DNA of 64,000 nt, taken from Minisyncoccota bacterium. Lineage in GTDB: Bacteria > Patescibacteriota > Minisyncoccia > UBA6257 > 2-01-FULL-56-20. A program made the position numbers and the translations under genes. The notes beneath the pieces are model-generated. The model did not search any database. It saw only the letters and a list, made by a program, of their open reading frames with translations, and was not told where the DNA came from. Positions 1-64,000 of this stretch are shown here, piece after piece. The stretch lies in the NCBI GenBank assembly GCA_025449695.1, contig JANWIW010000036.1, positions 320 to 64,319 on the forward strand, given 5' to 3'. How positions within the stretch are numbered: position 1 is the first letter of the stretch; each line of letters begins with the position of its first letter.

Positions 1-51
1 TGACAGAACTATTTGTTATACTTAGCGAAAAGGTCAAACAAACACATATTC

Positions 52-582
52 ATGAAACAGAAACTTATTGCAGTGTTCGCGGTCCTCGCGCTCTTCGCCG
101 GACTCATCGCCATCAGCACCCTTCAGGCCTCCGCGCATGAAGGGGAAGAACATGCGGTGACAGCCAAGCCAATGGAAGACAAGAAAGTAGCCGACTTCCT
201 GATGAAAGTAGGCGACGCAGTGAACAAGAAAGTGGGCGAGCAAGGAGAGCCCGGTCCTTCCTTCGGCATCAAGCCGTCCGGCGAGGTCATGCTCCAAGGT
301 GGCAAGGTGACCGCGGTCTCCGGCGCGTCCCTCACTGTAACTGTCATGGGCTTCAGCGTGCCAATGACGATGGATGCGAGCCTCACGACCGGCGTCTCTG
401 CGGTGGCACTCGCGGCCGGCGATACGGTCGGCGTACAGGGCAAGATCGATGCGGCGACTGGCGTTATCACCGCCACCATGGTCCGCAAGCATGCCGACCA
501 GAGGGCGATCGAAGCCCTGAAGCTGCAGATCCAGCAGCTCATGGAACAGCTGCGCAAGATGATGGGCGCCAAGATTCAGTAG
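52..582 (+). CDS. secreted hypothetical protein, DUF5666-like beta-rich repeat protein
   Basis: ATG at 52 gives MKQKLIAVFAVLALFAGLIAISTLQASA signal peptide. Repeated G-V-T-AVS-ASLTV-like beta segments resemble the paralog at 19446..20171. C-terminal coiled-coil. A stop follows at 582 and a promoter for the next unit. Confidence 0.5.
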   Translation: MKQKLIAVFAVLALFAGLIAISTLQASAHEGEEHAVTAKPMEDKKVADFLMKVGDAVNKKVGEQGEPGPSFGIKPSGEVMLQGGKVTAVSGASLTVTVMGFSVPMTMDASLTTGVSAVALAAGDTVGVQGKIDAATGVITATMVRKHADQRAIEALKLQIQQLMEQLRKMMGAKIQ

Positions 583-650
583 GAAAAGCGATCCCCGTCA
601 GTGGACCGGCGCCGTAAGGCGCCGGTTTTTGTTCCTCATCGATCGGGTCA

Positions 651-686
651 GTTGACGTGGTATTATTAATGTAGTACAATGCTTTC
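651..686 (+). promoter_or_regulatory. sigma70-like promoter (TTGACG-17bp-TACAAT)
   Basis: ttgacg tggtattattaatgtag tacaat read directly. It would drive the short unit that ends at the two-hairpin terminator at 1019..1080. Confidence 0.4.
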
Positions 687-751
687 CATCTGATGCTGCA
701 ACCTTAAGGAAGCAGCCTTCGGACTGCACCTTGGGATGTCACGGGAGATAT

Positions 752-952
752 ATGCCGAAAGTTGAGGTCTTTCCAGAAAGCGTATTGCGCAGTCGCGCAA
801 GCGTGAATCGAGCGGTTTTCCTTGGTCTGGCCGGACCTCTCTTCCGGAAGATCTACGGGCCGTTCGACCAGGTGCTGGCAACGGTACCGACCGGGGAAGT
901 GGACCGGATCAGGAAGATGCTGGAAGAACAGGGGCCGTCTTCGACCACCTGA
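752..952 (+). CDS. small hypothetical protein (66 aa)
   Basis: Internal ATG of ORF 731..952 preceded by GGGAGA 5 nt upstream. Lies between the promoter at 651 and the terminator at 1019. No recognisable domain. Confidence 0.25.
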   Translation: MPKVEVFPESVLRSRASVNRAVFLGLAGPLFRKIYGPFDQVLATVPTGEVDRIRKMLEEQGPSSTT

Positions 953-1018
953 CGACAGCGATCGGCCTGTGCGCGTGCCCTCCTCACGCGCGAAGGGTAC
1001 CACTCCCCAAATGTCTTT

Positions 1019-1080
1019 GGGCGGATCTGTCCGCCAGGGGCAGATCCGCCCGGAGCATATTGCTTCGGGCTTTTATTTTC
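1019..1080 (+). terminator. two-hairpin intrinsic terminator, copy A of a covarying structured repeat
   Basis: GGGCGGATCTG..CAGATCCGCCC stem, then CCCGGAGCA..TGCTTCGGG stem, then TTTTATTTTC tract. Confidence 0.6.
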
Positions 1081-1168
1081 AAAGCGCTTTTGAGCATCGG
1101 CCCTATAAGTAATGCTCGAGTCTTGACAAAGATATGTGAAAATGCTATTAACATAGCAGGAGGGTACC

Positions 1169-1360
1169 ATGGGACTTTGGCTTCTCCCCACTGGATTCGG
1201 CTGTTTCGTGGCCTTTCTCTCGTTTCTCGTGCTCCGTGAGCTGGGCGTGCGGAAGGAAGTGACGGCCGTGGTTGCGGTGATCGTTGTGATCCTGGTTGCG
1301 ATCATTTGCCACTACTTCGACAAAAAGGATGCCGAGCACGGGGAAAGTTCTTTCCCGTAA
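1169..1360 (+). CDS. small hydrophobic membrane protein (63 aa)
   Basis: AGGAGGG Shine-Dalgarno 6 nt upstream of the ATG. Product has two predicted TM helices. Followed by terminator copy B. Confidence 0.4.
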   Translation: MGLWLLPTGFGCFVAFLSFLVLRELGVRKEVTAVVAVIVVILVAIICHYFDKKDAEHGESSFP

Positions 1361-1387
1361 TCGAATTCCTGTATCACGCAGTCGCCC

Positions 1388-1450
1388 TGGCGGACCTATC
1401 CCGCCAAGGGATAGGTCCGCCCGAGGCATGATGCCTCGGGCTTTCCATTT
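1388..1450 (+). terminator. two-hairpin intrinsic terminator, copy B (compensatory changes relative to copy A)
   Basis: GCGGACCTATCCC..GGGATAGGTCCGC stem, then CCCGAGGCA..TGCCTCGGG stem, then CTTTCCATTT. Same architecture as 1019..1080, with base-pair covariation. Confidence 0.55.
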
Positions 1451-1574
1451 GAATCTTCAAAAGAGGCCAATGAACCTTAGGCTGGTTCAAGTGTCGGAGC
1501 AACCAGGGTAGTGGGATAATGGTATGGCTAGGGTAAAATAGGACTGTCATCCTGAACGAAGCGCCCATCCACCC

Positions 1575-2294
1575 ATGGAGATATTTTCCCGATTTCCGAC
1601 CATGCATGCCGCCCTTTCCGGTAAAGGCGATGGCTCATGTCGCCTGTGGCACTCGAAGCCGGATCTCGACAAGATAACCGCCGCAAACCGTGAACGCTTC
1701 TTCGAGACGCGGAATATCGATCCGGCCCGGGTCGTAAGCGTTCTTTCCGAGCACGAAGCGAATGTCCGCGCGGTCGGACATGCCGAGGCCGGACAGGCGC
1801 TGCCGCGGACCGACGGCCTCGTCACGCGTGAGCGAGACATATATCTCTCGCTTACGGTAGGCGATTGTCTTCCGATTTACCTTCATGATCCGAAAACCGG
1901 TACGATCGGCCTTCTCCACGGAGGCTGGCGCGGGCTCGCGGCGGGCATAATCCCCGGCGGTATCGAGGCGATGCGCTCGCTCGGCGCCGCGCCGGAGGAC
2001 ATCCATGCCGCGATCGGTCCCTCCATCGGTCCCTGCCACTTCGAAGGTAAAGAAGATGTTGCTGGTGCGTTCGCGGAGTTTCCCGACGCGCATGAGGTAC
2101 GGGAAGCCAAGCCGTTCCTCGACCTGCGCGCGATCGCCCGCGACATGCTTGCGGAAAACGGCGTGCTCGCGGAGCGCATCGCGATCAGCAAAGAATGTAC
2201 GGCCTGCCTGCCGGACAAATACTTTTCCTATAGGCGCGATAAGCCGGAGTTTGTGGAAACAATGGTCGCGGTCATAGGGATTCCTGACAAGTGA
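1575..2294 (+). CDS. pgeF: YfiH/PgeF family (DUF152 laccase-domain) purine nucleoside phosphorylase / peptidoglycan editing factor
   Basis: Family-typical HGGWRG motif, conserved His/Cys positions (GPCHFEG, ECTAC) and ~240 aa length. Confidence 0.8.
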   Translation: MEIFSRFPTMHAALSGKGDGSCRLWHSKPDLDKITAANRERFFETRNIDPARVVSVLSEHEANVRAVGHAEAGQALPRTDGLVTRERDIYLSLTVGDCLPIYLHDPKTGTIGLLHGGWRGLAAGIIPGGIEAMRSLGAAPEDIHAAIGPSIGPCHFEGKEDVAGAFAEFPDAHEVREAKPFLDLRAIARDMLAENGVLAERIAISKECTACLPDKYFSYRRDKPEFVETMVAVIGIPDK

Positions 2295-2312
2295 AAGCTG
2301 TATGCGCTGTCA

Positions 2313-2380
2313 TTCCCGCGCAGGCGGGAATCCACTCCTGCGTCGCTCTGCTTGATTCCCGCCTGCGCGGGAATGACAAA
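2313..2380. repeat. 68-bp palindrome between the convergent pgeF and gyrA 3' ends
   Basis: TGTCATTCCCGCGCAGGCGGGAATC ... GATTCCCGCCTGCGCGGGAATGACA, perfect inverted arms, each itself palindromic. Probable bidirectional terminator. Shares the TGTCAT core with the CTGTCATCCTGAG elements. Confidence 0.6.
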
Positions 2381-2398
2381 GTCTGCGGTGACTGGGTC

Positions 2399-4864
2399 CT
2401 ACAATAGTACGATCGCGGCCAGCTTGTCCCCCGAGTTCAGGTTGATGAGGCGGACGCCCTGGGCAGCGCGGCCGGTTTCCCGGATGGATGCGAGCTTGGT
2501 GCGGATGATCTGTCCTTTCGCGGAGAGCGCCAGGATCTCCGTCTCCACCGTCACCGCCCGGGCGGCGATGAGCTTGCCGGCCTTCGGGGTGATGTTCGCG
2601 GTCTTGATGCCGGACCCGCCGCGGCCCTGTATCTTGTAATCCTTGAGCGGGGTCAGCTTGCCGAAGCCGTTCTCCGTGACCACGAGGAGACGGGCGGTCT
2701 TCGCCGCCTCTTCGTTCGCGGAAAGGATGTCGAAGCCTGCCACGTGGTCGCCGCCCCGGAGACGTATGGCACGGGTGCCGCCGGCAGTCCGGCCCATCGG
2801 GCGGACCTGCGCTTCCTTGAAGCGGATGGACTGTCCCTTTTCGGTCGTGAGGATCATCTCATCCTTGCCGTGGGATACCCCCACCCATTGCAGGAGATCG
2901 CCCTTCTGGAGGTTCAGCGCGATGATGCCGTTCCGGCGGATGTTCGCGAACTGGGCAAGCGAGGTTTTTTTGATGACGCCGTTCCTGGTCACCATCACGA
3001 AGTACATGGCCTCTCCCTTCTTCTCCGCGGAGGCCTGCGCCGCCGCCTTGGCTTCCTTGGCGGAGTAGGTCACGATTGCGGAAATGTTCTCGCTCTGGGG
3101 CAGCTCCAGGAAATTCTGGATGGCCCGGCCCTTGGCGGTGCGGGAGGCCGCCGGGATCTCGTAGACTTTGGTTTGGAAGGCGCGACCGCGGTCGGTGAAG
3201 AAGAGTATGTCGTCGTGGGTGGAGGCCCGGTTGAATTGGGTCAGGAAGTCCTCTTCGCCGACGTTCGATCCGATCAACCCCTTGCCGCCCCGGTTCTGCG
3301 CCGAGAAGGAGTCCGGGGGCATGCGCTTCACATAGCCTCCCGCGGAAAGGGTGATAACCGTGCTCTCCTCCGGGATCAAATCCTCGTCCTTGAACTCGCC
3401 CACCCCACCGGCCACCACCGCCGTGCGCCGCTCGTCGCCGTACTTGTCCCTCACGGCCTTCAGCTCGCCCGTGACCTGCTTCAGTATCTTGGCCGGGCTC
3501 TTGAGGAGCGCCTCCAGATCGCGGATGAGAGCCTGCTTCTCTTGCAACTCGTTGTCTATCTTCTCGCGCTCGAGGGAGGCAAGGGTCTGCAGGCGCATGT
3601 CCAGGATGGCGTTCGTCTGGAGTTCGCTAAACTTGAACTGCTTCATGAGGTTCGTGCGCGCGTCGTCGCGGTCCTTGGACTTCTTGATGGCCGCGATGAT
3701 CTTGTCTATCTGGGAAAGCGCCTTGGCCAGGCCCTCTAGGATATGGGCGCGCTCCTTAGCTTTCTTCATGTCGAATTGGGCGCGGCGCTCCACCACTACC
3801 TTCCGCCATTCGATGTACTGGGCGAGGATCTCCTTCACGGAGAGAAGCCTCGGCTCGATGCCGTTCACGAGCGCGATCATATTGAAATGAAAGTCCTTCT
3901 GGAGATTGGTGTGCTTGAAGAGCTGGTTCAAGACCCTCTGCGGCGGGACCTCGTTCTTCAGTTCCACCACCACCCGCAGGCCATCGCGATCGGACTCGTC
4001 ACGGATGTCCTTGATGCCTTCGATCTTCTTGTCGGTCACGAGCTCGGCCATCTGCTTGATGAGCTCGGCCTTGTTGACCTGGTAGGGGATCTCGGTCACC
4101 ACGATATCCATCTGGCCCTTTTTGCGCTCGGCGATGTCGGTCTTTGCGCGCATAGTCACCGCACCCTTGCCGGTGACGTAAGCCTCCTTGATCGCCTTCT
4201 TGTCGAAAATGATGCCGCCGGTCGGGAAATCCGGGCCCTTAATGAACTCCAGCAGGTCTTCGCTCGTGGCTTTCGGATTCTCCGCGAGATGGGCGATGGC
4301 GTCCGCGATCTCGCCCAGGTTGTGTGGCGGAATGGACGTTGCCATGCCGACCGCGATGCCCATGGTGCCGTTCAAGAGAAGATTCGGAAGGCGGGCGGGA
4401 ACGACCTGCGGCTCCTCGCGGGTGCCGTCGTAGTTCGGCCCCCAGGTCACGGTCTCTTTGTCTATGTCCTCCAGGAGTTCGTCCGCGATCTTCGCGAGCT
4501 TGGCCTCGGTGTAGCGCATCGCAGCCGCGCCATCACCGTCCACCGAACCGAAGTTGCCCTGGCCGGTGATCAGCGGATAGCGCAAGGAGAAATCCTGGGT
4601 CATGCGCACCATCGCGTCGTAGATGGCGGTATCGCCGTGCGGGTGGTATTGGCCCATAGTGTCGCCCACAACCTTCGCCGACTTGCGGAACTTGGCGGTG
4701 GAGGTGACGCCCGTTTCCCACATATCCCAGAGGATGCGCCGCTGGACGGGCTTCAGGCCGTCGCGCACGTCCGGAAGGGCGCGCGAGACGATGACCGACA
4801 TCGCGTAGTCGAGATAGGACTGGCTCAGTTCCGACGTGATCTCGCGTTTCTCTATATTAGACAT
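2399..4864 (-). CDS. gyrA: DNA gyrase subunit A
   Basis: N-terminus ...[23 protein letters not shown]...AAMRYTE (active-site Tyr region). Length 821 aa. C-terminal beta-pinwheel repeats present. Confidence 0.97.
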
Positions 4865-4870
4865 GGGAGA

Positions 4871-4910
4871 AGTTCCTAGTTCCTAGTTCTTAGTTGCTAG
4901 TTGTGAGTTG
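4871..4910. repeat. tandem heptamer array (AGTTCCT/AGTTCTT/AGTTGCT units) in the gyrA 5' leader
   Basis: agttcctagttcctagttcttagttgctagttgtgagttg immediately upstream of the gyrA ATG (mRNA sense AACUAGGAACUAGGAACUUCUCCC-AUG). Confidence 0.85.
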
Positions 4911-4965
4911 ACACAAACATGGGGACGAAAGCGAATTTATTCACCGTATCATCTCTCTACGCACC

Positions 4966-4998
4966 AAGAACTAAGAACTAGCAACTAGCAACTATCTA
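4966..4998. repeat. inverted-orientation heptamer array (AAGAACT units)
   Basis: caagaactaagaactagcaactagcaactat is the reverse complement of the array at 4871..4910. Together they bracket a 55-bp spacer. Confidence 0.8.
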
Positions 4999-5225
4999 GT
5001 GCCGAATAGTGACTGGAACACCGACGCGGTACCGGACAGTTGCGGCTTCGGCGCCGGGTTCTCGGTCGTGGAAGGCGGCGCGAGCGCTACCATTGCGGGG
5101 AAGACCGCGATCCAGAGAGCCACGACGAGTATCATGGCAGCCGCGGAAATGGCGATCAGCCAGCGCATCTTGATGTGATGCGGCGAGTTCTGAATGCGGT
5201 GGAGGTGGGTTCCGGGAGTCGCCAT
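4992..5225 (-). CDS. small membrane protein (77 aa), hypothetical
   Basis: ORF with one strong TM segment (WLIAISAAAMILVVALWIAVFPAMVALA). Heptamer arrays lie on both sides. Coding status uncertain. Confidence 0.3.
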   Translation of the reverse strand: MATPGTHLHRIQNSPHHIKMRWLIAISAAAMILVVALWIAVFPAMVALAPPSTTENPAPKPQLSGTASVFQSLFGTR

Positions 5226-5228
5226 GGA

Positions 5229-5300
5229 TAGTTCTTAGTTCTTAGTTCTTAGTTCTTAGTTTCATGCTCGCAACTAGGAACTAACAACGCGGAACTATGC
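5229..5300. repeat. tandem heptamer array (AGTTCTT x4) plus inverted partial units
   Basis: gttcttagttcttagttcttagttcttagtttcatgctcgcaactaggaactaacaacgcggaactatg. Confidence 0.85.
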
Positions 5301-5307
5301 TGATATT

Positions 5308-5880
5308 CTACGCTTTTATACCCAATATGACAAGCTTCATGGCCTCCGGCGTGAGGTCCTTTTTCTTGAAAGTGAAGCGGTCTTCCACGGTTGCGGGCTG
5401 GCCGAGCTCTTTAGCGAAAGCCTTGGCGCTCTTGTCGTTATAGAGGGAAGGGATGACGACCGCGGGCTCCAGCTGGCGGGTCAGCGCGCCGGCCGCCTCC
5501 GGTTCCAAGAAGTGGTCCTCCTCCACCGGGATGATGAGGATGTCCGGCTCCCCTATCTTCTCGAGCACCTTCGCGTCCGGAGCATTGGAGATGGAACCCA
5601 AGACGCCTATCACGATGCCCTCCCATATGATCTTGTAAGCGGTCTTCGCAAGCTTAGGGGTGGACTCGTCCATGATCTGGATGCCCTCGATCTCGATGCC
5701 TTTCACTTCATACTCTCCCGCGAAGGCGACCACATCGGCAGTTCCCGGAATATCCTTGGGGTCCACCGTGGTCTTCAGGCTCACATCCGCTTTCAGGCGG
5801 TTACCGCTCGGGTCCACCAAAAGGGAAGTTTCCCCGCTCTGCAGGCGAAAGCATCCTTCGCCGAGGTAAGTGATCACCAT
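5308..5880 (-). CDS. MBL-fold metallo-hydrolase-like protein (degenerate metal-binding motifs)
   Basis: N-terminus MVITYLGEGCFRLQSGETSLLVDP matches the beta-lactamase-fold start (xIxxLGhsxfxIe...iDP). About 190 aa. The canonical HxHxDH motif is not evident. Confidence 0.5.
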   Translation of the reverse strand: MVITYLGEGCFRLQSGETSLLVDPSGNRLKADVSLKTTVDPKDIPGTADVVAFAGEYEVKGIEIEGIQIMDESTPKLAKTAYKIIWEGIVIGVLGSISNAPDAKVLEKIGEPDILIIPVEEDHFLEPEAAGALTRQLEPAVVIPSLYNDKSAKAFAKELGQPATVEDRFTFKKKDLTPEAMKLVILGIKA

Positions 5881-5995
5881 AATGGCTGAATGATACCCGA
5901 CTTTTCATGCTGCGTAAACGGTTTTCCGCTCATCTAACTTGATTTTTTATACAAATAATGTTATAATTTTCCCAGCGAACGGGAAGGTGAAACCT

Positions 5996-6466
5996 ATGGA
6001 CCCGAAGAAGTGGGCGTCCATCGCCCGGATTGTCCGGTTCATGCTCGGCTCCGCCGGCACATTGCACATGGGGGATGAACATTACCTCACGGAAATGATC
6101 AAGCTCGGTATGATCGTCCTCAGGATCACCCGCCTCGAACCGTGGGATGAGGTGAATGAAGGGCAGCCGAAAGGAGAGGTCACGCTCGAGCCCAAGTTCA
6201 CTCCGCATTACCGGAAGCTCGTCGACCTGGGACCGAAGTACGACAAGCTTCAGCAATTGGCTCTGATCCTGGGCACTGCCCGCATCAACGAGGCCGGTCT
6301 CTCTGAGGCTCAGGCCTTGCAGGTGAAGAAGCTGCTCAAGAACGCCCACATTCCCATCGGCGACTTCCTCGGCATCGAACGCACCGGCGAGGGGTGGGTA
6401 ATCACCACGATGAAGGGAACTCTTCTCGCGGCCGCCAGCCTCAAGACCTCGCGCCGCGCCCGCTGA
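5996..6466 (+). CDS. hypothetical protein (156 aa)
   Basis: ATG at 5996 preceded by GGGAAGGTGA (SD-like). No recognisable motif. Confidence 0.4.
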   Translation: MDPKKWASIARIVRFMLGSAGTLHMGDEHYLTEMIKLGMIVLRITRLEPWDEVNEGQPKGEVTLEPKFTPHYRKLVDLGPKYDKLQQLALILGTARINEAGLSEAQALQVKKLLKNAHIPIGDFLGIERTGEGWVITTMKGTLLAAASLKTSRRAR

Positions 6467-6596
6467 CGCGCAACACCGTTCGCAACCGTCAGCAGGCAGA
6501 TCATGCAAGGACCACGACGCGTCGTCGTGGTCCGCGCTGTTTCATTTGCATATTTGAATAGTTAATGATGTAATGCAAGCAGGAAGGGAGATAGAT

Positions 6597-6842
6597 ATGA
6601 AAATGTTGTGGACCGGGTCTCTCACCATCTTGCTCATCGCGGGCGGGCTCCTTATCGCCGCAGCGCAAGGGCAAGCGCCATCGTTCGTCGACCCTGCGAG
6701 CTCTGCCGGCAATGTCCTCCGGCTCGTCTTATTCGCGAGTTCGACCATCTGGGTCGCGCTCGAATTGGGCTACGGCCCCTTTCGCGGGCTGGAGCACGAG
6801 CCGGACTGCCCTATGGCCGCTCTGGAAAGGAGTTCGATGTGA
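6597..6842 (+). CDS. small membrane protein, hypothetical
   Basis: AAGGGAG SD before the ATG at 6597. Two predicted hydrophobic helices. Its stop overlaps the start of the next ORF. Confidence 0.3.
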   Translation: MKMLWTGSLTILLIAGGLLIAAAQGQAPSFVDPASSAGNVLRLVLFASSTIWVALELGYGPFRGLEHEPDCPMAALERSSM

Positions 6843-7087
6843 AAGTAGTACTGGAAGTAGATATCGAAAAGGGCCGCGGGGACCATCGGAGTCACCAGAC
6901 GACGCTCCTCTTCGAATGTGAGATCCGGAACGTCGGCGAGCTTCTCGGCGACGGGCTGCAGCTCCTCGCGGAGAGGCGCTATGCGGACTACGTCCGCACC
7001 AAGGACGTGAGGCACCCCGGCCTCCTCGGCAGCATCCGCATCCACTTCGACCGGCCGGCAGACCTGCCGGAATATGCGACTGAATGA
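6839..7087 (+). CDS. hypothetical protein (82 aa), GTG start
   Basis: AAGGAG at 6827..6832 lies 6 nt before the GTG at 6839. The stop of the upstream ORF (TGA 6840..6842) overlaps, which suggests translational coupling. Confidence 0.3.
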   Translation: MKVVLEVDIEKGRGDHRSHQTTLLFECEIRNVGELLGDGLQLLAERRYADYVRTKDVRHPGLLGSIRIHFDRPADLPEYATE

Positions 7088-7207
7088 ATCGTGCCCGCGA
7101 CGGGATCCCGTCGCGGGCACCGTCATATATTGCCTCTCCGAGTCCCATGTGGCGGACATGAAGCTCCCCTTGCCTTTTTGGTCATTCTCTATATAATTTT
7201 CGGCACT

Positions 7208-8299
7208 ATGGCCATGGAACAGGCAAGCGCCAAGACCAATCCCCTTTTGGCCCAAATGCTGAAGATCGAAGGCGGGCAGCGCCTCCGGGACGGGGAAGTG
7301 GTGAACGCGGTCCTCTTGAGCAAGAGCCCCCGCGCCGCCTTTTTCGATATCTCGAACTTCGGCACCGGCATCATCTACGGCGCCGAGCTCCAGAGCTCCA
7401 AGGAGATGATCAAGGGTTTGAACGTGGGCGACACGATCGCCGCCAAGATCGACTCCCTGGACGGCCATATGGGCTACGTCGAGCTCTCGCTCTCCGAAGC
7501 GGGCAGGCAGAAGGCCTGGCAGAAGGCCAAGCAGCTCGAAGAGACGGGCGAGGTGGTGAAGATCAAGGTGACGGCGGTGAACCAGGGCGGCGTGATCGGC
7601 GACCTGAACGGCCTGAAGGCCTTCGTCCCCGCCTCCCAGCTCGCCGCGGAGCACGCGCCGAAGATGGATGACCGCAGCCGCGTGGCGGAAGAGCTGAAGG
7701 GCCTGATCGGCCAGGAGCTGGCCGTGAAGGTCATCACCGTAACCCCGCGCGCGAACAAGCTCATCGTGTCCGAGCGCGAGACGGTGGCCCCTTCCGCCAA
7801 CACCAAGCAGCTCCTCGAGAGCTACCAGGTAGGCCAGGTGGTGCCCGGCCTCGTATCCGGCATCGCCGACTTCGGCATTTTCGTCCGCTTCGTGGACAAC
7901 CCGGAGATCGAGGGCCTGGTCCACATCTCCGAGATCGACCACCGCATCATCGACACCCCGAAGGAGATCGTAAACCTGAACGAGAACGTGCAGGTCAAGA
8001 TCATCGACATCAAGGAAGGCCGGGTATTCCTTTCCCTCAAGGCATTGAAGGCCGATCCCTGGGTGAACGTGGGCGAGAAATACAAGGAAGGCCAGGAGGT
8101 CTCGGGACGCATCTACAAGTTCAACCCGTTCGGCGCCATCGTGGACCTGGAAAGCGGCTTGCAAGGCCTCATCCACGTGTCCGAGTTCGGCGGCTCCGAA
8201 GAGATGAAGAATATGATCAAGGTGGGCGATTCCCGCGAGTTCGTGATCGGGAGCGTCCGTCCCGAGGAGAAGCGCATCGTGCTGAAACTGAAAAAGTGA
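7208..8299 (+). CDS. rpsA: 30S ribosomal protein S1 (four S1 RNA-binding domains)
   Basis: Repeated S1-domain signatures (GxVxGxVxxIxxFGaFV..., e.g. GQVVPGLVSGIADFGIFVRF, GQEVSGRIYKFNPFGAIVDL). Start chosen at MAMEQASAKT. A strong terminator follows. Confidence 0.85.
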   Translation: MAMEQASAKTNPLLAQMLKIEGGQRLRDGEVVNAVLLSKSPRAAFFDISNFGTGIIYGAELQSSKEMIKGLNVGDTIAAKIDSLDGHMGYVELSLSEAGRQKAWQKAKQLEETGEVVKIKVTAVNQGGVIGDLNGLKAFVPASQLAAEHAPKMDDRSRVAEELKGLIGQELAVKVITVTPRANKLIVSERETVAPSANTKQLLESYQVGQVVPGLVSGIADFGIFVRFVDNPEIEGLVHISEIDHRIIDTPKEIVNLNENVQVKIIDIKEGRVFLSLKALKADPWVNVGEKYKEGQEVSGRIYKFNPFGAIVDLESGLQGLIHVSEFGGSEEMKNMIKVGDSREFVIGSVRPEEKRIVLKLKK

Positions 8300-8304
8300 T
8301 CTCC

Positions 8305-8330
8305 AAAAACCGCCCAGCTGGGCGGTTTTT
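8305..8330. terminator. bidirectional intrinsic terminator
   Basis: AAAAACCGCCCAGCTGGGCGGTTTTT: GC stem flanked by an A-tract and a T-tract. Confidence 0.7.
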
Positions 8331-8368
8331 GGTACAGTGCTGTACACTGCGAAGCTTTAGCGAAGCAG

Positions 8369-8642
8369 TGCCGCGGGGGTGAATCGAACACCCGACGCCT
8401 TCCTCTTCCGAGGTTTGGACTATCTCATCTTCCCGAAGGAAGTTGGGCGCTTGTGCAGGATTATTGTTGGGACTCACCCGCTAGTCTCTACACCTTCCCC
8501 GCCACCTCTGCCCAGCGGGGCTTGGCTCGGGATTGTCCAAATATTGGAGTTTCCCCGAATTCACCCAATTATTCAATCCGCATTACTGCGGAAGGCCCCA
8601 AAGAGTACTTAGGGAAGCGCTCTGCCACTGAGCTACCGCGGC
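8369..8642 (-). tRNA. tRNA-Phe(GAA) interrupted in the anticodon loop by a group I intron (exons 8611..8642 and 8369..8408)
   Basis: 5' exon GCCGCGGTAGCTCAGTGGCAGAGCGCTTCCCT and 3' exon GAAGAGGAAGGCGTCGGGTGTTCGATTCACCCCCGCGGCA reconstitute a 72-nt cloverleaf: 7-bp acceptor stem, GTTCGATT T-arm, A73, loop CUGAAGA with anticodon GAA. The anticodon call depends on the inferred splice sites. Confidence 0.65.
8409..8610 (-). ncRNA. group I self-splicing intron (202 nt) in the tRNA anticodon loop
   Basis: Conserved group I elements read in the insert: P-like AAUUCGGGGAAAC, Q-like AAUCCCGAGCCAAGCC, R-like GUAGAGACUAGC and S-like AAGAUGAGAUAGUCC (P7 GACUA/UAGUC). The 5' exon ends in U and pairs with intron GGGG (P1 U.G). 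The intron ends in G. The 3' exon start GAAGA can pair with the P1 loop UCUUU (P10). Confidence 0.65.
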
Positions 8643-9343
8643 ATTTGAACCTGGCTTTTCAAACCGTCGATCCATCCCATGATGCGATGGTATAAAGACG
8701 TATCCGCAATTCTAATCTGAATCACCCCATAGGGCAAGCGATGAAATGGACGCTTTCTCCGGCTGGAGATGCTCACTCCTCGGTAAGTTTTCTCAAAATT
8801 CTGCAAGGGGATGCCAATCGCATTACTCCAAAATCCCTTGGCTTCTATCTCGTTGATGTGATCAAAGATACGCAGGCTCGCCTTTATCTTGTGCCTGGGA
8901 ACGCCGCAGGCATTTTCCAAAAAAATAACAAATGCCTTTGCTAGCATGGGATCGGAGTTGGTAAGACTTACCGGATGGAATGTGACCTCTTTCCCCTTCC
9001 TGATTATCGGACGCTTATATCCTTCCGCCCAGTATAACGCGGCGCCCAGTATGACCAGCTCCCAGGGAAGTAGTTGGCCAATTTCATGCGATGCTTTATT
9101 ACGGGTCGTACGAGCACGCTCAACTGCCAGTTTCGTCTGATTCCTATTGCGCTTTAATAATCCTTCTAAGGATCTACCTCTTGTCCTCTGCAAAATCCTT
9201 GTGCGCGCTGCCTCAGAAATGAGCACTCCGCTTAACCACGCAGATAGTGTCCCTTTGGAAATGGTTGGCATCGCCTGCTGTATTTCCGAATAACTTTTCC
9301 CTTGCAGTCGCAACCTAATTGCTACGTTTTTATCTGTCCTCAT
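8633..9343 (-). CDS. LAGLIDADG-type homing endonuclease-like protein with N-terminal HTH
   Basis: ILGAALYWAEGYK block resembles the single LAGLIDADG motif. N-terminal AIRLRLQGKSYSEIQQAM looks like a sigma-region-4-type HTH. The stop codon lies at tRNA nt 8-10 of the intron-containing tRNA. Confidence 0.5.
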   Translation of the reverse strand: MRTDKNVAIRLRLQGKSYSEIQQAMPTISKGTLSAWLSGVLISEAARTRILQRTRGRSLEGLLKRNRNQTKLAVERARTTRNKASHEIGQLLPWELVILGAALYWAEGYKRPIIRKGKEVTFHPVSLTNSDPMLAKAFVIFLENACGVPRHKIKASLRIFDHINEIEAKGFWSNAIGIPLQNFEKTYRGVSISSRRKRPFHRLPYGVIQIRIADTSLYHRIMGWIDGLKSQVQMPR

Positions 9344-9428
9344 GTTTAAAGCCTAGCGCACCAAGTTCAAGAAAGGATCAAGGTCGCTTTGCCAGATGGG
9401 AAGATTTTGGCGTAAAATCAACGCGATC

Positions 9429-9500
9429 GCCCCCGTAGTTCAATGGATAGAACTCCAGACTTCTAAGCTGGCTATGTAGGTTCGATTCCTACCGGGGGTA
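9429..9500 (+). tRNA. tRNA-Arg(TCT)
   Basis: Cloverleaf read directly: acceptor GCCCCCG/CGGGGGT, D-arm GTTC-AATGGATA-GAAC, anticodon loop CTTCTAA, T-arm GTAGG-TTCGATT-CCTAC, discriminator A. Confidence 0.85.
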
Positions 9501-9501
9501 C

Positions 9502-9572
9502 CGGGCCGTCGTATACCGGTAGTACGCCTGCTTTGGGAGCAGGTAGACTGGGTTCAATTCCCAGCGGCCCGA
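9502..9572 (+). tRNA. tRNA-Pro(TGG)
   Basis: Acceptor CGGGCCG/CGGCCCG, anticodon stem CCTGC/GCAGG, loop TTTGGGA (G37), T-arm CTGGG-TTCAATT-CCCAG. Starts 2 nt after tRNA-Arg. Confidence 0.85.
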
Positions 9573-9947
9573 CACCTGAAGACAACATCTCCAATGTCCG
9601 TGTTCTGCATGAGCCCTTCTGCCACAAGGGTTTTTTGTGATCGCGGCAAAAGTGGGCAGGAGTGACACCTTCTTGGCAGTTTAGCTTGACGGAACGGGCA
9701 TGAAGGGTAAGCTAATGGAGCTTCTGCGATGCTTGGTACCGGCATCGCCTATCGCTCGCGGCGGACTCCATCTGGCAGAGCTTAGTGCTCGGCTGCAGCG
9801 CGGGTCGGCAGTGATTCGTGGAGAAGCGGGGGTTGGTCCACGCCTTAGAGAGGGCGTGGCGCCCCTCTCTCGGCTTCACCGCCAAAGGTGCCCCATGCTG
9901 CCCCAGGCTTCCATGTCCTGGGGCTTCTTCTTTTTATAGAGTATCGG

Positions 9948-9977
9948 TTTACTGTTTACTGTTTACTGTTTACTATA
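9948..9977 (+). repeat. tandem heptamer array (TACTGTT x4) in the 5' leader of the dCMP deaminase gene
   Basis: actgtttactgtttactgtttactatatcc, 5 nt before the ATG at 9983. Confidence 0.85.
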
Positions 9978-9982
9978 TCCCC

Positions 9983-10519
9983 ATGAGTGAGGAAAGGATC
10001 CACTACCGGCCAAGCTGGGATGATTATTTCATGGCGGTCGTGAAGATAGTCGCCGCCCGCGGCAACTGCGACCGGCTCTATAGCGGCGCGGTGCTCGTGA
10101 AAAATAATCGCATCATAGCGACCGGCTACAACGGCGCCCCGGCGGGCCTCCCCACCTGCGACAAGGTAGGACACCTCCTCGAGGACGGACACTGCGTGCG
10201 CACCGTGCACGGCGAGCATAACGCCCTGCTCCAGACGGCGCGCATCTCCGGCCCCACCGCGGACGGCGCCACTCTTTATACCAAGTACAGTCCCTGCATC
10301 CACTGCGCCAAGTACATCGTCGCTGCGGGGGTCCACCGCATCGTGATGGGAAAGGTGTACCGCAATCCGCAAGCGATGGACATGCTGAAGGAAGCGGGCA
10401 TCACCGTCACCGTCTATAAGGAGGACCAGGAATGGCAGAAGGAACTTCTCGCGATCTTCGCGGAGGAGATCCCCGAGCGGGAGAACGAGGGAGTGATCAC
10501 TCTGGAAACCTCCCTCTGA
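9983..10519 (+). CDS. dCMP deaminase (cytidine/deoxycytidylate deaminase zinc-binding family)
   Basis: H-G-E-H-N-A zinc-binding and catalytic Glu motif (VHGEHNALLQ) plus SPCIHCAKYI (PCxxC). Start at MSEERIHYRP. The upstream part of the listed ORF 9818.. is repeat and leader sequence. Confidence 0.85.
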   Translation: MSEERIHYRPSWDDYFMAVVKIVAARGNCDRLYSGAVLVKNNRIIATGYNGAPAGLPTCDKVGHLLEDGHCVRTVHGEHNALLQTARISGPTADGATLYTKYSPCIHCAKYIVAAGVHRIVMGKVYRNPQAMDMLKEAGITVTVYKEDQEWQKELLAIFAEEIPERENEGVITLETSL

Positions 10520-10524
10520 CACAC

Positions 10525-10956
10525 ATGAAAATAAAAATTATCCGCGTGGATAAGTCGCTGCCTCTGCCGGAATACAAGACCGCCGGCGCGGTTGCGTTCG
10601 ATCTGTACTCCCGGGAGAAGGCCACTATCCCGGCGGGTGCCATCGTGGTCCTGCCCTCCAACTTCATCATCCAGGTGCCGGAAGGCTACGCGCTCATGCT
10701 GGCCTCGCGCAGCAGCACGATGAAGAAGGGCCTCTTCATGGTGAACGGGGTAGGCATCATTGATCAGGATTTCCACGGCCCCGAGGACGAGTTCAAACTG
10801 CCCATGCAGAACTTCACCAATCTGCCGGTGACCGTGGAGCGTGGCGAGCGCATCGGTCAGGGAATCATCCTCCCCATCATCAAGCCGGAATGGGAGGAAG
10901 TAGAGAAGATCAAGGACGAATCGCGCGGCGGCTTTGGCACGACGGGCGATCTCTGA
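10525..10956 (+). CDS. dut: dUTP diphosphatase
   Basis: MKIKIIRVDKSLPLPEYKTAGAVAFDLYS ... GFGTTG: dUTPase motifs 1-5. Begins 6 nt after the deaminase stop, so the two form an operon. Confidence 0.9.
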   Translation: MKIKIIRVDKSLPLPEYKTAGAVAFDLYSREKATIPAGAIVVLPSNFIIQVPEGYALMLASRSSTMKKGLFMVNGVGIIDQDFHGPEDEFKLPMQNFTNLPVTVERGERIGQGIILPIIKPEWEEVEKIKDESRGGFGTTGDL

Positions 10957-11079
10957 CACCCCGGTTGACCGGAGGCGTTTGACGTGCTTTCATTTTGCGG
11001 CACGTTGAAAGAAGGTGGACAGGTCCCTGGATATCAGAGGTATCCAGCGCGCTGTCCATCTGCAAAAGGAGGTCGGATC

Positions 11080-11310
11080 ATGAGAATGATCGACAGAGCC
11101 ATGATCGTTACCGTGCTCGTGGGACTCGGCTTGTCCTGGGTAGGCGTGGTGAGTTTCGTCCTGAACGTCTACAGCCGGAATCCCGTCGCTGGGCCAGTGC
11201 TGCTGGTCGTGATCGGGATCGTCGTGATGATCGTACCGGTCATCATCGGCTGCTCGCCGTGGTTCCAGGGCATGATCAAACGGGAAAAGGTTCGGACGTT
11301 ACGAACCTGA
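11080..11310 (+). CDS. small membrane protein (76 aa), hypothetical
   Basis: AAAGGAGG SD 6 nt before the ATG. Two TM helices. Confidence 0.4.
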   Translation: MRMIDRAMIVTVLVGLGLSWVGVVSFVLNVYSRNPVAGPVLLVVIGIVVMIVPVIIGCSPWFQGMIKREKVRTLRT

Positions 11311-11403
11311 AAGAAATTCCGGGATGAGTACATCCGCCCGGGCAGATATCTGCCTGCGGCGGATTTCTGTTTCCGGCAGAACAACAAAGAGCTTCACGCG
11401 CCT

Positions 11404-12282
11404 TCAGCCGGTGATCCAGGCGAGCGCGATGATCCCCAGCGCGACGAAGGCCGCCGCGATCTTCTGGTGCGGCTTTAAGCGCTCGTGGGAAACGAATAAC
11501 CCCAAAATAATGGCGATGATGATGTAGCTTTCGCCTATGGCCGTCGCGATGGCTATGGAGATGCGCGTCGAAGCCAGAGCGAACGCGATCCATCCGCAAG
11601 TCGCCAATGCGCCCACGGCAAAGAGCGTGCGAGGGGCCGCAACGAGGTCGCGTCGGAGCATCTTGCCCTCTCCACGCCAGAAGATAATCGCGAGCATGAT
11701 GAGTCCCTGGAGCGTCCAGACGAACCATACCGTAAAGAGCGCTCCGGCCTTCTGTGCTGATGCTCCTATGAGCAAAGAGACTATGGCGTTGCAGAGGGCT
11801 GCGGTGGTCGCGAACAGCATGCCCTTCTCGAACAACCGCTTGTGATAGTGGAGTTGGGCATGATGGCTCGTGGCGGCCAATGCGGTGCCCACGAATATCA
11901 ACGCGATGAGCGCCCAAGCGGCGAAGGTGAGCGATTCGCCCCAGAGCGCCACGGCAAGGATGGCGGCGATCGGCAATTCCGCGCTCGCGATCGGCTCCAT
12001 AACCGCAAGTTTCCCCTCCTTGAGTGCCTCCACATAGAAAAGGCTGGCGATGGTCATGGCGATGGTGGCGCCCAAGAGAAGAAATACGTTCCTCGGGACT
12101 GCGAGCATGGCGAAACCTTGCCCGATGAAGGGCGCGAGGACGATACTGCCTACAACACATATGAAAAAGGTGGGCCGCCAGATGCCGAACTTCCGGGAAG
12201 CCCTTTGGAGCAGGAAGTCCCCGAAGCCCCAGCCGAGCATGGCTCCGAAGGCCCAGAGCACCCCGATTGATTGCGGCGACAT
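11404..12282 (-). CDS. EamA/DMT-superfamily transporter (10 TM)
   Basis: Two EamA-like halves, each with about 5 TM helices. 292 aa, hydrophobic throughout. Confidence 0.8.
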   Translation of the reverse strand: MSPQSIGVLWAFGAMLGWGFGDFLLQRASRKFGIWRPTFFICVVGSIVLAPFIGQGFAMLAVPRNVFLLLGATIAMTIASLFYVEALKEGKLAVMEPIASAELPIAAILAVALWGESLTFAAWALIALIFVGTALAATSHHAQLHYHKRLFEKGMLFATTAALCNAIVSLLIGASAQKAGALFTVWFVWTLQGLIMLAIIFWRGEGKMLRRDLVAAPRTLFAVGALATCGWIAFALASTRISIAIATAIGESYIIIAIILGLFVSHERLKPHQKIAAAFVALGIIALAWITG

Positions 12283-12545
12283 GCACTGATTGTACTAAGT
12301 ATCGCCCTCGCCGTTTGCAATTTTGAACAGATTCTCTACACTGCTACCGTTCGCGTCTTTGTCTAATTTGATCAGAGCGGCTCATTTATCCCCGGTTTGT
12401 ACGAACCTTTAACTCGTCACCAAACCGCAATCCCGCCTAAAGCGCGTCCTTAGCTCCGACGCCGCATAGCGGGTCGGAGCCCCGACCGAAGCGTCGGGGC
12501 CCAGTGCTTTAGATGAATTTGAGAACGGTAAGGCAGGCTTGGTAA

Positions 12546-12806
12546 GTGGCTTGGATATACATCTTACGGAGTGGAAATGGCAGGCTCTACTTGGGAAGTA
12601 CTTCCAACCTTCGACATAGACTACTGCACCACATGGGCGGACATACCCCCAGCACAAAGAGGCTGGGCAAGGTCGAGCTTGTATTCTCACAACAATTCTC
12701 TACACTAGCAGAAGCGAGAAAAGTCGAACGCCGCCTTAAGATGCTCAAAAGAAAAGATTACCTGGAAAAGATAATACGAGACGGAGAAGTGAAGATGCGT
12801 CCTTAG
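12546..12806 (+). CDS. GIY-YIG nuclease family protein (YhbQ/UPF0213-like)
   Basis: WIYILRS..GRLYLGSTSNLRHRLLHH matches the GIY-YIG module of small YhbQ-type proteins. The last codons overlap the 5' end of tRNA-Val. Confidence 0.7.
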   Translation: MAWIYILRSGNGRLYLGSTSNLRHRLLHHMGGHTPSTKRLGKVELVFSQQFSTLAEARKVERRLKMLKRKDYLEKIIRDGEVKMRP

Positions 12807-12870
12807 CTCAGCTGGTTAGAGCGACTCGTTTACACCGAGTAGGTCGCAGGTTCGAGTCCTGCAGGACGCA
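12797..12870 (+). tRNA. tRNA-Val(TAC)
   Basis: GCGTCCT acceptor, GCTC-AGCTGGTTA-GAGC D-arm, anticodon loop TTTACAC, GCAGG-TTCGAGT-CCTGC T-arm, discriminator A. Confidence 0.85.
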
Positions 12871-13039
12871 CTAGACATAGCGATTGACGCAGAACTCTTA
12901 AGAAGTTCACCCATAATATCTTGAGGTAGCTTGAGTTTTATATGTATTCGGTCAGGGACGGGCGTGCACATTGTTTTTGGCATGTAAATGACAGCCCGCT
13001 CGACGGCAGGCCGTCAGAGCGGGTGTTTCTGTTCTCGCG

Positions 13040-13771
13040 TTACGCGGAGGCGAGGGTGGCGTGGAAACCTTGGAGCTGACCTGCCCACGCATCGAGCACC
13101 TTCGCCTGGGCCAATGCGGAGAAGTAGAGCACTTCTCCAGGCTGCCGGCGGGTATCGTAAGGGGCTGGATCGAACGGGCTCATGGTGTTGCGTGCGAGAT
13201 GCTTGAGGCGGTCGTTTCCCGCAGCGAACTGATCGAAGAGCTCATAAATCCGGAGAACGCCCCCGAGTCCGAGCTCCGTCCAAGTAACCCTGACGTGCCC
13301 GTGGTCTTCGACGATCTTGCGCACGATCTCCGGGGCGTCAGGGTGCAACTTCACGAGCGAGCGAAACATCTGCAGGTTGGCAGGAGATTCGCTAGCCGGT
13401 GAGAAGAATGTGCCGTGCGCGAGAGGAACCACGCCGATGCCCTGGCCTTTGGGATCCAGACTGAACCCCACGCACAATTGCATGACGAGATCGTCCGGCG
13501 GTCTTTCGTCGCGGCTTCTGAACCGGTAATTCCAGTAACCCTTGTGGGCGGCGATGGTGAGAACCCCGTCATCACGGAACTCGTGCTCGAAGCCCTGCGT
13601 CGATAGGAACTTCAGCGTTGCATCGTCGATGGGGTAGCTCACAATCGTTTCGGAGTGAGCCCTCTTGCCCCCTTCGTGATAGATCACGCCCACATGATCC
13701 GCCGCTTTGCGGATGAGATCGAGTAACGTGAAGCTATCTTGTCCAGCTTCGAGAATAAGTGGTCCTGACAT
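13040..13771 (-). CDS. hypothetical protein (243 aa)
   Basis: Long GC-rich ORF with a downstream hairpin (12985..13022). No recognisable motif. Confidence 0.45.
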   Translation of the reverse strand: MSGPLILEAGQDSFTLLDLIRKAADHVGVIYHEGGKRAHSETIVSYPIDDATLKFLSTQGFEHEFRDDGVLTIAAHKGYWNYRFRSRDERPPDDLVMQLCVGFSLDPKGQGIGVVPLAHGTFFSPASESPANLQMFRSLVKLHPDAPEIVRKIVEDHGHVRVTWTELGLGGVLRIYELFDQFAAGNDRLKHLARNTMSPFDPAPYDTRRQPGEVLYFSALAQAKVLDAWAGQLQGFHATLASA

Positions 13772-13896
13772 TCTGTGCCTCCTGACTTTTACCTCTTTTT
13801 CTACTTTGCAAAGTATTCTATAACTCCATCTCTGTCAATGCTCAATGTTTTTTCAAAGAAGTTCCCATAACGTCTCCCCCTCACGCGTACCAATGG

Positions 13897-13924
13897 AAAA
13901 GCGGCCGACTTGTCGGCCGCTTTC
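13897..13924 (-). terminator. intrinsic terminator hairpin
   Basis: AAAAGCGGCCGAC-TTGT-CGGCCGCTTTC, downstream of the gene ending at 13961. Confidence 0.5.
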
Positions 13925-13960
13925 ATGTGCGCGTTATCCTGCGAAGACGCGGAAATCGGA

Positions 13961-14347
13961 TTAGCATCGCCCCGGCCAGCGCAGCACGCTGTAAAGCTGG
14001 ACTTGCTCGGAGGCGCGGCGCCAAAGAATCATGTAGACCGGCACGGCGGCGGCAAGCATCGTCCACTTGATCCACGCGAGCGGCACCGCGAACGCCGCGG
14101 CGCCAAGCGCGATGGCGACGAGGCCGAGCACGCCCATGGTCGCGAGCTCTTTCGCGGCTCCGTAACAGCCGACGCAGGGACACTGCCGGACGGCGCGGCG
14201 TGCGCTGATAACGGCCCGCAGCGGCCAGCCAATCGCGGAGAAAAGAATTTCCAACAAACGCACGATTCCCACTCGGCACCTCCCCTTTTTTGATGCGGAT
14301 AGCGTTCTGAGCGAGGCGCCCATTTCGCTACCTACACGACATTGCAA
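13961..14347 (-). CDS. small membrane protein, possibly DUF2752-like
   Basis: Hydrophobic C-terminal half and a CPCVGC motif reminiscent of the CPxCG signature. Start codon uncertain. Confidence 0.3.
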   Translation of the reverse strand: MQCRVGSEMGASLRTLSASKKGRCRVGIVRLLEILFSAIGWPLRAVISARRAVRQCPCVGCYGAAKELATMGVLGLVAIALGAAAFAVPLAWIKWTMLAAAVPVYMILWRRASEQVQLYSVLRWPGRC

Positions 14348-14407
14348 CGTGCAGTTTACCTTTGTATGCCATGCCGGCCTCGCGAAGTCAACACGGCGCG
14401 AGCCAGC

Positions 14408-15511
14408 TCACGCTATGGCGAACACGCTCGGATGCTCCACGAGGAGCTCGTGGCCCATCTCCGTCACGAGCACCATGTCTTCGATGCGGATCCCGCCGTG
14501 CTCCGGATAGTAGAGGCCGGGTTCCACGGTGATGATGTGTCCCGGCTGGAGCGTGTCCGTGGACCGCTCTCCCACGCTTGGCGCCTCGTGAACCTCCAGG
14601 CCCACGCCATGGCCCGTGGAATGAGTGAATCCCTTGTCGCCAGTGTCGAACCCGCCCTCTCCAAGCTCGTGCCGCACGATGCCGTCGATTTCCCTGGCTG
14701 CGGCGCCGGGACGGACCGCCTTCATAGCACGTGCCTGCGCCTCCTTCACCGCGTCGAACATCGCCTGGAGCCGCGGGGATGGCGCGCCCTTCACGTATGT
14801 GCGGGTCAGGTCGGCGAAGTAGCCGGTCCGGCGGTCCAGCGGGAAAAGGTCGCACACGATGGACTCACCCGCCCGGATCCGCCCTTCGCCTTTATGATGG
14901 GGGATGGCGGCGTGCGGTCCCGAAGAGATAATCATCCCTTCAACGTCAGCGACACCGGCGCGCACGAAGGCTATCTCTACCTCTTCCTTCAGCCACTCCG
15001 AGGTGAGCGGCGCGCCCTGCCATGTGACCAGGCCGTCCTCGATCCCGGCTTCCCCCAATATCTTCTCGATACGCTCGAAGCCCTTCACGGTGCATGCGGC
15101 GGTATGCCGCATCGCGTCGATCTCTTCGTCCGTCTTCACCGCGCGCTCGGGAAAGAAAGGATGGCGGACGTCCACCACGAACCCGTGCAGGCGCAAATGG
15201 TCCGCCATGTCGAGCGGGAAACTGCGCGGGACGGTCAGGCTCTTCTCTCCCGGCGCGAACCGGGCAAGGAGGAAAACCATGAACTCCGCGCGGGTCCGCA
15301 CTCCTTCCGCGCGGGCGATATCGAGCAAGGTGGTAATGAGCACGGTCTCGAAGCCTGTTTTCCCAGCGTTCACCACGCCCATTTCCCGATGGTCCAGGAA
15401 AAGGTATTCCTTATCTCCCGCCCGGATCCATGGCACCGGGTCGGAAACCTCCGCTTTGATCTTCCAGCGCAGGTCTGCGTTCTTGGTCGAGTCGTAGATG
15501 AGATCAGCCAT
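14408..15511 (-). CDS. M24 family metallopeptidase (Xaa-Pro aminopeptidase/dipeptidase-like)
   Basis: Pita-bread fold metal ligands: HSTGHGVGLEVHE, ...GHIITVEPGLYYPEHGGIRIEDMVLVTE. Confidence 0.9.
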   Translation of the reverse strand: MADLIYDSTKNADLRWKIKAEVSDPVPWIRAGDKEYLFLDHREMGVVNAGKTGFETVLITTLLDIARAEGVRTRAEFMVFLLARFAPGEKSLTVPRSFPLDMADHLRLHGFVVDVRHPFFPERAVKTDEEIDAMRHTAACTVKGFERIEKILGEAGIEDGLVTWQGAPLTSEWLKEEVEIAFVRAGVADVEGMIISSGPHAAIPHHKGEGRIRAGESIVCDLFPLDRRTGYFADLTRTYVKGAPSPRLQAMFDAVKEAQARAMKAVRPGAAAREIDGIVRHELGEGGFDTGDKGFTHSTGHGVGLEVHEAPSVGERSTDTLQPGHIITVEPGLYYPEHGGIRIEDMVLVTEMGHELLVEHPSVFAIA

Positions 15512-15566
15512 GTATGCATTATAAACGACTGCGCCGGCCCTAGCGGGGTCCGGCGCGATGGTGAAG

Positions 15567-15785
15567 CTAAGCGGCTATGGTGATAAGCAACAGGATGAGG
15601 GCAAGTGTCCCCGCCCCGACGATCCTGATCCCCTGCCACTGAAGGGCGCTGAGGGCCCTGCTCTGATCCACCTTCTTCCCCATGCCGGGGAAGTTGCGGA
15701 CACGCGAACAGACCATGATGCCCTCCACGATGCTCCAAACGATACAGCCGACAGCGACACAACTTACGACCATGTCCCAGCGCAT
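15567..15785 (-). CDS. small membrane protein (72 aa), hypothetical
   Basis: GGAGGA SD 7 nt upstream. Two hydrophobic segments. Confidence 0.4.
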   Translation of the reverse strand: MRWDMVVSCVAVGCIVWSIVEGIMVCSRVRNFPGMGKKVDQSRALSALQWQGIRIVGAGTLALILLLITIAA

Positions 15786-15958
15786 AGGCTGTCCTCCTGG
15801 TGGCCAATATACGTAGATTGTGCAATTTGGTCAATATCGGGCCCGAACGGCATGCGATTGACTATTTCTTTATTTAAATGTATAATACAAGCGGCAAGTC
15901 TGATCGGAATATCTCTGGTTTCCGAAAGGATTTGACTATCAATTATAGGAGGCCATTT

Positions 15959-16234
15959 ATGGCCATGTCAGAAGAGCGGCAACATGCGGTCAAGTCTGCC
16001 CTGCTCAAATCTCTCATCGTGCGGGTGGGAGTGGAAGTCCGTTCGGCGGAGGATTTCCGCAGGTCGCTGAGGAGGGAATTCGGAAACGACGTCCAGCTCA
16101 AGAAGGCGGACGTTACCGAGGAAGAGATCCTCGAGGTGGCGGGTCGGATCCTCCCTGACCTCATCGGCGACATGCTCGACTTCTCGAAGCTGCCGAAACG
16201 CGAACGTGGCGGGCACGATGGCGGCGGTCACTGA
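15959..16234 (+). CDS. hypothetical protein (91 aa)
   Basis: AGGAGG SD before the ATG at 15959. A TATAAT-like box lies upstream. Followed by the hairpin at 16347..16374. Confidence 0.45.
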   Translation: MAMSEERQHAVKSALLKSLIVRVGVEVRSAEDFRRSLRREFGNDVQLKKADVTEEEILEVAGRILPDLIGDMLDFSKLPKRERGGHDGGGH

Positions 16235-16346
16235 CAAGCAGTAAAACGGGCAAGGTTGACGCGCAAGCGCGTCGGTAAAAGGGTAATTGTCTTCTCGTCC
16301 TACGGACCAGAAACAGGATAAGAACCTCCCCTCCCCGTTCATTCCT

Positions 16347-16374
16347 CGATGCCGCGCGTACAACCGCGCGGCAT
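16347..16374. terminator. bidirectional terminator hairpin between convergent genes
   Basis: GATGCCGCGCG-TACAA-CCGCGCGGCATC. Confidence 0.6.
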
Positions 16375-16380
16375 CCTTCG

Positions 16381-17706
16381 TTATGCTATGCCGGGCACCG
16401 GGAATCTCGCGGTGATCCCCGCGACCTCCGCGCGCACTTCTTTGACCACGCTATTACCTGCAAGCGTTTCCACGAAATCCTTCACCGCCTGGGGACGGGC
16501 CGATTTTTCTTCGGGTAGCTCCGTCGCGCTGAACTCCTTCACTATTTTCGCGATGAGCGTGCCTATGTGCGTCATTTCCGCTTCCTTCATGCCCCGCGTC
16601 GTGAGCGCAGGCGTGCCGAGGCGGACGCCGGATGGATAGAAGGGCGAGGAGGATTCGTTCGGCACCGTGTTCTTGTTCGCGGTGATATGCGCCGCGTCCA
16701 GGGCTTTTTCCAAAAAAACTCCGAGGCCTGGGCGGAAGGGCGTGAGGTCGAGGAGGAGCAGATGGTTCTCGCTGCCGCCCGCGACGAGGCGCAGGCCTTC
16801 CGCCTGGAGCGAGGTCGCGAGCGCCTGCGAGTTCTTCACGATCTGGGCCGCGTATTCCTTGAAGGCGGGGGTTGCGGCCTCTTTCAGCGCCGCGGCGATG
16901 CCGGCGATGGCGTGCTCATGAGGGCCGCCCTGCATGCCGGGAAAGACCGCCTTGTCTATAGCGTCGCCGTACTCTTCTTTAGAGAATATCATCGCCGCGC
17001 GCGGCCCCCGGAGGGTTTTGTGGGTGGTGGTGGTCACGACGTCCGTGAACGGGAAGGGTGAAGGATGCTGGCCGCCGGCGATAAGCCCCGTGATGTGCGA
17101 CGTGTCCGCCATGGAGATCGCGCCGGCCTCTTTGGCGATGTCGTGCATCTTCTTGAAGTCTATGATGTGCGAGTACGCGGTGTAGCCGGAGAGGATCAGC
17201 TTCGGCTTGTGCTCGCGCGCGAGCGACGCGATCGCGTCGTAATCGAGCAGCTCCGTCTTCGGGTCGAGCGCGTAGAACACGAACTTGTACGCCTTGCCGG
17301 AAAGGTTGACAGGCAATCCATGGGTGAGATGTCCCCCAAGAGGAAGGGGCAACGACATCACCGTGTCTCCGAAGTTCAAGAGAGCGAAGTAGACGGCGAG
17401 GTTCGCGGGACTTCCGGAAAGCGGCTGGACGTTCACGCGGTAACCTTCCGCACCAAAGAGTTCCAGGGCGCGGCGCTTGCAAAGATTTTCCACCTCGTCC
17501 ACGTTCACACAACCGCCGTAGTACCGCTTGCCCGGGTACCCTTCCGCGTACTTATTGGTCAGGATCGATCCCATCGCCTCGAGCACCGCCGGGGACACGT
17601 AGTTTTCGGAAGGGATCATCTCCAGGCCGTCCTTCTGCCTCTTCTGTTCCGCGTCGAGCCATTGGTAGAGCTCGGGGTCGTTGGCTTGTAAATTTGGGTA
17701 GTTCAT
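16381..17706 (-). CDS. glyA: serine hydroxymethyltransferase
   Basis: LEMIPSENYVSPAVLEAMGSILTNKYAEGYPGKRYYGG and the PLP-lysine region THKTLRGPR. 441 aa. Confidence 0.97.
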   Translation of the reverse strand: MNYPNLQANDPELYQWLDAEQKRQKDGLEMIPSENYVSPAVLEAMGSILTNKYAEGYPGKRYYGGCVNVDEVENLCKRRALELFGAEGYRVNVQPLSGSPANLAVYFALLNFGDTVMSLPLPLGGHLTHGLPVNLSGKAYKFVFYALDPKTELLDYDAIASLAREHKPKLILSGYTAYSHIIDFKKMHDIAKEAGAISMADTSHITGLIAGGQHPSPFPFTDVVTTTTHKTLRGPRAAMIFSKEEYGDAIDKAVFPGMQGGPHEHAIAGIAAALKEAATPAFKEYAAQIVKNSQALATSLQAEGLRLVAGGSENHLLLLDLTPFRPGLGVFLEKALDAAHITANKNTVPNESSSPFYPSGVRLGTPALTTRGMKEAEMTHIGTLIAKIVKEFSATELPEEKSARPQAVKDFVETLAGNSVVKEVRAEVAGITARFPVPGIA

Positions 17707-17778
17707 AAGAATAGTTCTTAGTTCTTAAGTTTCTAGTTGAGTAGCACTACAAACTGAAAACTCGCAACTGACAACTAT
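17707..17778. repeat. tandem heptamer array in the glyA 5' leader
   Basis: agaatagttcttagttcttaagtttctagttgagtagcactacaaactgaaaactcgcaactgacaactatg (mRNA sense ...AACUUAAGAACUAAGAACUAUUCUU-AUG). Confidence 0.85.
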
Positions 17779-17921
17779 GTTTTACACCATGGCCTCCATT
17801 TTCTCGCATTTTGCCGTGTTCGGCAAACTATTGTATTTACTGCTGAGCTTGTGGGAACTCGGCGGTAAGTTATCCTGGAGAGGTTCGTCTTCACGTAGTC
17901 ATCATTTTTCATCAAACATTC

Positions 17922-19310
17922 ATGATGAGGAAACATTCCAAGATACTGTCTATAGCGCTCGCGGCCGTCACGCTCGCCGGCATTGCGCCGGCGGTCGTCT
18001 ATGCCGCGCCGCCTTCACCTGTCGCCACTATCGCCGGCCCGGCGTGCGTGCTTTTCCCCCGTAACCTGACGATGGGCATGCAGGGCGAGGACGTACGCGG
18101 GCTCCAACAGTTCCTAAACTCCCATGGGTTCGCCGTCGCAGCCTCCGGTCCCGGCTCCGCCGGAGCGGAAACCACGCTTTTCGGGGCGAGGACGCGTCAG
18201 GCGCTCGCCGGGTTCCAGCGCGTGAACGGGATCTCGCCCCCCGCCGGATACTTCGGCGCGATCAGCCGGGCCAAAGTGTCTGTGCTCTGCATGGGCGCAT
18301 CGGTCTCCGGCTCCGGGCAGGGCCTCACGACCACGATCACCCCGCTTCCTCCGGCGGCCAAAGCCGGCATAGGCGGCGCGAACGGCGTTGCCTTCACCCC
18401 GACCGTAGTAACTCCGCCGCCTTCCACGGTGGTGACCCCTCCGGCGACAGCAGCGGCGGTCCCGGCAGGCTCCATCGCGCCCCAGAGCGTTGTCGGCGTG
18501 TTGTGCACCTACCGCTGGGGCAATCGCACCCAGCTCATGAAGGGCTCCGGCGTCATCGTGAGCTCGCAAGGCTACGTCCTGACCGCGCGCCATATCGTAG
18601 ACCCGCGCTGGACCTACGATGTCTATCAAAGCACGCTGAACGCTGAACAGCGGGATATGTACATGAACGCCGTCCTTGATCACTGCGAGATCGGCCTGCC
18701 GGAACAGGGTACAGCCTTACCGGGCGGCGGCGACATCCGCCGGCTGAACCCCGGCACGTTGATCACCGGCCATTTCCAGTACCGGGCGGAGCCGTACTTC
18801 CTGCCGGGCCGCAACGGCCTTTCCGCAAGCGAGTACAACACTGCGGATTTCGCCGTACTCAAGGTGAGCGGTCCCGTGCCCAACTGCTCCTCCTGGAACC
18901 GGGAGTGTAACCTGGCGGGCGCCTTCCCTTACACGCCGGTCATGACGACCCCCCTGCCTGCGGCGGCGAGCGATGAGATCTTGAGCTACGGGTACCCCTC
19001 CACGCCGGGCGTGAACGATGCGGCCTCGAACTTCATGGCTTTCTATTTGAAAGGCGCCGTCGGCACGGTAGGAATGTATCTCTCCGGCGACCAGCGCTTC
19101 GCGGGCATGCCCATGAATTTCTCTTTCGATGCCCAAGATATCCATAATGGGCGCTCCGGCTCCCCCATCTTCCATCGCGGCAAGGTGGTGGGCATCCTGT
19201 ACGGGTCTACCTCGAGCCAGCAGTCCTTCAACCTGAGCATGCCGGCCATCATGGCCATACTGAAGGACGCGGGCCTGGACTCCGTGGCGTCATTTTCTCT
19301 GTCATCCTGA
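17922..19310 (+). CDS. secreted trypsin-like (S1 family) serine protease with N-terminal peptidoglycan-binding domain
   Basis: Signal peptide. PG_binding_1-like LTMGMQGEDVRGLQQFLNSHGF...RTRQALAGFQ. Catalytic triad contexts GYVLTARHIV (His), DFAVLKV (Asp), NGRSGSPIF (Ser). Confidence 0.7.
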   Translation: MMRKHSKILSIALAAVTLAGIAPAVVYAAPPSPVATIAGPACVLFPRNLTMGMQGEDVRGLQQFLNSHGFAVAASGPGSAGAETTLFGARTRQALAGFQRVNGISPPAGYFGAISRAKVSVLCMGASVSGSGQGLTTTITPLPPAAKAGIGGANGVAFTPTVVTPPPSTVVTPPATAAAVPAGSIAPQSVVGVLCTYRWGNRTQLMKGSGVIVSSQGYVLTARHIVDPRWTYDVYQSTLNAEQRDMYMNAVLDHCEIGLPEQGTALPGGGDIRRLNPGTLITGHFQYRAEPYFLPGRNGLSASEYNTADFAVLKVSGPVPNCSSWNRECNLAGAFPYTPVMTTPLPAAASDEILSYGYPSTPGVNDAASNFMAFYLKGAVGTVGMYLSGDQRFAGMPMNFSFDAQDIHNGRSGSPIFHRGKVVGILYGSTSSQQSFNLSMPAIMAILKDAGLDSVASFSLSS

Positions 19311-19331
19311 GGTATTCCGAAGGATGACAGC
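19299..19331. repeat. CTGTCATCCTGAG palindromic element, overlapping the stop codon of the protease gene
   Basis: CTGTCATCCT-GAGGTATTCCGA-AGGATGACAG. It encodes the terminal ...LSS-stop. Followed by two more hairpins (19340..19388). Confidence 0.7.
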
Positions 19332-19445
19332 TTTTCGAAGCCCGGTGATTAAGCCGGGATGAAGGCGCCTGTAAGGGCGCCTTTTCGGCGGCGTCATATA
19401 TCACGTACAAAGGTCGTCCAAAGCAACCAAATTGGAAACCCAACA

Positions 19446-20171
19446 ATGAAAAAGATTATTGCGGCGGCGGGCCTTATCGCCGTCATCGCTCTCGCGGTTG
19501 CAGCGCCGGCCAGCGCGGGAACGAACGCTTCCGCGAATGGCAGCGCCCGCACGGCGGTGAGCATCAACCCTGCGGGCAAGGTGCATCTTGCGGGCGCCGT
19601 TACGGCCGTTTCCGCCAGCTCCCTTACGGTAGCGAGCTGGCTCGGCAATTGGACGGTGAACATCGGGGCTGATACCCGCTTGAGCGCCAACACGGACGGC
19701 AAGAACGGGAAAGAGCAGATCGCGATCGGACAGATCCGCGTGGGCGACCGCGTGGCAGTGGACGGAGCGATCGCTTCCGGCATGACGGTGAGCGCCAACT
19801 CGGTGATCGACGTTTCGCTGAACCCGAACGCGCCGAGAAAGATCCTTGCCGGCGTCATCTCGAATCTTAACGCCGCGGCGCGCAGCTTCACGCTGACGCT
19901 CAAGAACGACACCACGGCCACCGTGAACCTGGCTTCCGATGCGAGCCTGCGCATCGGCAAGACCGTCACTACGACCGTAGCGAGCCTTCAGAACGGCATG
20001 CGCGTAAGCGTGTCCGGCGAGTGGAACCAGAGCACCAACACGTTGCTCGGCAAGCAGCTTGTCGGCATCGACGCTGCGACTGCTGCTAAAGTTGAAGCCA
20101 AGCACGATCACGACGGCAAGGCGAACGGCGGCCTGAAGCTCTTGATGAAGAGGCTTCTCGGCTGGCGGTAA
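19446..20171 (+). CDS. secreted DUF5666-like beta-rich protein (paralog of 52..582)
   Basis: Signal peptide MKKIIAAAGLIAVIALAVAAPASA. Repeated VTAVSASSLTV / RVGDRVAVDG segments. Confidence 0.5.
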   Translation: MKKIIAAAGLIAVIALAVAAPASAGTNASANGSARTAVSINPAGKVHLAGAVTAVSASSLTVASWLGNWTVNIGADTRLSANTDGKNGKEQIAIGQIRVGDRVAVDGAIASGMTVSANSVIDVSLNPNAPRKILAGVISNLNAAARSFTLTLKNDTTATVNLASDASLRIGKTVTTTVASLQNGMRVSVSGEWNQSTNTLLGKQLVGIDAATAAKVEAKHDHDGKANGGLKLLMKRLLGWR

Positions 20172-20183
20172 CTGCCTCCCAAC

Positions 20184-20222
20184 GGACCAAAAACGCGCCC
20201 TGTTAGGGGGCGTTTTTGGTCC
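20184..20222. terminator. bidirectional intrinsic terminator
   Basis: GGACCAAAAACGCGCCC-TGTTA-GGGGGCGTTTTTGGTCC. Confidence 0.65.
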
Positions 20223-20308
20223 GTTCGCCGCGCTCACTTATTCACTTGCAGACGCGGACAATGCGTTATAACGTCAAAATAGATATTCGACGAAGGAGGA
20301 TAGTCCGG

Positions 20309-20734
20309 ATGAGAAAGCTCTACGTGCTGTGTGCCCTTCTCTGTGCCTGTTCCTTGCCCGCGCTCGCTGACAATCCCTCTCCCAAGCCCGTCCCTGCCAT
20401 GCGCTGCGCCCTCGGTACGCAGATCTGGCAGATCGAATGCGACGGGTTGAACGTGATCCCGGAGGTGCCGACCTGGCGAACTTACACTTCCAAAGACGGC
20501 GCCCTCGATCGCAAGGAGGGGAGGTTCGCCCGCCTGTCCATCGCCGGCGGATGGACGGTCGTCGAGATGTGGATCAGCGACCGCGCCGGCAATGTCATGG
20601 TCTTGCGCAATCAGCTGCGCCAGCGCGACGGGGTCCTCCAGCATCAAAAACATCCCGTGCCCGAAGAACACTGGTACGCGGACGGCAGGCACGTCATCTG
20701 CCCCTGTCCGGTCCCGGCAGTTGCCGAACACTGA
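20309..20734 (+). CDS. secreted hypothetical protein, possibly a lipoprotein
   Basis: GGAGGA SD. Signal peptide MRKLYVLCALLCACSLPALA with Cys near the cleavage region. Cys-rich C-terminus. Confidence 0.45.
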   Translation: MRKLYVLCALLCACSLPALADNPSPKPVPAMRCALGTQIWQIECDGLNVIPEVPTWRTYTSKDGALDRKEGRFARLSIAGGWTVVEMWISDRAGNVMVLRNQLRQRDGVLQHQKHPVPEEHWYADGRHVICPCPVPAVAEH

Positions 20735-20895
20735 GGGCGGGATGCCACTCGAACCAGGCGGCCATGTATTGGCCGCCTGAGATTTTTGGGAAAACAGGTT
20801 TCGCTGCAGGGTGTCTAGGATATACAAAACCGTACGGATCTGCAGATCACATTTTAATCTTGCGAATGCACTGGCGACCTGAGAGCAGTCATCTC

Positions 20896-21567
20896 TTACG
20901 GATCATTCCTGCCGTCGCCAGTGATGGGTATCTGCTCTCCCAAATATTTCGGCCTCCGTCCTCCTATCAGGTCAAGGACCGCCTTCTCGTCCGCGAACGT
21001 CTCGCGGATGTAGTTGCGGAACAGCACGTGGCCCCTATCGGCGGCCACCCCGGAGGCGTCTATACCAAGCTGGCGGGCGATAAAAACGGCGCGAGGCAGG
21101 TGGAACGACTGGGTGGTGACAAGTACCGAGGTGGCCTGGAAGATAGCGCGGGCGCGATACATGGTGCTGTAGGTGTCGAACCCCGCATGATCCAGGAAGA
21201 TATCACGGTCCGGGATGCCGCTCTCGAGAAGATACGTGCGGACGGGATTGACCTCATTGTGGCTCACGGTGCTGTTGTCGCCGGAGACAAGGATCTTCGA
21301 GACCTTCCCGGCCTTGTACAGCCGGATCGCCGCATCCGCGCGGTCCCGGAATATCCCGGAGAGCCCGCCGTTCCTCAGGATGGCGGCGCCGGGGATTATA
21401 GCTGCCTGGGCGGCCGGGGCTTCCGCGGCGCCGCTGTATATGTACGGCATGGTCCCGACCGCGATGACCGCGTTCGTGATGAGGATGAAAAGAACTACCG
21501 CTCCGCACCCGAATACGAGACAAAGAAGAAGGCGCTTCATTGCCATAAGTATAGCTTCCATGCTCAC
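20896..21567 (-). CDS. SanA/YdcF (DUF218) family protein
   Basis: N-terminal TM helix, then ILVSGDNSTVSHNEVNPVRTYLLESGIPDRDIFLDHAGFDTYSTMYRA, typical of DUF218/SanA. Confidence 0.7.
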   Translation of the reverse strand: MSMEAILMAMKRLLLCLVFGCGAVVLFILITNAVIAVGTMPYIYSGAAEAPAAQAAIIPGAAILRNGGLSGIFRDRADAAIRLYKAGKVSKILVSGDNSTVSHNEVNPVRTYLLESGIPDRDIFLDHAGFDTYSTMYRARAIFQATSVLVTTQSFHLPRAVFIARQLGIDASGVAADRGHVLFRNYIRETFADEKAVLDLIGGRRPKYLGEQIPITGDGRNDP

Positions 21568-21618
21568 GGTTACGCACTACTCTTCACAATCCTCCTTTCC
21601 TAAGGTTCAATTGAGCCA

Positions 21619-23136
21619 ATGCGCCCATTCCGGTTTTTTGCACTTTCACGTTTCGATCTCATCGCCTTCATAAGCGGCGCGGCGGTCATGGTCCTGGAAC
21701 TCGTCGGCTCGCGCCTGCTCGCCCCGTACGTGGGAACCTCGCTGCCGGTCTGGACCGCGCTCATCGGCATGATCCTCGCCAGCCTGAGCGTTGGCTACGC
21801 GATCGGCGGCCGGGCAGCCGACGCCCACCCGGAGCCTTCAGGCCTCGCATGGATCCTGGGATTTGCAAGCATCACCCTCCTCGGCATCGCCGCTTTCACG
21901 GACGTGGTCCTCGCGTGGATATTGAATTTCATCCCCGACCTGCGGGCAGCCGCGGTCATCGCCTCCGCGCTGCTTTTCAGCGTCCCGAGCATCCTCTTCG
22001 GCATGATCACGCCGTATATGGTACGTCTGAAGTTCGAGGCTCCGGAAAAGGTAGGCAAGACCACGGGCAACCTGTATGCCCTTTCCACGGTAGGCAGCAT
22101 CGCCGGCACGTTCGCGAGCGGCTTCTTCTTGATCCCCTATTTCGGCTCGCGTACGCTCATCATCATTCTGGGGTTCTGCGTCGCCTGCCTCATCTCTCTC
22201 ATTGACCCCAGGCGATACTGGAAAATCACCGCAGGCCTCTGCAGCCTGGCTGTTCTCGCCTACCTCGCCGTCACCGCGTTCTCCGCGATAGCGGCGGGAG
22301 CGGGCTTCGTCGAGCTCGATACCGGCTATAACCACGTCCGCATCATAAAGATGGAAGATGCGGCGACCGGGCGGCCCATTACGGTACTCCAGATGGGCAC
22401 GGAGACACATTCGGCCTCGTTCGAGGACAGCGACGAACCCGTGTTCCCCTACATAAGGTTCTATCGTCTGATCCGGCATTTGAACCCGGAAACGCAGAGG
22501 GCGCTCATGATAGGAGGAGGCGCATTTACGTACCCCCGGGACTACGCGGCCATGTTCCCCGAAGCGACGATGGATATCGTCGAGATCGACCCGGCGTTGC
22601 CCAAGCTCGCGGAGCAGTATTTCAGATTCTCGCCTTCGCCGCGACTACGGACCATCGCGGAGGATGGCCGCACCTTCGTGAACCGGGATCACGAGCCGTA
22701 TGACGCCATCTTCATAGACGCGTTCTCCTCGTACAATATCCCCTTCCACCTCACGACTCGTGAAGCAGTGGAGCGCTTCAGTCATCTCCTTGCTCCCGAA
22801 GGCGCGGTGCTCATGAACATCATCTCGCCGCTTGAAGGTCCGGAGACCAGGCTGCTCTCCGCGATCCACGCGACCTACCGTGCGGTGTTCCCCTACGTGT
22901 ATCTCTTCCAGGTCGAACCCCATAGCCCCCGGTCCCCGCAGAACCTCATGCTCGTGGCCATGGGGAAGGAGATCCCGCCGGCCAGGCTGGATACCTCGCT
23001 TGAGATATCGGATATGCTCGCCCTTCTTTACAAGCGCGATCTGGAAAGCGAGGTGCCCCCGCTCACCGACGACTTCGCGCCCGTCGAACAGTATGCGGCG
23101 GAGATCACCTCTTTGCGCAGGCGGTCGCCTTTTTGA
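21619..23136 (+). CDS. membrane-anchored spermidine/spermine synthase-family protein (fused polytopic N-domain plus aminopropyltransferase-like domain)
   Basis: N-terminal 7-8 TM region, then a Rossmann-type MIGGGAFTYPRD...IVEIDPAL...DAIFIDAFS motif as in spermidine synthase-like methyltransferase folds. Confidence 0.7.
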   Translation: MRPFRFFALSRFDLIAFISGAAVMVLELVGSRLLAPYVGTSLPVWTALIGMILASLSVGYAIGGRAADAHPEPSGLAWILGFASITLLGIAAFTDVVLAWILNFIPDLRAAAVIASALLFSVPSILFGMITPYMVRLKFEAPEKVGKTTGNLYALSTVGSIAGTFASGFFLIPYFGSRTLIIILGFCVACLISLIDPRRYWKITAGLCSLAVLAYLAVTAFSAIAAGAGFVELDTGYNHVRIIKMEDAATGRPITVLQMGTETHSASFEDSDEPVFPYIRFYRLIRHLNPETQRALMIGGGAFTYPRDYAAMFPEATMDIVEIDPALPKLAEQYFRFSPSPRLRTIAEDGRTFVNRDHEPYDAIFIDAFSSYNIPFHLTTREAVERFSHLLAPEGAVLMNIISPLEGPETRLLSAIHATYRAVFPYVYLFQVEPHSPRSPQNLMLVAMGKEIPPARLDTSLEISDMLALLYKRDLESEVPPLTDDFAPVEQYAAEITSLRRRSPF

Positions 23137-23230
23137 GGCGGTTTGGCGCGCTCATCTCCTAAGCCCATTACCTTATAACGGCCTTAGGGGACGGGGCAGA
23201 GGCAGTAAGGGCTGCGTACCCGTCTATATG

Positions 23231-23710
23231 TTACCTGCGGACGCGGAAAGCGAACCGGTACTCCGGGTCCAGCGCGTTCGGCGAACAGCGGGTATGAGTG
23301 GCCATGACGCTCCGAAAACCGGTGGCCGCATGCTGCACGCAGTACGCCTGCCAGAGCAGATGCGGGTCGACCGGATCCATGACGAAGCTCATGAAGGAAT
23401 GTCCGGTGGCCGTGAGCGCATGGTACTCGGCGATAGTGATGGCCGCGTTCCAGACGTGATCGATCTGCCGGTCGTTACACAGCCACTCAATCCACTCCAG
23501 GCCGGACAGTGCATTGGTGAAGGGATCCACAGCCAACTCGACGGGCTGGCCGTCCGCCGGGAGGACGCATCGCCCGAACTTGCTCTCGAAGGTGGAACAC
23601 ATCCTCCATCCTTTGAAGGCCACTGCACCGTGGAAGTCGCGCTCGGGAGTCACGGTAACCGTCTCATAGTGCTCCGCAGGCTGGACGAGAAGAGTGGTGA
23701 TCGATTTCAT
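23231..23710 (-). CDS. hypothetical protein (160 aa)
   Basis: GGAGGAG SD before MKSITT. No recognisable motif. Divergent from the first TrmB-like gene. Confidence 0.4.
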   Translation of the reverse strand: MKSITTLLVQPAEHYETVTVTPERDFHGAVAFKGWRMCSTFESKFGRCVLPADGQPVELAVDPFTNALSGLEWIEWLCNDRQIDHVWNAAITIAEYHALTATGHSFMSFVMDPVDPHLLWQAYCVQHAATGFRSVMATHTRCSPNALDPEYRFAFRVRR

Positions 23711-23900
23711 GAACTCCTCCATTGTTACGGGCAGGATTGCCCTTTTCTCTCGTCCCCTCGGACGAAACTGAGGATAAGATATCACCATTGGTTTAAATTG
23801 TCAATATTATATGACGCTTTTTAGCCTGAAAATAAAGTGTAAGAATGGATTCTGTGGAATTTAATTGACACAATTAAGACAAGGGTGTACTCTTCTCTAC

Positions 23901-24683
23901 ATGAGCCAACCATCTCGCGCGCTGAGGGCCTTGATGAACATGGGGTTCTCCGACCGGGAGGCATCGGTGTACCTGGCGCTCCTGGGGTTGGGCAAAGGTA
24001 CGGTTTCGGAAATAGCGAGGAGGGCCGCCATCAACCGGACCACAGGGTACGATATCCTCGATAGCCTGGTGGGCAAGGGCCTGGCCACCATCTCCGGCAA
24101 AGAACCGAAACAGGAATACGCGGCCGAATCCCCGGAAAAGATAAGGCGCTTCCTTGAATCACAACGGGACAAAGCTCAGGAAGCCCTTGCGGGAGCCGAA
24201 GAGATCATCCCCGAACTCAGATCTCTTTACAGCGTGAGGAGCAGGCCGCAGATACGGTTCTACGAGGGTAAAGAGGGCATGAAGGACGTCTATGAGGATA
24301 CCCTTTCCGCGGGCGAGGCCATCCGGGCATACGCCAACGTCGATGATATGCATAAAGCGCTGCCGGATTACTTCCCCCGGTACTACAAGCGCCGCTCCGA
24401 GAAAGGGATAAAAGTGCGGGCTATCGTTCCCGCGAACGCTGCGGGTATCGAGCGGGCCGGCCATGATACCGAGGAATCCCGGGAGACCGCGCTCGTCCCC
24501 GCGGACCAGTATTACTTCTCTCCCGAGATCAATATCTACGACAATAAGGTAGTGATCGCCTCCTGGCGGGAAAAACTGGGCATCATCATCGAAAGCGCGG
24601 AAATCGCCGACGCCATGAAAAAGATCTACGAGCTTGCCTGGACCGGAGCGAAAAACCTGGATGGTTCCGGACTCGGCGCCTGA
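23901..24683 (+). CDS. TrmB-family transcriptional regulator (paralog 1 of 3)
   Basis: N-terminal winged HTH (EASVYLALLGLGKGTVSEIARRAAINRTTGYDILDSLVGKGLA). C-terminal TrmB_C-like domain with R-F-YEGKEG. Confidence 0.7.
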   Translation: MSQPSRALRALMNMGFSDREASVYLALLGLGKGTVSEIARRAAINRTTGYDILDSLVGKGLATISGKEPKQEYAAESPEKIRRFLESQRDKAQEALAGAEEIIPELRSLYSVRSRPQIRFYEGKEGMKDVYEDTLSAGEAIRAYANVDDMHKALPDYFPRYYKRRSEKGIKVRAIVPANAAGIERAGHDTEESRETALVPADQYYFSPEINIYDNKVVIASWREKLGIIIESAEIADAMKKIYELAWTGAKNLDGSGLGA

Positions 24684-24788
24684 GCAGAAGCGTACCGGTC
24701 TCCGGCGCCGGGGACGCCCTCAAGGATGACGACTTGAGTACCTGGCGCATGGCCTTTTTTTGCGCCGTGCGCCTGCTATAATCCCGGC

Positions 24789-25772
24789 ATGGGAGCAAAG
24801 CACGAATCGCTCGATTATCCCGAGGGCTTGGAACCGGTCCCGCTGGACAAGAGAGAGGTTATGGGATCGACCCTCGATCGTCTTCTCACCAAGAATCAGG
24901 GCGTTATCTTCGCGGCGAGCGGGCGCACCGAGCGCATCCTCCGCAAGGAAGCCGTCGACCCGCTCGAGTTCACTGACGTTTTTCTTCCGGAAGAGATATC
25001 TGCGGACATGAGACAGACGACCCTCAAGGAGGCCGGTTTCAAGGTTGTTGCCGGTCCGCAGCTGCTCATGGAGAAATTGGCTTTCGCCGCTGAGGGCCTG
25101 CTCTATCACCAGATAGGCGTTGCGGACTGGCTTTCCAGCGAAGGCGTGCGGACCTATGTAGAAAAAGCCTCTAAGCCCGACGATATTCTGCGCGGGAACG
25201 ACCTGGTCGTGGAGTTCGACATGGGCGGAGACAAAGAGCCGCTGGCGCTGAGCGTCGACCTCGCGGTCGGCCCGGACGCTTTTCGCAAGAAGATAGGGCA
25301 CATCCGGGAGAAGATCGATGCAGGGACCCTGACCGAGGTCCGGTATCATATCGGCCCGGACGGCGCCCACAATCCCCTTTCCCGTACCCCGAAAGTGGTC
25401 GTAGGCATGTCCCCCGAGAAAGCCGTGGCCGTTTCCCGGCTATGGACCAGCGAGGACAAGAATGATACGGCCAGACTGAAGGAACATCCGATCCAAGTTG
25501 CGATCGTCAGGCAAATCGACCTGCAGCTCAAGGCGTACGAGCAGTACGCGCGCGCCAAAGGCAAGACTGAGCTTGCGGAGCGTTTCGCAAGAGCGGGCGC
25601 CGCTGTCGGGAAGATATTGAAGGAGAAGGAATCGAAGCTCAAGGACGACCCAACGGCCGCGGCCGGGGATACCGTTGCCCAGATCCGCCTGGCCCTTACA
25701 GAGCTCTCTCCGGCCAAGACCGGCGACCGGCCATACGAGACCAACGTCAGGGCGAACCGCTGGCACGTCTGA
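24789..25772 (+). CDS. hypothetical protein (327 aa)
   Basis: GC-rich ORF downstream of the TrmB paralog. No recognisable motif. Confidence 0.45.
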   Translation: MGAKHESLDYPEGLEPVPLDKREVMGSTLDRLLTKNQGVIFAASGRTERILRKEAVDPLEFTDVFLPEEISADMRQTTLKEAGFKVVAGPQLLMEKLAFAAEGLLYHQIGVADWLSSEGVRTYVEKASKPDDILRGNDLVVEFDMGGDKEPLALSVDLAVGPDAFRKKIGHIREKIDAGTLTEVRYHIGPDGAHNPLSRTPKVVVGMSPEKAVAVSRLWTSEDKNDTARLKEHPIQVAIVRQIDLQLKAYEQYARAKGKTELAERFARAGAAVGKILKEKESKLKDDPTAAAGDTVAQIRLALTELSPAKTGDRPYETNVRANRWHV

Positions 25773-25863
25773 CGGCGGAACTGCCTGGCCTGCTTCGTAT
25801 ATGGAGTATCGCCCCTCGAAGAAAGGAGGTGCGGTCAATTCCAGTTTTTAGTTTTCCAGCAAC

Positions 25864-26106
25864 CTAAATACTGTCGTAAGTTTTCTCGCTGCGGCGCTCG
25901 ATAAGCAGGATGAGAACCGCTCCCTCTTTCGCGCGGTACACGATTCGCAGATCTCCCTTTCTAACCCGGAAAATGTCGTCTCTACCTTGGAGCTTTTTGA
26001 TATCCAATCCCTGCAACTTACCCGCTGCCAGTTTAGTAAGCACGTCTTTAACGCGGCTTCTTTCCTTGGAGGTAAGCTTCTGTAAGGCTTTCTCGATTGC
26101 GTCCAT
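25864..26106 (-). CDS. type II toxin, RelE/ParE family
   Basis: 80 aa. ...IFRVRKGDLRIVYRAKEGAVLILLIERRSE... is the RelE/ParE C-terminal signature. Starts 1 nt after the upstream antitoxin ORF. Confidence 0.75.
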   Translation of the reverse strand: MDAIEKALQKLTSKERSRVKDVLTKLAAGKLQGLDIKKLQGRDDIFRVRKGDLRIVYRAKEGAVLILLIERRSEKTYDSI

Positions 26107-26328
26107 TTAAAGACGGCTGATCAGATCGGCGATTGCAGCGCCCCCCTTCTTGATCTTCGTAAAATCAATGACCGGCTGCCAGAGATCATCCTCATCTGGA
26201 GAAGAAATCTTGAATACTGGCTTGGACTTCTTCATGACAATAAAAGAGCCGCCTTCCTTGATCTTTTCAATGTAAGTCTCGATGTTTTCCCGCAACTCTT
26301 TAAGTCCGATGGTGTGGAGGTTTTTCAT
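26107..26328 (-). CDS. type II antitoxin (Phd/YefM-like)
   Basis: 73 aa. Abuts the toxin. MKNLHTIGLKELRENIETYIEKIKEGGSFIVMKKSKPVFKI resembles the YefM/Phd fold. Confidence 0.6.
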   Translation of the reverse strand: MKNLHTIGLKELRENIETYIEKIKEGGSFIVMKKSKPVFKISSPDEDDLWQPVIDFTKIKKGGAAIADLISRL

Positions 26329-26335
26329 GTCGGTA

Positions 26336-26364
26336 AGTTTAACTTAAGATAAACTTGATGTCAA
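26336..26364 (-). promoter_or_regulatory. sigma70-like promoter of the toxin-antitoxin operon (TTGACA-17-TAAACT), near-leaderless
   Basis: Minus-sense aaaaacTTGACAtcaagtttatcttaagtTAAACTtaccgacATG. Dyad symmetry around the -10 box may be the antitoxin operator. Confidence 0.4.
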
Positions 26365-26374
26365 GTTTTTATCA

Positions 26375-26397
26375 AACAAATATAGGGTCAGGAATAC
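26375..26397 (+). repeat. 23-bp direct repeat, copy 1 (GGGTCAGGAATACGCTCGTATAA)
   Basis: Perfect match to 26772..26794. The two copies bracket the GIY-YIG gene. Confidence 0.9.
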
Positions 26398-26415
26398 GCT
26401 CGTATAAGAGTGTTT

Positions 26416-26688
26416 TCAGCTGTGCTTATAACCTAATTCTTCAAAGCATTCCTCTAGCTGCACCTTCAACTCTGACTTTCCTTTGCCACCCTTCAAGAAT
26501 TTCTCCCGGCGCTTAGCGTCTATTTCGGAGAGGTATGATTCGTAATAGACTAATCTCACTGGACGCCGATTCCTAGTGGCAAGAACATAGCCATTTTTGT
26601 GTTTCTCGATACGGACCTTAAGATCCGGCGTGTAGCCGGTGTAAAGTTCGCCATCCTTCTCGCTAAATAAGATGTACACATAGTACAT
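26416..26688 (-). CDS. GIY-YIG nuclease family protein (YhbQ/UPF0213-like), second copy
   Basis: MYYVYILFSEKDGELYTGYTPDLKVRIEKHKNG is a canonical GIY-YIG N-terminus. Confidence 0.75.
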   Translation of the reverse strand: MYYVYILFSEKDGELYTGYTPDLKVRIEKHKNGYVLATRNRRPVRLVYYESYLSEIDAKRREKFLKGGKGKSELKVQLEECFEELGYKHS

Positions 26689-26771
26689 TGGCCCAGCTTA
26701 ACTGTTTTATATCAATACTATCTAAATTGCTTGGGTGGTCAGCTTAGCTGACCATAACCCACGCTAAGCGT

Positions 26772-26794
26772 GGGTCAGGAATACGCTCGTATAA
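26772..26794 (+). repeat. 23-bp direct repeat, copy 2
   Basis: Identical to 26375..26397. Preceded by two GC hairpins (GGTCAGCTTAGCTGACC and CCCACGCTAAGCGTGGG). Confidence 0.9.
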
Positions 26795-26935
26795 TAACCA
26801 TCCTGTCCGATTCGGCTTATATGGAGGACCTGCGGCAGAAGATGGCGAATGTGCTCGCTGCCTGAAAATGTCGGTTCTGTCGAAAATGACAGACCCCACG
26901 TGAACGTGAAGTCCGTCGTGGGGTAATAGTTACAG

Positions 26936-27886
26936 TCACTGTCCCCAGACTGTAATGGGTGCTTGAGGCGTGCCGACTGTCGCGAGATACGACACATCGC
27001 CGGTTTCTCGCGCACGTTGGACGAGCCACAAATCGCACTCTCGTTCGAACCGCTCGTAGTCCGTCAAGGTTGCGATTACCCGTGGCGTCGGCTTCCTCTC
27101 GGGACAGAAACGCGCAGGGAGGGCAGTGCCGATGACGATAAGCAACGTAGCAGCGGCGACGGTCAGCGCCTTCACTACACGACGGACAACTCGCGCTCGC
27201 GCCGTGAACTGGTCAAGGAAGTGGTAGCGCATCTCGAACGCCGTCTCCGCCGCTTCCATTGCGATCCGCAGCTCTTCTTCACTCGTGATGAACCGGTTGA
27301 GGAGCGTATCGAAAGCGTTGGAGTGCCCCTCTCCTTCGCCGTCCTCGTGCAGCTCGTCGTGGAGAAAGTGTGGCCAGTAAAACTGGGACTGCTCTTGAGC
27401 GAGGCCAAAGCGAGCGAGTTGCGGGCATACATGTCGGTAGGTTTCCCCCACCAACACTTCGCCTGCGATCCGCAACGTAACGAGCGCCGCGAGATCGTAG
27501 TGCTCCTGCGGATAGCGAACGAGCTCGTACATCCTTCGGACAGTCCTCCGGGTTGTGAAACTTGCCGGAGGGTTGAGAGCGATTGCAGCCGGGATGCCGA
27601 GCTGCTGTAGGTCCTCCAGTCGGTTCTCTTGATGCGTAGGGGCGTCGGCCGGGATTTCGTCTCGAAGAATGTTGCGGATCAGCTCTCGCGCCGATTCCGA
27701 GGCGAACCCCTGATTGGTTCGCTCGTACCATTTCACGAACTCGGCCGAGAGATAGCCCAACTGCAAGAGAAATGCGGCAAACTCCTTGCGCGAGGCAGAC
27801 GGCAGGTGCAGGAAGAAGGGGTGGTCTGCAAAACGGTCGATGAGCGTGCGCTCAAAGGCCATGTAGCGACGGGCGAACTCTGACAT
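26936..27886 (-). CDS. heme-oxygenase-like fold (TenA/PqqC/CADD-type, putative diiron) protein with C-terminal TM anchor
   Basis: Acidic/His clusters spaced as in HO-like diiron enzymes (VGETYRH, HFLHDELHEDGEGEGH). C-terminal hydrophobic helix. Assignment tentative. Confidence 0.4.
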   Translation of the reverse strand: MSEFARRYMAFERTLIDRFADHPFFLHLPSASRKEFAAFLLQLGYLSAEFVKWYERTNQGFASESARELIRNILRDEIPADAPTHQENRLEDLQQLGIPAAIALNPPASFTTRRTVRRMYELVRYPQEHYDLAALVTLRIAGEVLVGETYRHVCPQLARFGLAQEQSQFYWPHFLHDELHEDGEGEGHSNAFDTLLNRFITSEEELRIAMEAAETAFEMRYHFLDQFTARARVVRRVVKALTVAAATLLIVIGTALPARFCPERKPTPRVIATLTDYERFERECDLWLVQRARETGDVSYLATVGTPQAPITVWGQ

Positions 27887-28038
27887 GATCTATCCTTTCC
27901 GGGTTTTCAACCCTGCTTTTCTGCACACATCTTACCCTAAAGTTTCTATGTTGTCAATAATTTGTATACAGCTTTGTAGTATTGTTTTTACTACACTATC
28001 CGTGTAAAAATGAGATTGTTGTAAGATTGTTTTTACAC

Positions 28039-28788
28039 ATGCTCAATCCCTCAAAACTTAAGGATTTTGGCCTCGGTGACAAAGAAGCCAGAGTTTATCT
28101 AGCGCTCTTGGAGGTTGGAGAGGCCAAAGCTCACGAGATAGCGAGTAAGGCCGGTGTAGCTCGACCGGCCGTCTACGATCTACTGAACCGACTTACCGAA
28201 GAAGGATTAGTGGGAACAATCCAAAAAAACAAAGTCGCTTACTTCGTCGCCAATAGCCCGGAGACCATACGGCGCGGGCTAGAGGAAAAGCAACGGGTAT
28301 TCGATCAACTACTGCCCGAGCTGCGATCGGCATTCAACACTACCAAGTCCAAGCCAAGAATTCTTTATTACGAGGGGGTGGAGGGCATCAAAACCGTATT
28401 TGAAGATACGTTGACCGCGCATAATAAAACACTCCTCGGCATTCTCTCAATGGAAGATCTATTTAAAACTCCGGGCAAAGAGTACATGGATGATTATGTG
28501 GCAAGGCGCGTTGCGGCCGGATACACGCTTCGCGTGATCCGCAGCAAGCCGAAAGAGGTCGGCCATGCATGGCAATCTGCCCCTGGCGAGAAGCGCGAGT
28601 TGCGTTACCCACCGGCAAGTATGGTGTTCGACATGACAACCTACATTTACGACGACAAGGTGGGCCTGATCTCAACGGAAAAAGAGAATTTTGGTTTAAT
28701 AATCGAGAGTGTGGAGTACAGTAATAATATGCGCCATCTTTTCGAGGCTTTGTGGCAGATCAGTACCGCAGATAGACCCCATCAATAA
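28039..28788 (+). CDS. TrmB-family transcriptional regulator (paralog 2 of 3)
   Basis: ARVYLALLEVGEAKAHEIASKAGVARPAVYDLLNRLTEEGLV wHTH. L-YYEGVEGIK C-domain motif shared with the other two paralogs. Confidence 0.7.
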   Translation: MLNPSKLKDFGLGDKEARVYLALLEVGEAKAHEIASKAGVARPAVYDLLNRLTEEGLVGTIQKNKVAYFVANSPETIRRGLEEKQRVFDQLLPELRSAFNTTKSKPRILYYEGVEGIKTVFEDTLTAHNKTLLGILSMEDLFKTPGKEYMDDYVARRVAAGYTLRVIRSKPKEVGHAWQSAPGEKRELRYPPASMVFDMTTYIYDDKVGLISTEKENFGLIIESVEYSNNMRHLFEALWQISTADRPHQ

Positions 28789-29525
28789 TCTGAAATGCCT
28801 TCAAATACTTTTACCGCCGGACCGGTCATATAGATCTTGCCGTCCTTCTGCTCGATTACGAGCGTTCCTCCGGGAGAAATCACCCTGACGACATTTGAGA
28901 CCAGCCCTTTAGAAAGGGCGGCAGTTGCAGCCGCGCACGCGCCGGTGCCACAGGCCAAGGTATGTCCCACCGACCGCTCCCACGTTCTTATCTCGAGGGC
29001 GTCCCTGCTTCGAACCCACACAAAATCTACATTGGTCTTGTTGGGGAATAGATCTGTCCGGTGTTCCAATGCGCGGCCTTCTTCCTGCCAGTCAAAATCA
29101 AAATTCTTTACGAAAACTACTGCATGAGGCGTCCCTATCTGCATGGCGAAGATGTCCTTATGTTCTGTTATTGCCGGAATCGCTCCCATTTCAACCCTTA
29201 CATCCTTATCCCCTATTAAAGTTGCCTTCGTTATACCTGCGCGCGTCTCAATGGCAATATCTTTCCCTGCTTTCTTAGCCACACAGCGCAACGCATTCCC
29301 GCAGGTTTCTGCCTCTGTACCGTCCGGATTGAATATCTCCATGCGGCAATTCACCCCTGTGCTGGGACCTACTATCACAAGGCCGTCCGCGCCAACACCA
29401 AATCGCCTGTTACATAGTTGCCTGGCAAGCTCGGAGGTTGCGGGTAAGCGCTTCTGATTCCCCTCGATAAGTACGAAGTCGTTACCTGCAGCCTGCCATT
29501 TCTCGAATCTCAGAGGCATGCTCAC
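28782..29525 (-). CDS. dapF: diaminopimelate epimerase
   Basis: FEKWQAAGNDFVLIEG at the N-terminus and the catalytic Cys in CGNALRC. 247 aa. Confidence 0.9.
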   Translation of the reverse strand: MSMPLRFEKWQAAGNDFVLIEGNQKRLPATSELARQLCNRRFGVGADGLVIVGPSTGVNCRMEIFNPDGTEAETCGNALRCVAKKAGKDIAIETRAGITKATLIGDKDVRVEMGAIPAITEHKDIFAMQIGTPHAVVFVKNFDFDWQEEGRALEHRTDLFPNKTNVDFVWVRSRDALEIRTWERSVGHTLACGTGACAAATAALSKGLVSNVVRVISPGGTLVIEQKDGKIYMTGPAVKVFEGISDY

Positions 29526-30487
29526 AAAGGCCGTGCCAGGAACGCATAAGCTAAGTGGCCAACTCTCTTATCTTCATTCACAAGGCTATAAGCTTCTTCG
29601 GCATTGATCTCGGCTGATCTGATGATTTCCCTTATCGTCGGTTCGTCATAGCCATCAACGGTACCAGGGACATCTATGCCGGTTCTCTCTTTAAGCAGCG
29701 CGGTGGCTTGCTCGTACTTGTAGAATGAGAATTCTATTCCGTTCTCTTTCTCGTAAATGGCGTACTGCTCCAGGAATTGGGCATCGCTCTGCATCATGAA
29801 CACGATATCCGTGCGTTCATAGGCAAGCCCTGCACGCCTAAAGCATTCCGCGATAGCACTGGTCGGCACTCTGCCACCGATCAACGTAACAAGGGAGCCT
29901 CCGGGAAGAAGTTTTTCTTTAGCCGATCGCAAAAAGCCGAGTTGCGATAAGAGAGAATACTTTTTGAGAACGTCCTCTTCGCTTTCTGCAAGGTAAGCAT
30001 ATGGCCTTGCGTCAGTAAGGGTAGTGGTCGCGAGATTTTTTTCGAGCTTGCTAGAGTCCACCATCACCAAGGGAAGATTGCCGTAAATGAAGTCAACCTT
30101 CTCAGACAAAGGGTCACAATCTCTGCCTGCTAAATAGGTGATCTTTTTTCTTTCCAAAACATCTGACGGGACATTTTTCTCAATGTTTTTTCTTATATCA
30201 GGCAGAATCTCCGGGATGATGTCTGTAATGTAAAGATTTTCTATTTCGGGAAATATATTCAGCGCCGCTATCGCGTCAATACCATTGCCACAGCCAATGA
30301 TCGCCATGGAGCGGATACTCTTCTTCTCTACGGCCAAGCGCTTCATTGCCCGGAGAGCAAGATAGAGCCAATCATCCTTAGGGTTCGCTTCCAGCCCGGA
30401 CATATCATCGGAAACGGTGATCTCACCCTTGGCATCGATATCCACGGCCGTCATGAGGGCAGAAAAATCTATCGTCGTCATGCGCAT
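29522..30487 (-). CDS. class I SAM-dependent methyltransferase
   Basis: Motif I AIIGCGNGIDAI followed by an acidic beta-2 end (YITDI). 4-nt overlap with dapF. Confidence 0.6.
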   Translation of the reverse strand: MRMTTIDFSALMTAVDIDAKGEITVSDDMSGLEANPKDDWLYLALRAMKRLAVEKKSIRSMAIIGCGNGIDAIAALNIFPEIENLYITDIIPEILPDIRKNIEKNVPSDVLERKKITYLAGRDCDPLSEKVDFIYGNLPLVMVDSSKLEKNLATTTLTDARPYAYLAESEEDVLKKYSLLSQLGFLRSAKEKLLPGGSLVTLIGGRVPTSAIAECFRRAGLAYERTDIVFMMQSDAQFLEQYAIYEKENGIEFSFYKYEQATALLKERTGIDVPGTVDGYDEPTIREIIRSAEINAEEAYSLVNEDKRVGHLAYAFLARPL

Positions 30488-30609
30488 AGTCTAATTTTTC
30501 ACGCAAATCTGTAAATTTTCTTATTACAGCGCGGCCACAATTTGACAATAAAACCAATAAAATCTATGTTTATTAGTATCTTCTGTGTAAGTAACTAACT
30601 TACGACTTT

Positions 30610-31389
30610 ATGAACAAGATTGAAGAAATCCTTAAAAACCTTGAGTTGAACGAGAACGAGCGAAAGATCTTCTTAGCTTCTCTGCGCATCGGCTTGGCCC
30701 CAATAAGCCAGGTGGCACGCGAGGCCGGCCTTGGCAGGACATATGCCTATGAGCTGGTGGAGCAGTTGAAAGAAAAAGGTCTGCTCGCTGAAACTGAGGA
30801 GAAGGGTGTGCGAAAAATAGAAACTCTCGACTATGAAGGGGTCTTGGCCTATATCGGCCGGAAGCAGCGGGATATGGAGATCGTGGCAAGAGCCCTGATA
30901 AGGTCGGAGAAGGATTTCAAGGCTGCCCGCGCGGGGGTTCCGAGCAAGACGAAGGTTCGCTTTTTTGAAGGAGTCGAAGGAATAAAGAGCATCAACTCAG
31001 AAATCAGGAAAGACCTTGAAAAGCTGCGCCATCCCTATAAGTTTCACGTTGTGTTTTCGGCAGATCGCATGGAATCTGTCCTGCCGGGATGGATAGAACA
31101 GAACCAGCACATTTATTATGAACCCCACATGCGGAAGTACGCGATTGTAAGCGGGACCCCCTTGCTTCAAAAATTCATGGAGCAGGTACGGAACCGCGAA
31201 CAAAGAAATTTCTTTTCTAAAATATGGCCGAGCAGTAAAACTGAGTTCCCCACCGACACCTTGTGCTGGTTAGATAAGTTGGCCTATCTTGATATGGAAG
31301 GTCATCCTTCGGGCATAATTATCCAAAACAAGGCTATCGCGGACACCTTCGTAATGTGGTTCGAGCAGATGTGGACCAGCTTACGCTAG
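30610..31389 (+). CDS. TrmB-family transcriptional regulator (paralog 3 of 3)
   Basis: ERKIFLASLRIGLAPISQVAREAGLGRTYAYELVEQLKEKGLL wHTH. RFFEGVEGIKS C-domain. Confidence 0.7.
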   Translation: MNKIEEILKNLELNENERKIFLASLRIGLAPISQVAREAGLGRTYAYELVEQLKEKGLLAETEEKGVRKIETLDYEGVLAYIGRKQRDMEIVARALIRSEKDFKAARAGVPSKTKVRFFEGVEGIKSINSEIRKDLEKLRHPYKFHVVFSADRMESVLPGWIEQNQHIYYEPHMRKYAIVSGTPLLQKFMEQVRNREQRNFFSKIWPSSKTEFPTDTLCWLDKLAYLDMEGHPSGIIIQNKAIADTFVMWFEQMWTSLR

Positions 31390-31396
31390 TGCCTAT

Positions 31397-31801
31397 CTAC
31401 GACCAAAGAGAGAACTTCTTGGTCAGTTCATCAAGCGTACTTTTCTCCCCAACAATGCAGATGCCATAATACTCTAGTTCCAGCTCAGGGGTATCCTTGG
31501 ATCGCTCAACTTGCTCTTCCCATCCTCCAACTGTCATGGCGCTAGTAAACGACGCGAAAGGAATGCCTTTCTCGACACAAACATTACGAAGCGCCCGTAT
31601 CTTGTTGGAGTTATCGGCCCGGAGAATGATGTAAGGCCACTTCGAGGCCATGTGCATGCCTCCATCCTTGTCTGCATAGCTTATGACGCCCATATCAACT
31701 TCTGGATGCGAGTTCACTAGGCCCACTGTCATGTGAGCTAAGGCGTTCATTATTTTACCTGTTTCAATCTTCTTATTTAGAACGGCGACGAATTTAGTCA
31801 T
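31397..31801 (-). CDS. DUF2000-like small protein (134 aa), last gene of the AT-rich operon
   Basis: MTKFVAVLNKKIETGKIMNALAHMTVGL resembles the start of DUF2000 family proteins. Recalled from memory, not verified. Confidence 0.4.
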   Translation of the reverse strand: MTKFVAVLNKKIETGKIMNALAHMTVGLVNSHPEVDMGVISYADKDGGMHMASKWPYIILRADNSNKIRALRNVCVEKGIPFASFTSAMTVGGWEEQVERSKDTPELELEYYGICIVGEKSTLDELTKKFSLWS

Positions 31802-31825
31802 GATGATGTAGGTTCTTTGAGAAGT

Positions 31826-32959
31826 TTAGGGCATAGTTGGTATGAAATCGGCATCATCGAATGGATAGTAGCGATTTACGTAAACATTGTTCACAACAAT
31901 TTTTCCTTCTGTCTGTATATACTGCAAAGATATCTTCAGTTTTTTTTCTTCGTCTGCTCCGCGCATGCTTCTCATAAAGCCCGATTCGTAAGCGGTAACT
32001 CTGTTATAGATCAACCCCTTTTCACGCTCTTGAGTTTTACGTTGGATTACCTTGAGGCCTACATCAACATTAAAGATTCCTGGAGAATCTTCGCGGATAT
32101 CGAGTATGTTAAGTCCTAGAAAATCATATCCTCCTTTTACTAATTGGTCATCGGCAGTCTCTCCGAAAAAACTCATTTGTGTTCTAGATGCGTGCGCCCA
32201 AAAGTTATCTCTGCCTGGGCTTGTGACCAAAAGAGTATTTACCTGTAGCATAATTTCTCCGATTTTCCTTTTTATCTCATCTTCAACTAATGAGTGCTTT
32301 CTTTTCAACTCAAGATTTAAAACCAATTCTTTATCCAGATATTCTTTTAATTCGGGCAGGGTGCTCAAGATAGTAAGGCTGTTCTTTGAAAAAACTGCGA
32401 ATTCTTGGCTCAATTCGTCTACTTTAAAATCTTCTGTGTTATTTGTACAAAAAATATAGTGGCTTTCTTTATTCTCCTTAACATCGGCAAGAATAGTGAG
32501 CCAAATAAGCGTATCTTTAAATCCTTTGTCTCCTTTGTTTGCGAATGGAGGTATGTGACGCAGAGATCTTTCGACTAAGTCCTTGGTAGGAATTGTCGGC
32601 AGAGGAAGCAATGCTATATCGTTAGCCTTCAAAAACTTTGTTCCCTCTTCGCGCAAAGCTTTTTCCACATCACGTTCTGAGAGTTCTATCTTGTCCTCTT
32701 TCGTAGTAAATGGCTTCAGCTTTTCAACAGCATCTTCATGTTTTGCAATCACTGCCTGTACAACATCAAATCTCTGGGCAACTCTCTCTTCCAGGACTAC
32801 CGTGGGAACTTTAACCTCTACATTGCTCTTAAGATCGTTCTCATCTAGAAATGATAAAAGATCTTCAAAAGATGTGTTGAATATCTGGTCTAGTTTCTCC
32901 TCTCTGTCACGCCACAAAAAATTAGTATCCAGTACGACATTGAATTTCTTTTTATTCAT
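31826..32959 (-). CDS. PIN-like nuclease-domain protein (DUF4935-like N-terminus) with unknown C-terminal domain
   Basis: N-terminal VVLDTNFL...E...D...D acidic tetrad pattern of PIN-like folds. 377 aa. About 35% GC. Confidence 0.5.
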   Translation of the reverse strand: MNKKKFNVVLDTNFLWRDREEKLDQIFNTSFEDLLSFLDENDLKSNVEVKVPTVVLEERVAQRFDVVQAVIAKHEDAVEKLKPFTTKEDKIELSERDVEKALREEGTKFLKANDIALLPLPTIPTKDLVERSLRHIPPFANKGDKGFKDTLIWLTILADVKENKESHYIFCTNNTEDFKVDELSQEFAVFSKNSLTILSTLPELKEYLDKELVLNLELKRKHSLVEDEIKRKIGEIMLQVNTLLVTSPGRDNFWAHASRTQMSFFGETADDQLVKGGYDFLGLNILDIREDSPGIFNVDVGLKVIQRKTQEREKGLIYNRVTAYESGFMRSMRGADEEKKLKISLQYIQTEGKIVVNNVYVNRYYPFDDADFIPTMP

Positions 32960-32976
32960 GGTTTATCTAAGGATTA

Positions 32977-33690
32977 CTATGGAGTTCGCATTGCCCCTCC
33001 TTGATGCAAATTGATGTGCATGAATCTTTCTTCCTCCACGGAAATTGTACGACTTCTAAAGACATCTTCGATAACAAAATTCTTTGTATTGAAATCTTCT
33101 TGAAATTTTTTGGCGTAGAAATTTCTCAAAATGAAACCTATAAACATATTGGGGGTAATTGGAGAGCATAGAGGAAGACGACAATCTGCATATTGAGAAA
33201 TATGAAGATGACTTCTGGGATGAGCCATATTAACAAAGCTGTGAGGCGCGTAATCAAATCTCAGGGGGACTGGTAGCTCTACCATTGCAAGCGCCGAGCT
33301 TTCACCGGAAATATCTTCATTATCAACATCCAATTCGGCTTTTGGAATATAGCAAAGCCGATGTCCAAGAAGATCATTTCCATTGAACTGGTACATCATT
33401 TGCACCAAGGCTCCATCAAAAAGCTCGAAGTTATAGTTCTTTACTTTTATCAAAGCCTTATAAGCCTCCGCATAAGGAATGCCGCCCAACAAAGGCCCCA
33501 AAGAGGACTGTCCTGCCCAGGTTATCTCAATTTGACGCCCGTTCTGGCGAGCACTTGGAAAGTTCTGATTTACAACCCATCCTTTACCAATCAAATCTTC
33601 TGTTATCTTCTTAATCTCCTTAATAACTGCGGTGGGGGTGCTAGATATCCTCATCACCAAGAAATATTTTTTTAAGTTGTTCGCGAACAT
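32977..33690 (-). CDS. hypothetical protein (237 aa) translationally coupled to the upstream helicase
   Basis: Overlaps the helicase 3' end by about 50 nt. No recognisable motif; a DUF2290-type partner is only a guess. Confidence 0.45.
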   Translation of the reverse strand: MFANNLKKYFLVMRISSTPTAVIKEIKKITEDLIGKGWVVNQNFPSARQNGRQIEITWAGQSSLGPLLGGIPYAEAYKALIKVKNYNFELFDGALVQMMYQFNGNDLLGHRLCYIPKAELDVDNEDISGESSALAMVELPVPLRFDYAPHSFVNMAHPRSHLHISQYADCRLPLCSPITPNMFIGFILRNFYAKKFQEDFNTKNFVIEDVFRSRTISVEEERFMHINLHQGGAMRTP

Positions 33691-35740
33691 CAGGATCTAT
33701 ATTTTCAAATCTAATTTTTTCCTCATTTAGGTCTTGAATCAACTTTATTAAGTTTTTGTTGCTTCGATCTATCTCTCTATGTTCGTCTGTTGTTTTCTCG
33801 CGATTAAGAACGTTAATCTTTTCCATTGCCTTAAGGGTTGGGTACGTAAAATCCAATGTAAAGTTATTGGTCTTAACTTGCTCAAACTCTTCTATTAACA
33901 TATCCATCTTTGGCCCTACTCCATAGACTCTAACCCAGGCCTTGCTACGCGTCATCGCTGTAAAAAGAATATTTCTTCGCTTTATTATATCGGACCCAAT
34001 ATAAACATATTCTGCGTTGAGAACGTAAACCATTGGGGCTTCGTTCCCTTTCACACGATGAATACCAGAAAGTGTTACAGAATTGTCTTGGTAAAATTCA
34101 TCGCGAGAACTTGTAACTCCTACTATATGAGAATTTATTTTTTTCTTAAAAAGAATTTCAGATAATGGACCTAAGGCTTGAGGAGTAATAAAAGGGTCTG
34201 CGTTAATTACCACGATATCTCTAGTTTGAAGCTCTTCCTTTCTTAAGTTTTTTATAATCTCTTCCGCAACTGATTGAATTTGCTCGGTGTTATTTTTAAA
34301 AGTCTTAAAGACTATAATATCCTCTGCCGGAGAATGTTCTTGAAGAAAGATTGGGCTCGTATCATTAGTACGCTTAAGCCTTACTTTCCTACCATATCCC
34401 AAATCACCACTTTCCACTTGATATCCAATATCTCGCCACAAGGATGGATCATCGAACATCTGGACGAGACCTTCTTGGCGATATATTCCGAAACCTAGAG
34501 CATGGGCAGTTACCAGTACGGGGGCAGAATTTCTATAGCACTTCTCAAGAATAATGTCTTCTTTCGGTTTGTTTGGCTCATTATGAAGCTCGCGCCCCAA
34601 AACTTCTTTCGTGCTGCGCATCGAGGCTTCGTTTAACTTCTGAAGTTCATCGTAAGCCCAAATCAACCTTTTCGGTTTTCTCAATATTGCATAGCAAAGC
34701 TTAAGAAAAGAATCTGAAAAATCTTGCGCTTCATCAATTAGAATAGCGTCATATGTCTCTCTGAACTCATTTTTTTGCTCTAGCGCTTTACTGCAAACTA
34801 AGTCAAATTTATCTCTTCCCCAAGAAGCTGACTCCTTTGAAGTTCGTACATCCATGAACGAAATCCCGTTGTTTACACATATTTCAAAATAGATTCCCGG
34901 AGAACTTGCGCTTCCCCAGGCATGAAGTATCTTCACTTTTTCCCAGTCAGGCTCTTCGTTTTTTTGTTCAATTGTGAACTTAGTTATCAGATCCTTGAAC
35001 TGTCCTTTCAAGGATCTGGAGCTAAATGTTACAGCTATATTCCAATCGGGATGGGTCGAATGCAAGTAAGCAGCTTTTAATGCCAGGATGATGGTTTTTC
35101 CAGAACCTGCTAATCCTCTAATCCTCTGGGGACCCTCTGCGCTCTCAATCACAGCCGCACTCTGATGTCTGTCTAAATTCGCAATTGAATTCTCTAGGTT
35201 TCTAACTTTTGCTCCGCGAGAGTCGCTTTTTACAGTTTCCGGACGCTTTATACCTGCTCTCAATTTCGTAACCGCCTGTACTACAGAAACAAGATGCCTA
35301 AATGTGGTTTCTGACACAGGAACAAGCGTCGAAGACAAAAGGTCGCGCAATCCATCATTGTTTAAAAGTATGTCGGGATCAAGATTGGCCTGGCGACAGC
35401 CAGGTGCATAAGTAACTACATTGACTTCAACCTTCAACTTCCTTTTATCAACTAATTCTTTGTACTGAAGAAGCTTAGCATTTAAGTTATTGTATATTTC
35501 ATCCCTTTTCTGTAGATGATCACTTTGAATGCTGTCTCCCTCTACCAAGTCGAATACTACAAGGCCGTATTGGTTCGAAACGAACATCGCATCTAAAACC
35601 AATGCCCCATTGGGGGTCCCTACGATTGGATAGCCGGTGTACAGTATGCCGCTCAAATCAGCAGACCTACTTCTGAAATAGTCCAACAGTAATCCCGTAG
35701 ATACAGGCTTGGTGTTCGACCCATTGATGACCTCAACCAT
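33641..35740 (-). CDS. superfamily-1 helicase (UvrD/Rep-like ATPase core) with NERD-like N-terminal domain
   Basis: Walker A GLAGSGKT, Walker B ILIDEAQD, motif VI MTRSKAWVRVYG. N-terminal YPIVGTPNGALVLDAMFVSNQYGLVVFDL resembles the NERD nuclease-related domain. Confidence 0.8.
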   Translation of the reverse strand: MVEVINGSNTKPVSTGLLLDYFRSRSADLSGILYTGYPIVGTPNGALVLDAMFVSNQYGLVVFDLVEGDSIQSDHLQKRDEIYNNLNAKLLQYKELVDKRKLKVEVNVVTYAPGCRQANLDPDILLNNDGLRDLLSSTLVPVSETTFRHLVSVVQAVTKLRAGIKRPETVKSDSRGAKVRNLENSIANLDRHQSAAVIESAEGPQRIRGLAGSGKTIILALKAAYLHSTHPDWNIAVTFSSRSLKGQFKDLITKFTIEQKNEEPDWEKVKILHAWGSASSPGIYFEICVNNGISFMDVRTSKESASWGRDKFDLVCSKALEQKNEFRETYDAILIDEAQDFSDSFLKLCYAILRKPKRLIWAYDELQKLNEASMRSTKEVLGRELHNEPNKPKEDIILEKCYRNSAPVLVTAHALGFGIYRQEGLVQMFDDPSLWRDIGYQVESGDLGYGRKVRLKRTNDTSPIFLQEHSPAEDIIVFKTFKNNTEQIQSVAEEIIKNLRKEELQTRDIVVINADPFITPQALGPLSEILFKKKINSHIVGVTSSRDEFYQDNSVTLSGIHRVKGNEAPMVYVLNAEYVYIGSDIIKRRNILFTAMTRSKAWVRVYGVGPKMDMLIEEFEQVKTNNFTLDFTYPTLKAMEKINVLNREKTTDEHREIDRSNKNLIKLIQDLNEEKIRFENIDPDVREQLKKIFLGDEDI

Positions 35741-36163
35741 TTGCTACAGTACACATCATTTATCCTCAACTTGCAAGAATCGCATTTACATGCACGGTAT
35801 CTTGAGGAAGCAGAATTCGTAGCTAAGGTTATGACCTCTAACGTTCTCCTCGGTATAAGCGCAAATACCGCGCAATACTCAAGGATTAGGCTCCTCGTGG
35901 CAGGCGCAACTTTGTTGCTTTGCCTTGAAGTCCTGTCCATTTCGCCTGCCCATTTAAGTGCTTACCAGCGAAAACATGGAAAGCGAAATTTCCTTGTAAA
36001 GCCTAGAAATGTGCTCCGTTTCGCTTTCCACTCTTTGGAAATGGGTAACGCCTCATCGCCCGCTTTTATTGGTCGTACAAGTAAGAGGTCTGTCCCATCC
36101 CGCTTAAAACTGTATAGCGAAAAAGATTACAAAACTTATTAGTAATTTAATTTTGCTATACCT

Positions 36164-36664
36164 TTAGTTTTCTTTCAGTTTCACAAGTGCCGCGTCTTTC
36201 ATGGTTGTGCTGTTCGTTTGTACCGATTGGAACAGTGTCCCAATAATAGACTTGGCATCCGCAGCATTTTGTACATTACTTTTCTGGAACAACTCCACAA
36301 TTACAGGAACAACCTCTCGGAAGTTCTCTCGGGTAATTTGGGTTGCCTTAGCAAGCAATTCGACCACTTCTGAGGTGCTATCTACATCTTTGCCAAGAAC
36401 AGAGTACAGTGGACCGAAACCCACAGCGACTTCCTCAAAGTTCAATCCTGTAAGATTTGATATATCATTTATTTTTGCCTCGGCTCGTTCCACTTCTTCG
36501 GCGGTCATCCCCGTTCTGCCTTGAAGCGTAGCTATGGCTTCTTGGCGCTGTGCCGCTCCGACAAATCCCCAGATCAAGAACGCCACCACCGCTAACAAGA
36601 TTATTCCAGTGATGATCCGGTGACGGCCAAACCAGTTCGTAGTTTTTGTATTTTCTTTATCCAT
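36164..36664 (-). CDS. membrane-anchored hypothetical protein
   Basis: Start at MDKENTKTT. One TM helix (IITGIILLAVVAFLIWGFVGAA), then a soluble domain. Confidence 0.4.
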   Translation of the reverse strand: MDKENTKTTNWFGRHRIITGIILLAVVAFLIWGFVGAAQRQEAIATLQGRTGMTAEEVERAEAKINDISNLTGLNFEEVAVGFGPLYSVLGKDVDSTSEVVELLAKATQITRENFREVVPVIVELFQKSNVQNAADAKSIIGTLFQSVQTNSTTMKDAALVKLKEN

Positions 36665-36765
36665 TATTTTATTTTGGCTTAATTTGAATCTACGGTAGCG
36701 GCGACCTTGTAGCAAAAAACCCGCCACCAGTTGGCCTTTCGGCCTGCAGGAGTTTCCCCCTGCAA

Positions 36766-36806
36766 CGCAAGACGCGTCCCTGATGACGGGATCTTTGCGT
36801 CTTGCG
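36766..36806. repeat. 41-bp hairpin in the divergent intergenic region (CGCAAGACGC ... GCGTCTTGCG)
   Basis: 10-bp perfect stem with a structured loop. It sits where GC content shifts. Candidate operator or recombination site. Confidence 0.5.
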
Positions 36807-36906
36807 ATTTTGAGCCATGCCGTGCAGTCTTCCGCATCGGTTTAGGCTATCCAGCCGTATGTAGTTGTATTCAAATCCTATAGTGTTCCCGCGCTATAAT
36901 CAACGC

Positions 36907-37623
36907 ATGGGAATTGCTCCAATTAAGCTGAATACCGGCCTGGAAATGGAGTTCCTGCGCTGTTGCAAAAGAGAATCGTTCCAAAAGGAGGTCATGGAGC
37001 AGCGTAAGTTGTTGAACATTCCAGGCCAAGGTTTCGAATCCGCTGAGAAGTTTCTAATCCAACAGCTCTTAACTGCGAAATTAGTTGATGTGAACCAGAA
37101 ATACAAGAACTTGAACAAAGGAGCTGCTGAGATTTGTGAAAAACTAGGGTTGCCCATGTATCTGAACAATTTAGTAGAGGCCTATATGGTGCTTGGAGAT
37201 GGATTTAGGGAGTACACATACAACTCTTTTTGGTCTACGGAGGCCGGGTGTCAAATAGACAGCTTAGGAGCGCTAAGAATTGTAAAAATTTATCCTGGAG
37301 CCTCCCGACCGCGAGTACTTAAGTTTATAAATAAAAATTGGGAGATCCTTGCAGGAGGACCTACGTTCAAACAGAGAAATCAGCCCAAGTCGAAACAGCT
37401 TCGTAAACGGCCCAGGGAGGAGAGGGATGAGAAGATATATAAATACTATAAGGCCGGGCTGGTTAGGTATGATGGAAGACCGAATATAAAGAACATCCAG
37501 GAGTTAGTTAAGAAGCCCAACGACAGATTTGTCGGGTTAAAAGATGTAGATCCATTCTTCGCAAGTATGAGAACGGATACTATCCGCAACATTATCAAGA
37601 TCCAGCGCAAGAGACAGCGTTAG
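36907..37623 (+). CDS. hypothetical protein (238 aa), Lys/Arg-rich C-terminus
   Basis: ATG directly after a TATAAT box (possibly leaderless). No recognisable motif. Confidence 0.4.
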   Translation: MGIAPIKLNTGLEMEFLRCCKRESFQKEVMEQRKLLNIPGQGFESAEKFLIQQLLTAKLVDVNQKYKNLNKGAAEICEKLGLPMYLNNLVEAYMVLGDGFREYTYNSFWSTEAGCQIDSLGALRIVKIYPGASRPRVLKFINKNWEILAGGPTFKQRNQPKSKQLRKRPREERDEKIYKYYKAGLVRYDGRPNIKNIQELVKKPNDRFVGLKDVDPFFASMRTDTIRNIIKIQRKRQR

Positions 37624-37792
37624 GAATCTGTCTGGGGGACGTTAATCAGGTTCAAATAAGCAGCCTTCACGGCTACTCTTATTACTTTAAACTCGGCCTT
37701 AAAGGTCGAGATGGAACACAACGAACAAACAATTGAAGATGTTCTCGAAGAGCTGGCTCAACAGCTCGCGGACATCTTTATCGAACAAATAG

Positions 37793-38125
37793 ATGAAAAG
37801 TGCAAAACAGAAGATGAAACGCGAGATACTCCCATCTGACGCTGGAAGGCCAATGTCCGAAGAGGAAAAGGTAGGCTATCTCCAAAACTTGAATCCAATA
37901 TTGCGCACTATCGTTGAGGTGGGAGAGGCTATTCTTTCCTACCAGCCTTTTGTGCCTGTGGCCAACGATAGAGTAATTGGCGACTTGGATGAATTCCTTT
38001 TGCGGCAAAATATCTCCGAGGGATTCGAAAGCCTGGGAGCAGCCTACCGTGAGATCTCAACCAAATGCATGCTCCTGGCGGCGGCAGTAAATCTCTACAC
38101 AGACTACATAATTGATGAAGAGTAG
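37793..38125 (+). CDS. hypothetical protein (110 aa)
   Basis: Overlaps the next ORF. No motif. Confidence 0.3.
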   Translation: MKSAKQKMKREILPSDAGRPMSEEEKVGYLQNLNPILRTIVEVGEAILSYQPFVPVANDRVIGDLDEFLLRQNISEGFESLGAAYREISTKCMLLAAAVNLYTDYIIDEE

Positions 38126-38483
38126 CGCCGGAAGGTTCGTAATCCTTTACTGGTCAGCTCTGACAGATTTCGGACTTTCCATCCATGAAGCCGCGCTGCT
38201 CCAACTATACTGCAGCTTATCGAACAATAGGGGGTATTCCTACGCGAGCATAGTCACTTTGGCGCGGATCATGGGCCTGTCAAAGCAAACCATCCGCAAC
38301 CTCAACTGGTCGCTAAGCGAGGCAGAGCTGATAACTATCGCCTATCGGCAAGGGCAAAAGTTCAACCGCGTGGTGGTATCCTCCAAATGGAAATCTTACA
38401 TAGGCCTGGAGGGACATGGCGACGGTTCTTCCGTGCTTAACGAGGACCTTTGGGGAACGGACGAGGATGATAAAAAATCTTGA
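38112..38483 (+). CDS. winged-helix/HTH DNA-binding protein, replication-initiator or regulator-like
   Basis: YSYASIVTLARIMGLSKQTIRNLNWSLSEAELI is an HTH of the kind found in phage/plasmid replication-organiser proteins. Confidence 0.4.
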   Translation: MMKSSAGRFVILYWSALTDFGLSIHEAALLQLYCSLSNNRGYSYASIVTLARIMGLSKQTIRNLNWSLSEAELITIAYRQGQKFNRVVVSSKWKSYIGLEGHGDGSSVLNEDLWGTDEDDKKS

Positions 38484-38659
38484 GGGGTGTCGGAGAGAGT
38501 CAAAAAATTGGGGCTGGGGAGCTCAAAATAGTTTATGCGCCGGGCTCCAATTTCTTGAGCCAATATATATAAATGATAAGAATAAAAATAACTTGTAATT
38601 GCATCCTTCGGATCAATTACACTCTCTCTAATTTAAATTAGGGTGCCATCCCTTAAAAA

Positions 38660-40456
38660 GTGTTGGAAAATAAAAAGATGGAAAACAACAAAGTTGCGGC
38701 GATCTACTGCCGCGTCAGCACGGAGGACCAGGCCACCCATGGGATCTCCATAGAAGCGCAGGAGAGGGTGTGCGGCGAGGTCATCGAAAAAGAAGGGTAC
38801 GCCCTGCTTGAGGTCATCAAAGACGAGGGCAAGAGCGGCGGGAACCTGAACCGAGCAGGCATTAAGAGGCTAAAAGAACTCTGCGAGAAGAAGCTCATTA
38901 CCGCCGTTTTCATGGTCCATGCGGACCGCCTCTCCCGCAACACGGCCGACTACATCGGCATGATGGACTTCTTCAAAGAGAAAGGCGTCATGGTCCGCTT
39001 CGTATATCAGCCAACGATGGACCGCAGCACCGCCACCGGACAAACCATGGACACCGTGATGGCGGTGTTCAACGAACACTTCCGCCTGACCATCAAAGAG
39101 AAGACGAAGGCCACGCTCGACCAAAAGGCAAAGGCTGGGCTCTTCCCCGGCACCGCACCGTTAGGCTACATGAACGTGGACAATCCCTCGCCAACAAAGA
39201 TAGGCAAGCGCATCATCGCGCCTGACCCCGTAGGCGCTCCGTTCGTCCAGGAAGCCTTTAAGCTTTATGCCACAGGCAACTATAACGGCTTCGAGCTGAA
39301 CGAAATGATGTACCGGAAGGGTTTCCGCACCAAACGGGGCCTGAAGGTCCACCTAAGCCGCTTCTACGGCATGCTGGTGAACCCCATCTACGTCGGCGAA
39401 CTGCATTGGGGTGACATCCATCTCTCCAGGGCGCAGCACGAACCGCTTATAGACCGTGACCTGTTTGATAAAGTGCAGCGGGTCATGGCGGCGCATAACA
39501 AGCATGCCACTCGGAAGAGGAAATACACATTCCTCCTGCGAGGGTTCCTGAGGTGTCAGGAGCACCGGGACCGCAAGTACACGGCAGGACACACGGCCAA
39601 GCCCAGCGGCCTCATCTTTTCCTACTACCACTGTACGAACCGCTTCGGTTGTGCAGGCGGCTATGTGGACACGGATACACTGGAAGGTGAGGTGGCCTTG
39701 GAGTTTAAAAGACTGAAGTTTTCGGAAAGCTTCACAAACCGGGTCATCGGGAAAGCGAAGGCCGAGTTCGATGCCCGGCGCAAATCTTATGAACAGAAGA
39801 TAGCTCGCTTGGATGGCCAAAGGAATAAGCTATTTGCCCGCCGAAAGATCGCGGAGACCAAGATGTTCTCCGGCGTGCTTTCGGACGATGACTTTACCCG
39901 GATCAGGCAGGAGATAGCCGATGAGGTGAAGGTTATAGACGGCGAAAAGGCGAAGCTCGAGCAGCAGGACCACATACGGGTGGATATCGCTCAGGAGATA
40001 ACGGCTTTTATGCGAGATATGTACGCCACGTACAAAAAGGCTCATCCCATCCAGCAACGCCATTACCTAAACCTGTTCTTTGAACATCTGTTTGTCTATA
40101 AGGGCAAGGTCCAAGAGGTCGCGTGGAGCGGCCTCTTTGCTTCTTTGCTCAATTTGCAACATATAGAACAACAGAAAACCACAGGGAATATGGACCCAGT
40201 TAAAATAAGCTATGCCTGGGGTGCCCGACGGGATTTGAACCCGCAACCACTTCTGCCACAGAGAAGTGCTCTACCGTTGAGCTACGGGCACCATAGGTAC
40301 GGCGCAATTCTACCGCACCGCAGCCGATCCTTCAATCTTCATTCTGTATTAGGCCGTCTGCACTACGCTGGGGAATACGCGGAGGCCATCTGGACACCGC
40401 CTCGTGAAAAGTCCTACAATAGGAGGACTTCGCCGGACCGCACATCCCAAACATGA
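38660..40456 (+). CDS. large serine recombinase (resolvase/invertase N-domain, recombinase domain, zinc-ribbon); 3' tail reads antisense through tRNA-His
   Basis: AAIYCRVSTEDQ...S catalytic Ser region, YVGELHWGDIHLSRAQHEPLIDRDLFDKVQ recombinase domain, Cys cluster CQEHRDRKY...YYHCTNRFGC. No in-frame stop until the ATGA overlap with ftsH. The last ~80 codons lie antisense to tRNA-His and are low complexity. Confidence 0.75.
   Translation: MLENKKMENNKVAAIYCRVSTEDQATHGISIEAQERVCGEVIEKEGYALLEVIKDEGKSGGNLNRAGIKRLKELCEKKLITAVFMVHADRLSRNTADYIGMMDFFKEKGVMVRFVYQPTMDRSTATGQTMDTVMAVFNEHFRLTIKEKTKATLDQKAKAGLFPGTAPLGYMNVDNPSPTKIGKRIIAPDPVGAPFVQEAFKLYATGNYNGFELNEMMYRKGFRTKRGLKVHLSRFYGMLVNPIYVGELHWGDIHLSRAQHEPLIDRDLFDKVQRVMAAHNKHATRKRKYTFLLRGFLRCQEHRDRKYTAGHTAKPSGLIFSYYHCTNRFGCAGGYVDTDTLEGEVALEFKRLKFSESFTNRVIGKAKAEFDARRKSYEQKIARLDGQRNKLFARRKIAETKMFSGVLSDDDFTRIRQEIADEVKVIDGEKAKLEQQDHIRVDIAQEITAFMRDMYATYKKAHPIQQRHYLNLFFEHLFVYKGKVQEVAWSGLFASLLNLQHIEQQKTTGNMDPVKISYAWGARRDLNPQPLLPQRSALPLSYGHHRYGAILPHRSRSFNLHSVLGRLHYAGEYAEAIWTPPREKSYNRRTSPDRTSQT
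40217..40292 (-). tRNA. tRNA-His(GTG) with encoded G-1 and CCA
   Basis: G-1 + GTGCCCG acceptor pairing with C73, anticodon loop CTGTGGC, T-arm GCGGG-TTCAAAT-CCCGT, 3' CCA encoded. Confidence 0.9.
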
Positions 40457-42285
40457 GGAATTTCACCAAGAACTTCGCCTGGGCCATCGTCGCCCTCATC
40501 GCCATCGCGCTCGTCTTCTCCTTCCTGAACTCCACGGGCACTCCGACCCGCACCATCAGCCTGAACGACCTCGCCGCGAAGATAACCAACGGGCAGATCA
40601 AGGATATCAAGGTCTCCGGCGACGCCATCAACGTCACCCTGACCGACGACTCCAAGGCCGTGGCGAAAAAAGAGGACGGCTCTTCGCTCACCGAGACCTT
40701 CAGGAACCTCGGCGTGGAGCCCAACGCCCTGCAGCAGGTCAATTTCGAGGTGGCCTCGGAGTCAGGCATCCAGTTCTGGGCGGGCATCCTGGTCCCCACG
40801 CTCCTGCCCATACTTCTCATCGGCTTCATCTTCTGGATTATGTTCCGGCAGGCCCGCACGGGCGCGAATCAGGCGTTCAGCTTCGGACGCTCCGGCATCA
40901 AGCTCGGCGGCCTGGGCAAGGAAAAATACACTTTTGCGGACGTGGCCGGCCTGAAGGAGGCGAAAGAAGAGCTTATCGAGATCGTGGACTTCCTGAAGAC
41001 CCCGCAGAAGTTCCTTGACCTTGGCGCGAAGATCCCCCGTGGCGTCCTCATGGTCGGGCCTCCGGGCTCCGGCAAGACGCTTCTCGCGCGCGCGGTCGCG
41101 GGCGAAGCGGGCGTGCCGTTCTTCCACATCTCCGCCTCCGAGTTCGTGGAGATGTTCGTCGGCGTGGGCGCCTCCCGCACGCGGGACGCTTTCCAGACCG
41201 CCAAGAAAGCCGCCCCGGCCATCCTTTTCATAGACGAGATAGACGCCGTGGGACGCCAGCGCGGCACCGGCATGGGCGGCGGCAACGACGAGCGGGAACA
41301 GACCCTGAACCAGATCCTGGTGGAGATGGACGGCTTCGAGCGGGACACCCAGCTCATCGTGCTCGCGGCCACGAACCGCCCCGACGTCCTCGATCCAGCG
41401 CTCCTCCGTCCCGGCCGCTTCGACCGCCACGTGGTGCTCGACCTGCCGGACATCAACGACCGCGAGGCGATACTGAAGATCCACGCCCGCGGCAAGCCGC
41501 TCAAGGAAGGGGTGGACCTGCGCCGCATCGCCGTGCGCACGCCGGGCTTCTCCGGCGCTGACCTCGCGAACCTCATCAACGAGGCGGCGATCCTGACCGC
41601 CCGCCAGAACAAGAAAGAGATCGAGCTGCAGGAGCTCTTCAACGCCGTGGAGAAGGTCATTCTCGGGCCGGAACGCCGCTCCCGCTTCATCTCCCAGAAG
41701 GAGCGCGAGATCACCGCCTACCACGAGGGCGGCCATGCGCTGGTCGCGGCCTCGGTCATCGGCGCGGACCCCGTCCACAAGATATCCATCGTTTCCCGAG
41801 GCATGGCCGGCGGATACACCATGAAACTGCCCCTGGAGGACCGCCACCTGCGCACCAAGACCCAGTTCCTCGCGGACATCGCCATGGCCCTCGGCGGCTT
41901 CGTGTCCGAGGAGCTCACCTTCGGCGATGTCTCAACCGGTGCCTCGAACGACCTAAAGGAAGCTACCGCGCTCGCGAGAAAGCTCGTGACCCGCTACGGC
42001 ATGAGCGCCCTCGGCCCGCTCACCTTCGGCAAGGACGAGATGCACCCCTTCCTCGGGCGGGAGATCTCGGGCGACAAGGATTATTCGGAGGATACCGCCA
42101 GGCGGATAGACCAGGAGGTGCGGGCCTTCATCGATCGGGCGAACGTGGTGGCGCACAAAGTGCTGACCTCGAACAAAAAAGCCCTGAAGGTCCTGGCTGC
42201 GGCATTGATGGAAAAAGAGACCTTGGAGCAAGAGGAGTTCAACGAGATCCTGAAGCCGTTCAAGATAAAGCCGGTGGCCATATAA
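40453..42285 (+). CDS. ftsH: ATP-dependent zinc metalloprotease FtsH
   Basis: Two N-terminal TM helices, AAA+ Walker A GPPGSGKT, Walker B ILFIDEID, second region of homology, HEGGHAL zinc site. Confidence 0.97.
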
Positions 42286-42294
42286 AACGAAACG

Positions 42295-42321
42295 CCTCCG
42301 GTTGCACGTGCAGCCCGGAGG
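42295..42321. terminator. bidirectional terminator hairpin between convergent genes
   Basis: CCTCCGG-TTGCACGTGCAGC-CCGGAGG. Confidence 0.6.
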
Positions 42322-42374
42322 GTTCTGTTTCTGTGCGCTGCGGTGAACCGCAGCGCGACCGACGAACTCGCAAT

Positions 42375-43151
42375 TCAGCGGGAGTCCTGTCGGTCCTGCT
42401 CCACCTCATCCGCGACCGGGGATCCGGGATCGTCACTGGGCTCGGCATCGGTCTTCAGGGTCGCAACGACGACCTGGGTACCGCCCTGCAGCTTGATGTT
42501 GACGTCGGCGTTCAGAGCGGCGGTCGTGTCGGCATCTTGCGCAGGAGTAACCCGCAGCTCGGAACCGTTCACGTCAGCGACGTTCTCGGTGTCGGTCGCG
42601 GCGGCGGTCGTGTCGCGCGTCTCGGAATCGTTCTTCTTGTCCGCAGCGGCGACGTTGGCCGTCGCGTTATCCGGCGAAGCCTTCTGCACGATGTCGCGGG
42701 CGAGAGTGCCGTCTTCGCCGGCAGATTCGGTCTGCGCCTGGGTGCCATTGTTCACAGTTGTGTGATCGAAGAGGCTGTCCCGCGCGCGGTCCTGCTGCAT
42801 GAGCTCGCCCGAAGGAGAGGCGGCGGCGCTCGCCGCCGAGTCGTTGGGGGCAACTTCACCAGCCGCCGCGGGCTCGAGGGTCGTCGCCACGTTGAGGTGG
42901 TTGTTGGTGTTGCTGACAGGAGATGCGACGTAGGCCCTGGAAGCGGTGCCTGCCTTGTCGCTCGCCAAAGTGATTGCCGGGTTCGCGTCGAGACCGGCCA
43001 CAGGTGGAGTCGTGATCGTCGCCGAATTCCGCAGCGTCGTTGCCGGGGAGTTGTCGGAGGTCGCAGCCGTCGCGGCCAGCAGTACCGGCATTGCGGCGAG
43101 AGCGAGGGCGATCACCATGAGGGGAATGAGAAACCGTATCGTCTTCTTCAT
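42375..43151 (-). CDS. secreted low-complexity Ala/Thr/Asp-rich protein
   Basis: Signal peptide MKKTIRFLIPLMVIALALAAMPVLLAATAA, then compositionally biased sequence. Confidence 0.4.
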   Translation of the reverse strand: MKKTIRFLIPLMVIALALAAMPVLLAATAATSDNSPATTLRNSATITTPPVAGLDANPAITLASDKAGTASRAYVASPVSNTNNHLNVATTLEPAAAGEVAPNDSAASAAASPSGELMQQDRARDSLFDHTTVNNGTQAQTESAGEDGTLARDIVQKASPDNATANVAAADKKNDSETRDTTAAATDTENVADVNGSELRVTPAQDADTTAALNADVNIKLQGGTQVVVATLKTDAEPSDDPGSPVADEVEQDRQDSR

Positions 43152-43659
43152 GTTTCTCCTCGTACGGACGTTTAGTGTCATCGGGGATGTCGGCGTGGGT
43201 GGCGCGCCAGAGTGCGTTGGGTAGGTAAGTGAAACGTCAATCAAGTAACCCACTACTCAGTGCTCGGCATTAACGCGGCCGTCGCGTCAGCATCCTTTTC
43301 AGACAATCATATCTAGCGTCCTCCTATTTGTCAGACACACAACAATTCAGTTGTGAACGTACTCTGTGGCACCCATGCCCCCCAGATAGTTGAAAAGTAC
43401 CATGTATGCAAATTCCGTCAACCTTATGTATCCCCAGGTAATCCGGCAACCCGTTTGCCGGATACATATTCTGAAAATTCCTTGTATTTCCTACAAAGAA
43501 AGCATCTCCGTAACTCGATCGAAGGATGGATATTCGACAAAGCCCTCCTTCGCCAAGGCTTCGGAAGGACGCAGCGCGGGGCACAGCCCCACTTCGCTCT
43601 TTCGAGCTACGCGAGGCACAGCAAAATCTAAGCCTCGATTACTCGGCAAGATTTTTTAG

Positions 43660-43732
43660 TGCGCGTGCCTGGACTCGAACCAGGAACCGCCAAGGTATAA
43701 GCTTGGTGCTCTAACCATTGAGCTACACGCGC
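43660..43732 (-). tRNA. tRNA-Ile(TAT)
   Basis: GCGCGTG acceptor, GCTC-AATGGTTA-GAGC D-arm, anticodon stem CCAAG/CTTGG with loop CTTATAC, CCTGG-TTCGAGT-CCAGG T-arm, discriminator A. Confidence 0.75.
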
Positions 43733-43782
43733 AATTGCTTTCACTGCCGCGGCGGCGCGGAGCATCCGGCAAAGCGCATTTA

Positions 43783-43815
43783 CTATAAACTAAAAACTTT
43801 AAACTAAAAACTATC
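43783..43815. repeat. tandem heptamer array (AACTAAA units) abutting a stop codon
   Basis: actataaactaaaaactttaaactaaaaactat. Confidence 0.8.
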
Positions 43816-44407
43816 TCACTATTCCGTCGAAGCGATCCATGGCCTGGCCGGCCTGGCTGTTGAAGCTGTTGATGGCGCGCACTTCCGCATTGATGTTGGC
43901 CACAAGGATACCTATGTCGCTCGGCTTGCCCCGGCCGGTCTCGAAATGGGCCTCAAGGGCTATGATCAGGCGGCCTACCTCGTCGGTGTAACCGATCAGA
44001 CGGTTCTCGAGCGCGAGGCGGAGCGATATGGAATCCAGGGCCGCCTGCTGGGCGGCATCATTCGTGATGTCGGGAATGGCAAGAGTCATGACCTGCAGCT
44101 CCTTTGAGAGATCGATGGCGTGGGTACGGACACTGGCATTCTTGTCGCCCACCTCCTTGAGGATCGCGAGTGCTTCCTGGTACTGCCCTTGGCGGTCCAG
44201 CTCGTTCACCTTGGCGATGTCGGCCACAATGGCGTTCGATGAGTTCACGATATCCTGGGCGATCACCGCGCTTTTTGCACGCGCCTCATAAAACTGCTGG
44301 GGAACGCCCACATGGGGCGCGAAGACCACGCGCAAGACAAAGTAGGTGATGAGGCCCACGCCGAAGATCACGAAGAAAAGGATGAGCCGACGGTTTCTTG
44401 TTTTCAT
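43811..44407 (-). CDS. membrane-anchored hypothetical protein (198 aa)
   Basis: N-terminal TM helix (LILFFVIFGVGLITYFVL), then a soluble coiled region. Confidence 0.45.
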   Translation of the reverse strand: MKTRNRRLILFFVIFGVGLITYFVLRVVFAPHVGVPQQFYEARAKSAVIAQDIVNSSNAIVADIAKVNELDRQGQYQEALAILKEVGDKNASVRTHAIDLSKELQVMTLAIPDITNDAAQQAALDSISLRLALENRLIGYTDEVGRLIIALEAHFETGRGKPSDIGILVANINAEVRAINSFNSQAGQAMDRFDGIVR

Positions 44408-44612
44408 AAGATATCATTCGTAGCAGGTTATTTGTACGCGATTTCAGATGAAGAATCAAGGAGACTCGCTCCGCTTCTCATGGCATTGAGAAACGAGTCC
44501 GGAACGGTTAGAATCTACTGTTGAAAATGGTCCGCATTCGCGACGGACCGAAACCCTCCTTCGCGGTCATTCAGCGGGCTTCGCCCGCCGAAGCCCGCTA
44601 CGGCGGGCGAAG

Positions 44613-44683
44613 GCGGGTATCGTATAACGGTATTACCTCAGATTTCCAATCTGATGACAGGGGTCCGACTCCCCTTACCCGCT
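44613..44683 (+). tRNA. tRNA-Gly(TCC), atypical TCCGACT T-loop
   Basis: Near-identical in layout to enterobacterial tRNA-Gly(UCC): GCGGGTATCGTATAACGGTATTACCTCAGATTTCCAATCTGATGACAGGGGTCCGACTCCCCTTACCCGCT. T-loop has C at position 54 instead of U. Confidence 0.75.
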
Positions 44684-44684
44684 C

Positions 44685-44708
44685 AAAAAATCATAGGGAT
44701 GATTTTTT
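44685..44708 (+). terminator. AT-rich hairpin after tRNA-Gly
   Basis: AAAAAATCAT-AGGG-ATGATTTTTT. Confidence 0.5.
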
Positions 44709-44827
44709 GAGCGAGGCTCGCCCGGTACTCCATGGCGGCCCGCTCACTTATAAAATCTTGCCCATGTACTCAAGGCTTAGATTTTCTTAATACCCCGTAC
44801 TGCGGCACCAGGTGGTATACTGTGTCC

Positions 44828-45130
44828 ATGAGCGAATCGCTTTACGAGCCGACGCCCGCAGACCGCCCCTTTCAGGGCATGGACGTCGAACGGGTTCGCA
44901 AAGAGTTCGCCGGCGAGCTGGCGGCCGCCCTCGTGGGGAAGGCCGACAATTTGGAGTTGGATGTCGTGCGCCGCTTCGGGCAAGGGACTCTTATCCCCAC
45001 TTTGAGCGGAAAGGAGTTCGCGCTTATAGACGAGCTGATCGGCCGCGTCGAAGATCCCAACTTGCGCGCTTCGCTCCAGGAGCATTACGGCGGCATCCAG
45101 AGCCAGGACGTGGACCTGCTCACAAACTAG
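44828..45130 (+). CDS. hypothetical protein (100 aa)
   Basis: Start at MSESLYEPTP. No motif. Convergent with tyrS, with a 4-nt overlap. Confidence 0.4.
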   Translation: MSESLYEPTPADRPFQGMDVERVRKEFAGELAAALVGKADNLELDVVRRFGQGTLIPTLSGKEFALIDELIGRVEDPNLRASLQEHYGGIQSQDVDLLTN

Positions 45131-46329
45131 GCCGCGATCCGGAAAAAGTGGCGTTTGCCCACTTTGAGCGTCTCCCCTTCTTTAATGATCAGCTTTGCGC
45201 TGGGATCTTTCAGCACCTCATCACCCACCCTCACCGACCCCGCGCTTATCAGTCTGCGGGCCTCGCTCTTACTGGATACGACCTCCGTTTTCATGACGAT
45301 GTCCAAAACACGGATATCCTCACGCGTGTTGATCTTGAGCGGCGGAAGTTCCGCGGCGGCCATGTCCTTTTTCGAGAAGAGCGTCTCCCACTCTTTGGCT
45401 GCCTTCTTGGCGGCGGCCTCGCCGTGGTATAGCTTCACGACCTCGAATGCCAACCTCTGCTTGGAAAGCTTGGGGCTCTCTTTGGTAAGTTCGCTCTTCC
45501 ATGCCTTCTCGTCCACGTTCGTGACGCACTGGAAGTATTCCGCGATGAGCTCATCGCGCAACGCCATAGTCTTTCCGAACTGCTCCTGCGGCGCGTCCGC
45601 GATGTTGATGACATTGCCCCAAGTGGTGGACATCTTGCGGCCATCGGTGCCGACGAGCATGCCGGTGATGAGTACGTCCTGGGGGTTTTGCCCGTAATGC
45701 GCCTGGATCTTCCTGCCCGCAAGCAGGTTGAAGGTCTGGTCGGTGCCGCCCAGCTCCACGTCCGCCTTCACGGCAACGGAGTCGTAGCCCTGCATAATAG
45801 GATAGGTCAGCTCCCGCAAGCTGATCGATTTGTGGTTCGCCCAACGCTCCCTGAAATTTTCCCTTTCCATCATCTGCTGAATGGTGAATATTTCCGCCAG
45901 GTCCAATACATCCCGGAAGCTGAGTTTGCCGAGCCATTCGCTGTTGTGCCGCACTTCTGTCTTTTTCATGTCCAATATCTTGCCGATCTGGGGAAGGTAT
46001 GTCTTGAGGTTGGCTTTTATGTCCTTCTCGGCAAGCATTGGCCGCTTGGCAAGCTTATCGGAAGGATCGCCGATCAAGGCGGTATAGTCACCGATAATGA
46101 GGACGATTTGGTGGCCCAGGTCTTGGAACTCGCGCAGCTTCCACAGCACTACCGCGCGGCCGATGTGGATTTTCGCGCCCGTAGGATCGATGCCCAGCTT
46201 CACCCGGAGCTTCTTGCCGCTCCGGAGCGCTGCGGCGAGATGATCTCGCTCGACGATCTCTTCCACGTTGCGTGCGAGAAGGCGCTCTATCTGCCCTGCT
46301 TTGGACGCCATATGGCTCGATTGTAGCAC
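45127..46329 (-). CDS. tyrS: tyrosine--tRNA ligase
   Basis: HIG-type motif GIDPTGAKIHIGRAV, KMSTT (KMSKS variant), C-terminal S4 RNA-binding domain. Confidence 0.95.
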   Translation of the reverse strand: MLQSSHMASKAGQIERLLARNVEEIVERDHLAAALRSGKKLRVKLGIDPTGAKIHIGRAVVLWKLREFQDLGHQIVLIIGDYTALIGDPSDKLAKRPMLAEKDIKANLKTYLPQIGKILDMKKTEVRHNSEWLGKLSFRDVLDLAEIFTIQQMMERENFRERWANHKSISLRELTYPIMQGYDSVAVKADVELGGTDQTFNLLAGRKIQAHYGQNPQDVLITGMLVGTDGRKMSTTWGNVINIADAPQEQFGKTMALRDELIAEYFQCVTNVDEKAWKSELTKESPKLSKQRLAFEVVKLYHGEAAAKKAAKEWETLFSKKDMAAAELPPLKINTREDIRVLDIVMKTEVVSSKSEARRLISAGSVRVGDEVLKDPSAKLIIKEGETLKVGKRHFFRIAA

Positions 46330-46400
46330 AAAGGGACGCTGGTGGGCGTCCCTTCGTTTGAATCCTTCGCCGGGCCCCTAAAGGGACTTCCTGCGGTCGC

Positions 46401-47021
46401 TCAGGATGACAGAGGAGCTGATTTTTTGGTTACTTCGTTCTTCTTCACGATGCCGTCGATCAAGCCGTACTTCACGGACTCGTCCGCGGTCAGGAAGTAA
46501 TCGCGGTCGGTGTCCTTCTCGATCTTCTGGAGCGGCTGTCCGGTGTGCCTGGCGAGGATCTGGTTCAGGCGGTCTTTCATCTTCAGGATCTGCCGTGCGC
46601 CTATTTCAATCTCCGTGGCCTGTCCGCCGATGCCCTCAATCATGACCTGGTGGATCAGAATCTCCGAGCTCGGCAACGCGAAGCGGCGCCCTTTGGCCCC
46701 TGCGGCGAGAAGCACCGCGCCCATAGAGGCGGCGAGTCCCACGCATATCGTGGACACCTCGGAGCGGACGTACTGCATCACGTCGTAGATCGCGAGGCCG
46801 GCCGTGACCGAGCCTCCCGGCGAATTGATGTAGAGCTTGATCTCTTTCTTCGGATCCTCGTATTCAAGGAAGAGCAACTGCGCCATGACGTTGTTCGCGA
46901 GCTGATCGGTGATCGGCCCCCCGAGGAAGATGATGCGTTCCTTCAAGAGGCGCGAGTAGATGTCATAAGCGCGCTCGCCGAACTGGGATTTCTCGATTAC
47001 GGTCGGGATCAGGTATTCCAT
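46401..47021 (-). CDS. clpP: ATP-dependent Clp protease proteolytic subunit
   Basis: Ser-His-Asp catalytic context ([14 protein letters not shown], ...HQ...), about 200 aa. The terminal LSS-stop is supplied by a CTGTCATCCTGAG repeat copy. Confidence 0.95.
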
Positions 47022-47025
47022 GGGG

Positions 47026-47058
47026 TAGTTTTTAGTTTCAAGTTTTTAGTTGCGAGTG
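47026..47058. repeat. tandem heptamer array in the clpP 5' leader
   Basis: tagtttttagtttcaagtttttagttgcgagtg (mRNA sense AACUAAAAACUUGAAACUAAAAACUACCCC-AUG). Confidence 0.85.
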
Positions 47059-47126
47059 GGGAAGCGACATGGCCCACCGCACTATGGTATAGGATTGGCA
47101 ATCAAATGGCAAGATTGCCAATTCCC

Positions 47127-47211
47127 TGTCATCCTGAGTGCAGCGAAGGACCTTCTGTGTTTGGGAGAAAAGAAGGTCCTTCGCCCGCCTGCTGGCGGTC
47201 TCAGGATGACA
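47127..47211. repeat. 85-bp palindrome of the CTGTCATCCTGAG family between hppA and clpP
   Basis: TGTCATCCTGAGTGCAGCGAAGGACCTTCT ... AGAAGGTCCTTCGC..CTCAGGATGACA. Nested inverted arms. Preceded by the TTGGCAAGATTGCCAA hairpin. Confidence 0.75.
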
Positions 47212-47226
47212 ATAGATACGGATGCT

Positions 47227-49236
47227 TTACCTCAGGAACCTGACCATGAGCAGGGCGACGATGTTCGCCACCTTGATCATGGGGTTCACCGCGGGGCCGG
47301 CCGTGTCCTTGTAAGGATCGCCTACCGTGTCCCCCGTCACCGCTGCCTTGTGGGCATCCGAGCCCTTGCCGCCGAAATTCCCGGCCTCTATGTATTTCTT
47401 GGCGTTGTCCCAGGCAGCGCCGCCGGAGGTCATGGAGAGCGCCACAAAGAGACCAGAGACGATGGTGCCCATCAGGAAGCCGCCGAGGGCGGCCGCGCCG
47501 AGGAACCAGCCGACCAGGATGGTGAGCACGATGGGCAGGAGGGCGGGCACGATCATCTGCCGCAGGGCGGCGCGGGTCACGATGTCCACCGCCTTGCCGT
47601 ACTCGGGCTTCCCGGTGCCTTCCATGAGCCCTTTGATCTCACGGAACTGCCGCCGGATCTCTTCTACGATGGCGCCCGCGGCCACGCCGACCGCCTTCAT
47701 GGCGATGGAAGCGAAAAGGTACGGCAGGGCTGCTCCGAGGAAGAGGCCGATGACCACCATCGGGTTCGAAAGCTCGAACACGGCTGCGATCGCGTACCGG
47801 GAAAGCTCGTCCGCGTACCCCGCAAAGAGTGCAACCGCCGCGAGGCCGGCAGAGGCGATGGCGTAGCCCTTGGTGACCGCTTTGGTGGTGTTCCCCACCG
47901 CGTCCAGGGCATCAGTGATCTTGCGCACATCCTCCGGCGCGCCGCTCATCTCCGCGATGCCGCCGGCGTTATCGGTGATCGGCCCGAAGGAATCTATGGC
48001 CACCACGATGCCGGCCACGGAGAGCATGGAGGTCGCCGCGAGAGCGATACCGTACACGCCGGTCAGGGCGTAGGCGCCCCAGATCCCTGCCGCGATCACG
48101 ATGATGGGCAGGAAGGTGGATTCCATGCCCACGGAAAGCCCCATGATGATATTCGTCCCGTGGCCGGAGTTGGATGCCTCAGCGATGGACTTCACGGGGC
48201 GGAACTTCTTTGAAGTGTAGTAATCGGTGATGAGCACCATGAGCGCGGTCACGGCGAGACCGATCAGGGTCGTATGGAATATCTGCTCGGGCCCCGGTCC
48301 GCTCGAGCCGGCGATATGAAAGGTCCGAGCAACCCACCAGAAGCCCGCGGCGGAGATGACGAGCGAGGCGATGAGGCCCTTGTAGAGGGCGCCCATGATG
48401 TTCCCGTCTTGTCCTGAGCCCGTCGAAGGGCTCTTGCCGATACGCACGAAGAGGCCGCCGACGAGGGAGGCCACGATCGCGACGGCGCCGAGGAGGAGGG
48501 GCAGCTCCAGAGGGAACGAGGTGAGCCGCGAACCGAGGAGGAGGGCGGCGGTGAGCGTCACGGCGTAGGTCTCAAAGAGGTCCGCGGCCATGCCCGCGCA
48601 GTCGCCGACGTTATCGCCCACGTTGTCGGCGATCACGCCGGGGTTCCGCGGGTCGTCCTCGGGAATGTTCGATTCCACCTTGCCTACCAAATCGGTACCC
48701 ACGTCCGCGGCCTTCGTAAAAATGCCGCCGCCGAGACGCGCGAAGACGGATATCAAGCTGGCGCCGAAACCGAGACCGATCAGGGCGCTCACGTCATGCG
48801 TGTACATGAAGAAACCCCCGACCGAGAGAAGGCCGAGGGCGACCACCAGATAGCCCGTCACCGAACCCGCCCGGAACGCGAGCGTGAGCGCCGCGCCGAG
48901 GCCCTTCCTGGCCGCTTCCGCGGTTTTGGAATTGGACCGGACGGCGACGTTCATGCCGATATAGCCAGCCAGGGCGGACGCCACTGCGCCAATCAGAAAG
49001 CCGGCAGCCGTCGTCCAGCCGAGGGCCCAGCCGATGATGAGGAAGAGGACGAGAGCCACGACCCCGACCGCCCGGTACTGGCGATTCAGGTAGGCCGAAG
49101 AGCCCTCCTGGATGGCCCGCGAGATGCGCACCATCTCTTCGTTGCCCGAACTGCGGCCCTTCAGCCACTGCATGATTCCCAAGCTCCACACCACCGCGAG
49201 CGCCACCGCGCCGTACACGAGAAATGAGGTAGACAT
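47227..49236 (-). CDS. hppA: K(+)-insensitive/H(+)-translocating membrane pyrophosphatase
   Basis: About 16 TM helices. [18 protein letters not shown] and the conserved acidic loops of V-PPases. Confidence 0.95.
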
Positions 49237-49240
49237 CGGA

Positions 49241-49280
49241 CAGTTGTTAGTTTTTAGTTTGTAGTTGTTAGTGTAACAAA
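49241..49280. repeat. tandem heptamer array in the hppA 5' leader
   Basis: cagttgttagtttttagtttgtagttgttagtgtaacaaa. Confidence 0.85.
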
Positions 49281-49354
49281 GTATTGCGCCATCCTCTGTT
49301 GAAGTTTGTCCGCGGACGGAATCAGCGATGATTTCGTACCCTGATCCTCAAGCC

Positions 49355-50644
49355 TCAAACTGCATCATGCGTCGAAGGCGGCTCCATCTTCTCTTCGTTG
49401 TCGCGCGCTTCCGCCACGTCCGCTTCCGGCGCCTCAACGTCCCCCGCCACGCCGCCCTCCTGGGTTTCATCGGGGCGCGATTCGGAGCGGATATCTATCT
49501 TCCAGCCGGTCAGCTGGGCGGCCATGCGCACGTTCTGCCCGCCGCGGCCGATGGCGAGCGAGAGCTGGTCCTCCGGCACGTACACGCGGCACTCGCGCCG
49601 GGGCAGGATCTCCACGCGATCCACTTTCGCGGGCGAGAGGGCGTTCGCGATGAACGCCTCTGGGCTGTCCGCCCATTCGATGATGTCGATTTTCTCGTTG
49701 CCGAGCTCGTTGTTTACGGCCATGACGCGGGTGCCCCGCTGGCCGACGCACGCGCCGATGGGGTCCACGCCCTCCGAGTTCGAGGCCACTCCGATCTTGG
49801 TGCGGCTGCCCGGCTCGCGGGTGATGGCCTTGATCTCCACGGTGCCTTCGGCGATCTCCGGCACTTCCAGTTCAAAGAGTTTGCCCACGAAGCGCGGATG
49901 CGAGCGGGACAGGATGATGCCCGGCAGGCGGGTGTCCTCCTGCACGGCCACCACATAGAAACGCAGGCGCTCTCCCTGGCGATAGCGCTCGCCGGGGATG
50001 CTCTCGCTCGCGAACATGACCCCGACCGCGCGGCCGAAATCCACGTAGACGTGCCCGCGCTCGAAGCGCTGGACCACGCCGGAAACGATCTCCCCTTCCC
50101 GGCCCCGCCATTCGTTCAGGATGGATTCGCGCTCCGATTCACGGAGCTTCTGGAGCACCGTCTGCTTGGCGATCTGCGCCGCGATGCGGCCGAAATCCTC
50201 ATGCGCCTCGAGCGGGAAGGTGATCTCCTCCCCCAGTTCCGCATCCGCTTTTATCTCCTTCGCCTCGGCGAGCATGATGTGACGCTCCGGGTTATACCGG
50301 GGCAGCTGGCCCTCCTCGGGCACTTCCTGCTGCTGCGGCATCTCCCGGTCTCCCATCTTGCGGGCCTCGTCCGCCCGGGCATTGCCCTCGGCTTCCGCCG
50401 CGATCTCCTCTTCGCTCGGAATGCGGACGGTGGATTCATCCACCACGGTCTTCACGCGCCAGAACTGCACCTCGCCTGTCTTCCAGTCCATCTTGGACCT
50501 GACCACCTCGCCGCGCGTGCCGTACTCGCGCTTGTATGCGGCCGCGAGCGACGATTCGATCGCTTCGATGACCTGCTCCGGCTGGAGCCCTTTCTCCTCG
50601 GCCACCTGCTTCGCGGCCTTCATTATGTCTTTGACGTTGAACAT
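49355..50644 (-). CDS. nusA: transcription termination/antitermination factor NusA
   Basis: N-terminal RNAP-binding domain, S1 domain, two KH domains (GxxG loops), acidic C-terminal tail. Confidence 0.95.
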   Translation of the reverse strand: MFNVKDIMKAAKQVAEEKGLQPEQVIEAIESSLAAAYKREYGTRGEVVRSKMDWKTGEVQFWRVKTVVDESTVRIPSEEEIAAEAEGNARADEARKMGDREMPQQQEVPEEGQLPRYNPERHIMLAEAKEIKADAELGEEITFPLEAHEDFGRIAAQIAKQTVLQKLRESERESILNEWRGREGEIVSGVVQRFERGHVYVDFGRAVGVMFASESIPGERYRQGERLRFYVVAVQEDTRLPGIILSRSHPRFVGKLFELEVPEIAEGTVEIKAITREPGSRTKIGVASNSEGVDPIGACVGQRGTRVMAVNNELGNEKIDIIEWADSPEAFIANALSPAKVDRVEILPRRECRVYVPEDQLSLAIGRGGQNVRMAAQLTGWKIDIRSESRPDETQEGGVAGDVEAPEADVAEARDNEEKMEPPSTHDAV

Positions 50645-50694
50645 GCTTCTATTGTTATTGAGTTGTTATTTAATTTTGATGACCTTTATGCAGG

Positions 50695-50770
50695 GTTCTA
50701 ACTGTTGTAACCGTTGTAATTGTTCTAATGAAACAGGTAGAACAATGACAACATTTCCGATAACTAAAAC
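50695..50770. repeat. degenerate short-period tandem repeats (GTTGTAA/GTTCTAA units) in the nusA 5' leader
   Basis: gttctaactgttgtaaccgttgtaattgttctaatgaaacaggtagaacaatgacaac. Confidence 0.7.
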
Positions 50771-50850
50771 CCCCTTTTAAAGCGACAACCGCTCGTAGTG
50801 AGCGGTGTATGGGGCCATCATACGCTTCCAAGCCGCTTTGTCAAGCTGAA

Positions 50851-51497
50851 CTAGAATTTCTTTATGAAATCTCTCAGCTCCTGATTGTGGTTGTTCAAAT
50901 AAAAATTCATGTCTTCAGTGAACGTGCCCGGAAATTTCTTCATTTCGCTCTCTAGCTCATCTAACGAGTACCACAGTACCCCCTTTGCCTCGCGATCCAC
51001 GGGACGGATCCGCCCATTGTAAAGCCCCAAGTAGGTGTGCAATTTGTTCGCAATCTGAATATTTCACCATCGATGTTTCTTGTGAGTACTTGGATGTCGT
51101 CGTGATGGTGCTCGATAATGGCAATGGTTTCTAGGTAGTCATTCAATAACGACTTTGTTTTCTCGAAGCTAAGCTTTCCCCTGAGAACAACTGAAGGTAC
51201 CTGCAGCTCCTGTACGGTTTCTACCATAACGGCGTAGTCGGGAGTGTCACCAAAACGAATGTGCCCGCCTATCGACTTGTCGAGCAATCCGGGATTGTGA
51301 CTCTTTTCGAAAGATCTCTTCTGAATCAAAAGTTCATGATGCGAGTTAAATATAAAAACCGCGATAATGTCTGCCGCCTTAGTAGGCTCACCCGTAGTTT
51401 TGAAAGCCTCGACCTGCTCTCTATAAAACTCGGCGCGATCCATCGGGAACTCCTCATTTGGATCCGTCAGGGAACGCACGATGACTGTCTCGCTCAT
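50851..51497 (-). pseudogene. NUDIX hydrolase, frameshifted
   Basis: Nudix box GGHIRFGDTPDYAVMVETVQELQV lies in ORF 50961..51497. The protein continues in another frame (50851..51042: ...GVLWYSLDELE...) with the shift at a short A-run near 51043..51047. Confidence 0.5.
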
Positions 51498-51552
51498 GGA
51501 TACATGATAACAGGACCGGCTTGATCACTCGTTCTGGCGAGGCATAAGAGCC

Positions 51553-52299
51553 TCATTGCTTGTCGCTCCACTCTTTCTCCGCCTCGCGCACGAGGGCCAG
51601 ATATTGATCGTTCTTGAACAATGCCGCGACGACCTCACCCCCGAGCTGTTTGCCGGCAGCGCTGTCGGTCGGATAGTGAACTCCCGCCAGTTCACGATGA
51701 TAGGCCACCGCGTCGGCAAACTGCATCCATGCTTCCGCTCTTGCCGGTATTAGGCGGCTGAGCGCCGAAGCCACCGCGTGCGTCTGTCCCGCATGCGCGC
51801 TCGGATAGGCGGGATGGTGGGGCACCGGAATGGCCGGAGTGATGCGAGGATCCACTTGGTGCGGGCGGGCGCGTGAGTAATGCTTTTTCTCCCTCAGAAG
51901 AAACCACCCGGTTTCCGCAGCGGTCGCGTTGATGAGTTCCATGGTTCTCGGCATCTTGTAGGGATCCAACCCGAACTCGCTCAAAAAGAAAGGCATCGGG
52001 TTCTTCGCTTCCTTCTCTATGATCGCCACGTCCGCAGAAGTTCTCTTCGCCTGAATATCCAGCATGTACGCTACTTCCGTCTTGGTCGTGGGCGAGCCGG
52101 AGAAAGGCGCAGGGGGAATTCTTATCAGAAGGTCTGCCGGGAGGTAATGCGGTCCCCTGTTTAAATCTTCCACGAGGACAGGGTCCCAGTCCGCTGCGGA
52201 GTAAAGGAGGTTGTCCGAGTGTGAGGCGTTGCGATAAGCAACGATCGCTAGAGCGATACCGAAAAGAAGGGCTGCCACTACGATCCATTTCCTTCGCAT
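51553..52299 (-). CDS. PAP2-superfamily phosphatase (class A acid phosphatase-like), secreted/membrane-anchored
   Basis: Signal/TM start. The three PAP2 motifs YSRARPHQ (KxxxxxxRP), YPSAHA (PSGH), HRELAGVHYPTDS (SRxxxxxHxxxD). Confidence 0.7.
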   Translation of the reverse strand: MRRKWIVVAALLFGIALAIVAYRNASHSDNLLYSAADWDPVLVEDLNRGPHYLPADLLIRIPPAPFSGSPTTKTEVAYMLDIQAKRTSADVAIIEKEAKNPMPFFLSEFGLDPYKMPRTMELINATAAETGWFLLREKKHYSRARPHQVDPRITPAIPVPHHPAYPSAHAGQTHAVASALSRLIPARAEAWMQFADAVAYHRELAGVHYPTDSAAGKQLGGEVVAALFKNDQYLALVREAEKEWSDKQ

Positions 52300-52378
52300 C
52301 CCAACACTTTACAGTCCTTATGTGAAAAATGCTAAAATCCTGGCGCGCGAAACGGTTTTGTCTCATCACTGGCCGCAC

Positions 52379-52765
52379 TTACACATTCTGATAATGATTT
52401 ATTACACAATCTTTCTCTTGCTTAGACAGTGTTATCGTAATGGCATCCACTCGCCATCCTATCTTGTGGACGAGCTGGGGATTGCTATTGGCAAACATGT
52501 GGGCAAGTCTGTGTACCCGGTCTAACTTCTTCTGGGTAAGATGGTCCTCTGGACGAAGATATTTATGGTCACGCAAGGCTTTCACCTCGATAAATACAAG
52601 CGTCCCGTCAAAATCACGAGCAATCAGATCGATCTCGCCCAATTTTGTCCTGTAATTCTTGTGGAGAATAGTCCAACCCAGGTTTTTCAGGAAGTCGGCG
52701 GCAAGGTTTTCACCATGTTCTCCCACATTTGTCCCCAATTTGCGCTTTTCTCGATCCAGAAACAT
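52379..52765 (-). CDS. yraN: YraN family (UPF0102) endonuclease-like protein
   Basis: GEIDLIARD...TLVFIEVKAL core. The start was moved to MFLDREKRKLG because the longer ORF overlaps the divergent gene. Confidence 0.7.
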   Translation of the reverse strand: MFLDREKRKLGTNVGEHGENLAADFLKNLGWTILHKNYRTKLGEIDLIARDFDGTLVFIEVKALRDHKYLRPEDHLTQKKLDRVHRLAHMFANSNPQLVHKIGWRVDAITITLSKQEKDCVINHYQNV

Positions 52766-52804
52766 TTTTAGTATGTAATTCAACAAACACCGACCAACAA
52801 TGTA

Positions 52805-53236
52805 ATGGATTTTATGACTTATGATTATATTCGAGGACTTATAGAGAGAGAAGGCAGTTTCACGTTTTCCACAAATTACTCTCAAGAAAGAAAGGTGCCT
52901 GCCTTCTCCATATCAATGCATATCCGTGATAAAAATCTCCTAGAGGAGGCTAGGAATAGATTGGGACTCAAAAATAAGGTCTACAGCTACGATTATTCGG
53001 GCAAGGGGAGACTTGGCAAGGGGCCTATGTCATTTCTAATCGTTCGTGAGTTTTTATCGCTAAGGAATATCATCATCCCGCTTTGTTTCAATAGACTCCC
53101 AGGCAATAAAGGCCGCCAATTTGACCAATGGCTCGATAAGATCGAGATAGATCCAATGGTTTCAAACAGATTTAAAGTCCTCGCATATCTCCGAAAGCAT
53201 GGCTTTTATGAGAAACTAAGAGGAAGGTTCATTTAA
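52805..53236 (+). CDS. free-standing LAGLIDADG homing-endonuclease-like protein (single motif, 143 aa)
   Basis: YIRGLIEREGSFTFS (LAGLIDADG-type motif), then the FSISMHIRDKNLLEEARNRLGLKNKVY block typical of LAGLIDADG_1. About 40% GC in a 60% GC context. Confidence 0.55.
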   Translation: MDFMTYDYIRGLIEREGSFTFSTNYSQERKVPAFSISMHIRDKNLLEEARNRLGLKNKVYSYDYSGKGRLGKGPMSFLIVREFLSLRNIIIPLCFNRLPGNKGRQFDQWLDKIEIDPMVSNRFKVLAYLRKHGFYEKLRGRFI

Positions 53237-53414
53237 GTCTTTGCTGTGCTTGTTCGTCGCCAAACAATTTGTTTGTCGCCAAACAATCGGAAAAACATTT
53301 TTGTTTGTCAGGATTTAGGCTTATTTTGATGGTTCGGCAGCCTTTCCTGAAAGTTCGGCAATTGCCGGATTGCTTCATTGCGTCCCCTTTATACATTCAG
53401 GTAGAATTATCCCC

Positions 53415-53762
53415 ATGTTGACCGACCAAGAGATTGCAATGTATACACGGAGGCTTGAGGCGGAGCGGGAAAGGCTTTTGAAGGAGATTGGAGTCGACTC
53501 CGAGCCCCATAACCAGGGCAACGACGTGACCAAGGCAGGAGATGAAGAGGCGGATGAGGCGGAGGACTTCTCTAACAAGCTGGCCATTGCCCAGACCCTG
53601 CGGGACGAAGTGCAGGAGATCGATGCGGCCCTGGAGAAGATTCGCAAGGGAACCTACGGGAATTGCGAAAAGTGCGGCCTCGAGATACCGAAGCCCCTCT
53701 TGAGCATCGCCCCCGAATCCATCCTCTGCGAGAAGTGCAAGCTGGAAACGGAGAGGAATTAG
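53415..53762 (+). CDS. DksA/TraR-family C4 zinc-finger protein
   Basis: C-terminal GTYGNCEKCGLEIPKPLLSIAPESILCEKC (CxxC...CxxC), preceded by a coiled-coil with acidic tip residues. Confidence 0.75.
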   Translation: MLTDQEIAMYTRRLEAERERLLKEIGVDSEPHNQGNDVTKAGDEEADEAEDFSNKLAIAQTLRDEVQEIDAALEKIRKGTYGNCEKCGLEIPKPLLSIAPESILCEKCKLETERN

Positions 53763-53810
53763 TAATTGGTACTTAGGAACTACGAAGTCCTAGTTGTTGA
53801 TTACTGATAC
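53761..53810. repeat. degenerate heptamer-type repeat patch
   Basis: agtaattggtacttaggaactacgaagtcctagttgttgattactgatac. Confidence 0.6.
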
Positions 53811-53850
53811 CTTTTATCTTTTTTTGAGCTAGATTGGTCACAATTGCGAC

Positions 53851-55383
53851 ATGGGTGCGACTGTCGCCAAGATCCTCTCTGCGGAACTGGAAGGAGTGTC
53901 CGCGAATCTGATAGAAGTGGAGGTAGATCTGAACGCCGGGGGAGTGCCTGCGATCGCTATCGTCGGATTGGCGGACAAGGCGGTCGGGGAGGCGAAGGAA
54001 CGGGTGAATTCCGCGCTCGCCAATACCGGCGTGAAACCGCCGAACCGGGAGAATCGCCGGATTACCGTGAACCTCGCGCCGGCGGACGTGAAGAAGACCG
54101 GCTCGCACTATGACCTGGCCATCGCGATCGGCTATCTGCTCGCAACGGCACAGGTGTTGCCTTTCAGAACGGAGGAAGCGGTCTTCGCCGGAGAGCTTGC
54201 CCTCGACGGGCGGTTGCGGCCGGTTCCCGGCGCCCTGGCCATCGCGGAGATGTGCGCGAGGCTTAAAATCGCGTGGCTCTACCTTCCCCGCGAGAACGCG
54301 AACGAAGCGAGCGCCATCGATGGCGTGAAGGTTATTCCACTGGCCAACCTGCGGCAGGGGATCGATGTGCTCGAAAAAAGAACGGTCGTACTGCCGCATA
54401 CGATGATGGCGATAGAGAGCGCGCGAAGGCATATCCCCGATCTTTCCGAGATAAAAGGGCAGGGGCATGCCAAACGTGCGCTCATGATATCCGCGGCCGG
54501 AGGACACAACGTGCTCTTGACCGGTCCGCCCGGAGCGGGGAAGAGCCTGCTCGCGCAGGCACTGGTCGGGATACTGCCCGAACTTTCGCGCATGGAATCC
54601 ATCGAGGTCACGAAGATATGGAGCGCGGGCGGTCAGATGCCGCACGGATTGATTGCCGAACGCCCTTTTCGCGCGCCGCATCAGACCGCGTCTCTTGCCG
54701 CGGTGATCGGGGGAGGCGGCGATCCGAGACCTGGCGAGATCAGCCTGGCCCATCGGGGTGTGCTCTTCCTGGACGAGCTGCCGGAGTTTCCGCGCGCGGT
54801 CCTTGAAGCGCTGCGCGCGCCCTTGGAGGATGGCGTGGTCCGCATATCCCGGGTGCGCGGCACGCTGCTCTTCCCCGCACAATTTGCCCTGGTCGCCGCG
54901 ATGAACCCTTGTCCCTGCGGTTACTTCGGCGACCCGGAGAAAGACTGCCGGTGCGCGGCCTATGAGGTCATGCGCTACCAAGGCAGGATTTCCGGGCCTT
55001 TATTGGACCGCATCGACCTCCAGATCCATCTACCGCGGGTGGCGACCGCGGTCCTGCGGGAGCATGCACCGGACAGAGGTTCGGAGAGCCGGACCGCAAA
55101 ACAGCATGTGGAAGCGGCGCGGGCGGCGCAGCTTGCGCGCTTTCGCGGCCACTCCCGGGGCATCGTTTCCAATGCGGAGATGTCTGCGAGGGATACCGAA
55201 GGCGCCCTGCCGCTCGAGCGTGATGCGGAACGGTTCCTGGATACACTCTCGGAGAAAAACCTTTCCCCGCGGGGCTACTATCGTCTTCTCAAGACCGCGC
55301 GGACAATCGCCGATCTGGACGGCATGGAAAAGACAACCTCGGCACATCTGGCCGAAGCGTTCGGGTATCGCGTACGGGAATAG
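53851..55383 (+). CDS. comM: YifB/ComM-family Mg-chelatase-like AAA+ ATPase
   Basis: N-terminal Lon-like domain, Walker A LLTGPPGAGKS, sensor/arginine finger regions. 510 aa. Confidence 0.9.
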   Translation: MGATVAKILSAELEGVSANLIEVEVDLNAGGVPAIAIVGLADKAVGEAKERVNSALANTGVKPPNRENRRITVNLAPADVKKTGSHYDLAIAIGYLLATAQVLPFRTEEAVFAGELALDGRLRPVPGALAIAEMCARLKIAWLYLPRENANEASAIDGVKVIPLANLRQGIDVLEKRTVVLPHTMMAIESARRHIPDLSEIKGQGHAKRALMISAAGGHNVLLTGPPGAGKSLLAQALVGILPELSRMESIEVTKIWSAGGQMPHGLIAERPFRAPHQTASLAAVIGGGGDPRPGEISLAHRGVLFLDELPEFPRAVLEALRAPLEDGVVRISRVRGTLLFPAQFALVAAMNPCPCGYFGDPEKDCRCAAYEVMRYQGRISGPLLDRIDLQIHLPRVATAVLREHAPDRGSESRTAKQHVEAARAAQLARFRGHSRGIVSNAEMSARDTEGALPLERDAERFLDTLSEKNLSPRGYYRLLKTARTIADLDGMEKTTSAHLAEAFGYRVRE

Positions 55384-55389
55384 CCGTGA

Positions 55390-55740
55390 CTATGTTTCGT
55401 GCGCTTGATCGAAAAGCCTGTTGTCTTTGCGCTCCCTTTCATGCCTCAGGTGCAACTGCTCGAAATCTTCCTCGGAACCGTCGAAGAGAGGCTTTTGGTC
55501 TGCGCCCAGTATTCTGACCCTCGCTTCGCCCTGATCCACATAATGTTCCGGAGTAAACGCCTTCAAATCGATGCCTTCGAAGAGCGCGTTGCGAGCCCGC
55601 GCATCGGCAATGTATTCGCTCATCTTATAATCGACGCTTAGTACGCGTCTTAACTGTTCTTCTGCATCCTTGATGCGAGTCTCTGCAGACTCATCTGCAC
55701 TTCGCCAAGGCCCTACGCTATGTTCGAAGTGTTCTCCCAT
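55390..55740 (-). CDS. hypothetical protein (116 aa)
   Basis: ORF only. Acidic, no motif. Confidence 0.35.
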   Translation of the reverse strand: MGEHFEHSVGPWRSADESAETRIKDAEEQLRRVLSVDYKMSEYIADARARNALFEGIDLKAFTPEHYVDQGEARVRILGADQKPLFDGSEEDFEQLHLRHERERKDNRLFDQAHET

Positions 55741-55768
55741 GTCCAGTTGGCAAAAAGAAGACGGCCTC

Positions 55769-56461
55769 TTATTTCTTCGCGAAAGGATTCGTCGCGCCTT
55801 TCACCTCGAAATGGAGATGGCAGCCGGTGGCGCCGGTCGTGCGCCCCGAGTTGCCTATGGCGCCGATCTGCTCGCCCTGATCCACGCTGTCGCCGACCAG
55901 GACCGTGACCTGTGAAAGATGGGAGTACTTGGTCGCCGTCCCGTTCGGGTGTTCGATGTCCACGAAATTGCCGTAACCGCTATTCCAGTTTCCGGATCCG
56001 TCCGCTCCGGTGACCACGCCCTGGGCGGCGGCAATCACCCGCGTGCCGCAAACATTCGCGACGTCCACTGCGTTATGGGGGTGCAGTACGCCCCAGTTGA
56101 TGCCGGACGTGGGTTGGATAAAGTAGCGCTGCAGGCGAGGAAGGTTTTTGGGAGCTTCCTCGGCCGCCGAGCCGCCATCGTCCGGAACGGAGGGAGGGGG
56201 AGGCACGGTCAACCCTTCGGCGGGGGATGAAAGCGCTATAAAAGAGGCTTCCGCCTCGCCCATGCTCGCTTCCGCGTCATGATGGTGGTGTTCCTCCCCG
56301 GGAGCTATGGAGGCCACCCCGGCCAGGCTGGGCTCGGAGGCTGCGGTTGCAAGATCGGGCTCAAGGCCGGGACCGCCCAATATGCCGACGCCGCCCTTCT
56401 CCAGAGCGGCGGCTTGGCTGTGGGAGGCCAAGAAGCGCCCTCCCAAGACCATCATGACCAA
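55769..56461 (-). CDS. M23 family (LytM-type) metallopeptidase
   Basis: HxxxD...GxxVxIxHxNGxxTxYxHL...GxxVxxGxxIGxxGxSGxxTGxHLHFE pattern read in the C-terminal half. N-terminal hydrophobic anchor. Confidence 0.75.
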   Translation of the reverse strand: MVMMVLGGRFLASHSQAAALEKGGVGILGGPGLEPDLATAASEPSLAGVASIAPGEEHHHHDAEASMGEAEASFIALSSPAEGLTVPPPPSVPDDGGSAAEEAPKNLPRLQRYFIQPTSGINWGVLHPHNAVDVANVCGTRVIAAAQGVVTGADGSGNWNSGYGNFVDIEHPNGTATKYSHLSQVTVLVGDSVDQGEQIGAIGNSGRTTGATGCHLHFEVKGATNPFAKK

Positions 56462-56568
56462 AAGAAAGGCGATTCCTAGGGAGAGCGCCTTTTGGGAGGA
56501 CCTAAATTGGCGTACAATCGTACTAATAGAGAAAGTATAGCATATTCTTCACTCGAACTTCATTCCGT

Positions 56569-58554
56569 ATGGTCTCTAAAACCTTTACGAAATCAGGGAA
56601 AACCCAAGAAAACCAAGGATCGCCGGCTCTGAACCCCGATCAGGAGCGGGCGGTGAGGGCAGCGCCGGATAAGCCTCTCCTCATCGTGGCCGGAGCGGGG
56701 ACCGGCAAGACCGCCACCCTGACCAGCCGGGTGGCGTTCCTTATAAAAGAGGGGGTGCCCCCGGCTTCCATCTGCGCCATAACCTTCACCAACAAGGCCG
56801 CCCGGGAGATGGAAGAACGGATAGTTTCAAGTTTTAAGTTTTTAGCTTCTAGTGAAGACGAACCTCCAAAAACTAAAAACTACCCGCTGAAAACTAGGCC
56901 CTTTATCGGGACCTTTCACGCCTTCGGCGCGCGCATACTCAGGCGGCATGCGGCCCTCCTCGGCCGGACGCCGGGCTTCGTAATATTCGACGACCATGAT
57001 TCTTTCTCCCTGGTCAAGAAAATATTGAAGGACATGGACCGCCGCAAGGAAAGCCCGGCCATAATTCTCGGAAAGATCTCCGCGCTGAAGAACACTCCTT
57101 CCGGGGACCAGAAAGCCAAGCTAGATGCAGAGGCGCCGCTCGTGCAGTCTGTATTCGCGCGCTACGAAGCGGGGCTGGAGGAACAGAACGCTTTCGACTT
57201 TGACGACCTGCTGGCTAAAGTAGTGCTTCTCTTCCACAAGGCACCCGCCGTCCTCGACCGCTACCGGGCACAGTTCACCCACATCCTGATCGACGAGTAT
57301 CAGGACCTGAACGACCTCCAGTACGAGTTCACCCGCCTCCTTGTCGGAGACCGCGCCTCTATCTCGGTGGTCGGCGACGCGGAACAAACCATCTACGGAT
57401 GGCGGGGCTCCAATATCGAGATCTTCCTCCGTTTCCCGGACGATTGGGCGGAGGCGCACATGGTGACGCTGGACCAGAATTACCGTTCCACCCGGCACAT
57501 CCTGCGCGCGGCTTCCGGCGTGATCCAAAACAACGTGTACGACACGAAGGTCCAGCGCGCGACCGGCCTGTGGACTGAGAATGCGGAGGGAAAGAAAGTG
57601 GTCGCGCACGAGGCGCTGGGTGAAGACGCGGAAGCGGAGTGGATCGCGGAGCAGATAGGTTACAGGTTACAGGGTACAGGTTACAGAAAGAACGCGGACA
57701 CCGAGCCTGGAAGCCCAGGGCTGGAAGCTATAAGCTCGACTGCCATTCTCTACCGGACAAACGCGCAATCGCGCGCGCTGGAGCAGGCGCTCCTGCGACG
57801 GCGCATCCCGTACCGCGTGTACGGAGGATTGAAGTTCTACGAGCGCCGCGAGATCAAGGACATCGTCGCTGCCCTTCGTTATTCGCTGAACCCGAAGGAC
57901 CAACTCGCGCAGGAACGGCTGGAGAAGAACTTCTCGAAACGGATGTTCAGAACCCTGGCGGATGCGTTCGCGAACCATCCCGACCCGTCACCCCTGGCCC
58001 GCATCGACCTTTTCCTGAAGACAGCGGGCTACTTCGAGTACATGGAACGGAACATGACCAACCCCAGGGAACGCCGGGAAAACATAGAAGAATTGGTTCA
58101 CTTCGCCGCGGGCTACAAGGATATCGCGGAATTCCTGGGTGAGATCGCCCTCCTGCAATCCACCGACAACCTGAATGCGAACGGCCGCAGGATCAGAGCC
58201 GAGGCGCCGGGACAGACTCCGCAGGAGGAACATGCGGTTAGCCTGATGACGATCCATCTCGCCAAGGGACTGGAGTTTGACCGCGTGTTCGTGGCCGGGG
58301 TCGTAGAAGGGGTCCTGCCCCATGCGCGCTCCATGGGCAGCGTGGACGAGGTGCAGGAGGAGCGGCGGCTGATGTACGTCGCCATGACCCGTGCGCGCAA
58401 AGAGCTTTACCTGAGCTTCTACGAATTGCCTTCCCGTTTCCTGGGAGAAGTTCCCGAAGATACGCTGGAGTTCCAGAGCGAAACGGGCACCGATCGTAAG
58501 TCGCTCGATTACGACGGAGAAGAATATGAGGAGCGGTATATCAGCCTTGATTAG
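56569..58554 (+). CDS. UvrD/PcrA/Rep-family ATP-dependent DNA helicase carrying in-frame repeat-derived insertions
   Basis: Motifs I (AGAGTGKT), Ia (TFTNKAAREM), II (ILIDEYQD), III (GDAEQTIYGWRG), IV (YRST), V/VI (HLAKGLEFDRVF, MYVAMTRARK). Extra segments SSFKFLASSEDEPPKTKNYPLK and GYRLQGTGYRKN are encoded by heptamer repeat DNA. Confidence 0.9.
   Translation: MVSKTFTKSGKTQENQGSPALNPDQERAVRAAPDKPLLIVAGAGTGKTATLTSRVAFLIKEGVPPASICAITFTNKAAREMEERIVSSFKFLASSEDEPPKTKNYPLKTRPFIGTFHAFGARILRRHAALLGRTPGFVIFDDHDSFSLVKKILKDMDRRKESPAIILGKISALKNTPSGDQKAKLDAEAPLVQSVFARYEAGLEEQNAFDFDDLLAKVVLLFHKAPAVLDRYRAQFTHILIDEYQDLNDLQYEFTRLLVGDRASISVVGDAEQTIYGWRGSNIEIFLRFPDDWAEAHMVTLDQNYRSTRHILRAASGVIQNNVYDTKVQRATGLWTENAEGKKVVAHEALGEDAEAEWIAEQIGYRLQGTGYRKNADTEPGSPGLEAISSTAILYRTNAQSRALEQALLRRRIPYRVYGGLKFYERREIKDIVAALRYSLNPKDQLAQERLEKNFSKRMFRTLADAFANHPDPSPLARIDLFLKTAGYFEYMERNMTNPRERRENIEELVHFAAGYKDIAEFLGEIALLQSTDNLNANGRRIRAEAPGQTPQEEHAVSLMTIHLAKGLEFDRVFVAGVVEGVLPHARSMGSVDEVQEERRLMYVAMTRARKELYLSFYELPSRFLGEVPEDTLEFQSETGTDRKSLDYDGEEYEERYISLD
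56825..56896. repeat. intragenic inverted heptamer-repeat element (in-frame) inside the helicase gene
   Basis: tttcaagttttaagtttttagcttctagtg...aaaaactaaaaactaccc. The right arm is identical to the clpP leader repeat AACTAAAAACTACCC. Confidence 0.8.
57658..57687. repeat. intragenic tandem heptamer array (GGTTACA x4), in-frame inside the helicase gene
   Basis: ggttacaggttacagggtacaggttacaga encoding GYRLQGTGYR. Confidence 0.8.
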
Positions 58555-58625
58555 GTTCTAACCGTTCTAGCCGTTCCAGCGTTGTAGCGTTACGATTATC
58601 ACGACTAGAACGCTTAGCACATCTT
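58555..58625. repeat. 8/9-bp period tandem repeats between the helicase and ksgA
   Basis: gttctaaccgttctagccgttccagcgttgtagcgttacg...gactagaacgcttagcac. Confidence 0.75.
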
Positions 58626-58639
58626 GAACATTCTATTCT

Positions 58640-59440
58640 ATGCGTCAAAACCTTGGACAACACTTTCTGAATAATAAGGGGGTCCTCCGCCGGATCGCCG
58701 AGACGGTCGCCGCCGCCGATGCGGACACGATCATAGAGATCGGTCCCGGCCACGGGGAACTTACAGAGTTTCTAGTTGCTAGTTTTCAGTTTTCAGACAA
58801 GAACGAATCCCATCTCCGGCTTTTCCTTATCGAACGGGACCCCACGCTTGCGGAGGCGCTGCGAACGAAATTCGCCGATGACAAGCAGATCAGTGTCATT
58901 GAGGATGACGTCCTGGATGCCTTGGGCCCTATGACCCACGACCCACGACTTACGACTTACGCGATCTGCGGCAACCTGCCCTACTATCTCACCGGCCATC
59001 TTTTGCGCCTCATAGGAGAACTGCCGGAAATGCCCGCGGCGTGCGTGTTCACCATTCAAAAGGAAGTGGCGGAACGGCTGGCCGCCAAACCTCCACGCAT
59101 GAACAGGCTCGCGGCCGCAGTCCAGTTCTGGGCGGAGCCGAAGGTGATCGGGCTTATCTCCCGCAAGGATTTCTCACCGCCGCCGGAGGTGGACTCCGCC
59201 ACGGTGATGCTAAAGACGCGGCCCGGCGACCGCGGTGACGGTGACAGCTACTACCGCATGGTAAGGATCCTCTTTCAACAACCCAGAAAGACCATCGGCA
59301 ACAACCTCGCCGCTGCGGGCCTTTCAAGAGAAAACATCGCCGCAGGCTTCGCCAAGCTGGAGATAGATCCGGGAAACCGGCCTCAGGACTTAGGCATCGA
59401 GCAAATATCGAAAATCGCAGAGATCTTCCATGGTCTGTGA
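58640..59440 (+). CDS. rsmA: 16S rRNA (adenine1518/1519-N6)-dimethyltransferase KsgA/RsmA carrying in-frame repeat segments
   Basis: GQHFLNNKGVLRRI, SAM motif IIEIGPGHGELT, catalytic CGNLPYY. An insert FLVASFQFSD lies relative to the usual spacing between LT and LIE-D. Confidence 0.9.
   Translation: MRQNLGQHFLNNKGVLRRIAETVAAADADTIIEIGPGHGELTEFLVASFQFSDKNESHLRLFLIERDPTLAEALRTKFADDKQISVIEDDVLDALGPMTHDPRLTTYAICGNLPYYLTGHLLRLIGELPEMPAACVFTIQKEVAERLAAKPPRMNRLAAAVQFWAEPKVIGLISRKDFSPPPEVDSATVMLKTRPGDRGDGDSYYRMVRILFQQPRKTIGNNLAAAGLSRENIAAGFAKLEIDPGNRPQDLGIEQISKIAEIFHGL
58768..58798. repeat. intragenic heptamer array (AGTTGCT/AGTTTTC units), in-frame inside ksgA
   Basis: gtttctagttgctagttttcagttttcagac encoding FLVASFQFSD. 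Confidence 0.8.
58923..58952. repeat. intragenic heptamer array (ACGACCC/ACGACTT), in-frame inside ksgA
   Basis: gacccacgacccacgacttacgacttacgc encoding THDPRLTTY. Confidence 0.8.
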
Positions 59441-59490
59441 GGATCGGCTTGTAAAATGGGGAGAATATGGGGGTTTGATTCGGATTACCT

Positions 59491-59590
59491 GGGGATTATC
59501 CCGCATAACGGAGGTATATGTCGGGTGACCAGTCGGCACATGCGGGGATAGCGTAGGGATAATTTTTCGTCTCACTGGGGATAATCCACA
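59491..59590. promoter_or_regulatory. cluster of GGGGAT(A/T)AT motifs including one DnaA-box-like TAATCCACA
   Basis: ggggattatccc (59491), gggatagcgtagggataatt (59546), ggggataatccaca (59577), upstream of the large secreted protein gene. Confidence 0.3.
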
Positions 59591-59617
59591 ACATTCTTTG
59601 GATTTCCTGGGCATATA

Positions 59618-62152
59618 ATGAGAGGTGAAGAACTATACCTAATGCCCCATAGCGTTAAAAGCTTCGTAACGGCCTTCCTGGCAGTGGCCATCTTATTAAG
59701 TTCGACCTTCGTAGCCGGCTCTCTATATATAAATAGTAGACCGGTTCCCAAGGCCGTTCAGACCGCCCCTCACGTGACGAACGCCTTTGTGGACTCTTAC
59801 CCCGGGGGGGCGACCGATCCTGAAGTTCTGGCACTGCAACTGCGGGACGAGAACAACATGACCGGGCAGATCGCGAACGTCCTGGCGCAGGAACTGCTTA
59901 AGGCCAATCCCAACGGTCCGATTGATCAGAATGGAGAAAGCGTGATCGAGGTGCCGGGCAACCTGAACGTCTTAATTGACGAATATTTGCAGGGACATCC
60001 CAAATCGGAGGGACAGCTTGTGCCAAAGATAAGCGATAAGGATCTCGCGCTGACCGACGCCACCGACGCGCAGGCCATCACCCGCTATCTTGCCCAGGTG
60101 GAAGAAATCGTGAGCAAGCTTCCTCCGGAGCTGGAAGCGGTGGACGCCTCGACCGCCGAGTTTATGGTCAACCAGAACATTGAGATGTTCCACAAGACCT
60201 CGGGGCAGTTCAAATCGGTGAAGGTGCCGAGATCGATCGCTGACTTCCATAAATCGCTTTTGTTCTCCTTCCAGATATCCGCCAACTTCACACAACTGCT
60301 GGCCAGCGATCCCCTGGGAGCCGCCGCGCTCGGCGACACGTATCAAAGAGAGGTCACCAAAGCGCTGGATGATCTGACCGCAGAAGCGGAGCGGCTGCAG
60401 TCGGCCGGACTCATTCCCGCCCAAGAACGGCCCCTGGTGCAAAAACTGCTTGGCATTGAGACCGCTTACGCCTTCAGCGACGTTCCCGCATTCGCGCAAA
60501 GGGTCATCCAGATCGCTTACCAGATCAAGAAGTTCTACGACGATTACCTCAAGAAGTACATGGACATACTTCTTGAATACGCCAAGAACACCGTCCTTAA
60601 GGCGATGGCTGCGCAAGTGGTGAACTGGGTGGCGGGAGGCCCGGAACCGCAATTCGTAACGAATTGGGATGGCTTCTTAAGGCAGGCTGCGGATAACGGC
60701 ATCGGCAGGGTGCTGAACGAGGCCCTGCCCGCGGTGTGCGGAGGGCCCGACGACATCGGAAACCTGCTGACCAATGGCGCGCTTGGCCAGATGGCCCAGC
60801 TTATCCGGGACATCATGCAGCCCGTGAACACCCTGAACGGCAATTTGCCGTATGAACAATGCACGCTGAGCAAGGTGGTGCAAAACTTCAAAGACTTTGA
60901 ACGCGACCTAAGGAACGGCGGCTGGGTCGCGTACGCGGAACTCATGAAGCCCCAGAACACCCTGAACGGCAACCTGATCGCTATCGCCGACCGGAAACTC
61001 ACCATCGCCGGCAAACAGAGGGAAGAAGCCGAGAAACAAGCTGCGGCCGGCTCCGGATTCACCGGACAGCAGCTCTGCGACGACGGCAAGAAACCGCTCG
61101 ACAAGGGAGGTGCCGACGCCTACAACGCGCAGTTCATCGGCCCGGTCCAGCCGGGCAAGCAAAAGAATCCGGGAGATTGCGCCGATGGCAGCAGCCCCCA
61201 CGTCGCGACCCCCGGCATCTTCTCGAAGGACCTCACCAGCAAAGGATTCGATCATGCCTACGACAGGCTGGTCAATGCCCGCGATTGGAAGGCCATGCTG
61301 GCCTATGTCGCGGACATGGCGCTGAGCAACTTCATGAAAAAAAGCGCGAAAGGGCTTTTGAGCTACGCGCAAAGCACCAAGAGTTCCGGCGGGGGAGGAG
61401 GCAACGGAGGCCCGGTCACATCGCAGGCGCCCAACCCGGAACCAACAGCCACAAGCACCCTTGAGGAGGCTGGGCAGATACTGGCACGAAAGGAATCCTC
61501 CTTGGAAGACGCGCGCCGCTATGTGCAGTCGCTGACCGATACGGTCAACGCGCTGAATAACATACTGGGCGCGTGCAAGTCCGAGGCCAATGTTGTCGCC
61601 GACGCCAAAGTCCAGCTTCCTCCCCTCATGAGTCTGCGAGATACCATCAGCCTCAAGGTAGAAGACCTGAAGGCGGCGGTGGATGGACTCCGGCTCTTTA
61701 CCGCAACCCCGGGCAGCGCCGCCACGCTCCATACGCAGTTTGGAACTCTGGCCCAGGCGCAGACGGAAGCGGATAATCTCTCCATCCAACGCCAAAAAGC
61801 GGACGGGGTTACGCTCCAAACGCAAAATCTCTTCGTTGCCTGCAGCCAAAACTCCCTCTCCTTCCCGACGGACGGCGGCAATCCCGCGGAGACGAAGGTG
61901 GTCATCACCACGCCTGCCGACGGGGCAGCCGTGACAGGGACGGTGAACGTGAACGCCCAGGCCGTTGACGGCACCATCAAGCTCGAGATCTACATTGACG
62001 GAGCGCTGGCGGCTTCGCAAGAGAACGCAACCACGCTCACTCATCCATGGGACGCATCAGGGAGCGGTTCCCATACTATTTACGCCAAGGCTTATGACGC
62101 CGCGGCCACTGCGGCAACCTCAGCCACGGTAACTGTCACCTCGGGCCCATGA
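59618..62152 (+). CDS. large secreted/membrane-anchored protein (844 aa) with C-terminal Ig-like domain
   Basis: N-terminal signal anchor. C-terminus TKVVITTPADGAAVTGTVNVNAQAVDGTIKLEIYIDG...HTIYAKAYD resembles a bacterial Ig-like/BIG fold. Gly-rich linker. Confidence 0.55.
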   Translation: MRGEELYLMPHSVKSFVTAFLAVAILLSSTFVAGSLYINSRPVPKAVQTAPHVTNAFVDSYPGGATDPEVLALQLRDENNMTGQIANVLAQELLKANPNGPIDQNGESVIEVPGNLNVLIDEYLQGHPKSEGQLVPKISDKDLALTDATDAQAITRYLAQVEEIVSKLPPELEAVDASTAEFMVNQNIEMFHKTSGQFKSVKVPRSIADFHKSLLFSFQISANFTQLLASDPLGAAALGDTYQREVTKALDDLTAEAERLQSAGLIPAQERPLVQKLLGIETAYAFSDVPAFAQRVIQIAYQIKKFYDDYLKKYMDILLEYAKNTVLKAMAAQVVNWVAGGPEPQFVTNWDGFLRQAADNGIGRVLNEALPAVCGGPDDIGNLLTNGALGQMAQLIRDIMQPVNTLNGNLPYEQCTLSKVVQNFKDFERDLRNGGWVAYAELMKPQNTLNGNLIAIADRKLTIAGKQREEAEKQAAAGSGFTGQQLCDDGKKPLDKGGADAYNAQFIGPVQPGKQKNPGDCADGSSPHVATPGIFSKDLTSKGFDHAYDRLVNARDWKAMLAYVADMALSNFMKKSAKGLLSYAQSTKSSGGGGGNGGPVTSQAPNPEPTATSTLEEAGQILARKESSLEDARRYVQSLTDTVNALNNILGACKSEANVVADAKVQLPPLMSLRDTISLKVEDLKAAVDGLRLFTATPGSAATLHTQFGTLAQAQTEADNLSIQRQKADGVTLQTQNLFVACSQNSLSFPTDGGNPAETKVVITTPADGAAVTGTVNVNAQAVDGTIKLEIYIDGALAASQENATTLTHPWDASGSGSHTIYAKAYDAAATAATSATVTVTSGP

Positions 62153-64000
62153 ACCTCCTCTTGAACGCCGTAAAGACGCTTCGGACGCGCAAGGGAATCT
62201 GGATGCCTTTGATGGCCGCCCTGCTCATCGCGCCCCGGGTGACTCATGCGTTCACCCTGTTCAGCGTGGGCGACATCTTGAGCAAGGCCGTCATCTATCC
62301 TATATACGTGGTCGGCTGGATCGTGAGCCTCATCGGAGGCGTGTTCGTGGTCCTTGCCGCGTACCTCGTCCAGTTTATCCTGATCGTGAATATGCAGATC
62401 GTGCAGTCACCGGTGGTGGCGCTCGGCTATCCGGTCACGCTCTCCATCGCGAATCTCCTCTTCGTTCTCGGGCTCATCATTATCGCCGTCGCCACCATCC
62501 TGCAGCTCCAAAGCTACGGCATGAAGCAGGCGCTTTGGAAACTCATGGTCATCGCCATCGCGGTGAACTTCGGCCTGGTCATCGCCGGCACCATCCTGCG
62601 GGTTTCCGACAGCATCACCATGTATATGGTCCAATCCATTAATCCCTCCGGGAACACGGCGGGCGAGAGCTGGGGCGCCATGAAGGAGTTCGCGAGCACA
62701 TTAGCCGGAGCGTTCAATCCCCAGAAGGTCTTCAATGCGAGCCCCGATCTGGGCACCTTGAGCAAGGAAGAGATCACGACCTCCGCCGCCGCATTCAGCC
62801 TGAGCGCACCCGTAGCCCAGAACCTCCTGAAGCCGATCCTGGGCGTGATCCTTTCCGCGCTCACCTTGGCCATTATCATCATCTGCCTCCTCACCCTCGC
62901 GATCATGCTTATGATCCGCTACGTGAAACTGATACTTCTTCTCATTATGTTGCCCCTGAAGTGGGCGATGTGGCCTTTTCCCCTCTACAGCTCCAAGTTC
63001 ACCAAGTGGTGGACCGATTTCACCAAGCACGCGTTCTCGCCCATCCCCATCGTGTTCTCGCTCTGGCTCACCGTCATCGTCCTCCAGAGGATGAGCCAAG
63101 CTGATTCCAGCAACTTCAGCATCATGGGCCTCGACATGAGCGGCCAGGGCCAGAACAGCCTGGCGGCCGGCTTGCTCGGGCTCCTCGGCGGACTGGCGAT
63201 GCCGCTCGCGGATAACCTTCTGCGCATGGCCTTCGTGGGCGGCATCATGATGGCGGGGCTCGCGGGCTCGGCGGCGATGGGCGCGGAGTTCGCGAAGACC
63301 GCCGAGCGGGCCGTGCATGCGGGCGGCAAAGCCATGCGGCAGAACTTGGTACGCCGTGCCAATAATACCCGCCAGCGCGCCCAGAGCTGGGTGTCGGAGA
63401 AGACCATGCCAAAACTGCTCAAGCTGAAGCAAGGCGCGCAGCGTCTGAACGAGTTCAACCTGAGCGGCAAGGGCAGGAAAGGCATCGAGAAGGTTTCTAC
63501 GGAGAATGTCTTGCGCGATGAGCATGGCAACCTGCAGCTGAGCGAAGTGGCCACCAACGCAGCGGGCAAGCACGGCGTGCATGGCGATATAGTCACCGAT
63601 GCCGCAGGCAAGCAATACGCCGACTTCCAAACGAACACCGATGTCACGGGCGTAACCCAGTACATAGATAGCAAGACGGGTAAGGTGATTGTAGGTGCGA
63701 AAAACCCAACCCAGGCGTACATCACAAGGGATGGGGAAATATTCGATGTCGCAAGCGCGACCGACCGCCGGCTCGCTTACGCTACAGATCAGCGCAGCGT
63801 TGCAGAGGACATGAACGAGGTGCGGAACGGTAAGGTCGCGGTGGATGAGAGCGGCAACATAGTCAAAGCGGAGGAAGTGTTGACTATCCAGGGAAACCTG
63901 AAGAACACCTTCGTCGACAAGGACGGCAAGGGCCTTTCCGATGCCGAGGCGATGAAGAGATCCGGCCAAATCCTCACCAAGAAAAAGCTGGAAGAGGTTA
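62149..64000 (+). CDS. polytopic membrane protein (partial, runs off window end), TrbL/VirB6-like topology
   Basis: ATGA overlap with the upstream gene. No stop to the window end; my own hand translation gives at least 617 codons. At least 6 TM helices in the first 350 aa, then a soluble Lys-rich C-terminal domain. Not in the supplied ORF track because it has no stop. Confidence 0.5.
   Translation, partial: MNLLLNAVKTLRTRKGIWMPLMAALLIAPRVTHAFTLFSVGDILSKAVIYPIYVVGWIVSLIGGVFVVLAAYLVQFILIVNMQIVQSPVVALGYPVTLSIANLLFVLGLIIIAVATILQLQSYGMKQALWKLMVIAIAVNFGLVIAGTILRVSDSITMYMVQSINPSGNTAGESWGAMKEFASTLAGAFNPQKVFNASPDLGTLSKEEITTSAAAFSLSAPVAQNLLKPILGVILSALTLAIIIICLLTLAIMLMIRYVKLILLLIMLPLKWAMWPFPLYSSKFTKWWTDFTKHAFSPIPIVFSLWLTVIVLQRMSQADSSNFSIMGLDMSGQGQNSLAAGLLGLLGGLAMPLADNLLRMAFVGGIMMAGLAGSAAMGAEFAKTAERAVHAGGKAMRQNLVRRANNTRQRAQSWVSEKTMPKLLKLKQGAQRLNEFNLSGKGRKGIEKVSTENVLRDEHGNLQLSEVATNAAGKHGVHGDIVTDAAGKQYADFQTNTDVTGVTQYIDSKTGKVIVGAKNPTQAYITRDGEIFDVASATDRRLAYATDQRSVAEDMNEVRNGKVAVDESGNIVKAEEVLTIQGNLKNTFVDKDGKGLSDAEAMKRSGQILTKKKLEEV

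Follow-up and report, generated by a model that had tools for sequence, protein, structure and literature searches.

The CTGTCATCCTGAG copies found in the window, i.e. the whole 64-kb stretch of DNA that was analyzed, are probably the arms of ORF-less palindromic elements, of a class that partners Ssn-type single-domain GIY-YIG nucleases specific for ssDNA. Arms of this type bracket ssnA-like genes elsewhere, and the copies in the window are therefore taken to be the ORF-less copies. The window copies have been inserted into spacers directly after stop codons, at sites that are empty in relatives. In two cases the insertion overlapped the original end of the gene or took its place.

In Neisseria, the GIY-YIG protein SsnA binds the folded NTS hairpin in ssDNA, with the cut placed immediately 5′ to it. 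The NTS is CGTCATTCCCGCGMAVGCGGGAATCYRG; cleavage needs three nt 5′ of the palindrome and binding needs the C after it (PMC11893778).

In other genomes, two outward-facing arms enclose an ssnA-like gene in a unit of approximately 360–580 bp, and by the proposed explanation the short elements would be the same two arms minus the gene, as a MITE is to its IS. A cognate Ssn nuclease, presumably encoded elsewhere in the genome, may recognize and cleave the arms in ssDNA. This activity may underlie the spread of the arms, or it may limit recombination of incoming DNA as in Neisseria.

Occurrence of the repeat in the window

The 13-mer CTGTCATCCTGAG is present exactly at positions 19299–19311(+), 46400–46412(−) and 47126–47138(+) of the 64-kb window, and no exact match was found in 100 shuffled sequences. 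The repeated palindromic family that was proposed in the sequence-only reading is thus real. With up to two mismatches there are seven matches in the window compared with 1.34 expected (maximum 4), and these include 1544–1556 (CTGTCATCCTGAA), 19318–19330(−) and 47200–47212(−). A match at 21374–21386 is inside coding sequence and was set aside as apparent chance. The 8-mer head TGTCATCC occurs six times in 64 kb with none expected, and every occurrence is at one of four named loci. The inventory of CTGTCATCCTGAG elements in the window comprises one intact element, one minimal hairpin and two decayed copies, all ORF-less (Table 1). The copies are found at stop codons or within about 20 nt of them, in keeping with the insertion at gene ends that had been suggested.

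Table 1. Positions of the repeat elements and of associated genes in the window.
Feature	Position	Strand	Structure or basis
Truncated arm CTGTCATCCTGAACGAAGCG, head and loop start, without 3′ half	1544..1563	+	
Inverted pair of canonical NTS-type arms TGTCATTCCCGCGCAGGCGGGAATC	2307..2379	. (2308–2332 +; 2354–2378 −)	21-nt spacer
Single-domain GIY-YIG gene, 32% identical to gonococcal SsnA	12546..12806	+	context only
Secreted trypsin-like protease, Trypsin_2 and PG_binding_1 domains	17922..19310	+	last codons from element
Possible partial head CGTCATTTTCT, directly 5′ of protease copy (uncertain)	19288..19298	+	read from sequence
Minimal hairpin copy at protease end	19299..19330	+	CTGTCATCCT-gaggtattccga-AGGATGACAG
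Single-domain GIY-YIG gene, 40% identical to gonococcal SsnA	26416..26688	−	context only
Lone arm at clpP end	46360..46412	−	TGTCATCCTGAG + 30-nt insert + CGAAGGATT-C
clpP	46401..47021	−	C-terminal extension APLSS* read from junction and element head
Intact two-arm ORF-less element, 87 nt	47126..47212	.	repeats and DNA fold
Left arm of 47126–47212	47127–47152	+	TGTCATCCTGAG-TGCAG-CGAAGGACC
Right arm of 47126–47212	47175–47211	−	TGTCATCCTGAG-ACCGCCAGCAGGCGGG-CGAAGGACC

Individual elements

The element at 47126–47212 had been described as a nested palindrome of 85 bp. The nested structure stands; the size is 87 nt. The outer inverted repeat (47127–47138 with 47200–47211) spans 12 nt and the inner stem nested in it (47143–47156 with 47171–47184) spans 14 nt, and both are 100% complementary. 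The DNA fold is −34.2/−34.9 kcal/mol, with z scores of −11.4/−10.8. The element is located 15 nt past the stop codon of the H+-PPase gene and upstream of a promoter-like site of clpP at 47112–47084(−). Its left arm is identical at 23 of 25 positions to arms beside ssnA-like genes. Both arms display AGGAC where AGGAT would pair, and the C after the stem is present. At this site the element is absent from the two syntenic loci L001 and L202.

The copy at the end of clpP is present as stated, but it is a single arm that reaches to approximately position 46360, with a T in place of the usual C afterwards. The lone arm shows no significant fold (z +0.5), and the mRNA 3′ hairpin that had been suggested for clpP is thus not borne out.

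The minimal copy at the protease end can also be read as an arm, TGTCATCCTGAG-GTATTC-CGAAGGAT. Its DNA fold is −10 kcal/mol (z −5.2). The same minimal form, TGTCATCCT...AGGATGACA, adjoins a GIY-YIG gene on a Spirosoma plasmid. The possible partial head at 19288–19298 appears to coincide with the point where the protease leaves the homolog alignment (after ...DSV). Tandem partial heads are also found in Planktothrix and viral-contig copies.

The copy at 1544 is likewise present, as a truncated arm of 20 nt with one mismatch. It is located 12 nt ahead of the ATG of a Cu-oxidase_4/PgeF-like gene (1575–2294), displays no fold (z −0.2) and is identical at 18 of 20 positions to arms beside ssnA-like genes.

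The related palindrome of the earlier reading starts at 2308 rather than at 2313. Its two arms, 2308–2332 and 2354–2378, are 100% complementary over 25 nt, and the pair lies between the PgeF-like gene and gyrA, which converge on it with stops at 2294 and 2399. The pair has a fold of −34.3 kcal/mol (z −12.4). Its core is exactly the published NTS GTCATTCCCGCGMAVGCGGGAATC, and the two arms do not differ in the core GTCATTCCCGCGCAGGCGGGAATC. The arm at 2308–2335 also matches the published pattern for Ssn-related motifs (SRM), for which 0.26 matches are expected per window.

Some of the imperfect window copies, i.e. the AGGAC arms, the clpP arm with its T and the truncated arm at 1544, may no longer be substrates.

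It can be asked if the copies are inert, decaying footprints in this genome that nothing recognizes now, with altered protein ends and residual folding of the intact copies as their sole present effects. We consider this rather unlikely. Two of the four loci have a lone or truncated arm without a fold, A–C mismatches are found at the base of both arm stems in the intact element, and the 64-kb window has no cognate gene, i.e. no SsnA-clade gene with these arms. Further, the syntenic relative L001 (20.6 kb) is without a copy and there are only three heads in 746 kb of CPR-type loci. All of this would agree with inert footprints. However the 2308–2378 NTS pair is perfect (25/25 nt), as is the inner stem of 47126–47212 (14/14 nt), which argues for recent origin or maintenance, and the window, 64 kb from a contig of 85.9 kb, covers the genome only in part.

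Gene ends supplied by the elements

The protease and clpP genes both finish with the codons CTG TCA TCC TGA, as had been noted before and as the open reading frames bear out. The protease ends in ...SFSLSS*, with the TGA at 19308–19310 inside the minimal hairpin copy. ClpP ends in ...KKSAPLSS*, where the TGA at 46403–46401 is from the element head. Since the insertion lies over the gene end, translation continues into the head as far as its TGA, and both proteins terminate in ...LSS*.

The two closest ClpP orthologs (92–93% identity) end in ...NEVVKKA* and ...NEVVKKS*, five codons earlier. In the DNA of these two and of a syntenic 82% relative, no element is present in either spacer. The LSS ending was found in none of 12 protease homologs, all of which have ...[IVF]L[AKR]-TQ*-like ends. 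The comparison of ClpP and protease C-termini with those of orthologs thus supports the earlier suggestion that insertion at the gene end creates the 3′ terminus: the terminal codons are from the element and not from ancestry.

The same effect recurs across the family, where an open frame of at least 150 codons takes its TGA from the head in 18 of 295 cases (6%). The stop of a long frame is within −10 to +30 nt of 17.6% of heads, compared with 3.4% of random positions.

Five of the six gene-proximal arm ends in the window are 0–20 nt from a stop codon and the protease copy has CTTTTC after its stem. These would suit elements whose main role is in RNA and which were selected at gene ends as terminators or 3′ stabilizing hairpins, and strong folding is expected of the RNA of intact copies as well. 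Such a role is nevertheless improbable. No window element was flagged in scans for the intrinsic-terminator consensus (a GC-rich stem-loop and T-run) and none scores as terminator-like, no Rfam family matches the elements, the clpP copy is without a fold, and SsnA does not bind RNA (PMC11893778). In addition, wobble T–G pairs are no more common than C–A mismatches among departures from the stem, and both strands fold equally well, which points to DNA rather than RNA.

Arm structure and distribution of the family

The arms follow the pattern TGTC-AT-stem...stem-AT-C. An arm opens with an oriented head, (C/T)GTC, which is followed by a hairpin and then by a C; the hairpin stem begins with the AT of GTCAT (ATCCT...AGGAT) and encloses a variable inner mini-hairpin.

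The family is very widespread, and it is both large and uniform: at least 120 stretches matched TGTCATCCTGAG-N3–30-CGAAGGAT in a scan of IMG/VR. Sixty-four heads have an inverted partner 54–275 nt away, which is the same build as that of 47126–47212. At loci that were selected solely by their protein, a perfectly complementary 4-nt stem is present in 174 of 218 arms, whereas shuffled pairing gives a mean of 46 and a maximum of 64. There are nine covarying stem types: TTCT/AGAA (76), TCCT/AGGA (48), TGCT/AGCA (17), CCCT/AGGG (13) and others. The stem is followed directly by C in 196 of the 218 arms at these loci and, in a separate count, in 274 of 303 arms. Covariation is within each arm, i.e. 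in the hairpin, and not between arms, and T-type and C-type arms can share one element. Target-site duplications of 4 nt or more are present at the flanks of none of 73 full elements, and shorter repeats are at chance level.

In plasmid searches the copies in Planktothrix (Cyanobacteriota) were solid and Spirosoma (Bacteroidota) had a close variant, with weaker matches in Hymenobacter, Phocaeicola, Granulicella and Nostoc. A GIY-YIG protein is encoded in none of the 120 listed viral-contig loci with the motif (1.1 Mb), and therefore most copies are far from any nuclease gene.

Association with SsnA-like genes

A Planktothrix plasmid has an annotated GIY-YIG gene with these elements on both sides. 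The gene product shares 48% identity with the gonococcal SsnA ortholog (E-value = 2e-28), which is the sole match in its genome and is located between canonical NTS copies.

Eighty metagenomic loci were picked solely by the presence of an SsnA-like protein (56–82% relatives). A head is found within 400 bp of the ssnA-like gene in 59 of these loci and on both sides in 39. Head density is 2.76/kb near the gene and 0.11/kb far from it, a 25-fold excess. Of 60 loci that could be evaluated, 27 have the gene nested inside a pair of outward arms, and these units measure 361–584 bp. A motif-free count gave TGTCATTC (40 of 80 loci), CATTCTGA and GAAGAATC as the commonest 8-mers in the flanks. In a control with a different GIY-YIG clade, a head is near the gene in only 1 of 80 loci. 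The published SRM pattern, HGTCWYN(0-2)YYVSBRHN(0-5)WNVSBRGN(0-2)RNCYNB, has no match in the flanks of the 80 ssnA-like genes that carry the head, and none of the window CTGTCATCCTGAG arms matches it.

The window itself has two single-domain GIY-YIG genes. That at 26416–26688 is not regarded as the cognate nuclease; its flanks are without TGTCAT arms and display a module of their own, with two hairpins centered on GCTNAGC and 23-nt direct repeats. The gene at 12546–12806 has its stop codon inside tRNA-Val and is also without TGTCAT arms.

Comparison with known repeat systems

The elements are similar to the NTS/SRM system (Chenal et al. 2025, Nat Commun, PMC11893778) in the oriented GTCAT head, the hairpin that starts from AT and the C after the stem, a likeness that the earlier reading had not recognized. 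Both have many dispersed copies and a nuclease gene flanked on both sides (49% of loci here, compared with 42% in PMC11893778), and the partner protein here has 48% identity with the gonococcal SsnA ortholog. The NTS consensus/SRM pattern is matched by the 2308–2378 pair only. Unlike NTS/SRM, the family displays a stem and loop of the form ATCCTGAG...CGAAGGAT, with G–A mismatches and a GCGNAGC-type or longer inner hairpin. Most copies here are gene-less, compact palindromes of two arms, and the host is of the Patescibacteria (CPR).

The Neisseria dRS3 repeat is ATTCCC-N8-GGGAAT (PMC11893778). The 2308–2378 arms contain the dRS3 sequence ATTCCCGCGCAGGCGGGAAT and are intergenic, between convergent genes. 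Unlike dRS3, they are in an unrelated host and form a single inverted pair, not within a larger mosaic array, and the CTGTCATCCTGAG copies are without dRS3.

The elements had been called REP/MITE-like, and this holds for the behavior of a dispersed palindromic family. Spread as REP/REPIN sequences by RAYT, an IS200/IS605-type Y1 transposase, is however very improbable. The copies are indeed short, dispersed extragenic palindromes beside stop codons, frequently paired in inverted orientation, and they are without target-site duplications, as are REPINs; two repeats with a small single-domain nuclease gene between them, and numerous orphan copies in trans, as proposed here, are also reminiscent of that system. 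Yet the conserved head is TGTCAT and the GT[AG]G (GTAG) head is absent, the gene between the arms encodes a nuclease of the GIY-YIG and not the HUH/Y1 fold, and a RAYT probe (an E. coli sequence, which makes a weak negative) has no match in the window or in the 120 listed motif loci.

It is equally hard to credit that a DDE transposase moves the copies as classical MITEs, through recognition of TGTCAT...ATGACA terminal inverted repeats. The TG...CA termini and inverted-repeat build resemble IS3, IS21 and Tn7-type ends, and the short gene-less copies, dispersed over many lineages, have both ends of a longer gene-carrying unit; but target-site duplications are absent (0/73), the ends are self-folding hairpins with covariation inside each arm and mixed arm types in one element rather than simple transposase-binding repeats, and the gene nested between the arms is ssnA-like, a nuclease without known strand-transfer activity, and not a transposase.

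Significance

A repeat that is widespread in metagenomic DNA is now identified, and its link to a protein partner is open to direct testing. A large sub-family escapes the published SRM search pattern. In annotation, ...LSS* tails and small open reading frames over these repeats are best read as element-derived.

The association with SsnA-like genes allows a further reading, which we put forward tentatively and hold to be doubtful. The TGTCATYCTGAG...CTCAGRATGACA elements might be non-autonomous derivatives of an autonomous cassette of approximately 370 bp, consisting of two hairpin arms around a 90-aa GIY-YIG gene; an ssDNA-specific nuclease would have spread the elements without target duplication over several bacterial phyla, here including a Patescibacteria genome. 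If this were true, the cassette would be among the smallest autonomous mobile units known, and it would routinely rewrite the ends of proteins, as a stop codon comes from about 6% of heads.

The nested arm-gene-arm units, together with the gene-less copies, represent a good system in which to ask if Ssn nucleases spread their own repeats. The elements also show a concrete and general way in which conserved proteins such as ClpP acquire altered C-termini from small hairpins.

Repeat Copies in the Window

The 13-mer CTGTCATCCTGAG has three exact copies in the window and is present in 0 of 100 dinucleotide-preserving shuffles; with up to two mismatches there are seven matches, where 1.34 are expected. 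The 8-mer TGTCATCC displays six copies, every one at four loci. These TGTCATYCTGAR/CTGTCATCCTGAG arms consist of a conserved TGTCAT start (the head), a hairpin and a C, and two inverted arms form an element. The exact, mismatch and 8-mer searches confirm the palindromic family described in the sequence-only reading, with the copies located where it had placed them, although small corrections of its coordinates are needed.

Only one complete two-arm element, of 87 nt, is found among the CTGTCATCCTGAG loci. Every copy is either intergenic or overlaps a gene end. Arm ends are located 15 nt 3′ of the PPase stop codon, 13 nt 3′ of that of the PgeF-like gene and 20 nt 3′ of that of gyrA, and the protease and clpP stop codons are each covered by an arm.

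Positions 50693–50772, just 3′ of the open reading frame 49328–50701, hold an imperfect inverted repeat of 35 nt with arms that are 74% complementary. One of its arms, GTCATTGTTCTA...TAGAACAAT, has a loose likeness to the GTCAT-hairpin grammar, but T comes next.

Features of the window, with folding energies and z-scores
Feature	Position	Strand	Remarks
13-mer CTGTCATCCTGAG	19299; 46412; 47126	+; -; +	exact matches
8-mer TGTCATCC	1545; 19300, 19329; 46411; 47127, 47211	+; +, -; -; +, -	exact matches
Two-arm element, 87 nt	47126–47212		perfect 12-nt outer and perfect 14-nt inner stem (repeat finder); as ssDNA about -34 kcal/mol, z about -11, either strand
Minimal hairpin	19299–19330		-10 kcal/mol, z -5.2
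Lone arm	46360–46412	-	no fold, z +0.5
Truncated arm	1544–1563		z -0.2
Inverted pair TGTCATTCCCGCGCAGGCGGGAATC, 25 nt	2308–2332 / 2354–2378		perfect (repeat finder); 2307–2379 folds at -34 kcal/mol, z -12.4
Single-domain GIY-YIG gene #1	26416–26688	-	40% identical to gonococcal SsnA
Single-domain GIY-YIG gene #2	12546–12806	+	32% identical to gonococcal SsnA
Group I intron	8399–8620	-	Rfam, 68.6 bits; adjoins ORF 8633–9343(-); tRNA genes at 9429–9573
LOOT RNA	36733–36848	-	Rfam, 72.7 bits; within low-GC island
TAGTT-rich repeats, e.g. AGTTCCTAGTTCCTAGTTCTTAGTT	4871–4994; 47030–47060; 56822–56896		directly upstream of gyrA and clpP, plus a third site

The TAGTT-rich repeats may represent a shared leader or promoter-region motif.

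Protease and ClpP Gene Ends

The protease open reading frame (17922–19310, plus strand) and clpP (46401–47021, minus strand) both terminate in LSS-stop with the codons CTG TCA TCC TGA, as the sequence-only reading had noticed. ClpP homologs place the window in Patescibacteria/CPR. The two ClpP proteins most similar to that of the window (identity 93% and 92%) finish with NEVVKKA-stop and NEVVKKS-stop, and the window ClpP runs on further. No element is found in the PPase/clpP and clpP/tyrS spacers of the 93% relative (locus L202), nor in either spacer of a syntenic 82% relative (locus L001, PPase-clpP-tyrS); the tyrS -10 region and start are still alignable. All 12 protease homologs examined (39%–58% identity) have a conserved [IVF]L[AKR]-TQ-stop-like tail. 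Homology of the window protease is lost after DSV and its own end is ASFSLSS-stop. Since the ends of the relatives differ and their spacers are element-free, the original gene ends were either replaced or lengthened by the insertions. The proposal that insertion of the element creates gene 3′ termini is thus borne out by ortholog C-termini and spacers; the accompanying proposal of an mRNA 3′ hairpin does not hold for the clpP copy, a lone arm that is unfolded (z +0.5).

Relation to Ssn Nucleases

A literature text search with GTCATCCTGAG matches unrelated primers only, and GTCATTCCCGC leads to a study of the Neisseria NTS repeat, CGTCATTCCCGCGMAVGCGGGAATCYRG (Chenal et al. 2025, PMC11893778). 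SsnA, a GIY-YIG protein with a single domain, binds the NTS as a hairpin and cuts it in single-stranded DNA; its cleavage depends on the three nt 5′ of the palindrome and its binding on the C 3′ of it. The ssnA homologs of many phyla are flanked by NTS-like "Ssn-related motifs" (SRM) (PMC11893778). The inverted pair at 2308–2378 contains the exact NTS core, and the published SRM pattern is found in one arm of this pair. It is not found in the CTGTCATCCTGAG arms, but these have the NTS grammar, i.e. GTC, then a stem beginning at AT, then C.

A Planktothrix agardhii plasmid carries an annotated GIY-YIG gene with TGTCATYCTGA elements on either side. The protein is 48% identical (E-value 2e-28) to the gonococcal SsnA ortholog, which is its sole match in that genome and sits amid canonical NTS copies. 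In 80 metagenomic loci chosen with the Planktothrix protein (relatives at 56%–82%), a head is located within 400 bp of the ssnA-like gene in 59 and on both sides in 39; head density is 2.76/kb near the gene vs 0.11/kb far from it. Of the 60 loci that could be evaluated, 27 have the gene enclosed by outward-facing arms, and these units span 361–584 bp. The top flank 8-mers, counted without any motif being given, are TGTCATTC, CATTCTGA and GAAGAATC. Stems are perfect in 174 of 218 arms (46 expected) and show nine covarying types, and a C is directly 3′ of the stem in 196 of these arms. The published SRM pattern has no match in the flanks of the 80 loci. In a control with a different GIY-YIG clade a head is near the gene in 1 of 80 loci.

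The left arm of the 87-nt window element is identical at 23 of 25 positions to arms beside ssnA-like genes. On Spirosoma and Rhizobium plasmids, GIY-YIG genes are surrounded by arms that keep this grammar with other stems, among them a minimal hairpin, TGTCATCCT...AGGATGACA, which resembles the copy at window position 19299.

The Family Outside the Window

The pattern TGTCATCCTGAG-N3-30-CGAAGGAT matches at least 120 stretches in IMG/VR. No GIY-YIG gene is found beside the motif in the 120 viral-contig loci listed; the link with the nuclease is visible only from the protein side. Among the matches listed, a 5-nt CGNAG inner spacer is the commonest, with more classes at 14, 16 and 20 nt; 64 heads have an inverted partner 54–275 nt away, and these have the build of the 87-nt window copy, TGTCATYCTGAG-loop-CGAAGRATC...GATYCTTCG-loop-CTCAGRATGACA. 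Covariation in the listed matches is within the arm (TTCT/AGAA 55, TTCC/GGAA 11, TCCC/GGGA 9, TTTC/GAAA 9, TGCT/AGCA 5), and a C is directly 3′ of the stem in 274 of 303 arms. Gene-less two-arm copies of the CTGTCATCCTGAG family are very common in metagenomic DNA. A BLAST search of plasmids with a 71-nt element gives no match at E 0.01; the 16 records at E 10 are marginally informative.

Among the same listed matches, the stop codon of a long frame is within -10 to +30 nt of 17.6% of heads vs 3.4% of random positions, and for 18 of 295 heads the TGA within the head ends a candidate open frame that is 150 codons or longer. The TGA has no frame preference, long frames (at least 100 codons) entering the head 38, 45 and 44 times across the three frames. 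Heads recurrently supply stop codons, thus the two LSS-stop ends of the window are instances of a recurrent by-product.

The Planktothrix plasmid (NZ_LR882964.1) has elements at 17873–18082, 18455–18720, 19980–20161 and 21657–21850. Several full elements are inside an annotated 4.7-kb MmeI-type coding sequence of a DISARM locus and therefore are apparently read through in frame. The ends of these Planktothrix elements carry partial heads in tandem (three units of TGTCATTCTGAG with 11 nt); CGTCATTTTCT at window positions 19288–19298, just 5′ of the protease copy, may be a partial head of this kind. A composite of a TGTCATCCTGAACTTGGTTTAGGATC arm and an inverted NTS arm, GTCATTCCCGCGAAGGCGGGAATC, is present at 2785–2862 of one uncultured-bacterium locus, where a GIY-YIG gene from the gene #1 clade is located about 80 nt downstream. 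One element can therefore combine arms with different stem types.

GIY-YIG Genes of the Window

No cognate nuclease gene for the CTGTCATCCTGAG arms or the NTS pair is found within the 64 kb. TGTCAT arms flank neither GIY-YIG gene of the window; other hairpin modules are present there, and relatives of these genes adjoin tRNA genes. Gene #1 is rejected as partner: the 80 loci of its clade carry GCTNAGC hairpins, and a TGTCAT head is near the gene in one. Gene #2 is likewise rejected, having hairpins of another kind beside it.

Direct repeats of 23 nt, GGGTCAGGAATACGCTCGTATAA (26387–26409 and 26774–26796), enclose the gene #1 cassette (26387–26796), and the gene is preceded by two perfect GCTNAGC-centred hairpins (26737–26753 and 26758–26774). 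In 80 loci of this type, mostly CPR, the two-hairpin module is directly 3′ of a tRNA 3′ end, and in some the tRNA end or the hairpins are repeated downstream. These cassettes look like a separate GIY-YIG family that targets tRNA genes. Gene #1 is within a low-GC island (about 26000–38000, GC 0.39–0.51 vs about 0.59 elsewhere) that may have been horizontally acquired.

The TAG stop codon of gene #2 is inside tRNA-Val (12797–12871). The first 13 nt of this tRNA, GCGTCCTTAGCTC, are duplicated at 12443–12455, and two hairpins are located 3′ of this duplicate (CTCCGAC...GTCGGAG and CCCCGAC...GTCGGGG). The arrangement looks like a cassette (region 12443–12871) inserted at the tRNA 5′ end, with the tRNA end restored.

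Origin and Significance

The window copies belong to the Ssn-associated family and are insertions. They are most likely ORF-less copies of the hairpin element that inserted directly 3′ of stop codons, and two of these copies rewrote a gene end. That they are inert relics in this genome is plausible, as decay is seen at two of the four loci. Derivation from RAYT-type REPs is disfavored by the lack of a GTAG head, by a RAYT probe (an approximate query) that is negative in the window and in 120 motif-bearing loci, and by the nested gene, which is a GIY-YIG nuclease. DDE-type MITEs do not fit the covariation inside arms or the absence of target-site duplications of at least 4 nt (0 of 73 elements among the matches listed). 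RNA terminators are unlikely: terminator scans scored none of the window elements, Rfam has no match at their positions, the clpP copy is unfolded and wobble pairs are not favored.

This kind of system was already described in 2025 (PMC11893778), and the NTS pair of the window extends a known motif to a new host. With its putative nuclease partner, the CTGTCATCCTGAG family makes up another hairpin/nuclease pair, one not captured by the published SRM pattern; it may already be listed in the supplement of PMC11893778. By analogy with SsnA and the NTS, a cognate nuclease in the host would recognize and cleave the window arms, and this may contribute to their spread or restrict the recombination of incoming DNA.

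Follow-up and report, generated by a model that had tools for sequence, protein, structure and literature searches.

The stretch of DNA analysed here, referred to as the window (64,000 nucleotides), comes from a Parcubacteria-like bacterium of the candidate phyla radiation (CPR) and carries a real family of dispersed tandem arrays with a 7-nt unit and an AACT core, five of which stand immediately ahead of start codons. We consider the chances evenly balanced that these arrays are microsatellites arising from replication slippage which would serve as unstructured initiation regions independent of a Shine-Dalgarno (SD) sequence. The original prediction is borne out for the family itself, its period and its placement in leaders, whereas several of the members assigned to it did not stand.

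Unit, period and placement of the arrays

Dispersed period-7 arrays were listed by Tandem Repeats Finder, and the pattern AACTN3AACTN3AACT, with at most one mismatch, matched 27 times in the window against 0.14 expected, a number reached by none of 100 shuffled sequences (0/100). Pairs of AACT are spaced by 7 nt almost without exception, and a scan for trinucleotides kept over at least four units gave 12 regions with period 7 (0.8 expected) and none with periods 5 and 8. The unit can be written AACT(A)NN, with AACT almost invariant and the last two or three bases variable: for 48/50 collected units, information content is 1.5-2.0 bits at positions 1-4 and only 0.25-0.32 bits at positions 6-7, in a collection that required at least three of the four AACT positions to match and is hence biased toward the core. 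G makes up 9% of the array units, the exact unit TAACTGA is absent here, and arrays comprise two to six units, including a minor two-unit copy (AACTAAA AACT, 25843..25853, minus strand). The mean GC content of the window is about 56% and not 60% as had been stated.

In the mRNA sense of the downstream gene the leader arrays read AACUAnn. Those of gyrA, a 77-aa ORF, glyA, clpP and hppA end 3-6 nt before the ATG, within the 3-8 nt originally proposed. The start codons are supported by Pfam matches whose profile position 1-3 falls among the first 6-28 residues (gyrA, glyA, clpP, hppA and the dCMP deaminase), and the N-termini of orthologues concur with the assigned starts of array-preceded genes. 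The genes downstream of the five arrays all lie on the minus strand, so that a strand-linked mutational bias may be at work within this window.

Predicted sigma-70-like promoters are found upstream of the arrays, which therefore lie between promoter and ATG, in 5'UTRs. The leaders had been described as devoid of SD sequences, which is correct for the dCMP deaminase and for all but one of the five AACT leaders. The exception is gyrA, whose array has two AGGA copies, the nearer one ending 9 nt ahead of the ATG. Of 25 ATG genes, only about 4 are preceded by a properly spaced SD-like motif, and many genes look leaderless; since SD motifs are this rare, the organism routinely initiates without them. 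To our knowledge, AACU has no complementarity to the conserved 3' tail of 16S rRNA. Solitary arrays are predicted to be unpaired, and the region from -30 to +15 folds with a mean energy of -1.8 kcal/mol at six starts that follow an array (those of the dCMP deaminase and of the five genes with AACT leaders) versus -6.2 kcal/mol for 21 other genes (p = 0.004); the comparison takes in genes that are probably leaderless, with no transcription of the sequence ahead of their start.

Array loci and their counterparts in other genomes

The gyrA leader array (4871..4909, minus strand; AACTCAC AACTAGC AACTAAG AACTAGG AACTAGG AACT, then TCTCCC) ends 6 nt from the ATG at 4864, a start (MSNIEKREI) kept in relatives. 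In a long predicted hairpin (-51 kcal/mol, z -5.4) it makes up the 3' arm, the 5' arm being an inverted partner array (4969..4996, plus strand) that reads AGUU in the gyrA-operon transcript and overlaps the stop codon (4992-4994) of the 77-aa membrane ORF (4992..5225). This ORF is homologous to 76-aa and 69-aa ORFs in L201 and L203, situated between a lactamase-fold gene and gyrA, and has a leader array of its own (5229..5261, minus strand; (AACTAAG)4 AACTA, then TCC) 3 nt from the ATG. The inverted partner of the latter (5272..5296, plus strand), located between it and the stop of the lactamase-fold gene (5308), is predicted to pair with it in a second hairpin (-23 kcal/mol, z -3.9), with a promoter-like TTGTCA-17-TAGAAT (5333-5305, minus strand) just upstream. 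Both leader arrays are missing in relatives with 79-82% GyrA identity. In relatives gyrA abuts the upstream ORF (gap of 2-12 nt) without an array, and the gyrA array is for this reason a recent gain. In the window gyrA lies 127 nt downstream of that ORF, behind arrays, and the array would therefore have to support initiation of an essential gene. However, the lack of both arrays in relatives would equally be the expected look of neutral insertions, which counts against a function.

The glyA array (17712..17738, minus strand; AACTAGA AACTTAAG AACTAAG AACTA, then TTCTT) ends 5 nt from the ATG (17706) and includes one unit of 8 nt; its inverted partner (17745..17777, plus strand; CACTACA AACTGAA AACTCGC AACTGAC AACTA) gives only a weak predicted hairpin (z -1.0), and a promoter-like TTCCCA-16-TACAAT is located upstream (17857-17830, minus strand). 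The clpP array (47026..47058, minus strand; CACTCGC AACTAAA AACTTGA AACTAAA AACTA, then CCCC) is predicted single-stranded, ends 4 nt from the ATG (47021) and has a single G, in its first, degenerate unit. An identical copy, without length polymorphism, is present in L204, the only independent metagenome contig compared, and the arrays can therefore not be put down to assembly artefacts, an alternative initially considered. In L205 (HppA 79% identical) the clpP leader has the promoter, a 5' hairpin and ACT at -8/-15/-22 in common with the window, with different spacer bases between the ACTs. The hppA (membrane pyrophosphatase) array (49242..49273, minus strand; CACTAAC AACTACA AACTAAA AACTAAC AACT, then GTCCG) ends 5 nt from the ATG (49236), and ACT-N5-ATG is kept in three genomes. 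Array loci thus comprise both recent gains and positionally conserved cases. Orthologous arrays differ in unit sequence, AACT being held while neighbouring positions drift, and growth in place by slippage therefore fits better than transposition.

Some members of the AACT family cannot act in initiation. One AACT-sense array without a gene downstream (43781..43813, plus strand) follows the stop of a 198-aa gene (43811..44407, minus strand) and is located upstream of the minus-strand tRNA-Ile(UAU); the orthologous spot in L205 holds (TAGNNNN)5. An inverted pair within uvrD (56823..56883, with 56823-56847 on the minus and 56871-56883 on the plus strand; hairpin z -2.8) encodes a loop that exceeds that of most homologues by about 15 aa. 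An array within ksgA/rsmA, antisense to the gene (58767..58791, minus strand), is the site of a 9-aa insertion (SFQFSDKNE) relative to L205, where ksgA has a short heptad run at this position. Function can therefore not be ascribed to the entire family. The GGTTACA and ACGACTT arrays, which had been placed before starts, are likewise intragenic: (AGGTTAC)4, not of AACT type, lies inside uvrD (57657..57686, plus strand) at a 14-aa insertion (GYRLQGTGYRKNAD), and the ACGACCC/ACGACTT heptad run inside ksgA (58928..58961, plus strand) comes with no difference in length relative to L205. The repeats assigned to the nusA start (50695-50728) have a 9-nt period and sit about 50 nt upstream of the ATG, in a leader of about 170 nt that follows a TTGACA-17-TATGAT promoter. 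The dCMP-deaminase array (9948..9976, plus strand; (TTTACTG)3, TTTACTAT) does end 8 nt from the ATG (9983) as described, but is built of a different unit and laid out as TTTACT-17 nt-TACTAT-6 nt-ATG; it is likely a promoter for a leaderless mRNA, as judged by this layout and by TACAAT-6 nt-ATG upstream of the L203 orthologue.

Orientation and start distance were also tabulated for 134 (AACTANN)≥3AACTA arrays from 120 genome stretches, mostly of Bacteroidota and Cyanobacteria (the latter 28/120), with some of Acidobacteriota, Planctomycetota and Patescibacteria. Of those that lie 2-9 nt ahead of the start ATG of an ORF of at least 90 aa, 16 were in sense and 1 in antisense orientation. The downstream genes include those for EF-G, ribosomal protein S13, ATP synthase gamma, GatA and AsnB; for GatA, Pfam position 1-3 aligns at residue 23, and for EF-G, S13 and ATP synthase gamma in the first few residues.

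Origin and possible role

Of the interpretations first proposed, a translation or mRNA element is the best supported. The promoter-array-ATG order, the gene-tied orientation, seen in other phyla too, and the conserved distance of the proximal ACT point to it, as do the low G content and the local lack of structure. The nusA 9-mers, the TTTACTG array and the intragenic arrays had been wrongly pooled with the leaders. We envisage a lineage-specific bloom of AACT(A)NN microsatellites, born and resized by slippage in 7-nt steps, that would survive only at tolerant sites, namely between genes, or within loops of the encoded protein if the frame stays open. The five sense leader arrays would provide mRNAs that lack an SD with a translation initiation region, in the form of a single-stranded platform, poor in G and rich in A/C/U, with the last ACU 4-6 nt from the start codon (AACU...N4-6...AUG), on which the 30S subunit may load, possibly via a single-strand binder with an OB fold, for instance ribosomal protein S1 or a protein with a cold-shock domain (footprint about 7 nt). 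The AACU arrays of gyrA and the 77-aa ORF are, however, predicted to be base-paired and not free, which counts against an open platform. Here the preceding AGUU arrays would pair into hairpins, and as the 5' arm at gyrA overlaps the stop of the preceding ORF, ribosomes translating this ORF could open the gyrA site and so preserve the translational coupling that relatives would obtain from abutting genes.

It is possible, if somewhat unlikely, that the bloom is purely neutral or selfish, a slippage-prone heptamer expanding wherever it is non-lethal without any role in expression, and piling up before start codons as the last tolerated position because stop codons bar it from most ORF frames. 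The array-free gyrA operon of relatives would suit this, as would the in-frame insertions in uvrD and ksgA, the array upstream of a tRNA gene, the coexistence of AGGTTAC, ACGACTT and TTTACTG in the window and of AGC/TAG/AAG heptads in L205, and the finding of no arrays in 845 kb from distant relatives. Heptanucleotides are, moreover, the commonest class of long simple sequence repeats, for which polymerase slippage has been proposed (Mrazek, 2007, as cited in PMC4679880). Yet tolerance is insufficient for the 16:1 sense bias before ATG, because AACTA has stops both ways (TAA/TAG, or TAG), and it leaves unexplained the tight 3-6 nt spacing; the holding of AACT within and between orthologous arrays while adjacent positions drift, and the location of essential, presumably highly expressed genes behind arrays, also speak against it.

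We think it unlikely that the arrays define a post-transcriptional regulon of a dedicated sequence-specific RNA-binding regulator, modelled on HutP with (UAG-N4)n or TRAP with (G/U)AG repeats, an oligomer contacting one AACUA (UAGUU in partner arrays) per subunit. A strict 7-nt period, an invariant core of 4-5 nt and free spacers are the signature of repeated protein contacts, and the UAG-N4 spacing of HutP sites would fit the antisense reading UAGUUNN. Cold-shock domains, too, bind heptamers, one protein per heptamer (PMC4679880). However, neither a cold-shock-domain gene nor another candidate was found within the window, the downstream genes (gyrase, SHMT, ClpP, pyrophosphatase) have no common theme, and the housekeeping genes that the repeat precedes in at least five phyla are unrelated to one another, which favours a universal partner (ribosome, S1).

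Improbable, in our view, is a DNA-level element in which the arrays act as promoter or operator of leaderless or nearly leaderless mRNAs. The dCMP-deaminase array and its L203 counterpart have this form, leaderless-looking genes are numerous, any array of at least four units self-aligns as a -35/-10 pair (offset 3x7+2 = 23 nt), and heptamer repeats modulate promoter activity in Nostoc according to a preprint (10.1101/2022.06.06.494920). But AACTANN holds no TAnnnT hexamer in either orientation (TA to next T is 5 nt), and better matches to a sigma-70-like promoter are found upstream of the arrays, the one at clpP being kept in L205.

Finally, the mobile mini-repeat also proposed at the outset agrees with the recent gain of several arrays relative to the closest genomes and with the in-frame insertions in uvrD and ksgA, but it lacks a constant element length and an evident transposase. 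Its specific form, a small palindromic element (MITE/REP/RPE-like) inserting as an inverted array pair, sometimes in-frame, is very improbable: inverted pairs do occur at four loci (about 4/9), one within uvrD, always in the order AGTT-array, loop, AACT-array, with an outermost unit that is nearly always AACTAT(C) or AACTACC, but the loops (9, 10, 23 and 59 nt) are unrelated by eye, arm lengths and units vary, solitary arrays make up more than half of the total, divergence in place has occurred between orthologous arrays, and inspection by eye of a single junction, that of gyrA, revealed no target-site duplication.

Relation to known repeats and leader elements

HutP sites, (UAG-N4)n, and TRAP sites, (G/U)AG repeats, are fixed-spacing triplets in leader RNAs. 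They resemble the window arrays in their short invariant core, constant spacing and 5' leader position, and the HutP period of 7 nt is that of UAGUUNN; the leader arrays, in contrast, read AACUA in mRNA sense and precede unrelated housekeeping genes instead of one operon. SD-independent initiation regions (A/U- or A/C-rich leaders, S1-dependent enhancers, Bacteroidetes-type) share with the leader arrays the lack of anti-SD complementarity, low G content and weak structure before AUG, and AACTA arrays are found in phyla known to make little use of SD. Such leaders are compositional and aperiodic, however, whereas here a specific tetranucleotide recurs at a strict 7-nt phase, and a role of S1 or in translation would be by analogy. 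Cyanobacterial short tandemly repeated repetitive (STRR) heptanucleotides have units that differ in sequence from AACT(A)NN. As they are summarised in PMC4679880 (from Mrazek et al., 2007), they too are dispersed tandem arrays attributed, as are long simple sequence repeats in general, to polymerase slippage, but are often much longer, with no reported tie to start codons, as opposed to two to six units and leader copies 3-6 nt from ATG here. The 7-bp repeats of the H. influenzae hmw promoters (PMC8262952), an example of contingency-locus simple sequence repeats, likewise lie between promoter and start codon and are slippage-prone in length, whereas in the present case the genes are essential, with housekeeping roles, and the host is not a pathogen.

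The window arrays match in kind the TAACTGA direct repeats described from marine Beggiatoaceae, Cyanobacteria and Bacteroidetes (MacGregor, 2015, Front Microbiol 6:1397, PMC4679880), for which a role as translation or mRNA element has already been proposed, with S1 or Csp as suggested partners. Both consist of tandem AACT-containing 7-nt units in sets of two to six, are mostly intergenic and point at a start codon few nucleotides downstream, usually without SD; both are predicted to be unstructured as RNA (here the solitary arrays), occur occasionally inside ORFs, mainly in reverse orientation, differ in length by 7-nt steps and have a scattered phylogenetic distribution. The unit here is degenerate, in contrast, and the host is a GC-rich CPR bacterium, a group absent from that study, in which a single inverted repeat was found among 170 sets in BOGUAY, compared with hairpin-forming pairs at about four of nine loci here. 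Unlike for TAACTGA, close relatives permit dating in the present case, and some arrays were gained recently between formerly abutting genes.

Heptamer arrays in the window

Between 4.8 and 59 kb of the window, Tandem Repeats Finder returned numerous arrays of period 7, with 2–4.7 copies each, and the dispersed heptamer family put forward in the original prediction proved to be real: the pattern AACTN3AACTN3AACT (at most one mismatch) is matched 27 times, against 0.14 matches expected from dinucleotide-preserving shuffles of the window. Seven nucleotides is almost the sole spacing of AACT...AACT pairs in the window. When the window was scanned for regions keeping a trinucleotide over at least four units, period 7 gave 12 regions (0.8 expected) and periods 5 and 8 gave none; period 9 was likewise enriched (6 regions, 0.8 expected). 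Parsed into units, the AACT arrays consist of 2–6 heptamers arranged head-to-tail as direct repeats. Unit positions 1–4 are A-A-C-T at 1.5–2.0 bits, the calculation being restricted to those 48 of the 50 units in which three or more of the four AACT positions agree, a selection that favours the core; the fifth position is A in 73% of parsed units, and positions 6 and 7 are nearly free. The composition of the units is 50% A, 23% C, 18% T and 9% G, with AACTAAG, AACTAGG, AACTAGC, AACTAAA, AACTACA and similar units being seen, and with AACTGAA and AACTGAC accounting for three occurrences in total. The gene-proximal (3'-most) unit is nearly always AACTATC, AACTACC or AACTGTC, while internal units end in AAG, AGC, AAA or similar. 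L204, an independent metagenome contig, matches the window exactly across the clpP array, which excludes an assembly artefact.

The original observation was thus largely correct overall, and some of its items had to be set apart. The nusA repeats, which had been counted as members, have a period of 9 and lie ∼50 nt from the ATG in a ∼170-nt leader behind a TTGACA-17-TATGAT promoter. AGGTTAC and ACGACTT arrays, likewise counted as members, are located within genes ((AGGTTAC)4 inside uvrD, the ACGACTT run inside ksgA), and the dCMP-deaminase array has a different unit, TTTACTG, and is promoter-like. The nusA leaders of the window (50645–50680, minus strand) and of the relative L205 (8685–8720, plus strand) end in A/C-rich direct repeats of ∼11 nt (AATAACAAC..) and lack a Shine-Dalgarno (SD) sequence, making this another repeat-built, G-poor leader conserved between the two; that of the window also holds ACAATTAC, as well as GTTCTAACT-type 9-mers (50695–50728). 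Further repeats are intergenic, namely GTTCTAACC-type 9-mers after the uvrD stop codon (58555–58576, plus strand) and a 19-mer duplicated at 53250–53287.

Leader arrays and translation starts

Genes confirmed by Pfam in the window include gyrA, glyA (SHMT), clpP, a membrane pyrophosphatase, nusA, the dCMP deaminase, uvrD and ksgA/rsmA. Taken in the orientation of the gene that follows, five AACT arrays read AACUAnn and end 3–6 nt from a supported ATG, directly before the start as had been predicted: those of gyrA (4871–4909, 6 nt from the ATG), a 77-aa membrane ORF (5229–5261, 3 nt), glyA (17712–17738, 5 nt), clpP (47026–47058, 4 nt) and hppA (49242–49273, 5 nt). Judged by Pfam alignment, in which profile positions 1–3 fall within the first 6–28 residues, and by the N-termini common to orthologues (gyrA, clpP, hppA), the start codons of gyrA, glyA, clpP and hppA are sound. 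Sigma-70-like promoters found upstream of arrays (TTGTCA-17-TAGAAT, 5333–5305; TTGCCA-17-TACCAT, 47112–47084, conserved in a relative; TTCCCA-16-TACAAT, 17857–17830) place the arrays in 5'UTRs. Since a real ATG usually comes within 3–9 nt, arrays mark true start codons and could help gene calling in SD-less genomes. Array and ATG are usually separated in this genome by a C-rich tract (CCCC, TCC, TCTCCC). Stop codons in all three frames were considered as a selected property of the arrays and discarded as not general, one frame being open in the hppA array on inspection of the sequence.

The absence of SD sequences claimed for these leaders holds in part. With at least 4 nt within AGGAGGU required 4–13 nt before the start, and a canonical 16S tail assumed, SD sequences are missing in four AACT leaders out of five (clpP, hppA, glyA and the 77-aa ORF) and in the dCMP-deaminase leader; the claim fails for gyrA, whose array contains AGGA made by AACTAGG units, with 9 nt separating the end of the proximal copy from the ATG. 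SD-independent initiation is routine here, given that an SD-like motif at proper spacing was found in only ∼4 of 25 well-supported ATG genes and that leaderless-type starts are many: A at -11 (15 of the 25 genes) and T at -7 indicate many putative leaderless genes of the form TATAAT-N6-ATG. TATAAT-like hexamers end 6–10 nt before the ATG at many starts, e.g., 15511 (minus), 24789 (plus), 12282 (minus), 53851 (plus) and the S1 gene near 7209 (plus). From these patterns, leaderless or near-leaderless mRNAs appear to be widely used in the lineage, and the relatives L201, L203 and L205 present the same mix.

Local structure is low around the array-preceded starts: folding energy from -30 to +15 is -1.8 kcal/mol for six of them (the five AACT leaders and dCMP deaminase) versus -6.2 kcal/mol for other genes (p = 0.004), a comparison set that includes probable leaderless genes, whose upstream sequence is not transcribed. 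Predicted structure is lacking in the solitary arrays (clpP, hppA), while the inverted pairs of gyrA, the 77-aa ORF and uvrD fold strongly.

Inverted pairs, intragenic copies and relatives

Three leader arrays have, a short way upstream in the same transcript, an inverted (AGUU-reading) partner array (4969–4996, 5272–5296 and 17745–17777). The predicted hairpin reaches -51 kcal/mol (z = -5.4) at gyrA and -23 kcal/mol (z = -3.9) at the 77-aa ORF, and is weak at glyA. Plus-strand ORFs that begin with an ATG at a partner-array end (17777..18064 and 5297..5443) overlap real genes and were rejected as spurious, so the partner arrays are not leaders of divergent genes. A fourth inverted pair (56823–56883, z = -2.8) lies inside uvrD, where the encoded loop is ∼15 aa longer than in most homologues; its left copy is antisense to the gene, and its right copy is sense and has two units only. 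The AACT array in ksgA is also antisense and coincides with a 9-aa insertion, as does (AGGTTAC)4 in uvrD with one of 14 aa. All intragenic AACT copies (uvrD, ksgA) fall in variable loops. Arrays also give rise to in-frame protein insertions that are lineage-specific. Two further lineage-specific insertions distinguish UvrD from that of L205, namely 13 aa (NANGRRIRAEAPG, 58174–58212, plus strand), whose DNA has no obvious heptad repeats, and 6 aa (TPSGDQ, 57094–57111, plus strand).

Yet another array (43781–43813) comes after the stop codon of one gene and ahead of a tRNA gene. The intragenic and tRNA-proximal copies together suggest that the family arises by a genome-wide mutational process that is not confined to leaders. 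The tRNA gene directly downstream of this array encodes tRNA-Ile with anticodon UAU (43659–43732, minus strand), an uncommon way of reading AUA in bacteria, and a tRNA gene is found at the corresponding place in L205. Two other RNA elements were noticed in the window. A group I catalytic intron (Rfam RF00028; 8399–8620, minus strand; 68.6 bits) matches the full-length model, and a weak tRNA-like match (8584–8642, E = 0.57), at which ARAGORN called no tRNA, overlaps its 5' edge; intron-split tRNA genes occur in CPR bacteria, and this locus may be one. A LOOT RNA motif (RF03000; 36733–36848, minus strand; 72.7 bits versus a gathering score of 46.4) lies inside a low-GC stretch (39–50%, ∼26–39 kb) whose composition looks foreign beside that of the remaining window.

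Among named sequences, the best matches to GyrA and HppA come from Patescibacteria/Parcubacteria (Ca. Liptonbacteria, Paceibacterota, Jorgensenbacteria). Among genomes whose DNA is on record, the closest (L201 and L202 with 82% GyrA identity, L203 with 79%) have a lactamase-fold gene, a small ORF and gyrA that abut or overlap, with gaps of 2–12 nt and no arrays; the window has 127 nt between the small ORF and the gyrA gene that follows it. The array-free, abutting genes of the relatives indicate that the arrays at the gyrA locus are recent gains between genes that were probably once translationally coupled. In L207 (GCA_009712145.1, 78%) the spacer between the small ORF and gyrA is 50 nt; four AGTTTT motifs in the antisense sense, spaced 12–16 nt and not heptad-phased (3950–4000, plus strand), may represent the partner array of the window in a degenerate or incipient form. 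Elsewhere position is conserved: in L205 (HppA 79% identical, ∼20 kb of synteny with the window) the clpP leader keeps the promoter, a 5' stem-loop and ACT at exactly -8, -15 and -22, while most spacer bases differ, and upstream of hppA all three genomes available retain ACT-N5-ATG. At the position orthologous to 43781–43813, L205 carries a (TAGNNNN)5 array, and it has a short run of heptads where the ksgA insertion lies, so arrays can stay in place at a locus even as their units are replaced. No AACT arrays were found in 845 kb of metagenome contigs from distant relatives (at most 51% UvrD identity), which are therefore usable as a negative control only.

Proposed role and known repeat classes

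The reading we favour, and rate at about an even chance, is that the arrays are microsatellites generated by slippage, and that the leader copies serve as SD-independent initiation regions. Each leader array would offer a single-stranded, G-poor platform with its last ACU 4–6 nt from the AUG, where S1 or some other OB-fold protein probably binds; no cold-shock-domain gene turned up in the 64-kb window when its six frames were searched for RNP motifs. The conserved 16S 3' tail of bacteria is not known to pair with AACU, and on that basis we rejected a pairing mechanism. The 5' arm of the predicted gyrA hairpin overlaps the stop codon of the upstream ORF, so translation of this ORF would unmask the gyrA site and preserve coupling. 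The original suggestion of a translation-initiation element is reasonable, if unproven: orientation, spacing and register speak for it, and the slippage origin, ribosome loading, a protein partner and the coupling mechanism are what we infer.

Orientation could be compared more widely. A scan of one genome per species for (AACTANN)3AACTA gave at least 120 stretches, which are a sample and not a census, not normalised to genomes per phylum: among the matches listed, at least 46 are from Bacteroidota, 28 from Cyanobacteria, 11 from Acidobacteriota, 8 from Pseudomonadota and relatives, 6 from Bacillota, 5 each from Planctomycetota and Patescibacteria, and 11 from other phyla. Among these matches, 16 of 134 arrays lie in sense 2–9 nt before the ATG of an ORF of at least 90 aa and one of 134 in antisense, a fair control because both AACTA orientations carry stop codons. 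The genes downstream include those for EF-G, ribosomal protein S13, ATP synthase gamma, GatA and asparagine synthase; in EF-G, S13 and ATP synthase gamma, Pfam profile positions 1–3 align to the first few residues, and in GatA to residue 23. The heptamer repeat class appears to be widespread before essential genes.

The main rival, to which we give distinctly less credence, is a neutral bloom of repeats tolerated in front of genes. It would explain the intragenic copies, the tRNA-proximal copy and the recent gains, but leaves unexplained the 16:1 orientation bias among the matches listed, the tight spacing and the conserved register at clpP and hppA. Were it correct, the arrays would still reveal that slippage in 7-nt steps is unusually active in a CPR lineage. 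That they are instead sites for a dedicated RNA-binding regulator, an oligomeric protein of the HutP or TRAP type, seems to us unlikely. A promoter role at the DNA level is more doubtful still; it fits the TTTACTG array only. This array (9948–9976) reads TTTACT-17 nt-TACTAT-6 nt-ATG, and the L203 orthologue TACAAT-6 nt-ATG (promoter-like regions: window 9948–9985, plus strand; L203 2010–2040, minus strand); three units of 7 nt plus 2 make 23, so that a heptamer array automatically sets -35-like and -10-like hexamers 23 nt apart. The TTTACTG array is most plausibly a promoter that has been duplicated and serves a putative leaderless mRNA, and dCMP deaminase seems to keep its leaderless-type promoter (TACTAT-6 nt-ATG) despite the repeat expansion. 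By inspection, the leaderless sigma-70 pattern (TAnnnT ending 6–7 nt before the ATG, with a -35-like hexamer 16–18 nt upstream) occurs among the arrays in TTTACTG alone and is absent from AACTANN arrays in either orientation, and we rejected a promoter reading of the latter because they lack TAnnnT. A palindromic mobile element is highly improbable, since, differently from MITE- or REP-like elements, the inverted pairs vary in arm length, unit and loop, share only a recurrent outer unit AACTAT(C) as an end, and display no target-site duplication at the gyrA junction when compared with relatives.

The initiation reading might be extended further, although we regard this as a tentative and rather improbable proposal: AACU heptad arrays would form a distinct, phylum-crossing class of ribosome-binding site, in which heptad-wise reading by OB-fold proteins (S1 or cold-shock domains, ∼7 nt per domain) places the 30S subunit 4–6 nt upstream of the AUG without rRNA pairing. 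As such arrays can arise anew by slippage, a gene could gain a working initiation site in one mutational step, as gyrA appears to have done after its abutting arrangement with the upstream ORF was lost.

If arrays do drive initiation, they would constitute a ribosome-binding signal that is defined by sequence, independent of SD and common to Bacteroidota, Cyanobacteria, Planctomycetota, Acidobacteriota, Beggiatoaceae and CPR bacteria, bearing on how SD-less mRNAs start translation in those groups; the window would add a reduced CPR genome whose essential gyrA depends on an array leader, and adds relatives showing recent gain as well as positional conservation.

As regards phase-variable contingency loci, in which repeat number varies between strains and alters expression of a surface or virulence gene, the genes concerned here are housekeeping genes, and the clpP array is identical in the one independent contig (L204). 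The closest known system is the TAACTGA repeats of Beggiatoaceae, sets of which are mostly intergenic and point to a start codon a few nucleotides off, with SD sequences usually missing, predicted lack of structure, rare copies in ORFs in reverse orientation, and relatives in Cyanobacteria and Bacteroidetes (MacGregor, 2015; PMC4679880). A translational role was proposed for them, the suggested partners being S1, CsrA or cold-shock proteins, the last at one protein for each heptamer (MacGregor, 2015), and in Nostoc heptamer repeats near start codons affect reporter expression (preprint, 10.1101/2022.06.06.494920). None of the literature we found settles the mechanism of heptamer repeats or deals with CPR bacteria, and a search on CPR translation signals returned nothing relevant. 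The arrays of the window resemble the TAACTGA repeats in being 7-nt direct repeats of 2–6 copies with an AACT core, in pointing to a nearby start codon with SD absent in four of five leaders, and in having rare, peripheral ORF copies mostly in reverse orientation. They differ in their frequent inverted pairs and in a unit that is not TAACTGA; with the AACT core alone in common, the repeat is a relative of TAACTGA and not the same repeat. The arrays thus belong to a repeat class already in the literature, and what is new is the phylum and the degenerate unit.

Follow-up and report, generated by a model that had tools for sequence, protein, structure and literature searches.

A 23-bp direct repeat around a hairpin-led GIY-YIG nuclease module in a Patescibacteria genome

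A nuclease gene, two hairpins and an exact repeat

The stretch of DNA analyzed here (hereafter, the window; 64,000 nt) encodes, on its minus strand, a small predicted GIY-YIG nuclease followed by a putative toxin-antitoxin (TA) operon. The nuclease gene is enclosed between two copies of a short direct repeat. The features of this locus, together with a tRNA gene that is relevant for its interpretation, are as follows.

25864-26106, minus strand: ParE/RelE-like toxin gene (ParE, 21.7 bits; cut-off 23)
26107-26328, minus strand: Phd-like antitoxin gene (PhdYeFM, 27.8 bits; cut-off 29.8)
26336-26364, minus strand: promoter-like site of the Phd/ParE genes, TTGACA-17-TAAACT, with overlapping palindromes, conserved in the nearest TA relative
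26385-26407, minus strand: downstream copy of the 23-bp repeat, exact match
26416-26688, minus strand: GIY-YIG nuclease gene, 90 aa, single-domain, Ssn/UPF0213 type (PF01541, homologues)
26737-26753, minus strand: hairpin 2, GGTCAGC-TAA-GCTGACC, perfect 7-bp stem, followed by ACCCAA (covariation, covariance model)
26757-26775, minus strand: hairpin 1, ACCCACGC-TTA-GCGTGGGT, perfect 8-bp stem (covariation, covariance model)
26772-26794, minus strand: upstream copy of the 23-bp direct repeat, exact match; the gene strand reads TTATACGAGCGTATTCCTGACCC
40217-40291, minus strand: tRNA-His(GTG) gene, beside a divergent FtsH gene, without the module here

The repeat, GGGTCAGGAATACGCTCGTATAA, is a 23-mer with two exact copies in the 64 kb, both in plus-strand orientation and spaced by 387 bp. 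Identity between the copies stops at 23 bp, and no such pair is expected by chance in 64 kb, even when up to 3 mismatches are allowed; no further copies were detected in the window with 4 edits allowed. The initial annotation correctly described an exact 23-bp direct repeat in two copies, but placed the first of these 10 bp away (at 26375-26397) and gave the length of the repeated unit as 397 bp instead of 387 bp. Scans of 185,579 species genomes and of the JGI metagenomes for the 20-mer core yielded no further occurrence, barring two chance matches, one per collection, in Pantoea and in a phage amidase ORF.

The upstream copy runs into hairpin 1, such that the final 4 nt of the repeat, ACCC, are the opening 4 nt of the hairpin (...GACCC/ACGCTTAGCGTGGG, with the slash marking the junction). 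The downstream copy begins 8 nt past the stop codon of the nuclease gene and ends 20 nt before the -35 box of the TA operon. As read from the sequence, the 23-mer includes a 5+5 palindrome, the 12-bp near-palindrome ATACGAGCGTAT. No tRNA or tRNA fragment was found at either copy: neither ARAGORN nor Rfam reports a tRNA remnant beneath the repeat, and the part of the 23-mer that follows ATTCC is too short for a T-arm and acceptor. By eye, the 23-mer has no XerD-like arm that would suggest a dif/Xer site, nor does it contain R''/R' cores, an imperfect long palindrome or the GTTRRRY core of an integron attC site.

The 387-bp unit comprises the 90-aa single-domain GIY-YIG gene and, upstream of it, two perfect hairpins centered on GCTNAGC, in agreement with the content originally assigned to it. 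The sole Pfam domain of the protein is GIY-YIG (PF01541, residues 1-71, E 1.2e-14, 54.8 bits, cut-off 22.6). Residues Y5, Y16, G18, R26, H30, E50 and E62 are invariant across 27 family members including the window protein; the conserved GIY-YIG residues (Tyr of GIY/YIG, Arg, His, Glu) presumably have the catalytic roles that we assign to them from I-TevI. A covariance model of the hairpin pair matches the window at 26730-26776 (65.5 bits), and these are the only two hairpins of this kind in the 64 kb, without a match to a known RNA family in Rfam. A third GCTAAGC core lies inside the GIY-YIG gene (26511-26517). GCTNAGC does not behave as a restriction site: the window contains 15 such sites, against 20.6 expected (chance level), no methylase gene adjoins the unit, and the module, instead of avoiding such sites, is enriched in them. 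The double hairpin is not a general tRNA trailer either, being absent from the other six tRNA genes of the window, and neither split hairpins nor GIY-YIG fragments were found elsewhere in the window.

The Phd and ParE genes abut each other, and their Pfam matches (E 2.2e-6 and 3.2e-4, respectively) fall just below the curated cut-offs; the Phd domain is present in 232 homologues. The downstream repeat copy was originally placed in the promoter region of a divergent TA operon; the proximity to the promoter stands, but the operon is co-directional with the nuclease gene, downstream of it, with both genes on the minus strand. Homology to the nearest TA relative starts at the -35 box, and that relative lacks the 23-mer. 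Therefore, the 23-mer is not the TA operator. The module and the TA operon share a low-GC islet of about 1 kb (GC 0.45-0.49 vs about 0.60 in host genes), with values of 0.45 for GC and 0.55 for GC3 in the module compared to 0.58-0.65 and 0.70-0.88, respectively, in the host.

On a larger scale, the window tRNA-His gene is followed by an island that contains a large serine recombinase, the only recombinase in the window, 12 kb away from the unit; the module itself lies 13.4 kb downstream of the tRNA, on the same strand. No tyrosine recombinase or integron integrase was detected among the window ORFs scanned against Pfam. Neither an empty site nor a sister strain was found for this region: the best relative of the neighboring haem-oxygenase-like gene is 49% identical, without synteny.

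The module and its sites in other Patescibacteria

The window unit represents, in complete and intact form, a compact module that is conserved in Patescibacteria. The protein has 553 homologue clusters at E <= 0.001, many of them from named Patescibacteria; the best 120 of the 553 are 64-80% identical to the window protein. Eight further loci of Patescibacteria show the same order of hairpin 1, hairpin 2 and gene, and six of these eight modules abut the 3' end of a tRNA-His, tRNA-Lys or tmRNA gene. In these fused loci, the 5' arm of hairpin 1 consists of the final bases of the RNA gene, with their complement completing the hairpin, and the ACCC of the hairpin lies within 2 nt of the annotated RNA gene 3' end (6 loci). 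The usual place of the module is the 3' end of a tRNA gene, mostly tRNA-His, or of a tmRNA gene. The tRNA-His gene beside FtsH is the canonical partner, with synteny in two loci (L001 and L008). Across genomes, the sites include tRNA-His (five loci), tRNA-Lys, tmRNA and non-tRNA locations.

The hairpins are well supported by covariation. Across the 9 loci, 98.4% of the cells are paired, with compensatory changes in 7 of the 15 pairs; the covariation score was reached by none of 500 shuffles, and in slid controls, the pairing drops to 26-44%. There are no G-U pairs among the 127 paired cells, which is compatible with a hairpin formed at the DNA level, without proving one. In all 9 loci, the hairpins lie 3' of the short word (C/G)ACCC, which pairs with the hairpin foot. 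A hairpin-only copy away from the gene is present in one locus (L014, 2847-2892).

Comparison of the 9 loci sets the edges of the module (hairpin 1, hairpin 2, ORF) independently of the repeat. Two of the modules, in L014 and L024, occupy different sites with CDS of about 88% nucleotide identity, and the homology between them halts at the stop codon. In the window, the repeat ends within the first 4 nt of hairpin 1 and resumes 8 nt past the stop codon, so that the 23-mer brackets the module at these independently defined edges. The 23-mer itself is found in none of the 8 homologous modules, and six of the eight have no flanking repeat at all. The presence of the gene without repeats in relatives was anticipated in the initial annotation as a finding that would count against its reading, and this is what is observed: the repeat is not a feature of the element. 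Of the proposal that the small nuclease genes are mobile cassettes, what survives is a discrete unit that occupies different sites in different genomes, without a repeat of its own. The only candidate for a short target duplication in the other loci is an 8-mer in L027 (TCGCTCAC, 8 nt past the stop codon), and it fails to reach significance when tested broadly.

Two relatives do carry repeats next to the module. In L007, an 86-nt repeat with 97% identity between the copies brackets the module in the same register (...CACCC/ACGCTAAGCGTGGG). This repeat ends in the tRNA-His 3' end, three copies of which separate short units; the first of these units opens like hairpin 1 and closes like the second unit, and the second 86-mer is followed by a new hairpin-led gene. 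L024 contains five copies of a 37-nt element, one of which adjoins the module through the junction that is also seen in the window (GACCC/ACGC). The five copies are located within 3.5 kb, so that every gene or gene pair there, among them a HicA toxin pair, is preceded by one, and they share up to 30 identical nt with each other (26 nt inside the element consensus). Two of these copies are followed by a TTGACA box, in one case directly: the copy at 3118-3154, an empty site, runs straight into TTGACA. The 23-mer cannot be considered homologous to the 37-nt element, given that the alignment score is no better than at random places in the window.

Comparison with Ssn-type nucleases and other systems

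The Ssn family consists of hairpin-guided, site-specific single-stranded-DNA nucleases whose genes are associated with their cognate hairpins (PMC11893778). In Neisseria meningitidis, where the hairpin repeats are known as NTS/SRM, SsnA nicks just upstream of its own hairpin (Chenal et al. 2025; PMC11893778), and the defining activity of the family is cleavage of single-stranded DNA beside the hairpin but not of double-stranded DNA or RNA. The published criteria for membership are a blastp match to SsnA (CAX49033.1) with E < 1e-10 and 75% coverage, or cd10448 as the top CDD match. As a proxy for this family (cd10448), we used an Azospirillum GIY-YIG gene with NTS-like SRMs on both sides. Against the product of this SRM-flanked gene, the window protein gives an hhalign probability of 97.4% (E 1.5e-11, 38% identity over 77 columns), and in pairwise comparison, 39% identity over 80 aa (E 6e-14). 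On the strength of these alignments, the 90-aa protein appears closest to the Ssn-type nucleases.

The resemblance extends to the organization of the locus: a single-domain GIY-YIG protein of about 90 aa, within the Ssn size limit of 150 aa and lacking a DNA-binding domain, a gene tied to short hairpins, and a hairpin-only copy away from the gene, here, the one in L014. The differences are nevertheless substantial. The module hairpins are GCTNAGC-centered with 7-8 bp stems and do not follow the published SRM search pattern; this pattern matches around the Shinella and Azospirillum genes, but neither the window gene nor those of the 8 homologous loci have a match nearby. They form a tandem pair on the 5' side only, whereas the Ssn definition calls for SRMs within 500 bp on both sides of the gene, and a tRNA or tmRNA gene runs with its 3' end into hairpin 1. 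Furthermore, the C-terminal motif is KGGKGxxELK vs KKWxRxWK, and no genome-wide expansion is seen, with only the module's own two hairpins in the 64 kb.

The original description of the gene as YhbQ-like is only roughly right, the family appearing nearer to the Ssn-type nucleases than to Escherichia coli YhbQ. The UPF0213/YhbQ proteins (E. coli YhbQ, BH0048, EF2693) share the size and the single GIY-YIG domain, but the alignment to YhbQ requires a 12-aa gap and reaches 24% identity (hhalign E 3.7e-7), a weaker match than to the Ssn-type protein. Unlike the tRNA-linked module, yhbQ of E. coli K-12 lies among ordinary protein genes, with no adjoining tRNA. The nearest solved structures are those of BH0048 (Bacillus halodurans, PDB 1zg2; E 1.7e-8 over 66 residues) and EF2693 (Enterococcus faecalis, PDB 1ywl; E 1.6e-4); since the Ssn-type protein matches both of these PDB entries as well, they cannot tell the two families apart.

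Ssn nucleases entered the literature as recently as 2025. If the placement holds, Patescibacteria would possess a large Ssn branch, set apart by a distinct hairpin code and a constant location at tRNA ends, and hundreds of genes annotated as 'GIY-YIG nuclease family protein' beside tRNAs of candidate phyla would become one recognizable module. This would hint at a link between Ssn-like nucleases and tRNA 3' ends and could provide a new sequence specificity for single-stranded-DNA tools. The Ssn authors likewise remark on an IS-like layout, with mobility only suggested (PMC11893778); the module provides a concrete case in which the mobility of nuclease-hairpin pairs can be addressed.

Several other systems resemble the module in part. 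Homing enzymes have a C-terminal DNA-binding domain and exceed 200 aa, and homing is not known to leave flanking repeats. As with the free-standing GIY-YIG homing endonucleases of tRNA clusters, such as phage T4 SegB (PMC2330249), the gene is located beside tRNA genes and shows evidence of spread between genomes. In contrast to these enzymes, however, the window protein is limited to the 90-aa nuclease domain, with no second domain, and has no relatives in 2.9 million viral contigs, which also speaks against a phage origin of the module. The IS200/IS605 and REP/RAYT elements, in which hairpins guide single-strand transposition next to a short target word and which we use as a working analogy only, share subterminal hairpins, a short word 5' of the hairpin that pairs with its foot, and gene-less hairpin copies; they employ a HUH transposase able to rejoin DNA rather than a hydrolytic GIY-YIG nuclease, and, unlike the module, have a right-end hairpin, and they are not known to duplicate their target.

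Similarly to genomic islands or their remnants at tRNA 3' ends, the unit lies downstream of tRNA-His, with direct repeats around a short segment, and L007 has true tRNA-end repeats. The window repeat, in contrast, is not a tRNA end, and the unit, at only 387 bp, contains no integrase; identification as a tRNA-targeting integrative element accordingly fails in the window, whereas the repeats of L007 do represent a tRNA 3' end. We also rejected an integron gene cassette, with no integrase among the scanned ORFs and no attC cores by eye, and an insertion sequence with a target-site duplication, with no transposase in the unit, no terminal inverted repeats, and a repeat of 23 nt here, 86 nt in L007 and none in six loci.

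Possible origins of the repeat

The 23-mer belongs neither to the module, being absent in all relatives, nor to the TA unit, being absent in the nearest one. We tentatively favor, with a probability of roughly 0.4, a relocated module within the low-GC islet, with the 23-mer as an insertion or boundary junction. The mechanism that we infer is as follows. The module would have been placed, without a tRNA, in the variable region downstream of tRNA-His, beside Phd/ParE, at a target site ending in ...GACCC that mimics the tRNA end ...CACCC. The encoded nuclease would recognize its own hairpins in single-stranded DNA and introduce a nick where the foot of hairpin 1 lies (SsnA likewise cuts just upstream of its own hairpin), rendering this point recombinogenic; insertion and repair, or Campbell-type recombination of an excised circle, could then have left the target duplicated, so that the junction sequence of this event now lies on both sides of the insert. 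Hairpin 1 (ACCCA...) mismatches the tRNA-His end of its own genome (ACCCCA), which suggests a foreign origin of the hairpin and is consistent with relocation. Also in favor of this reading are the fit of the exact repeat to the independently defined module edges, the parallel loci L007 and L024, and the low GC of the module.

Several observations weigh against this scenario. No empty site or sister strain was found, and the only recombinase in the window lies 12 kb away, with flanks unrelated to the repeat. Six of the 8 homologous loci lack a flanking repeat; therefore, duplication is not a regular outcome. The lengths of 23 and 86 nt match no known fixed target-site duplication. GIY-YIG enzymes hydrolyze DNA but cannot join it, so host functions or another recombinase would be needed. 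Finally, only 13.4 kb separate the module from tRNA-His, with both on the same strand; the module may therefore have lost its contact with the tRNA rather than being newly inserted.

The serious rival to the junction is that the donor genome uses the 23-mer as a generic element, at intergenic boundaries or upstream of promoters, with one copy before each transcription unit (the module and the Phd/ParE operon), in which case the two copies would be neighbors in a small cassette-like array rather than an insertion footprint. We consider this somewhat less likely than the junction. Each window copy lies 56-83 nt upstream of a same-strand start codon, the second 86-mer of L007 also precedes a hairpin-led gene, and the L024 pattern of five 37-nt copies in 3.5 kb, each before a gene or gene pair, suits a generic repeat better than a duplication. 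However, the window has only two copies, even with 4 edits allowed; apart from the two chance matches, the 20-mer core is missing from the species genomes and JGI metagenomes; the similarity to the L024 element does not exceed that at random window places; the nearest TA relative has no 23-mer; and there is no sigma-70-like promoter inside it.

The hairpins and the 90-aa gene might form an autonomous IS-like mobile element of a new kind, whose hydrolytic, Ssn-like nuclease recognizes its own hairpins and targets tRNA and tmRNA genes at their ...ACC(C) 3' ends, or look-alike sites, through pairing with the foot of hairpin 1, with variable duplications produced by host repair; we regard this as improbable. 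Rather improbable too is a miniature integrative cassette, inserted when a site-specific recombinase acted in trans on an att-like core of 23 bp, similar to what happens in integron-like arrays or when elements accrete in tandem at tRNA genes. Integration is classically recognized by direct repeats that flank exactly one unit, L007 has three tRNA-His 3' ends separating short units, and the region downstream of tRNA-His already hosts the serine-recombinase island. Yet, scanning the ORFs of the 64 kb against Pfam identified no tyrosine recombinase or integron integrase. The 23-mer does not correspond to a tRNA end and shows no attC-like structure or R''/R' core by eye, and no other copy of the site was found in the collections searched. 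The two flanks of the serine-recombinase island, tried as att sites, have no dyad relation or symmetry to the 23-mer, and large serine recombinases are not known to leave 23-bp repeats.

It is very unlikely that the 23-mer is a shared operator, with a regulator bound at the near-palindrome controlling the TA operon together with the nuclease gene. Each of the two copies precedes a same-strand gene and includes the 5+5 palindrome; but such a palindrome in 23 nt is not unusual, the 23-mer occurs in 0 of 8 homologous modules, and the closest TA relative has the promoter palindromes without it. Moreover, the perfect 23/23 identity suggests recent copying rather than convergent binding sites. An assembly artefact of the metagenome-assembled genome, in which a foreign low-GC fragment was looped in at a shared k-mer, is hardly credible. 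In its favor, the composition of the unit differs from that of the contig, the repeat length is near common k-mer sizes, and NCBI has the protein from only one contig (85,871 bp); but the low-GC stretch continues through the TA operon with no second repeat at its outer end, a graph loop could arise only if the reads already had the repeat on either side of the fragment, and analogous brackets exist in the independent assemblies of L007 and L024.

Apart from the module, the window contains two further loci that had been cited in support of mobile nuclease genes at tRNAs. The tRNA-Phe(GAA) gene exists and is split by a group I intron (at about 8368-8642, minus strand), but the adjoining ORF, taken to be an endonuclease gene, has no nuclease match in Pfam. 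The second GIY-YIG gene (12546-12806), also labeled YhbQ-like, does overlap tRNA-Val, by 10 nt; with 33% identity to the first, however, it represents a different subfamily in a different arrangement, upstream of its own tRNA.

A hairpin-nuclease module at the ends of tRNA genes

The 90-aa GIY-YIG protein of the window belongs to a large family: at E ≤ 0.001, 553 clusters of homologues were found, of which the 120 best-ranked share 64-80% identity with the window protein and are nearly all 90 aa long. DNA from eight distinct homologous loci was compared. In five of these (L001, L007, L008, L011 and L014), the gene immediately follows tRNA-His(GTG); it lies downstream of tRNA-Lys(CTT) in L027 and of tmRNA in L026, and has no adjoining RNA gene in L024. 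The same pair of hairpins is found upstream of the start codon in all eight. Where the module directly adjoins the tRNA or tmRNA gene (six loci), no more than 2 nt separate the end of the opening ACCC of hairpin 1 from the annotated 3' terminus of the RNA gene; the final bases of this gene and their complement therefore make up hairpin 1. The hairpins and the gene form a conserved module, the normal seat of which is the end of a tRNA gene.

Pairing in the hairpins is strongly maintained. Across nine loci (the window and the eight relatives), 98.4% of 127 cells are paired, both partners have changed in 7 of 15 pairs, and there are no G-U pairs. The covariation score was not reached in any of 500 shuffles, and with slid pairing partners as a control, pairing falls to 26-44%. 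Invariance is confined to the GC-TNA-GC centre and the CCC/GGG on either side of it. Rfam includes no family for this motif. Within the window, a covariance model built from the module hairpins detected no further copy, a direct scan found no GCTNAGC hairpin other than those of the module, and the other tRNA genes have no such trailers.

A third GCTAAGC core (26511-26517) lies inside the nuclease gene, where the conserved D-A-K-R-R motif is encoded as GAC GCT AAG CGN CGG, with the same codons in homologues; in L001 and L007, it grows to a 13-15 nt palindrome (3-4 pairs past the GC..GC core). The module holds 3 of the 15 GCTNAGC sites of the window, within 260 bp. A restriction-enzyme reading of GCTNAGC was rejected or unsupported.

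The module and its repeat in the window

In the window, the module is bracketed by two exact copies of the 23-mer GGGTCAGGAATACGCTCGTATAA and is followed by a Phd/ParE (TA) operon.

Features of the module locus
26772-26794: upper copy of the 23-mer
26775-26757, minus strand: hairpin 1, ACCCACGC-TTA-GCGTGGGT, perfect
26753-26737, minus strand: hairpin 2, GGTCAGC-TAA-GCTGACC, perfect
26688-26416, minus strand: 90-aa GIY-YIG ORF (domain match, E 1.2e-14)
26385-26407: lower copy of the 23-mer
26328-25864, minus strand: Phd-like and ParE-like genes, downstream of the nuclease gene

The bracketing is exact: the last bases of the upper copy are the ACCC with which hairpin 1 opens, and the lower copy starts 8 nt past the stop codon and ends 20 nt ahead of the -35 box of the TA operon. 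Identity between the copies ends abruptly at 23 bp. This is the sole long perfect direct repeat within the surrounding 20 kb, and no third copy, with up to 3 mismatches allowed, is present in the 64-kb window (none is expected by chance). The initial annotation had reported a 23-bp repeat bracketing a 397-bp unit and a divergent TA operon; the repeat is real, but its lower coordinate was 10 bp off, the unit is 387 bp long, and the TA genes lie on the same strand as the nuclease gene.

Names on homologues assign the host to Patescibacteria (candidate phyla radiation). Host-like genes of the window have a GC content of 0.58-0.65 and GC3 of 0.70-0.88; the nuclease, Phd and ParE genes, with GC of 0.45-0.49 and GC3 of 0.55-0.59, make up an islet of low GC, about 1 kb long. 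The FtsH and tRNA-His arrangement is the same as in L001 and L008; in the window, however, the tRNA is followed by an island encoding a large serine recombinase, the only recombinase among the window ORFs scanned against Pfam, and the module lies 13.4 kb further on the same strand. Hairpin 1 of the window (ACCCA...) matches a tRNA-His ending in CACCCA, such as those of L007 and L008, but not the window's own tRNA-His, with its CACCCCA end. This mismatch, together with the low GC, suggests a foreign origin of the module.

The low-GC island (27982-40456) adjoins tRNA-His, and its large serine recombinase ORF (38660-40456) continues through the tRNA in antisense. It also encodes an HTH_36 protein, two TrmB-like regulators, DapF, DUF2000, and a trio of PIN_12, DUF2290 and UvrD-like helicase that resembles a defence system, and contains a LOOT RNA (Rfam RF03000, 72.7 bits; 36733-36848, minus strand). 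A perfect 17-nt inverted repeat, with arms 15.6 kb apart at 24903-24919 (in a 327-aa ORF) and 40570-40586 (in FtsH), encloses the TA operon, the module and the island together with tRNA-His; the chance expectation is about 0.01 such pairs in 20 kb.

Relocation and boundary repeats

The modules of L014 and L024 are about 88% identical at the DNA level in the coding regions, and are seated on tRNA-His in the former and against a 37-nt intergenic element in the latter. Their homology stops right at the stop codon and, upstream, covers the hairpins only; therefore, the unit extends from hairpin 1 through the stop codon. L014 also carries a double GCTNAGC hairpin without a nuclease gene (2847-2892, 45.8 bits), an insertion that interrupts a copy of the L024-type element at its middle, has CCAT on either side and lies downstream of a NUDIX gene.

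In two non-canonical loci, L007 and L024, boundary repeats occur in the same register as in the window; 5-6 of the other homologous loci show no significant flanking repeat. The L007 repeat is 86 nt long, 97% identical, and ends in the 3' end of tRNA-His (...CACCC|ACGCTAAGCGTGGG), a third copy of which belongs to the real tRNA, 195 bp upstream. These three tRNA-His 3' ends span 1767-2445; the stretch past the real tRNA starts like hairpin 1 and ends like the nuclease-gene unit, and past the third copy come a different hairpin (CCCCGTCAAACGGGG) and a 185-aa gene. In L024, the 37-nt element, AAACAGGTTCTAATAGCGTCCAYTCTCCGACCC, is present in five copies within 3.5 kb, all on one strand (43-79, 673-709, 1650-1686, 2309-2345 and 3118-3154), one ahead of each gene or gene pair, including a HicA pair. 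The module is seated on one copy (GACCC|ACGC...), and the copy at 3118-3154 leads directly into TTGACA. One copy has a 20-nt insertion at its middle, and the five-copy layout resembles a cassette array.

The 23-mer is missing from all eight module relatives and therefore does not belong to the module. It does not belong to the TA unit either: the alignment with the nearest TA relative (84% protein identity) begins at the -35 box, and the sequences upstream are unrelated. Nor is it a widespread motif, given that a search of the JGI metagenomes and of 185,579 species genomes for its 20-mer core yielded only two chance matches. Our favoured reading of the 23-mer is a junction that goes back to the event by which the module came to lie beside the TA unit. 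It may well be, instead, a generic element that preceded each transcription unit of the donor, as the L024 array would favour, although no additional copy was found and the 23-mer shows no significant similarity to the 37-nt element. A tRNA remnant beneath the 23-mer, serine-recombinase att sites, an integron attC, a dif-like site, a fixed-length target-site duplication and a shared TA operator were each rejected or unsupported.

The initial proposal of a mobile cassette holds in part: the module forms a discrete unit that changes address between genomes, and the 23-mer marks its edges here. The element as such, however, does not come with the repeat.

Relation to Ssn nucleases and a possible mechanism

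The closest characterised relatives of the module protein are the Ssn nucleases (PMC11893778), GIY-YIG proteins with a single domain and a length of about 94 aa. In single-stranded DNA, they bind a hairpin repeat (NTS/SRM) and cleave immediately upstream of it; their genes are usually flanked by such repeats. A plasmid search with the window protein retrieved Shinella and Azospirillum genes with NTS-like repeats on both flanks. The window family profile matches the Azospirillum, Ssn-type protein with E 1.5e-11 and E. coli YhbQ with E 3.7e-7, the latter requiring a 12-aa gap. Among solved structures, the UPF0213 proteins BH0048 and EF2693 are nearest, and the Ssn-type protein matches both of them too. 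The module hairpins do not fit the SRM pattern as published, so this is, at best, a separate branch that has a hairpin of its own. The module can be described as an Ssn-like nuclease-hairpin pair whose hairpin is new and whose address is a tRNA end.

By analogy with Ssn, the module nuclease would act on single-stranded DNA by recognising hairpins 1 and 2; the lack of G-U pairs is compatible with a DNA-level hairpin. It might, on the same analogy, nick at the foot of hairpin 1, which is the position of every rearrangement junction seen (the repeat of the window, both L007 repeats and the L024 element). Repeated nicking there could render the site recombinogenic, which would account for the attachment to ...ACCC ends and for occasional duplications of variable length. 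This mechanism is an inference.

At 2308-2335 (plus strand), TGTCATTCCCGCGCAGGCGGGAATCCAC shares 26 of 28 positions with CGTCATTCCCGCGMAVGCGGGAATCYRG, the hairpin consensus of Neisseria NTS/dRS3; Ssn nucleases have NTS as their cognate site (PMC11893778). This sole SRM-pattern match of the window lies between a laccase-like gene and a long ORF (2399-4864), with no Ssn-type gene beside it. A group I intron (Rfam match 8399-8620, 68.6 bits) splits the anticodon loop of tRNA-Phe(GAA) (~8368-8642, minus strand), which ARAGORN without intron mode missed; a 236-aa ORF without a Pfam match (8633-9343) ends just upstream. A second GIY-YIG gene (region 12409-12806, plus strand), 33% identical to that of the module, has its own, different upstream pair of GC hairpins (~12445-12525) and ends 10 nt into tRNA-Val, so that it lies upstream, not downstream, of its tRNA.
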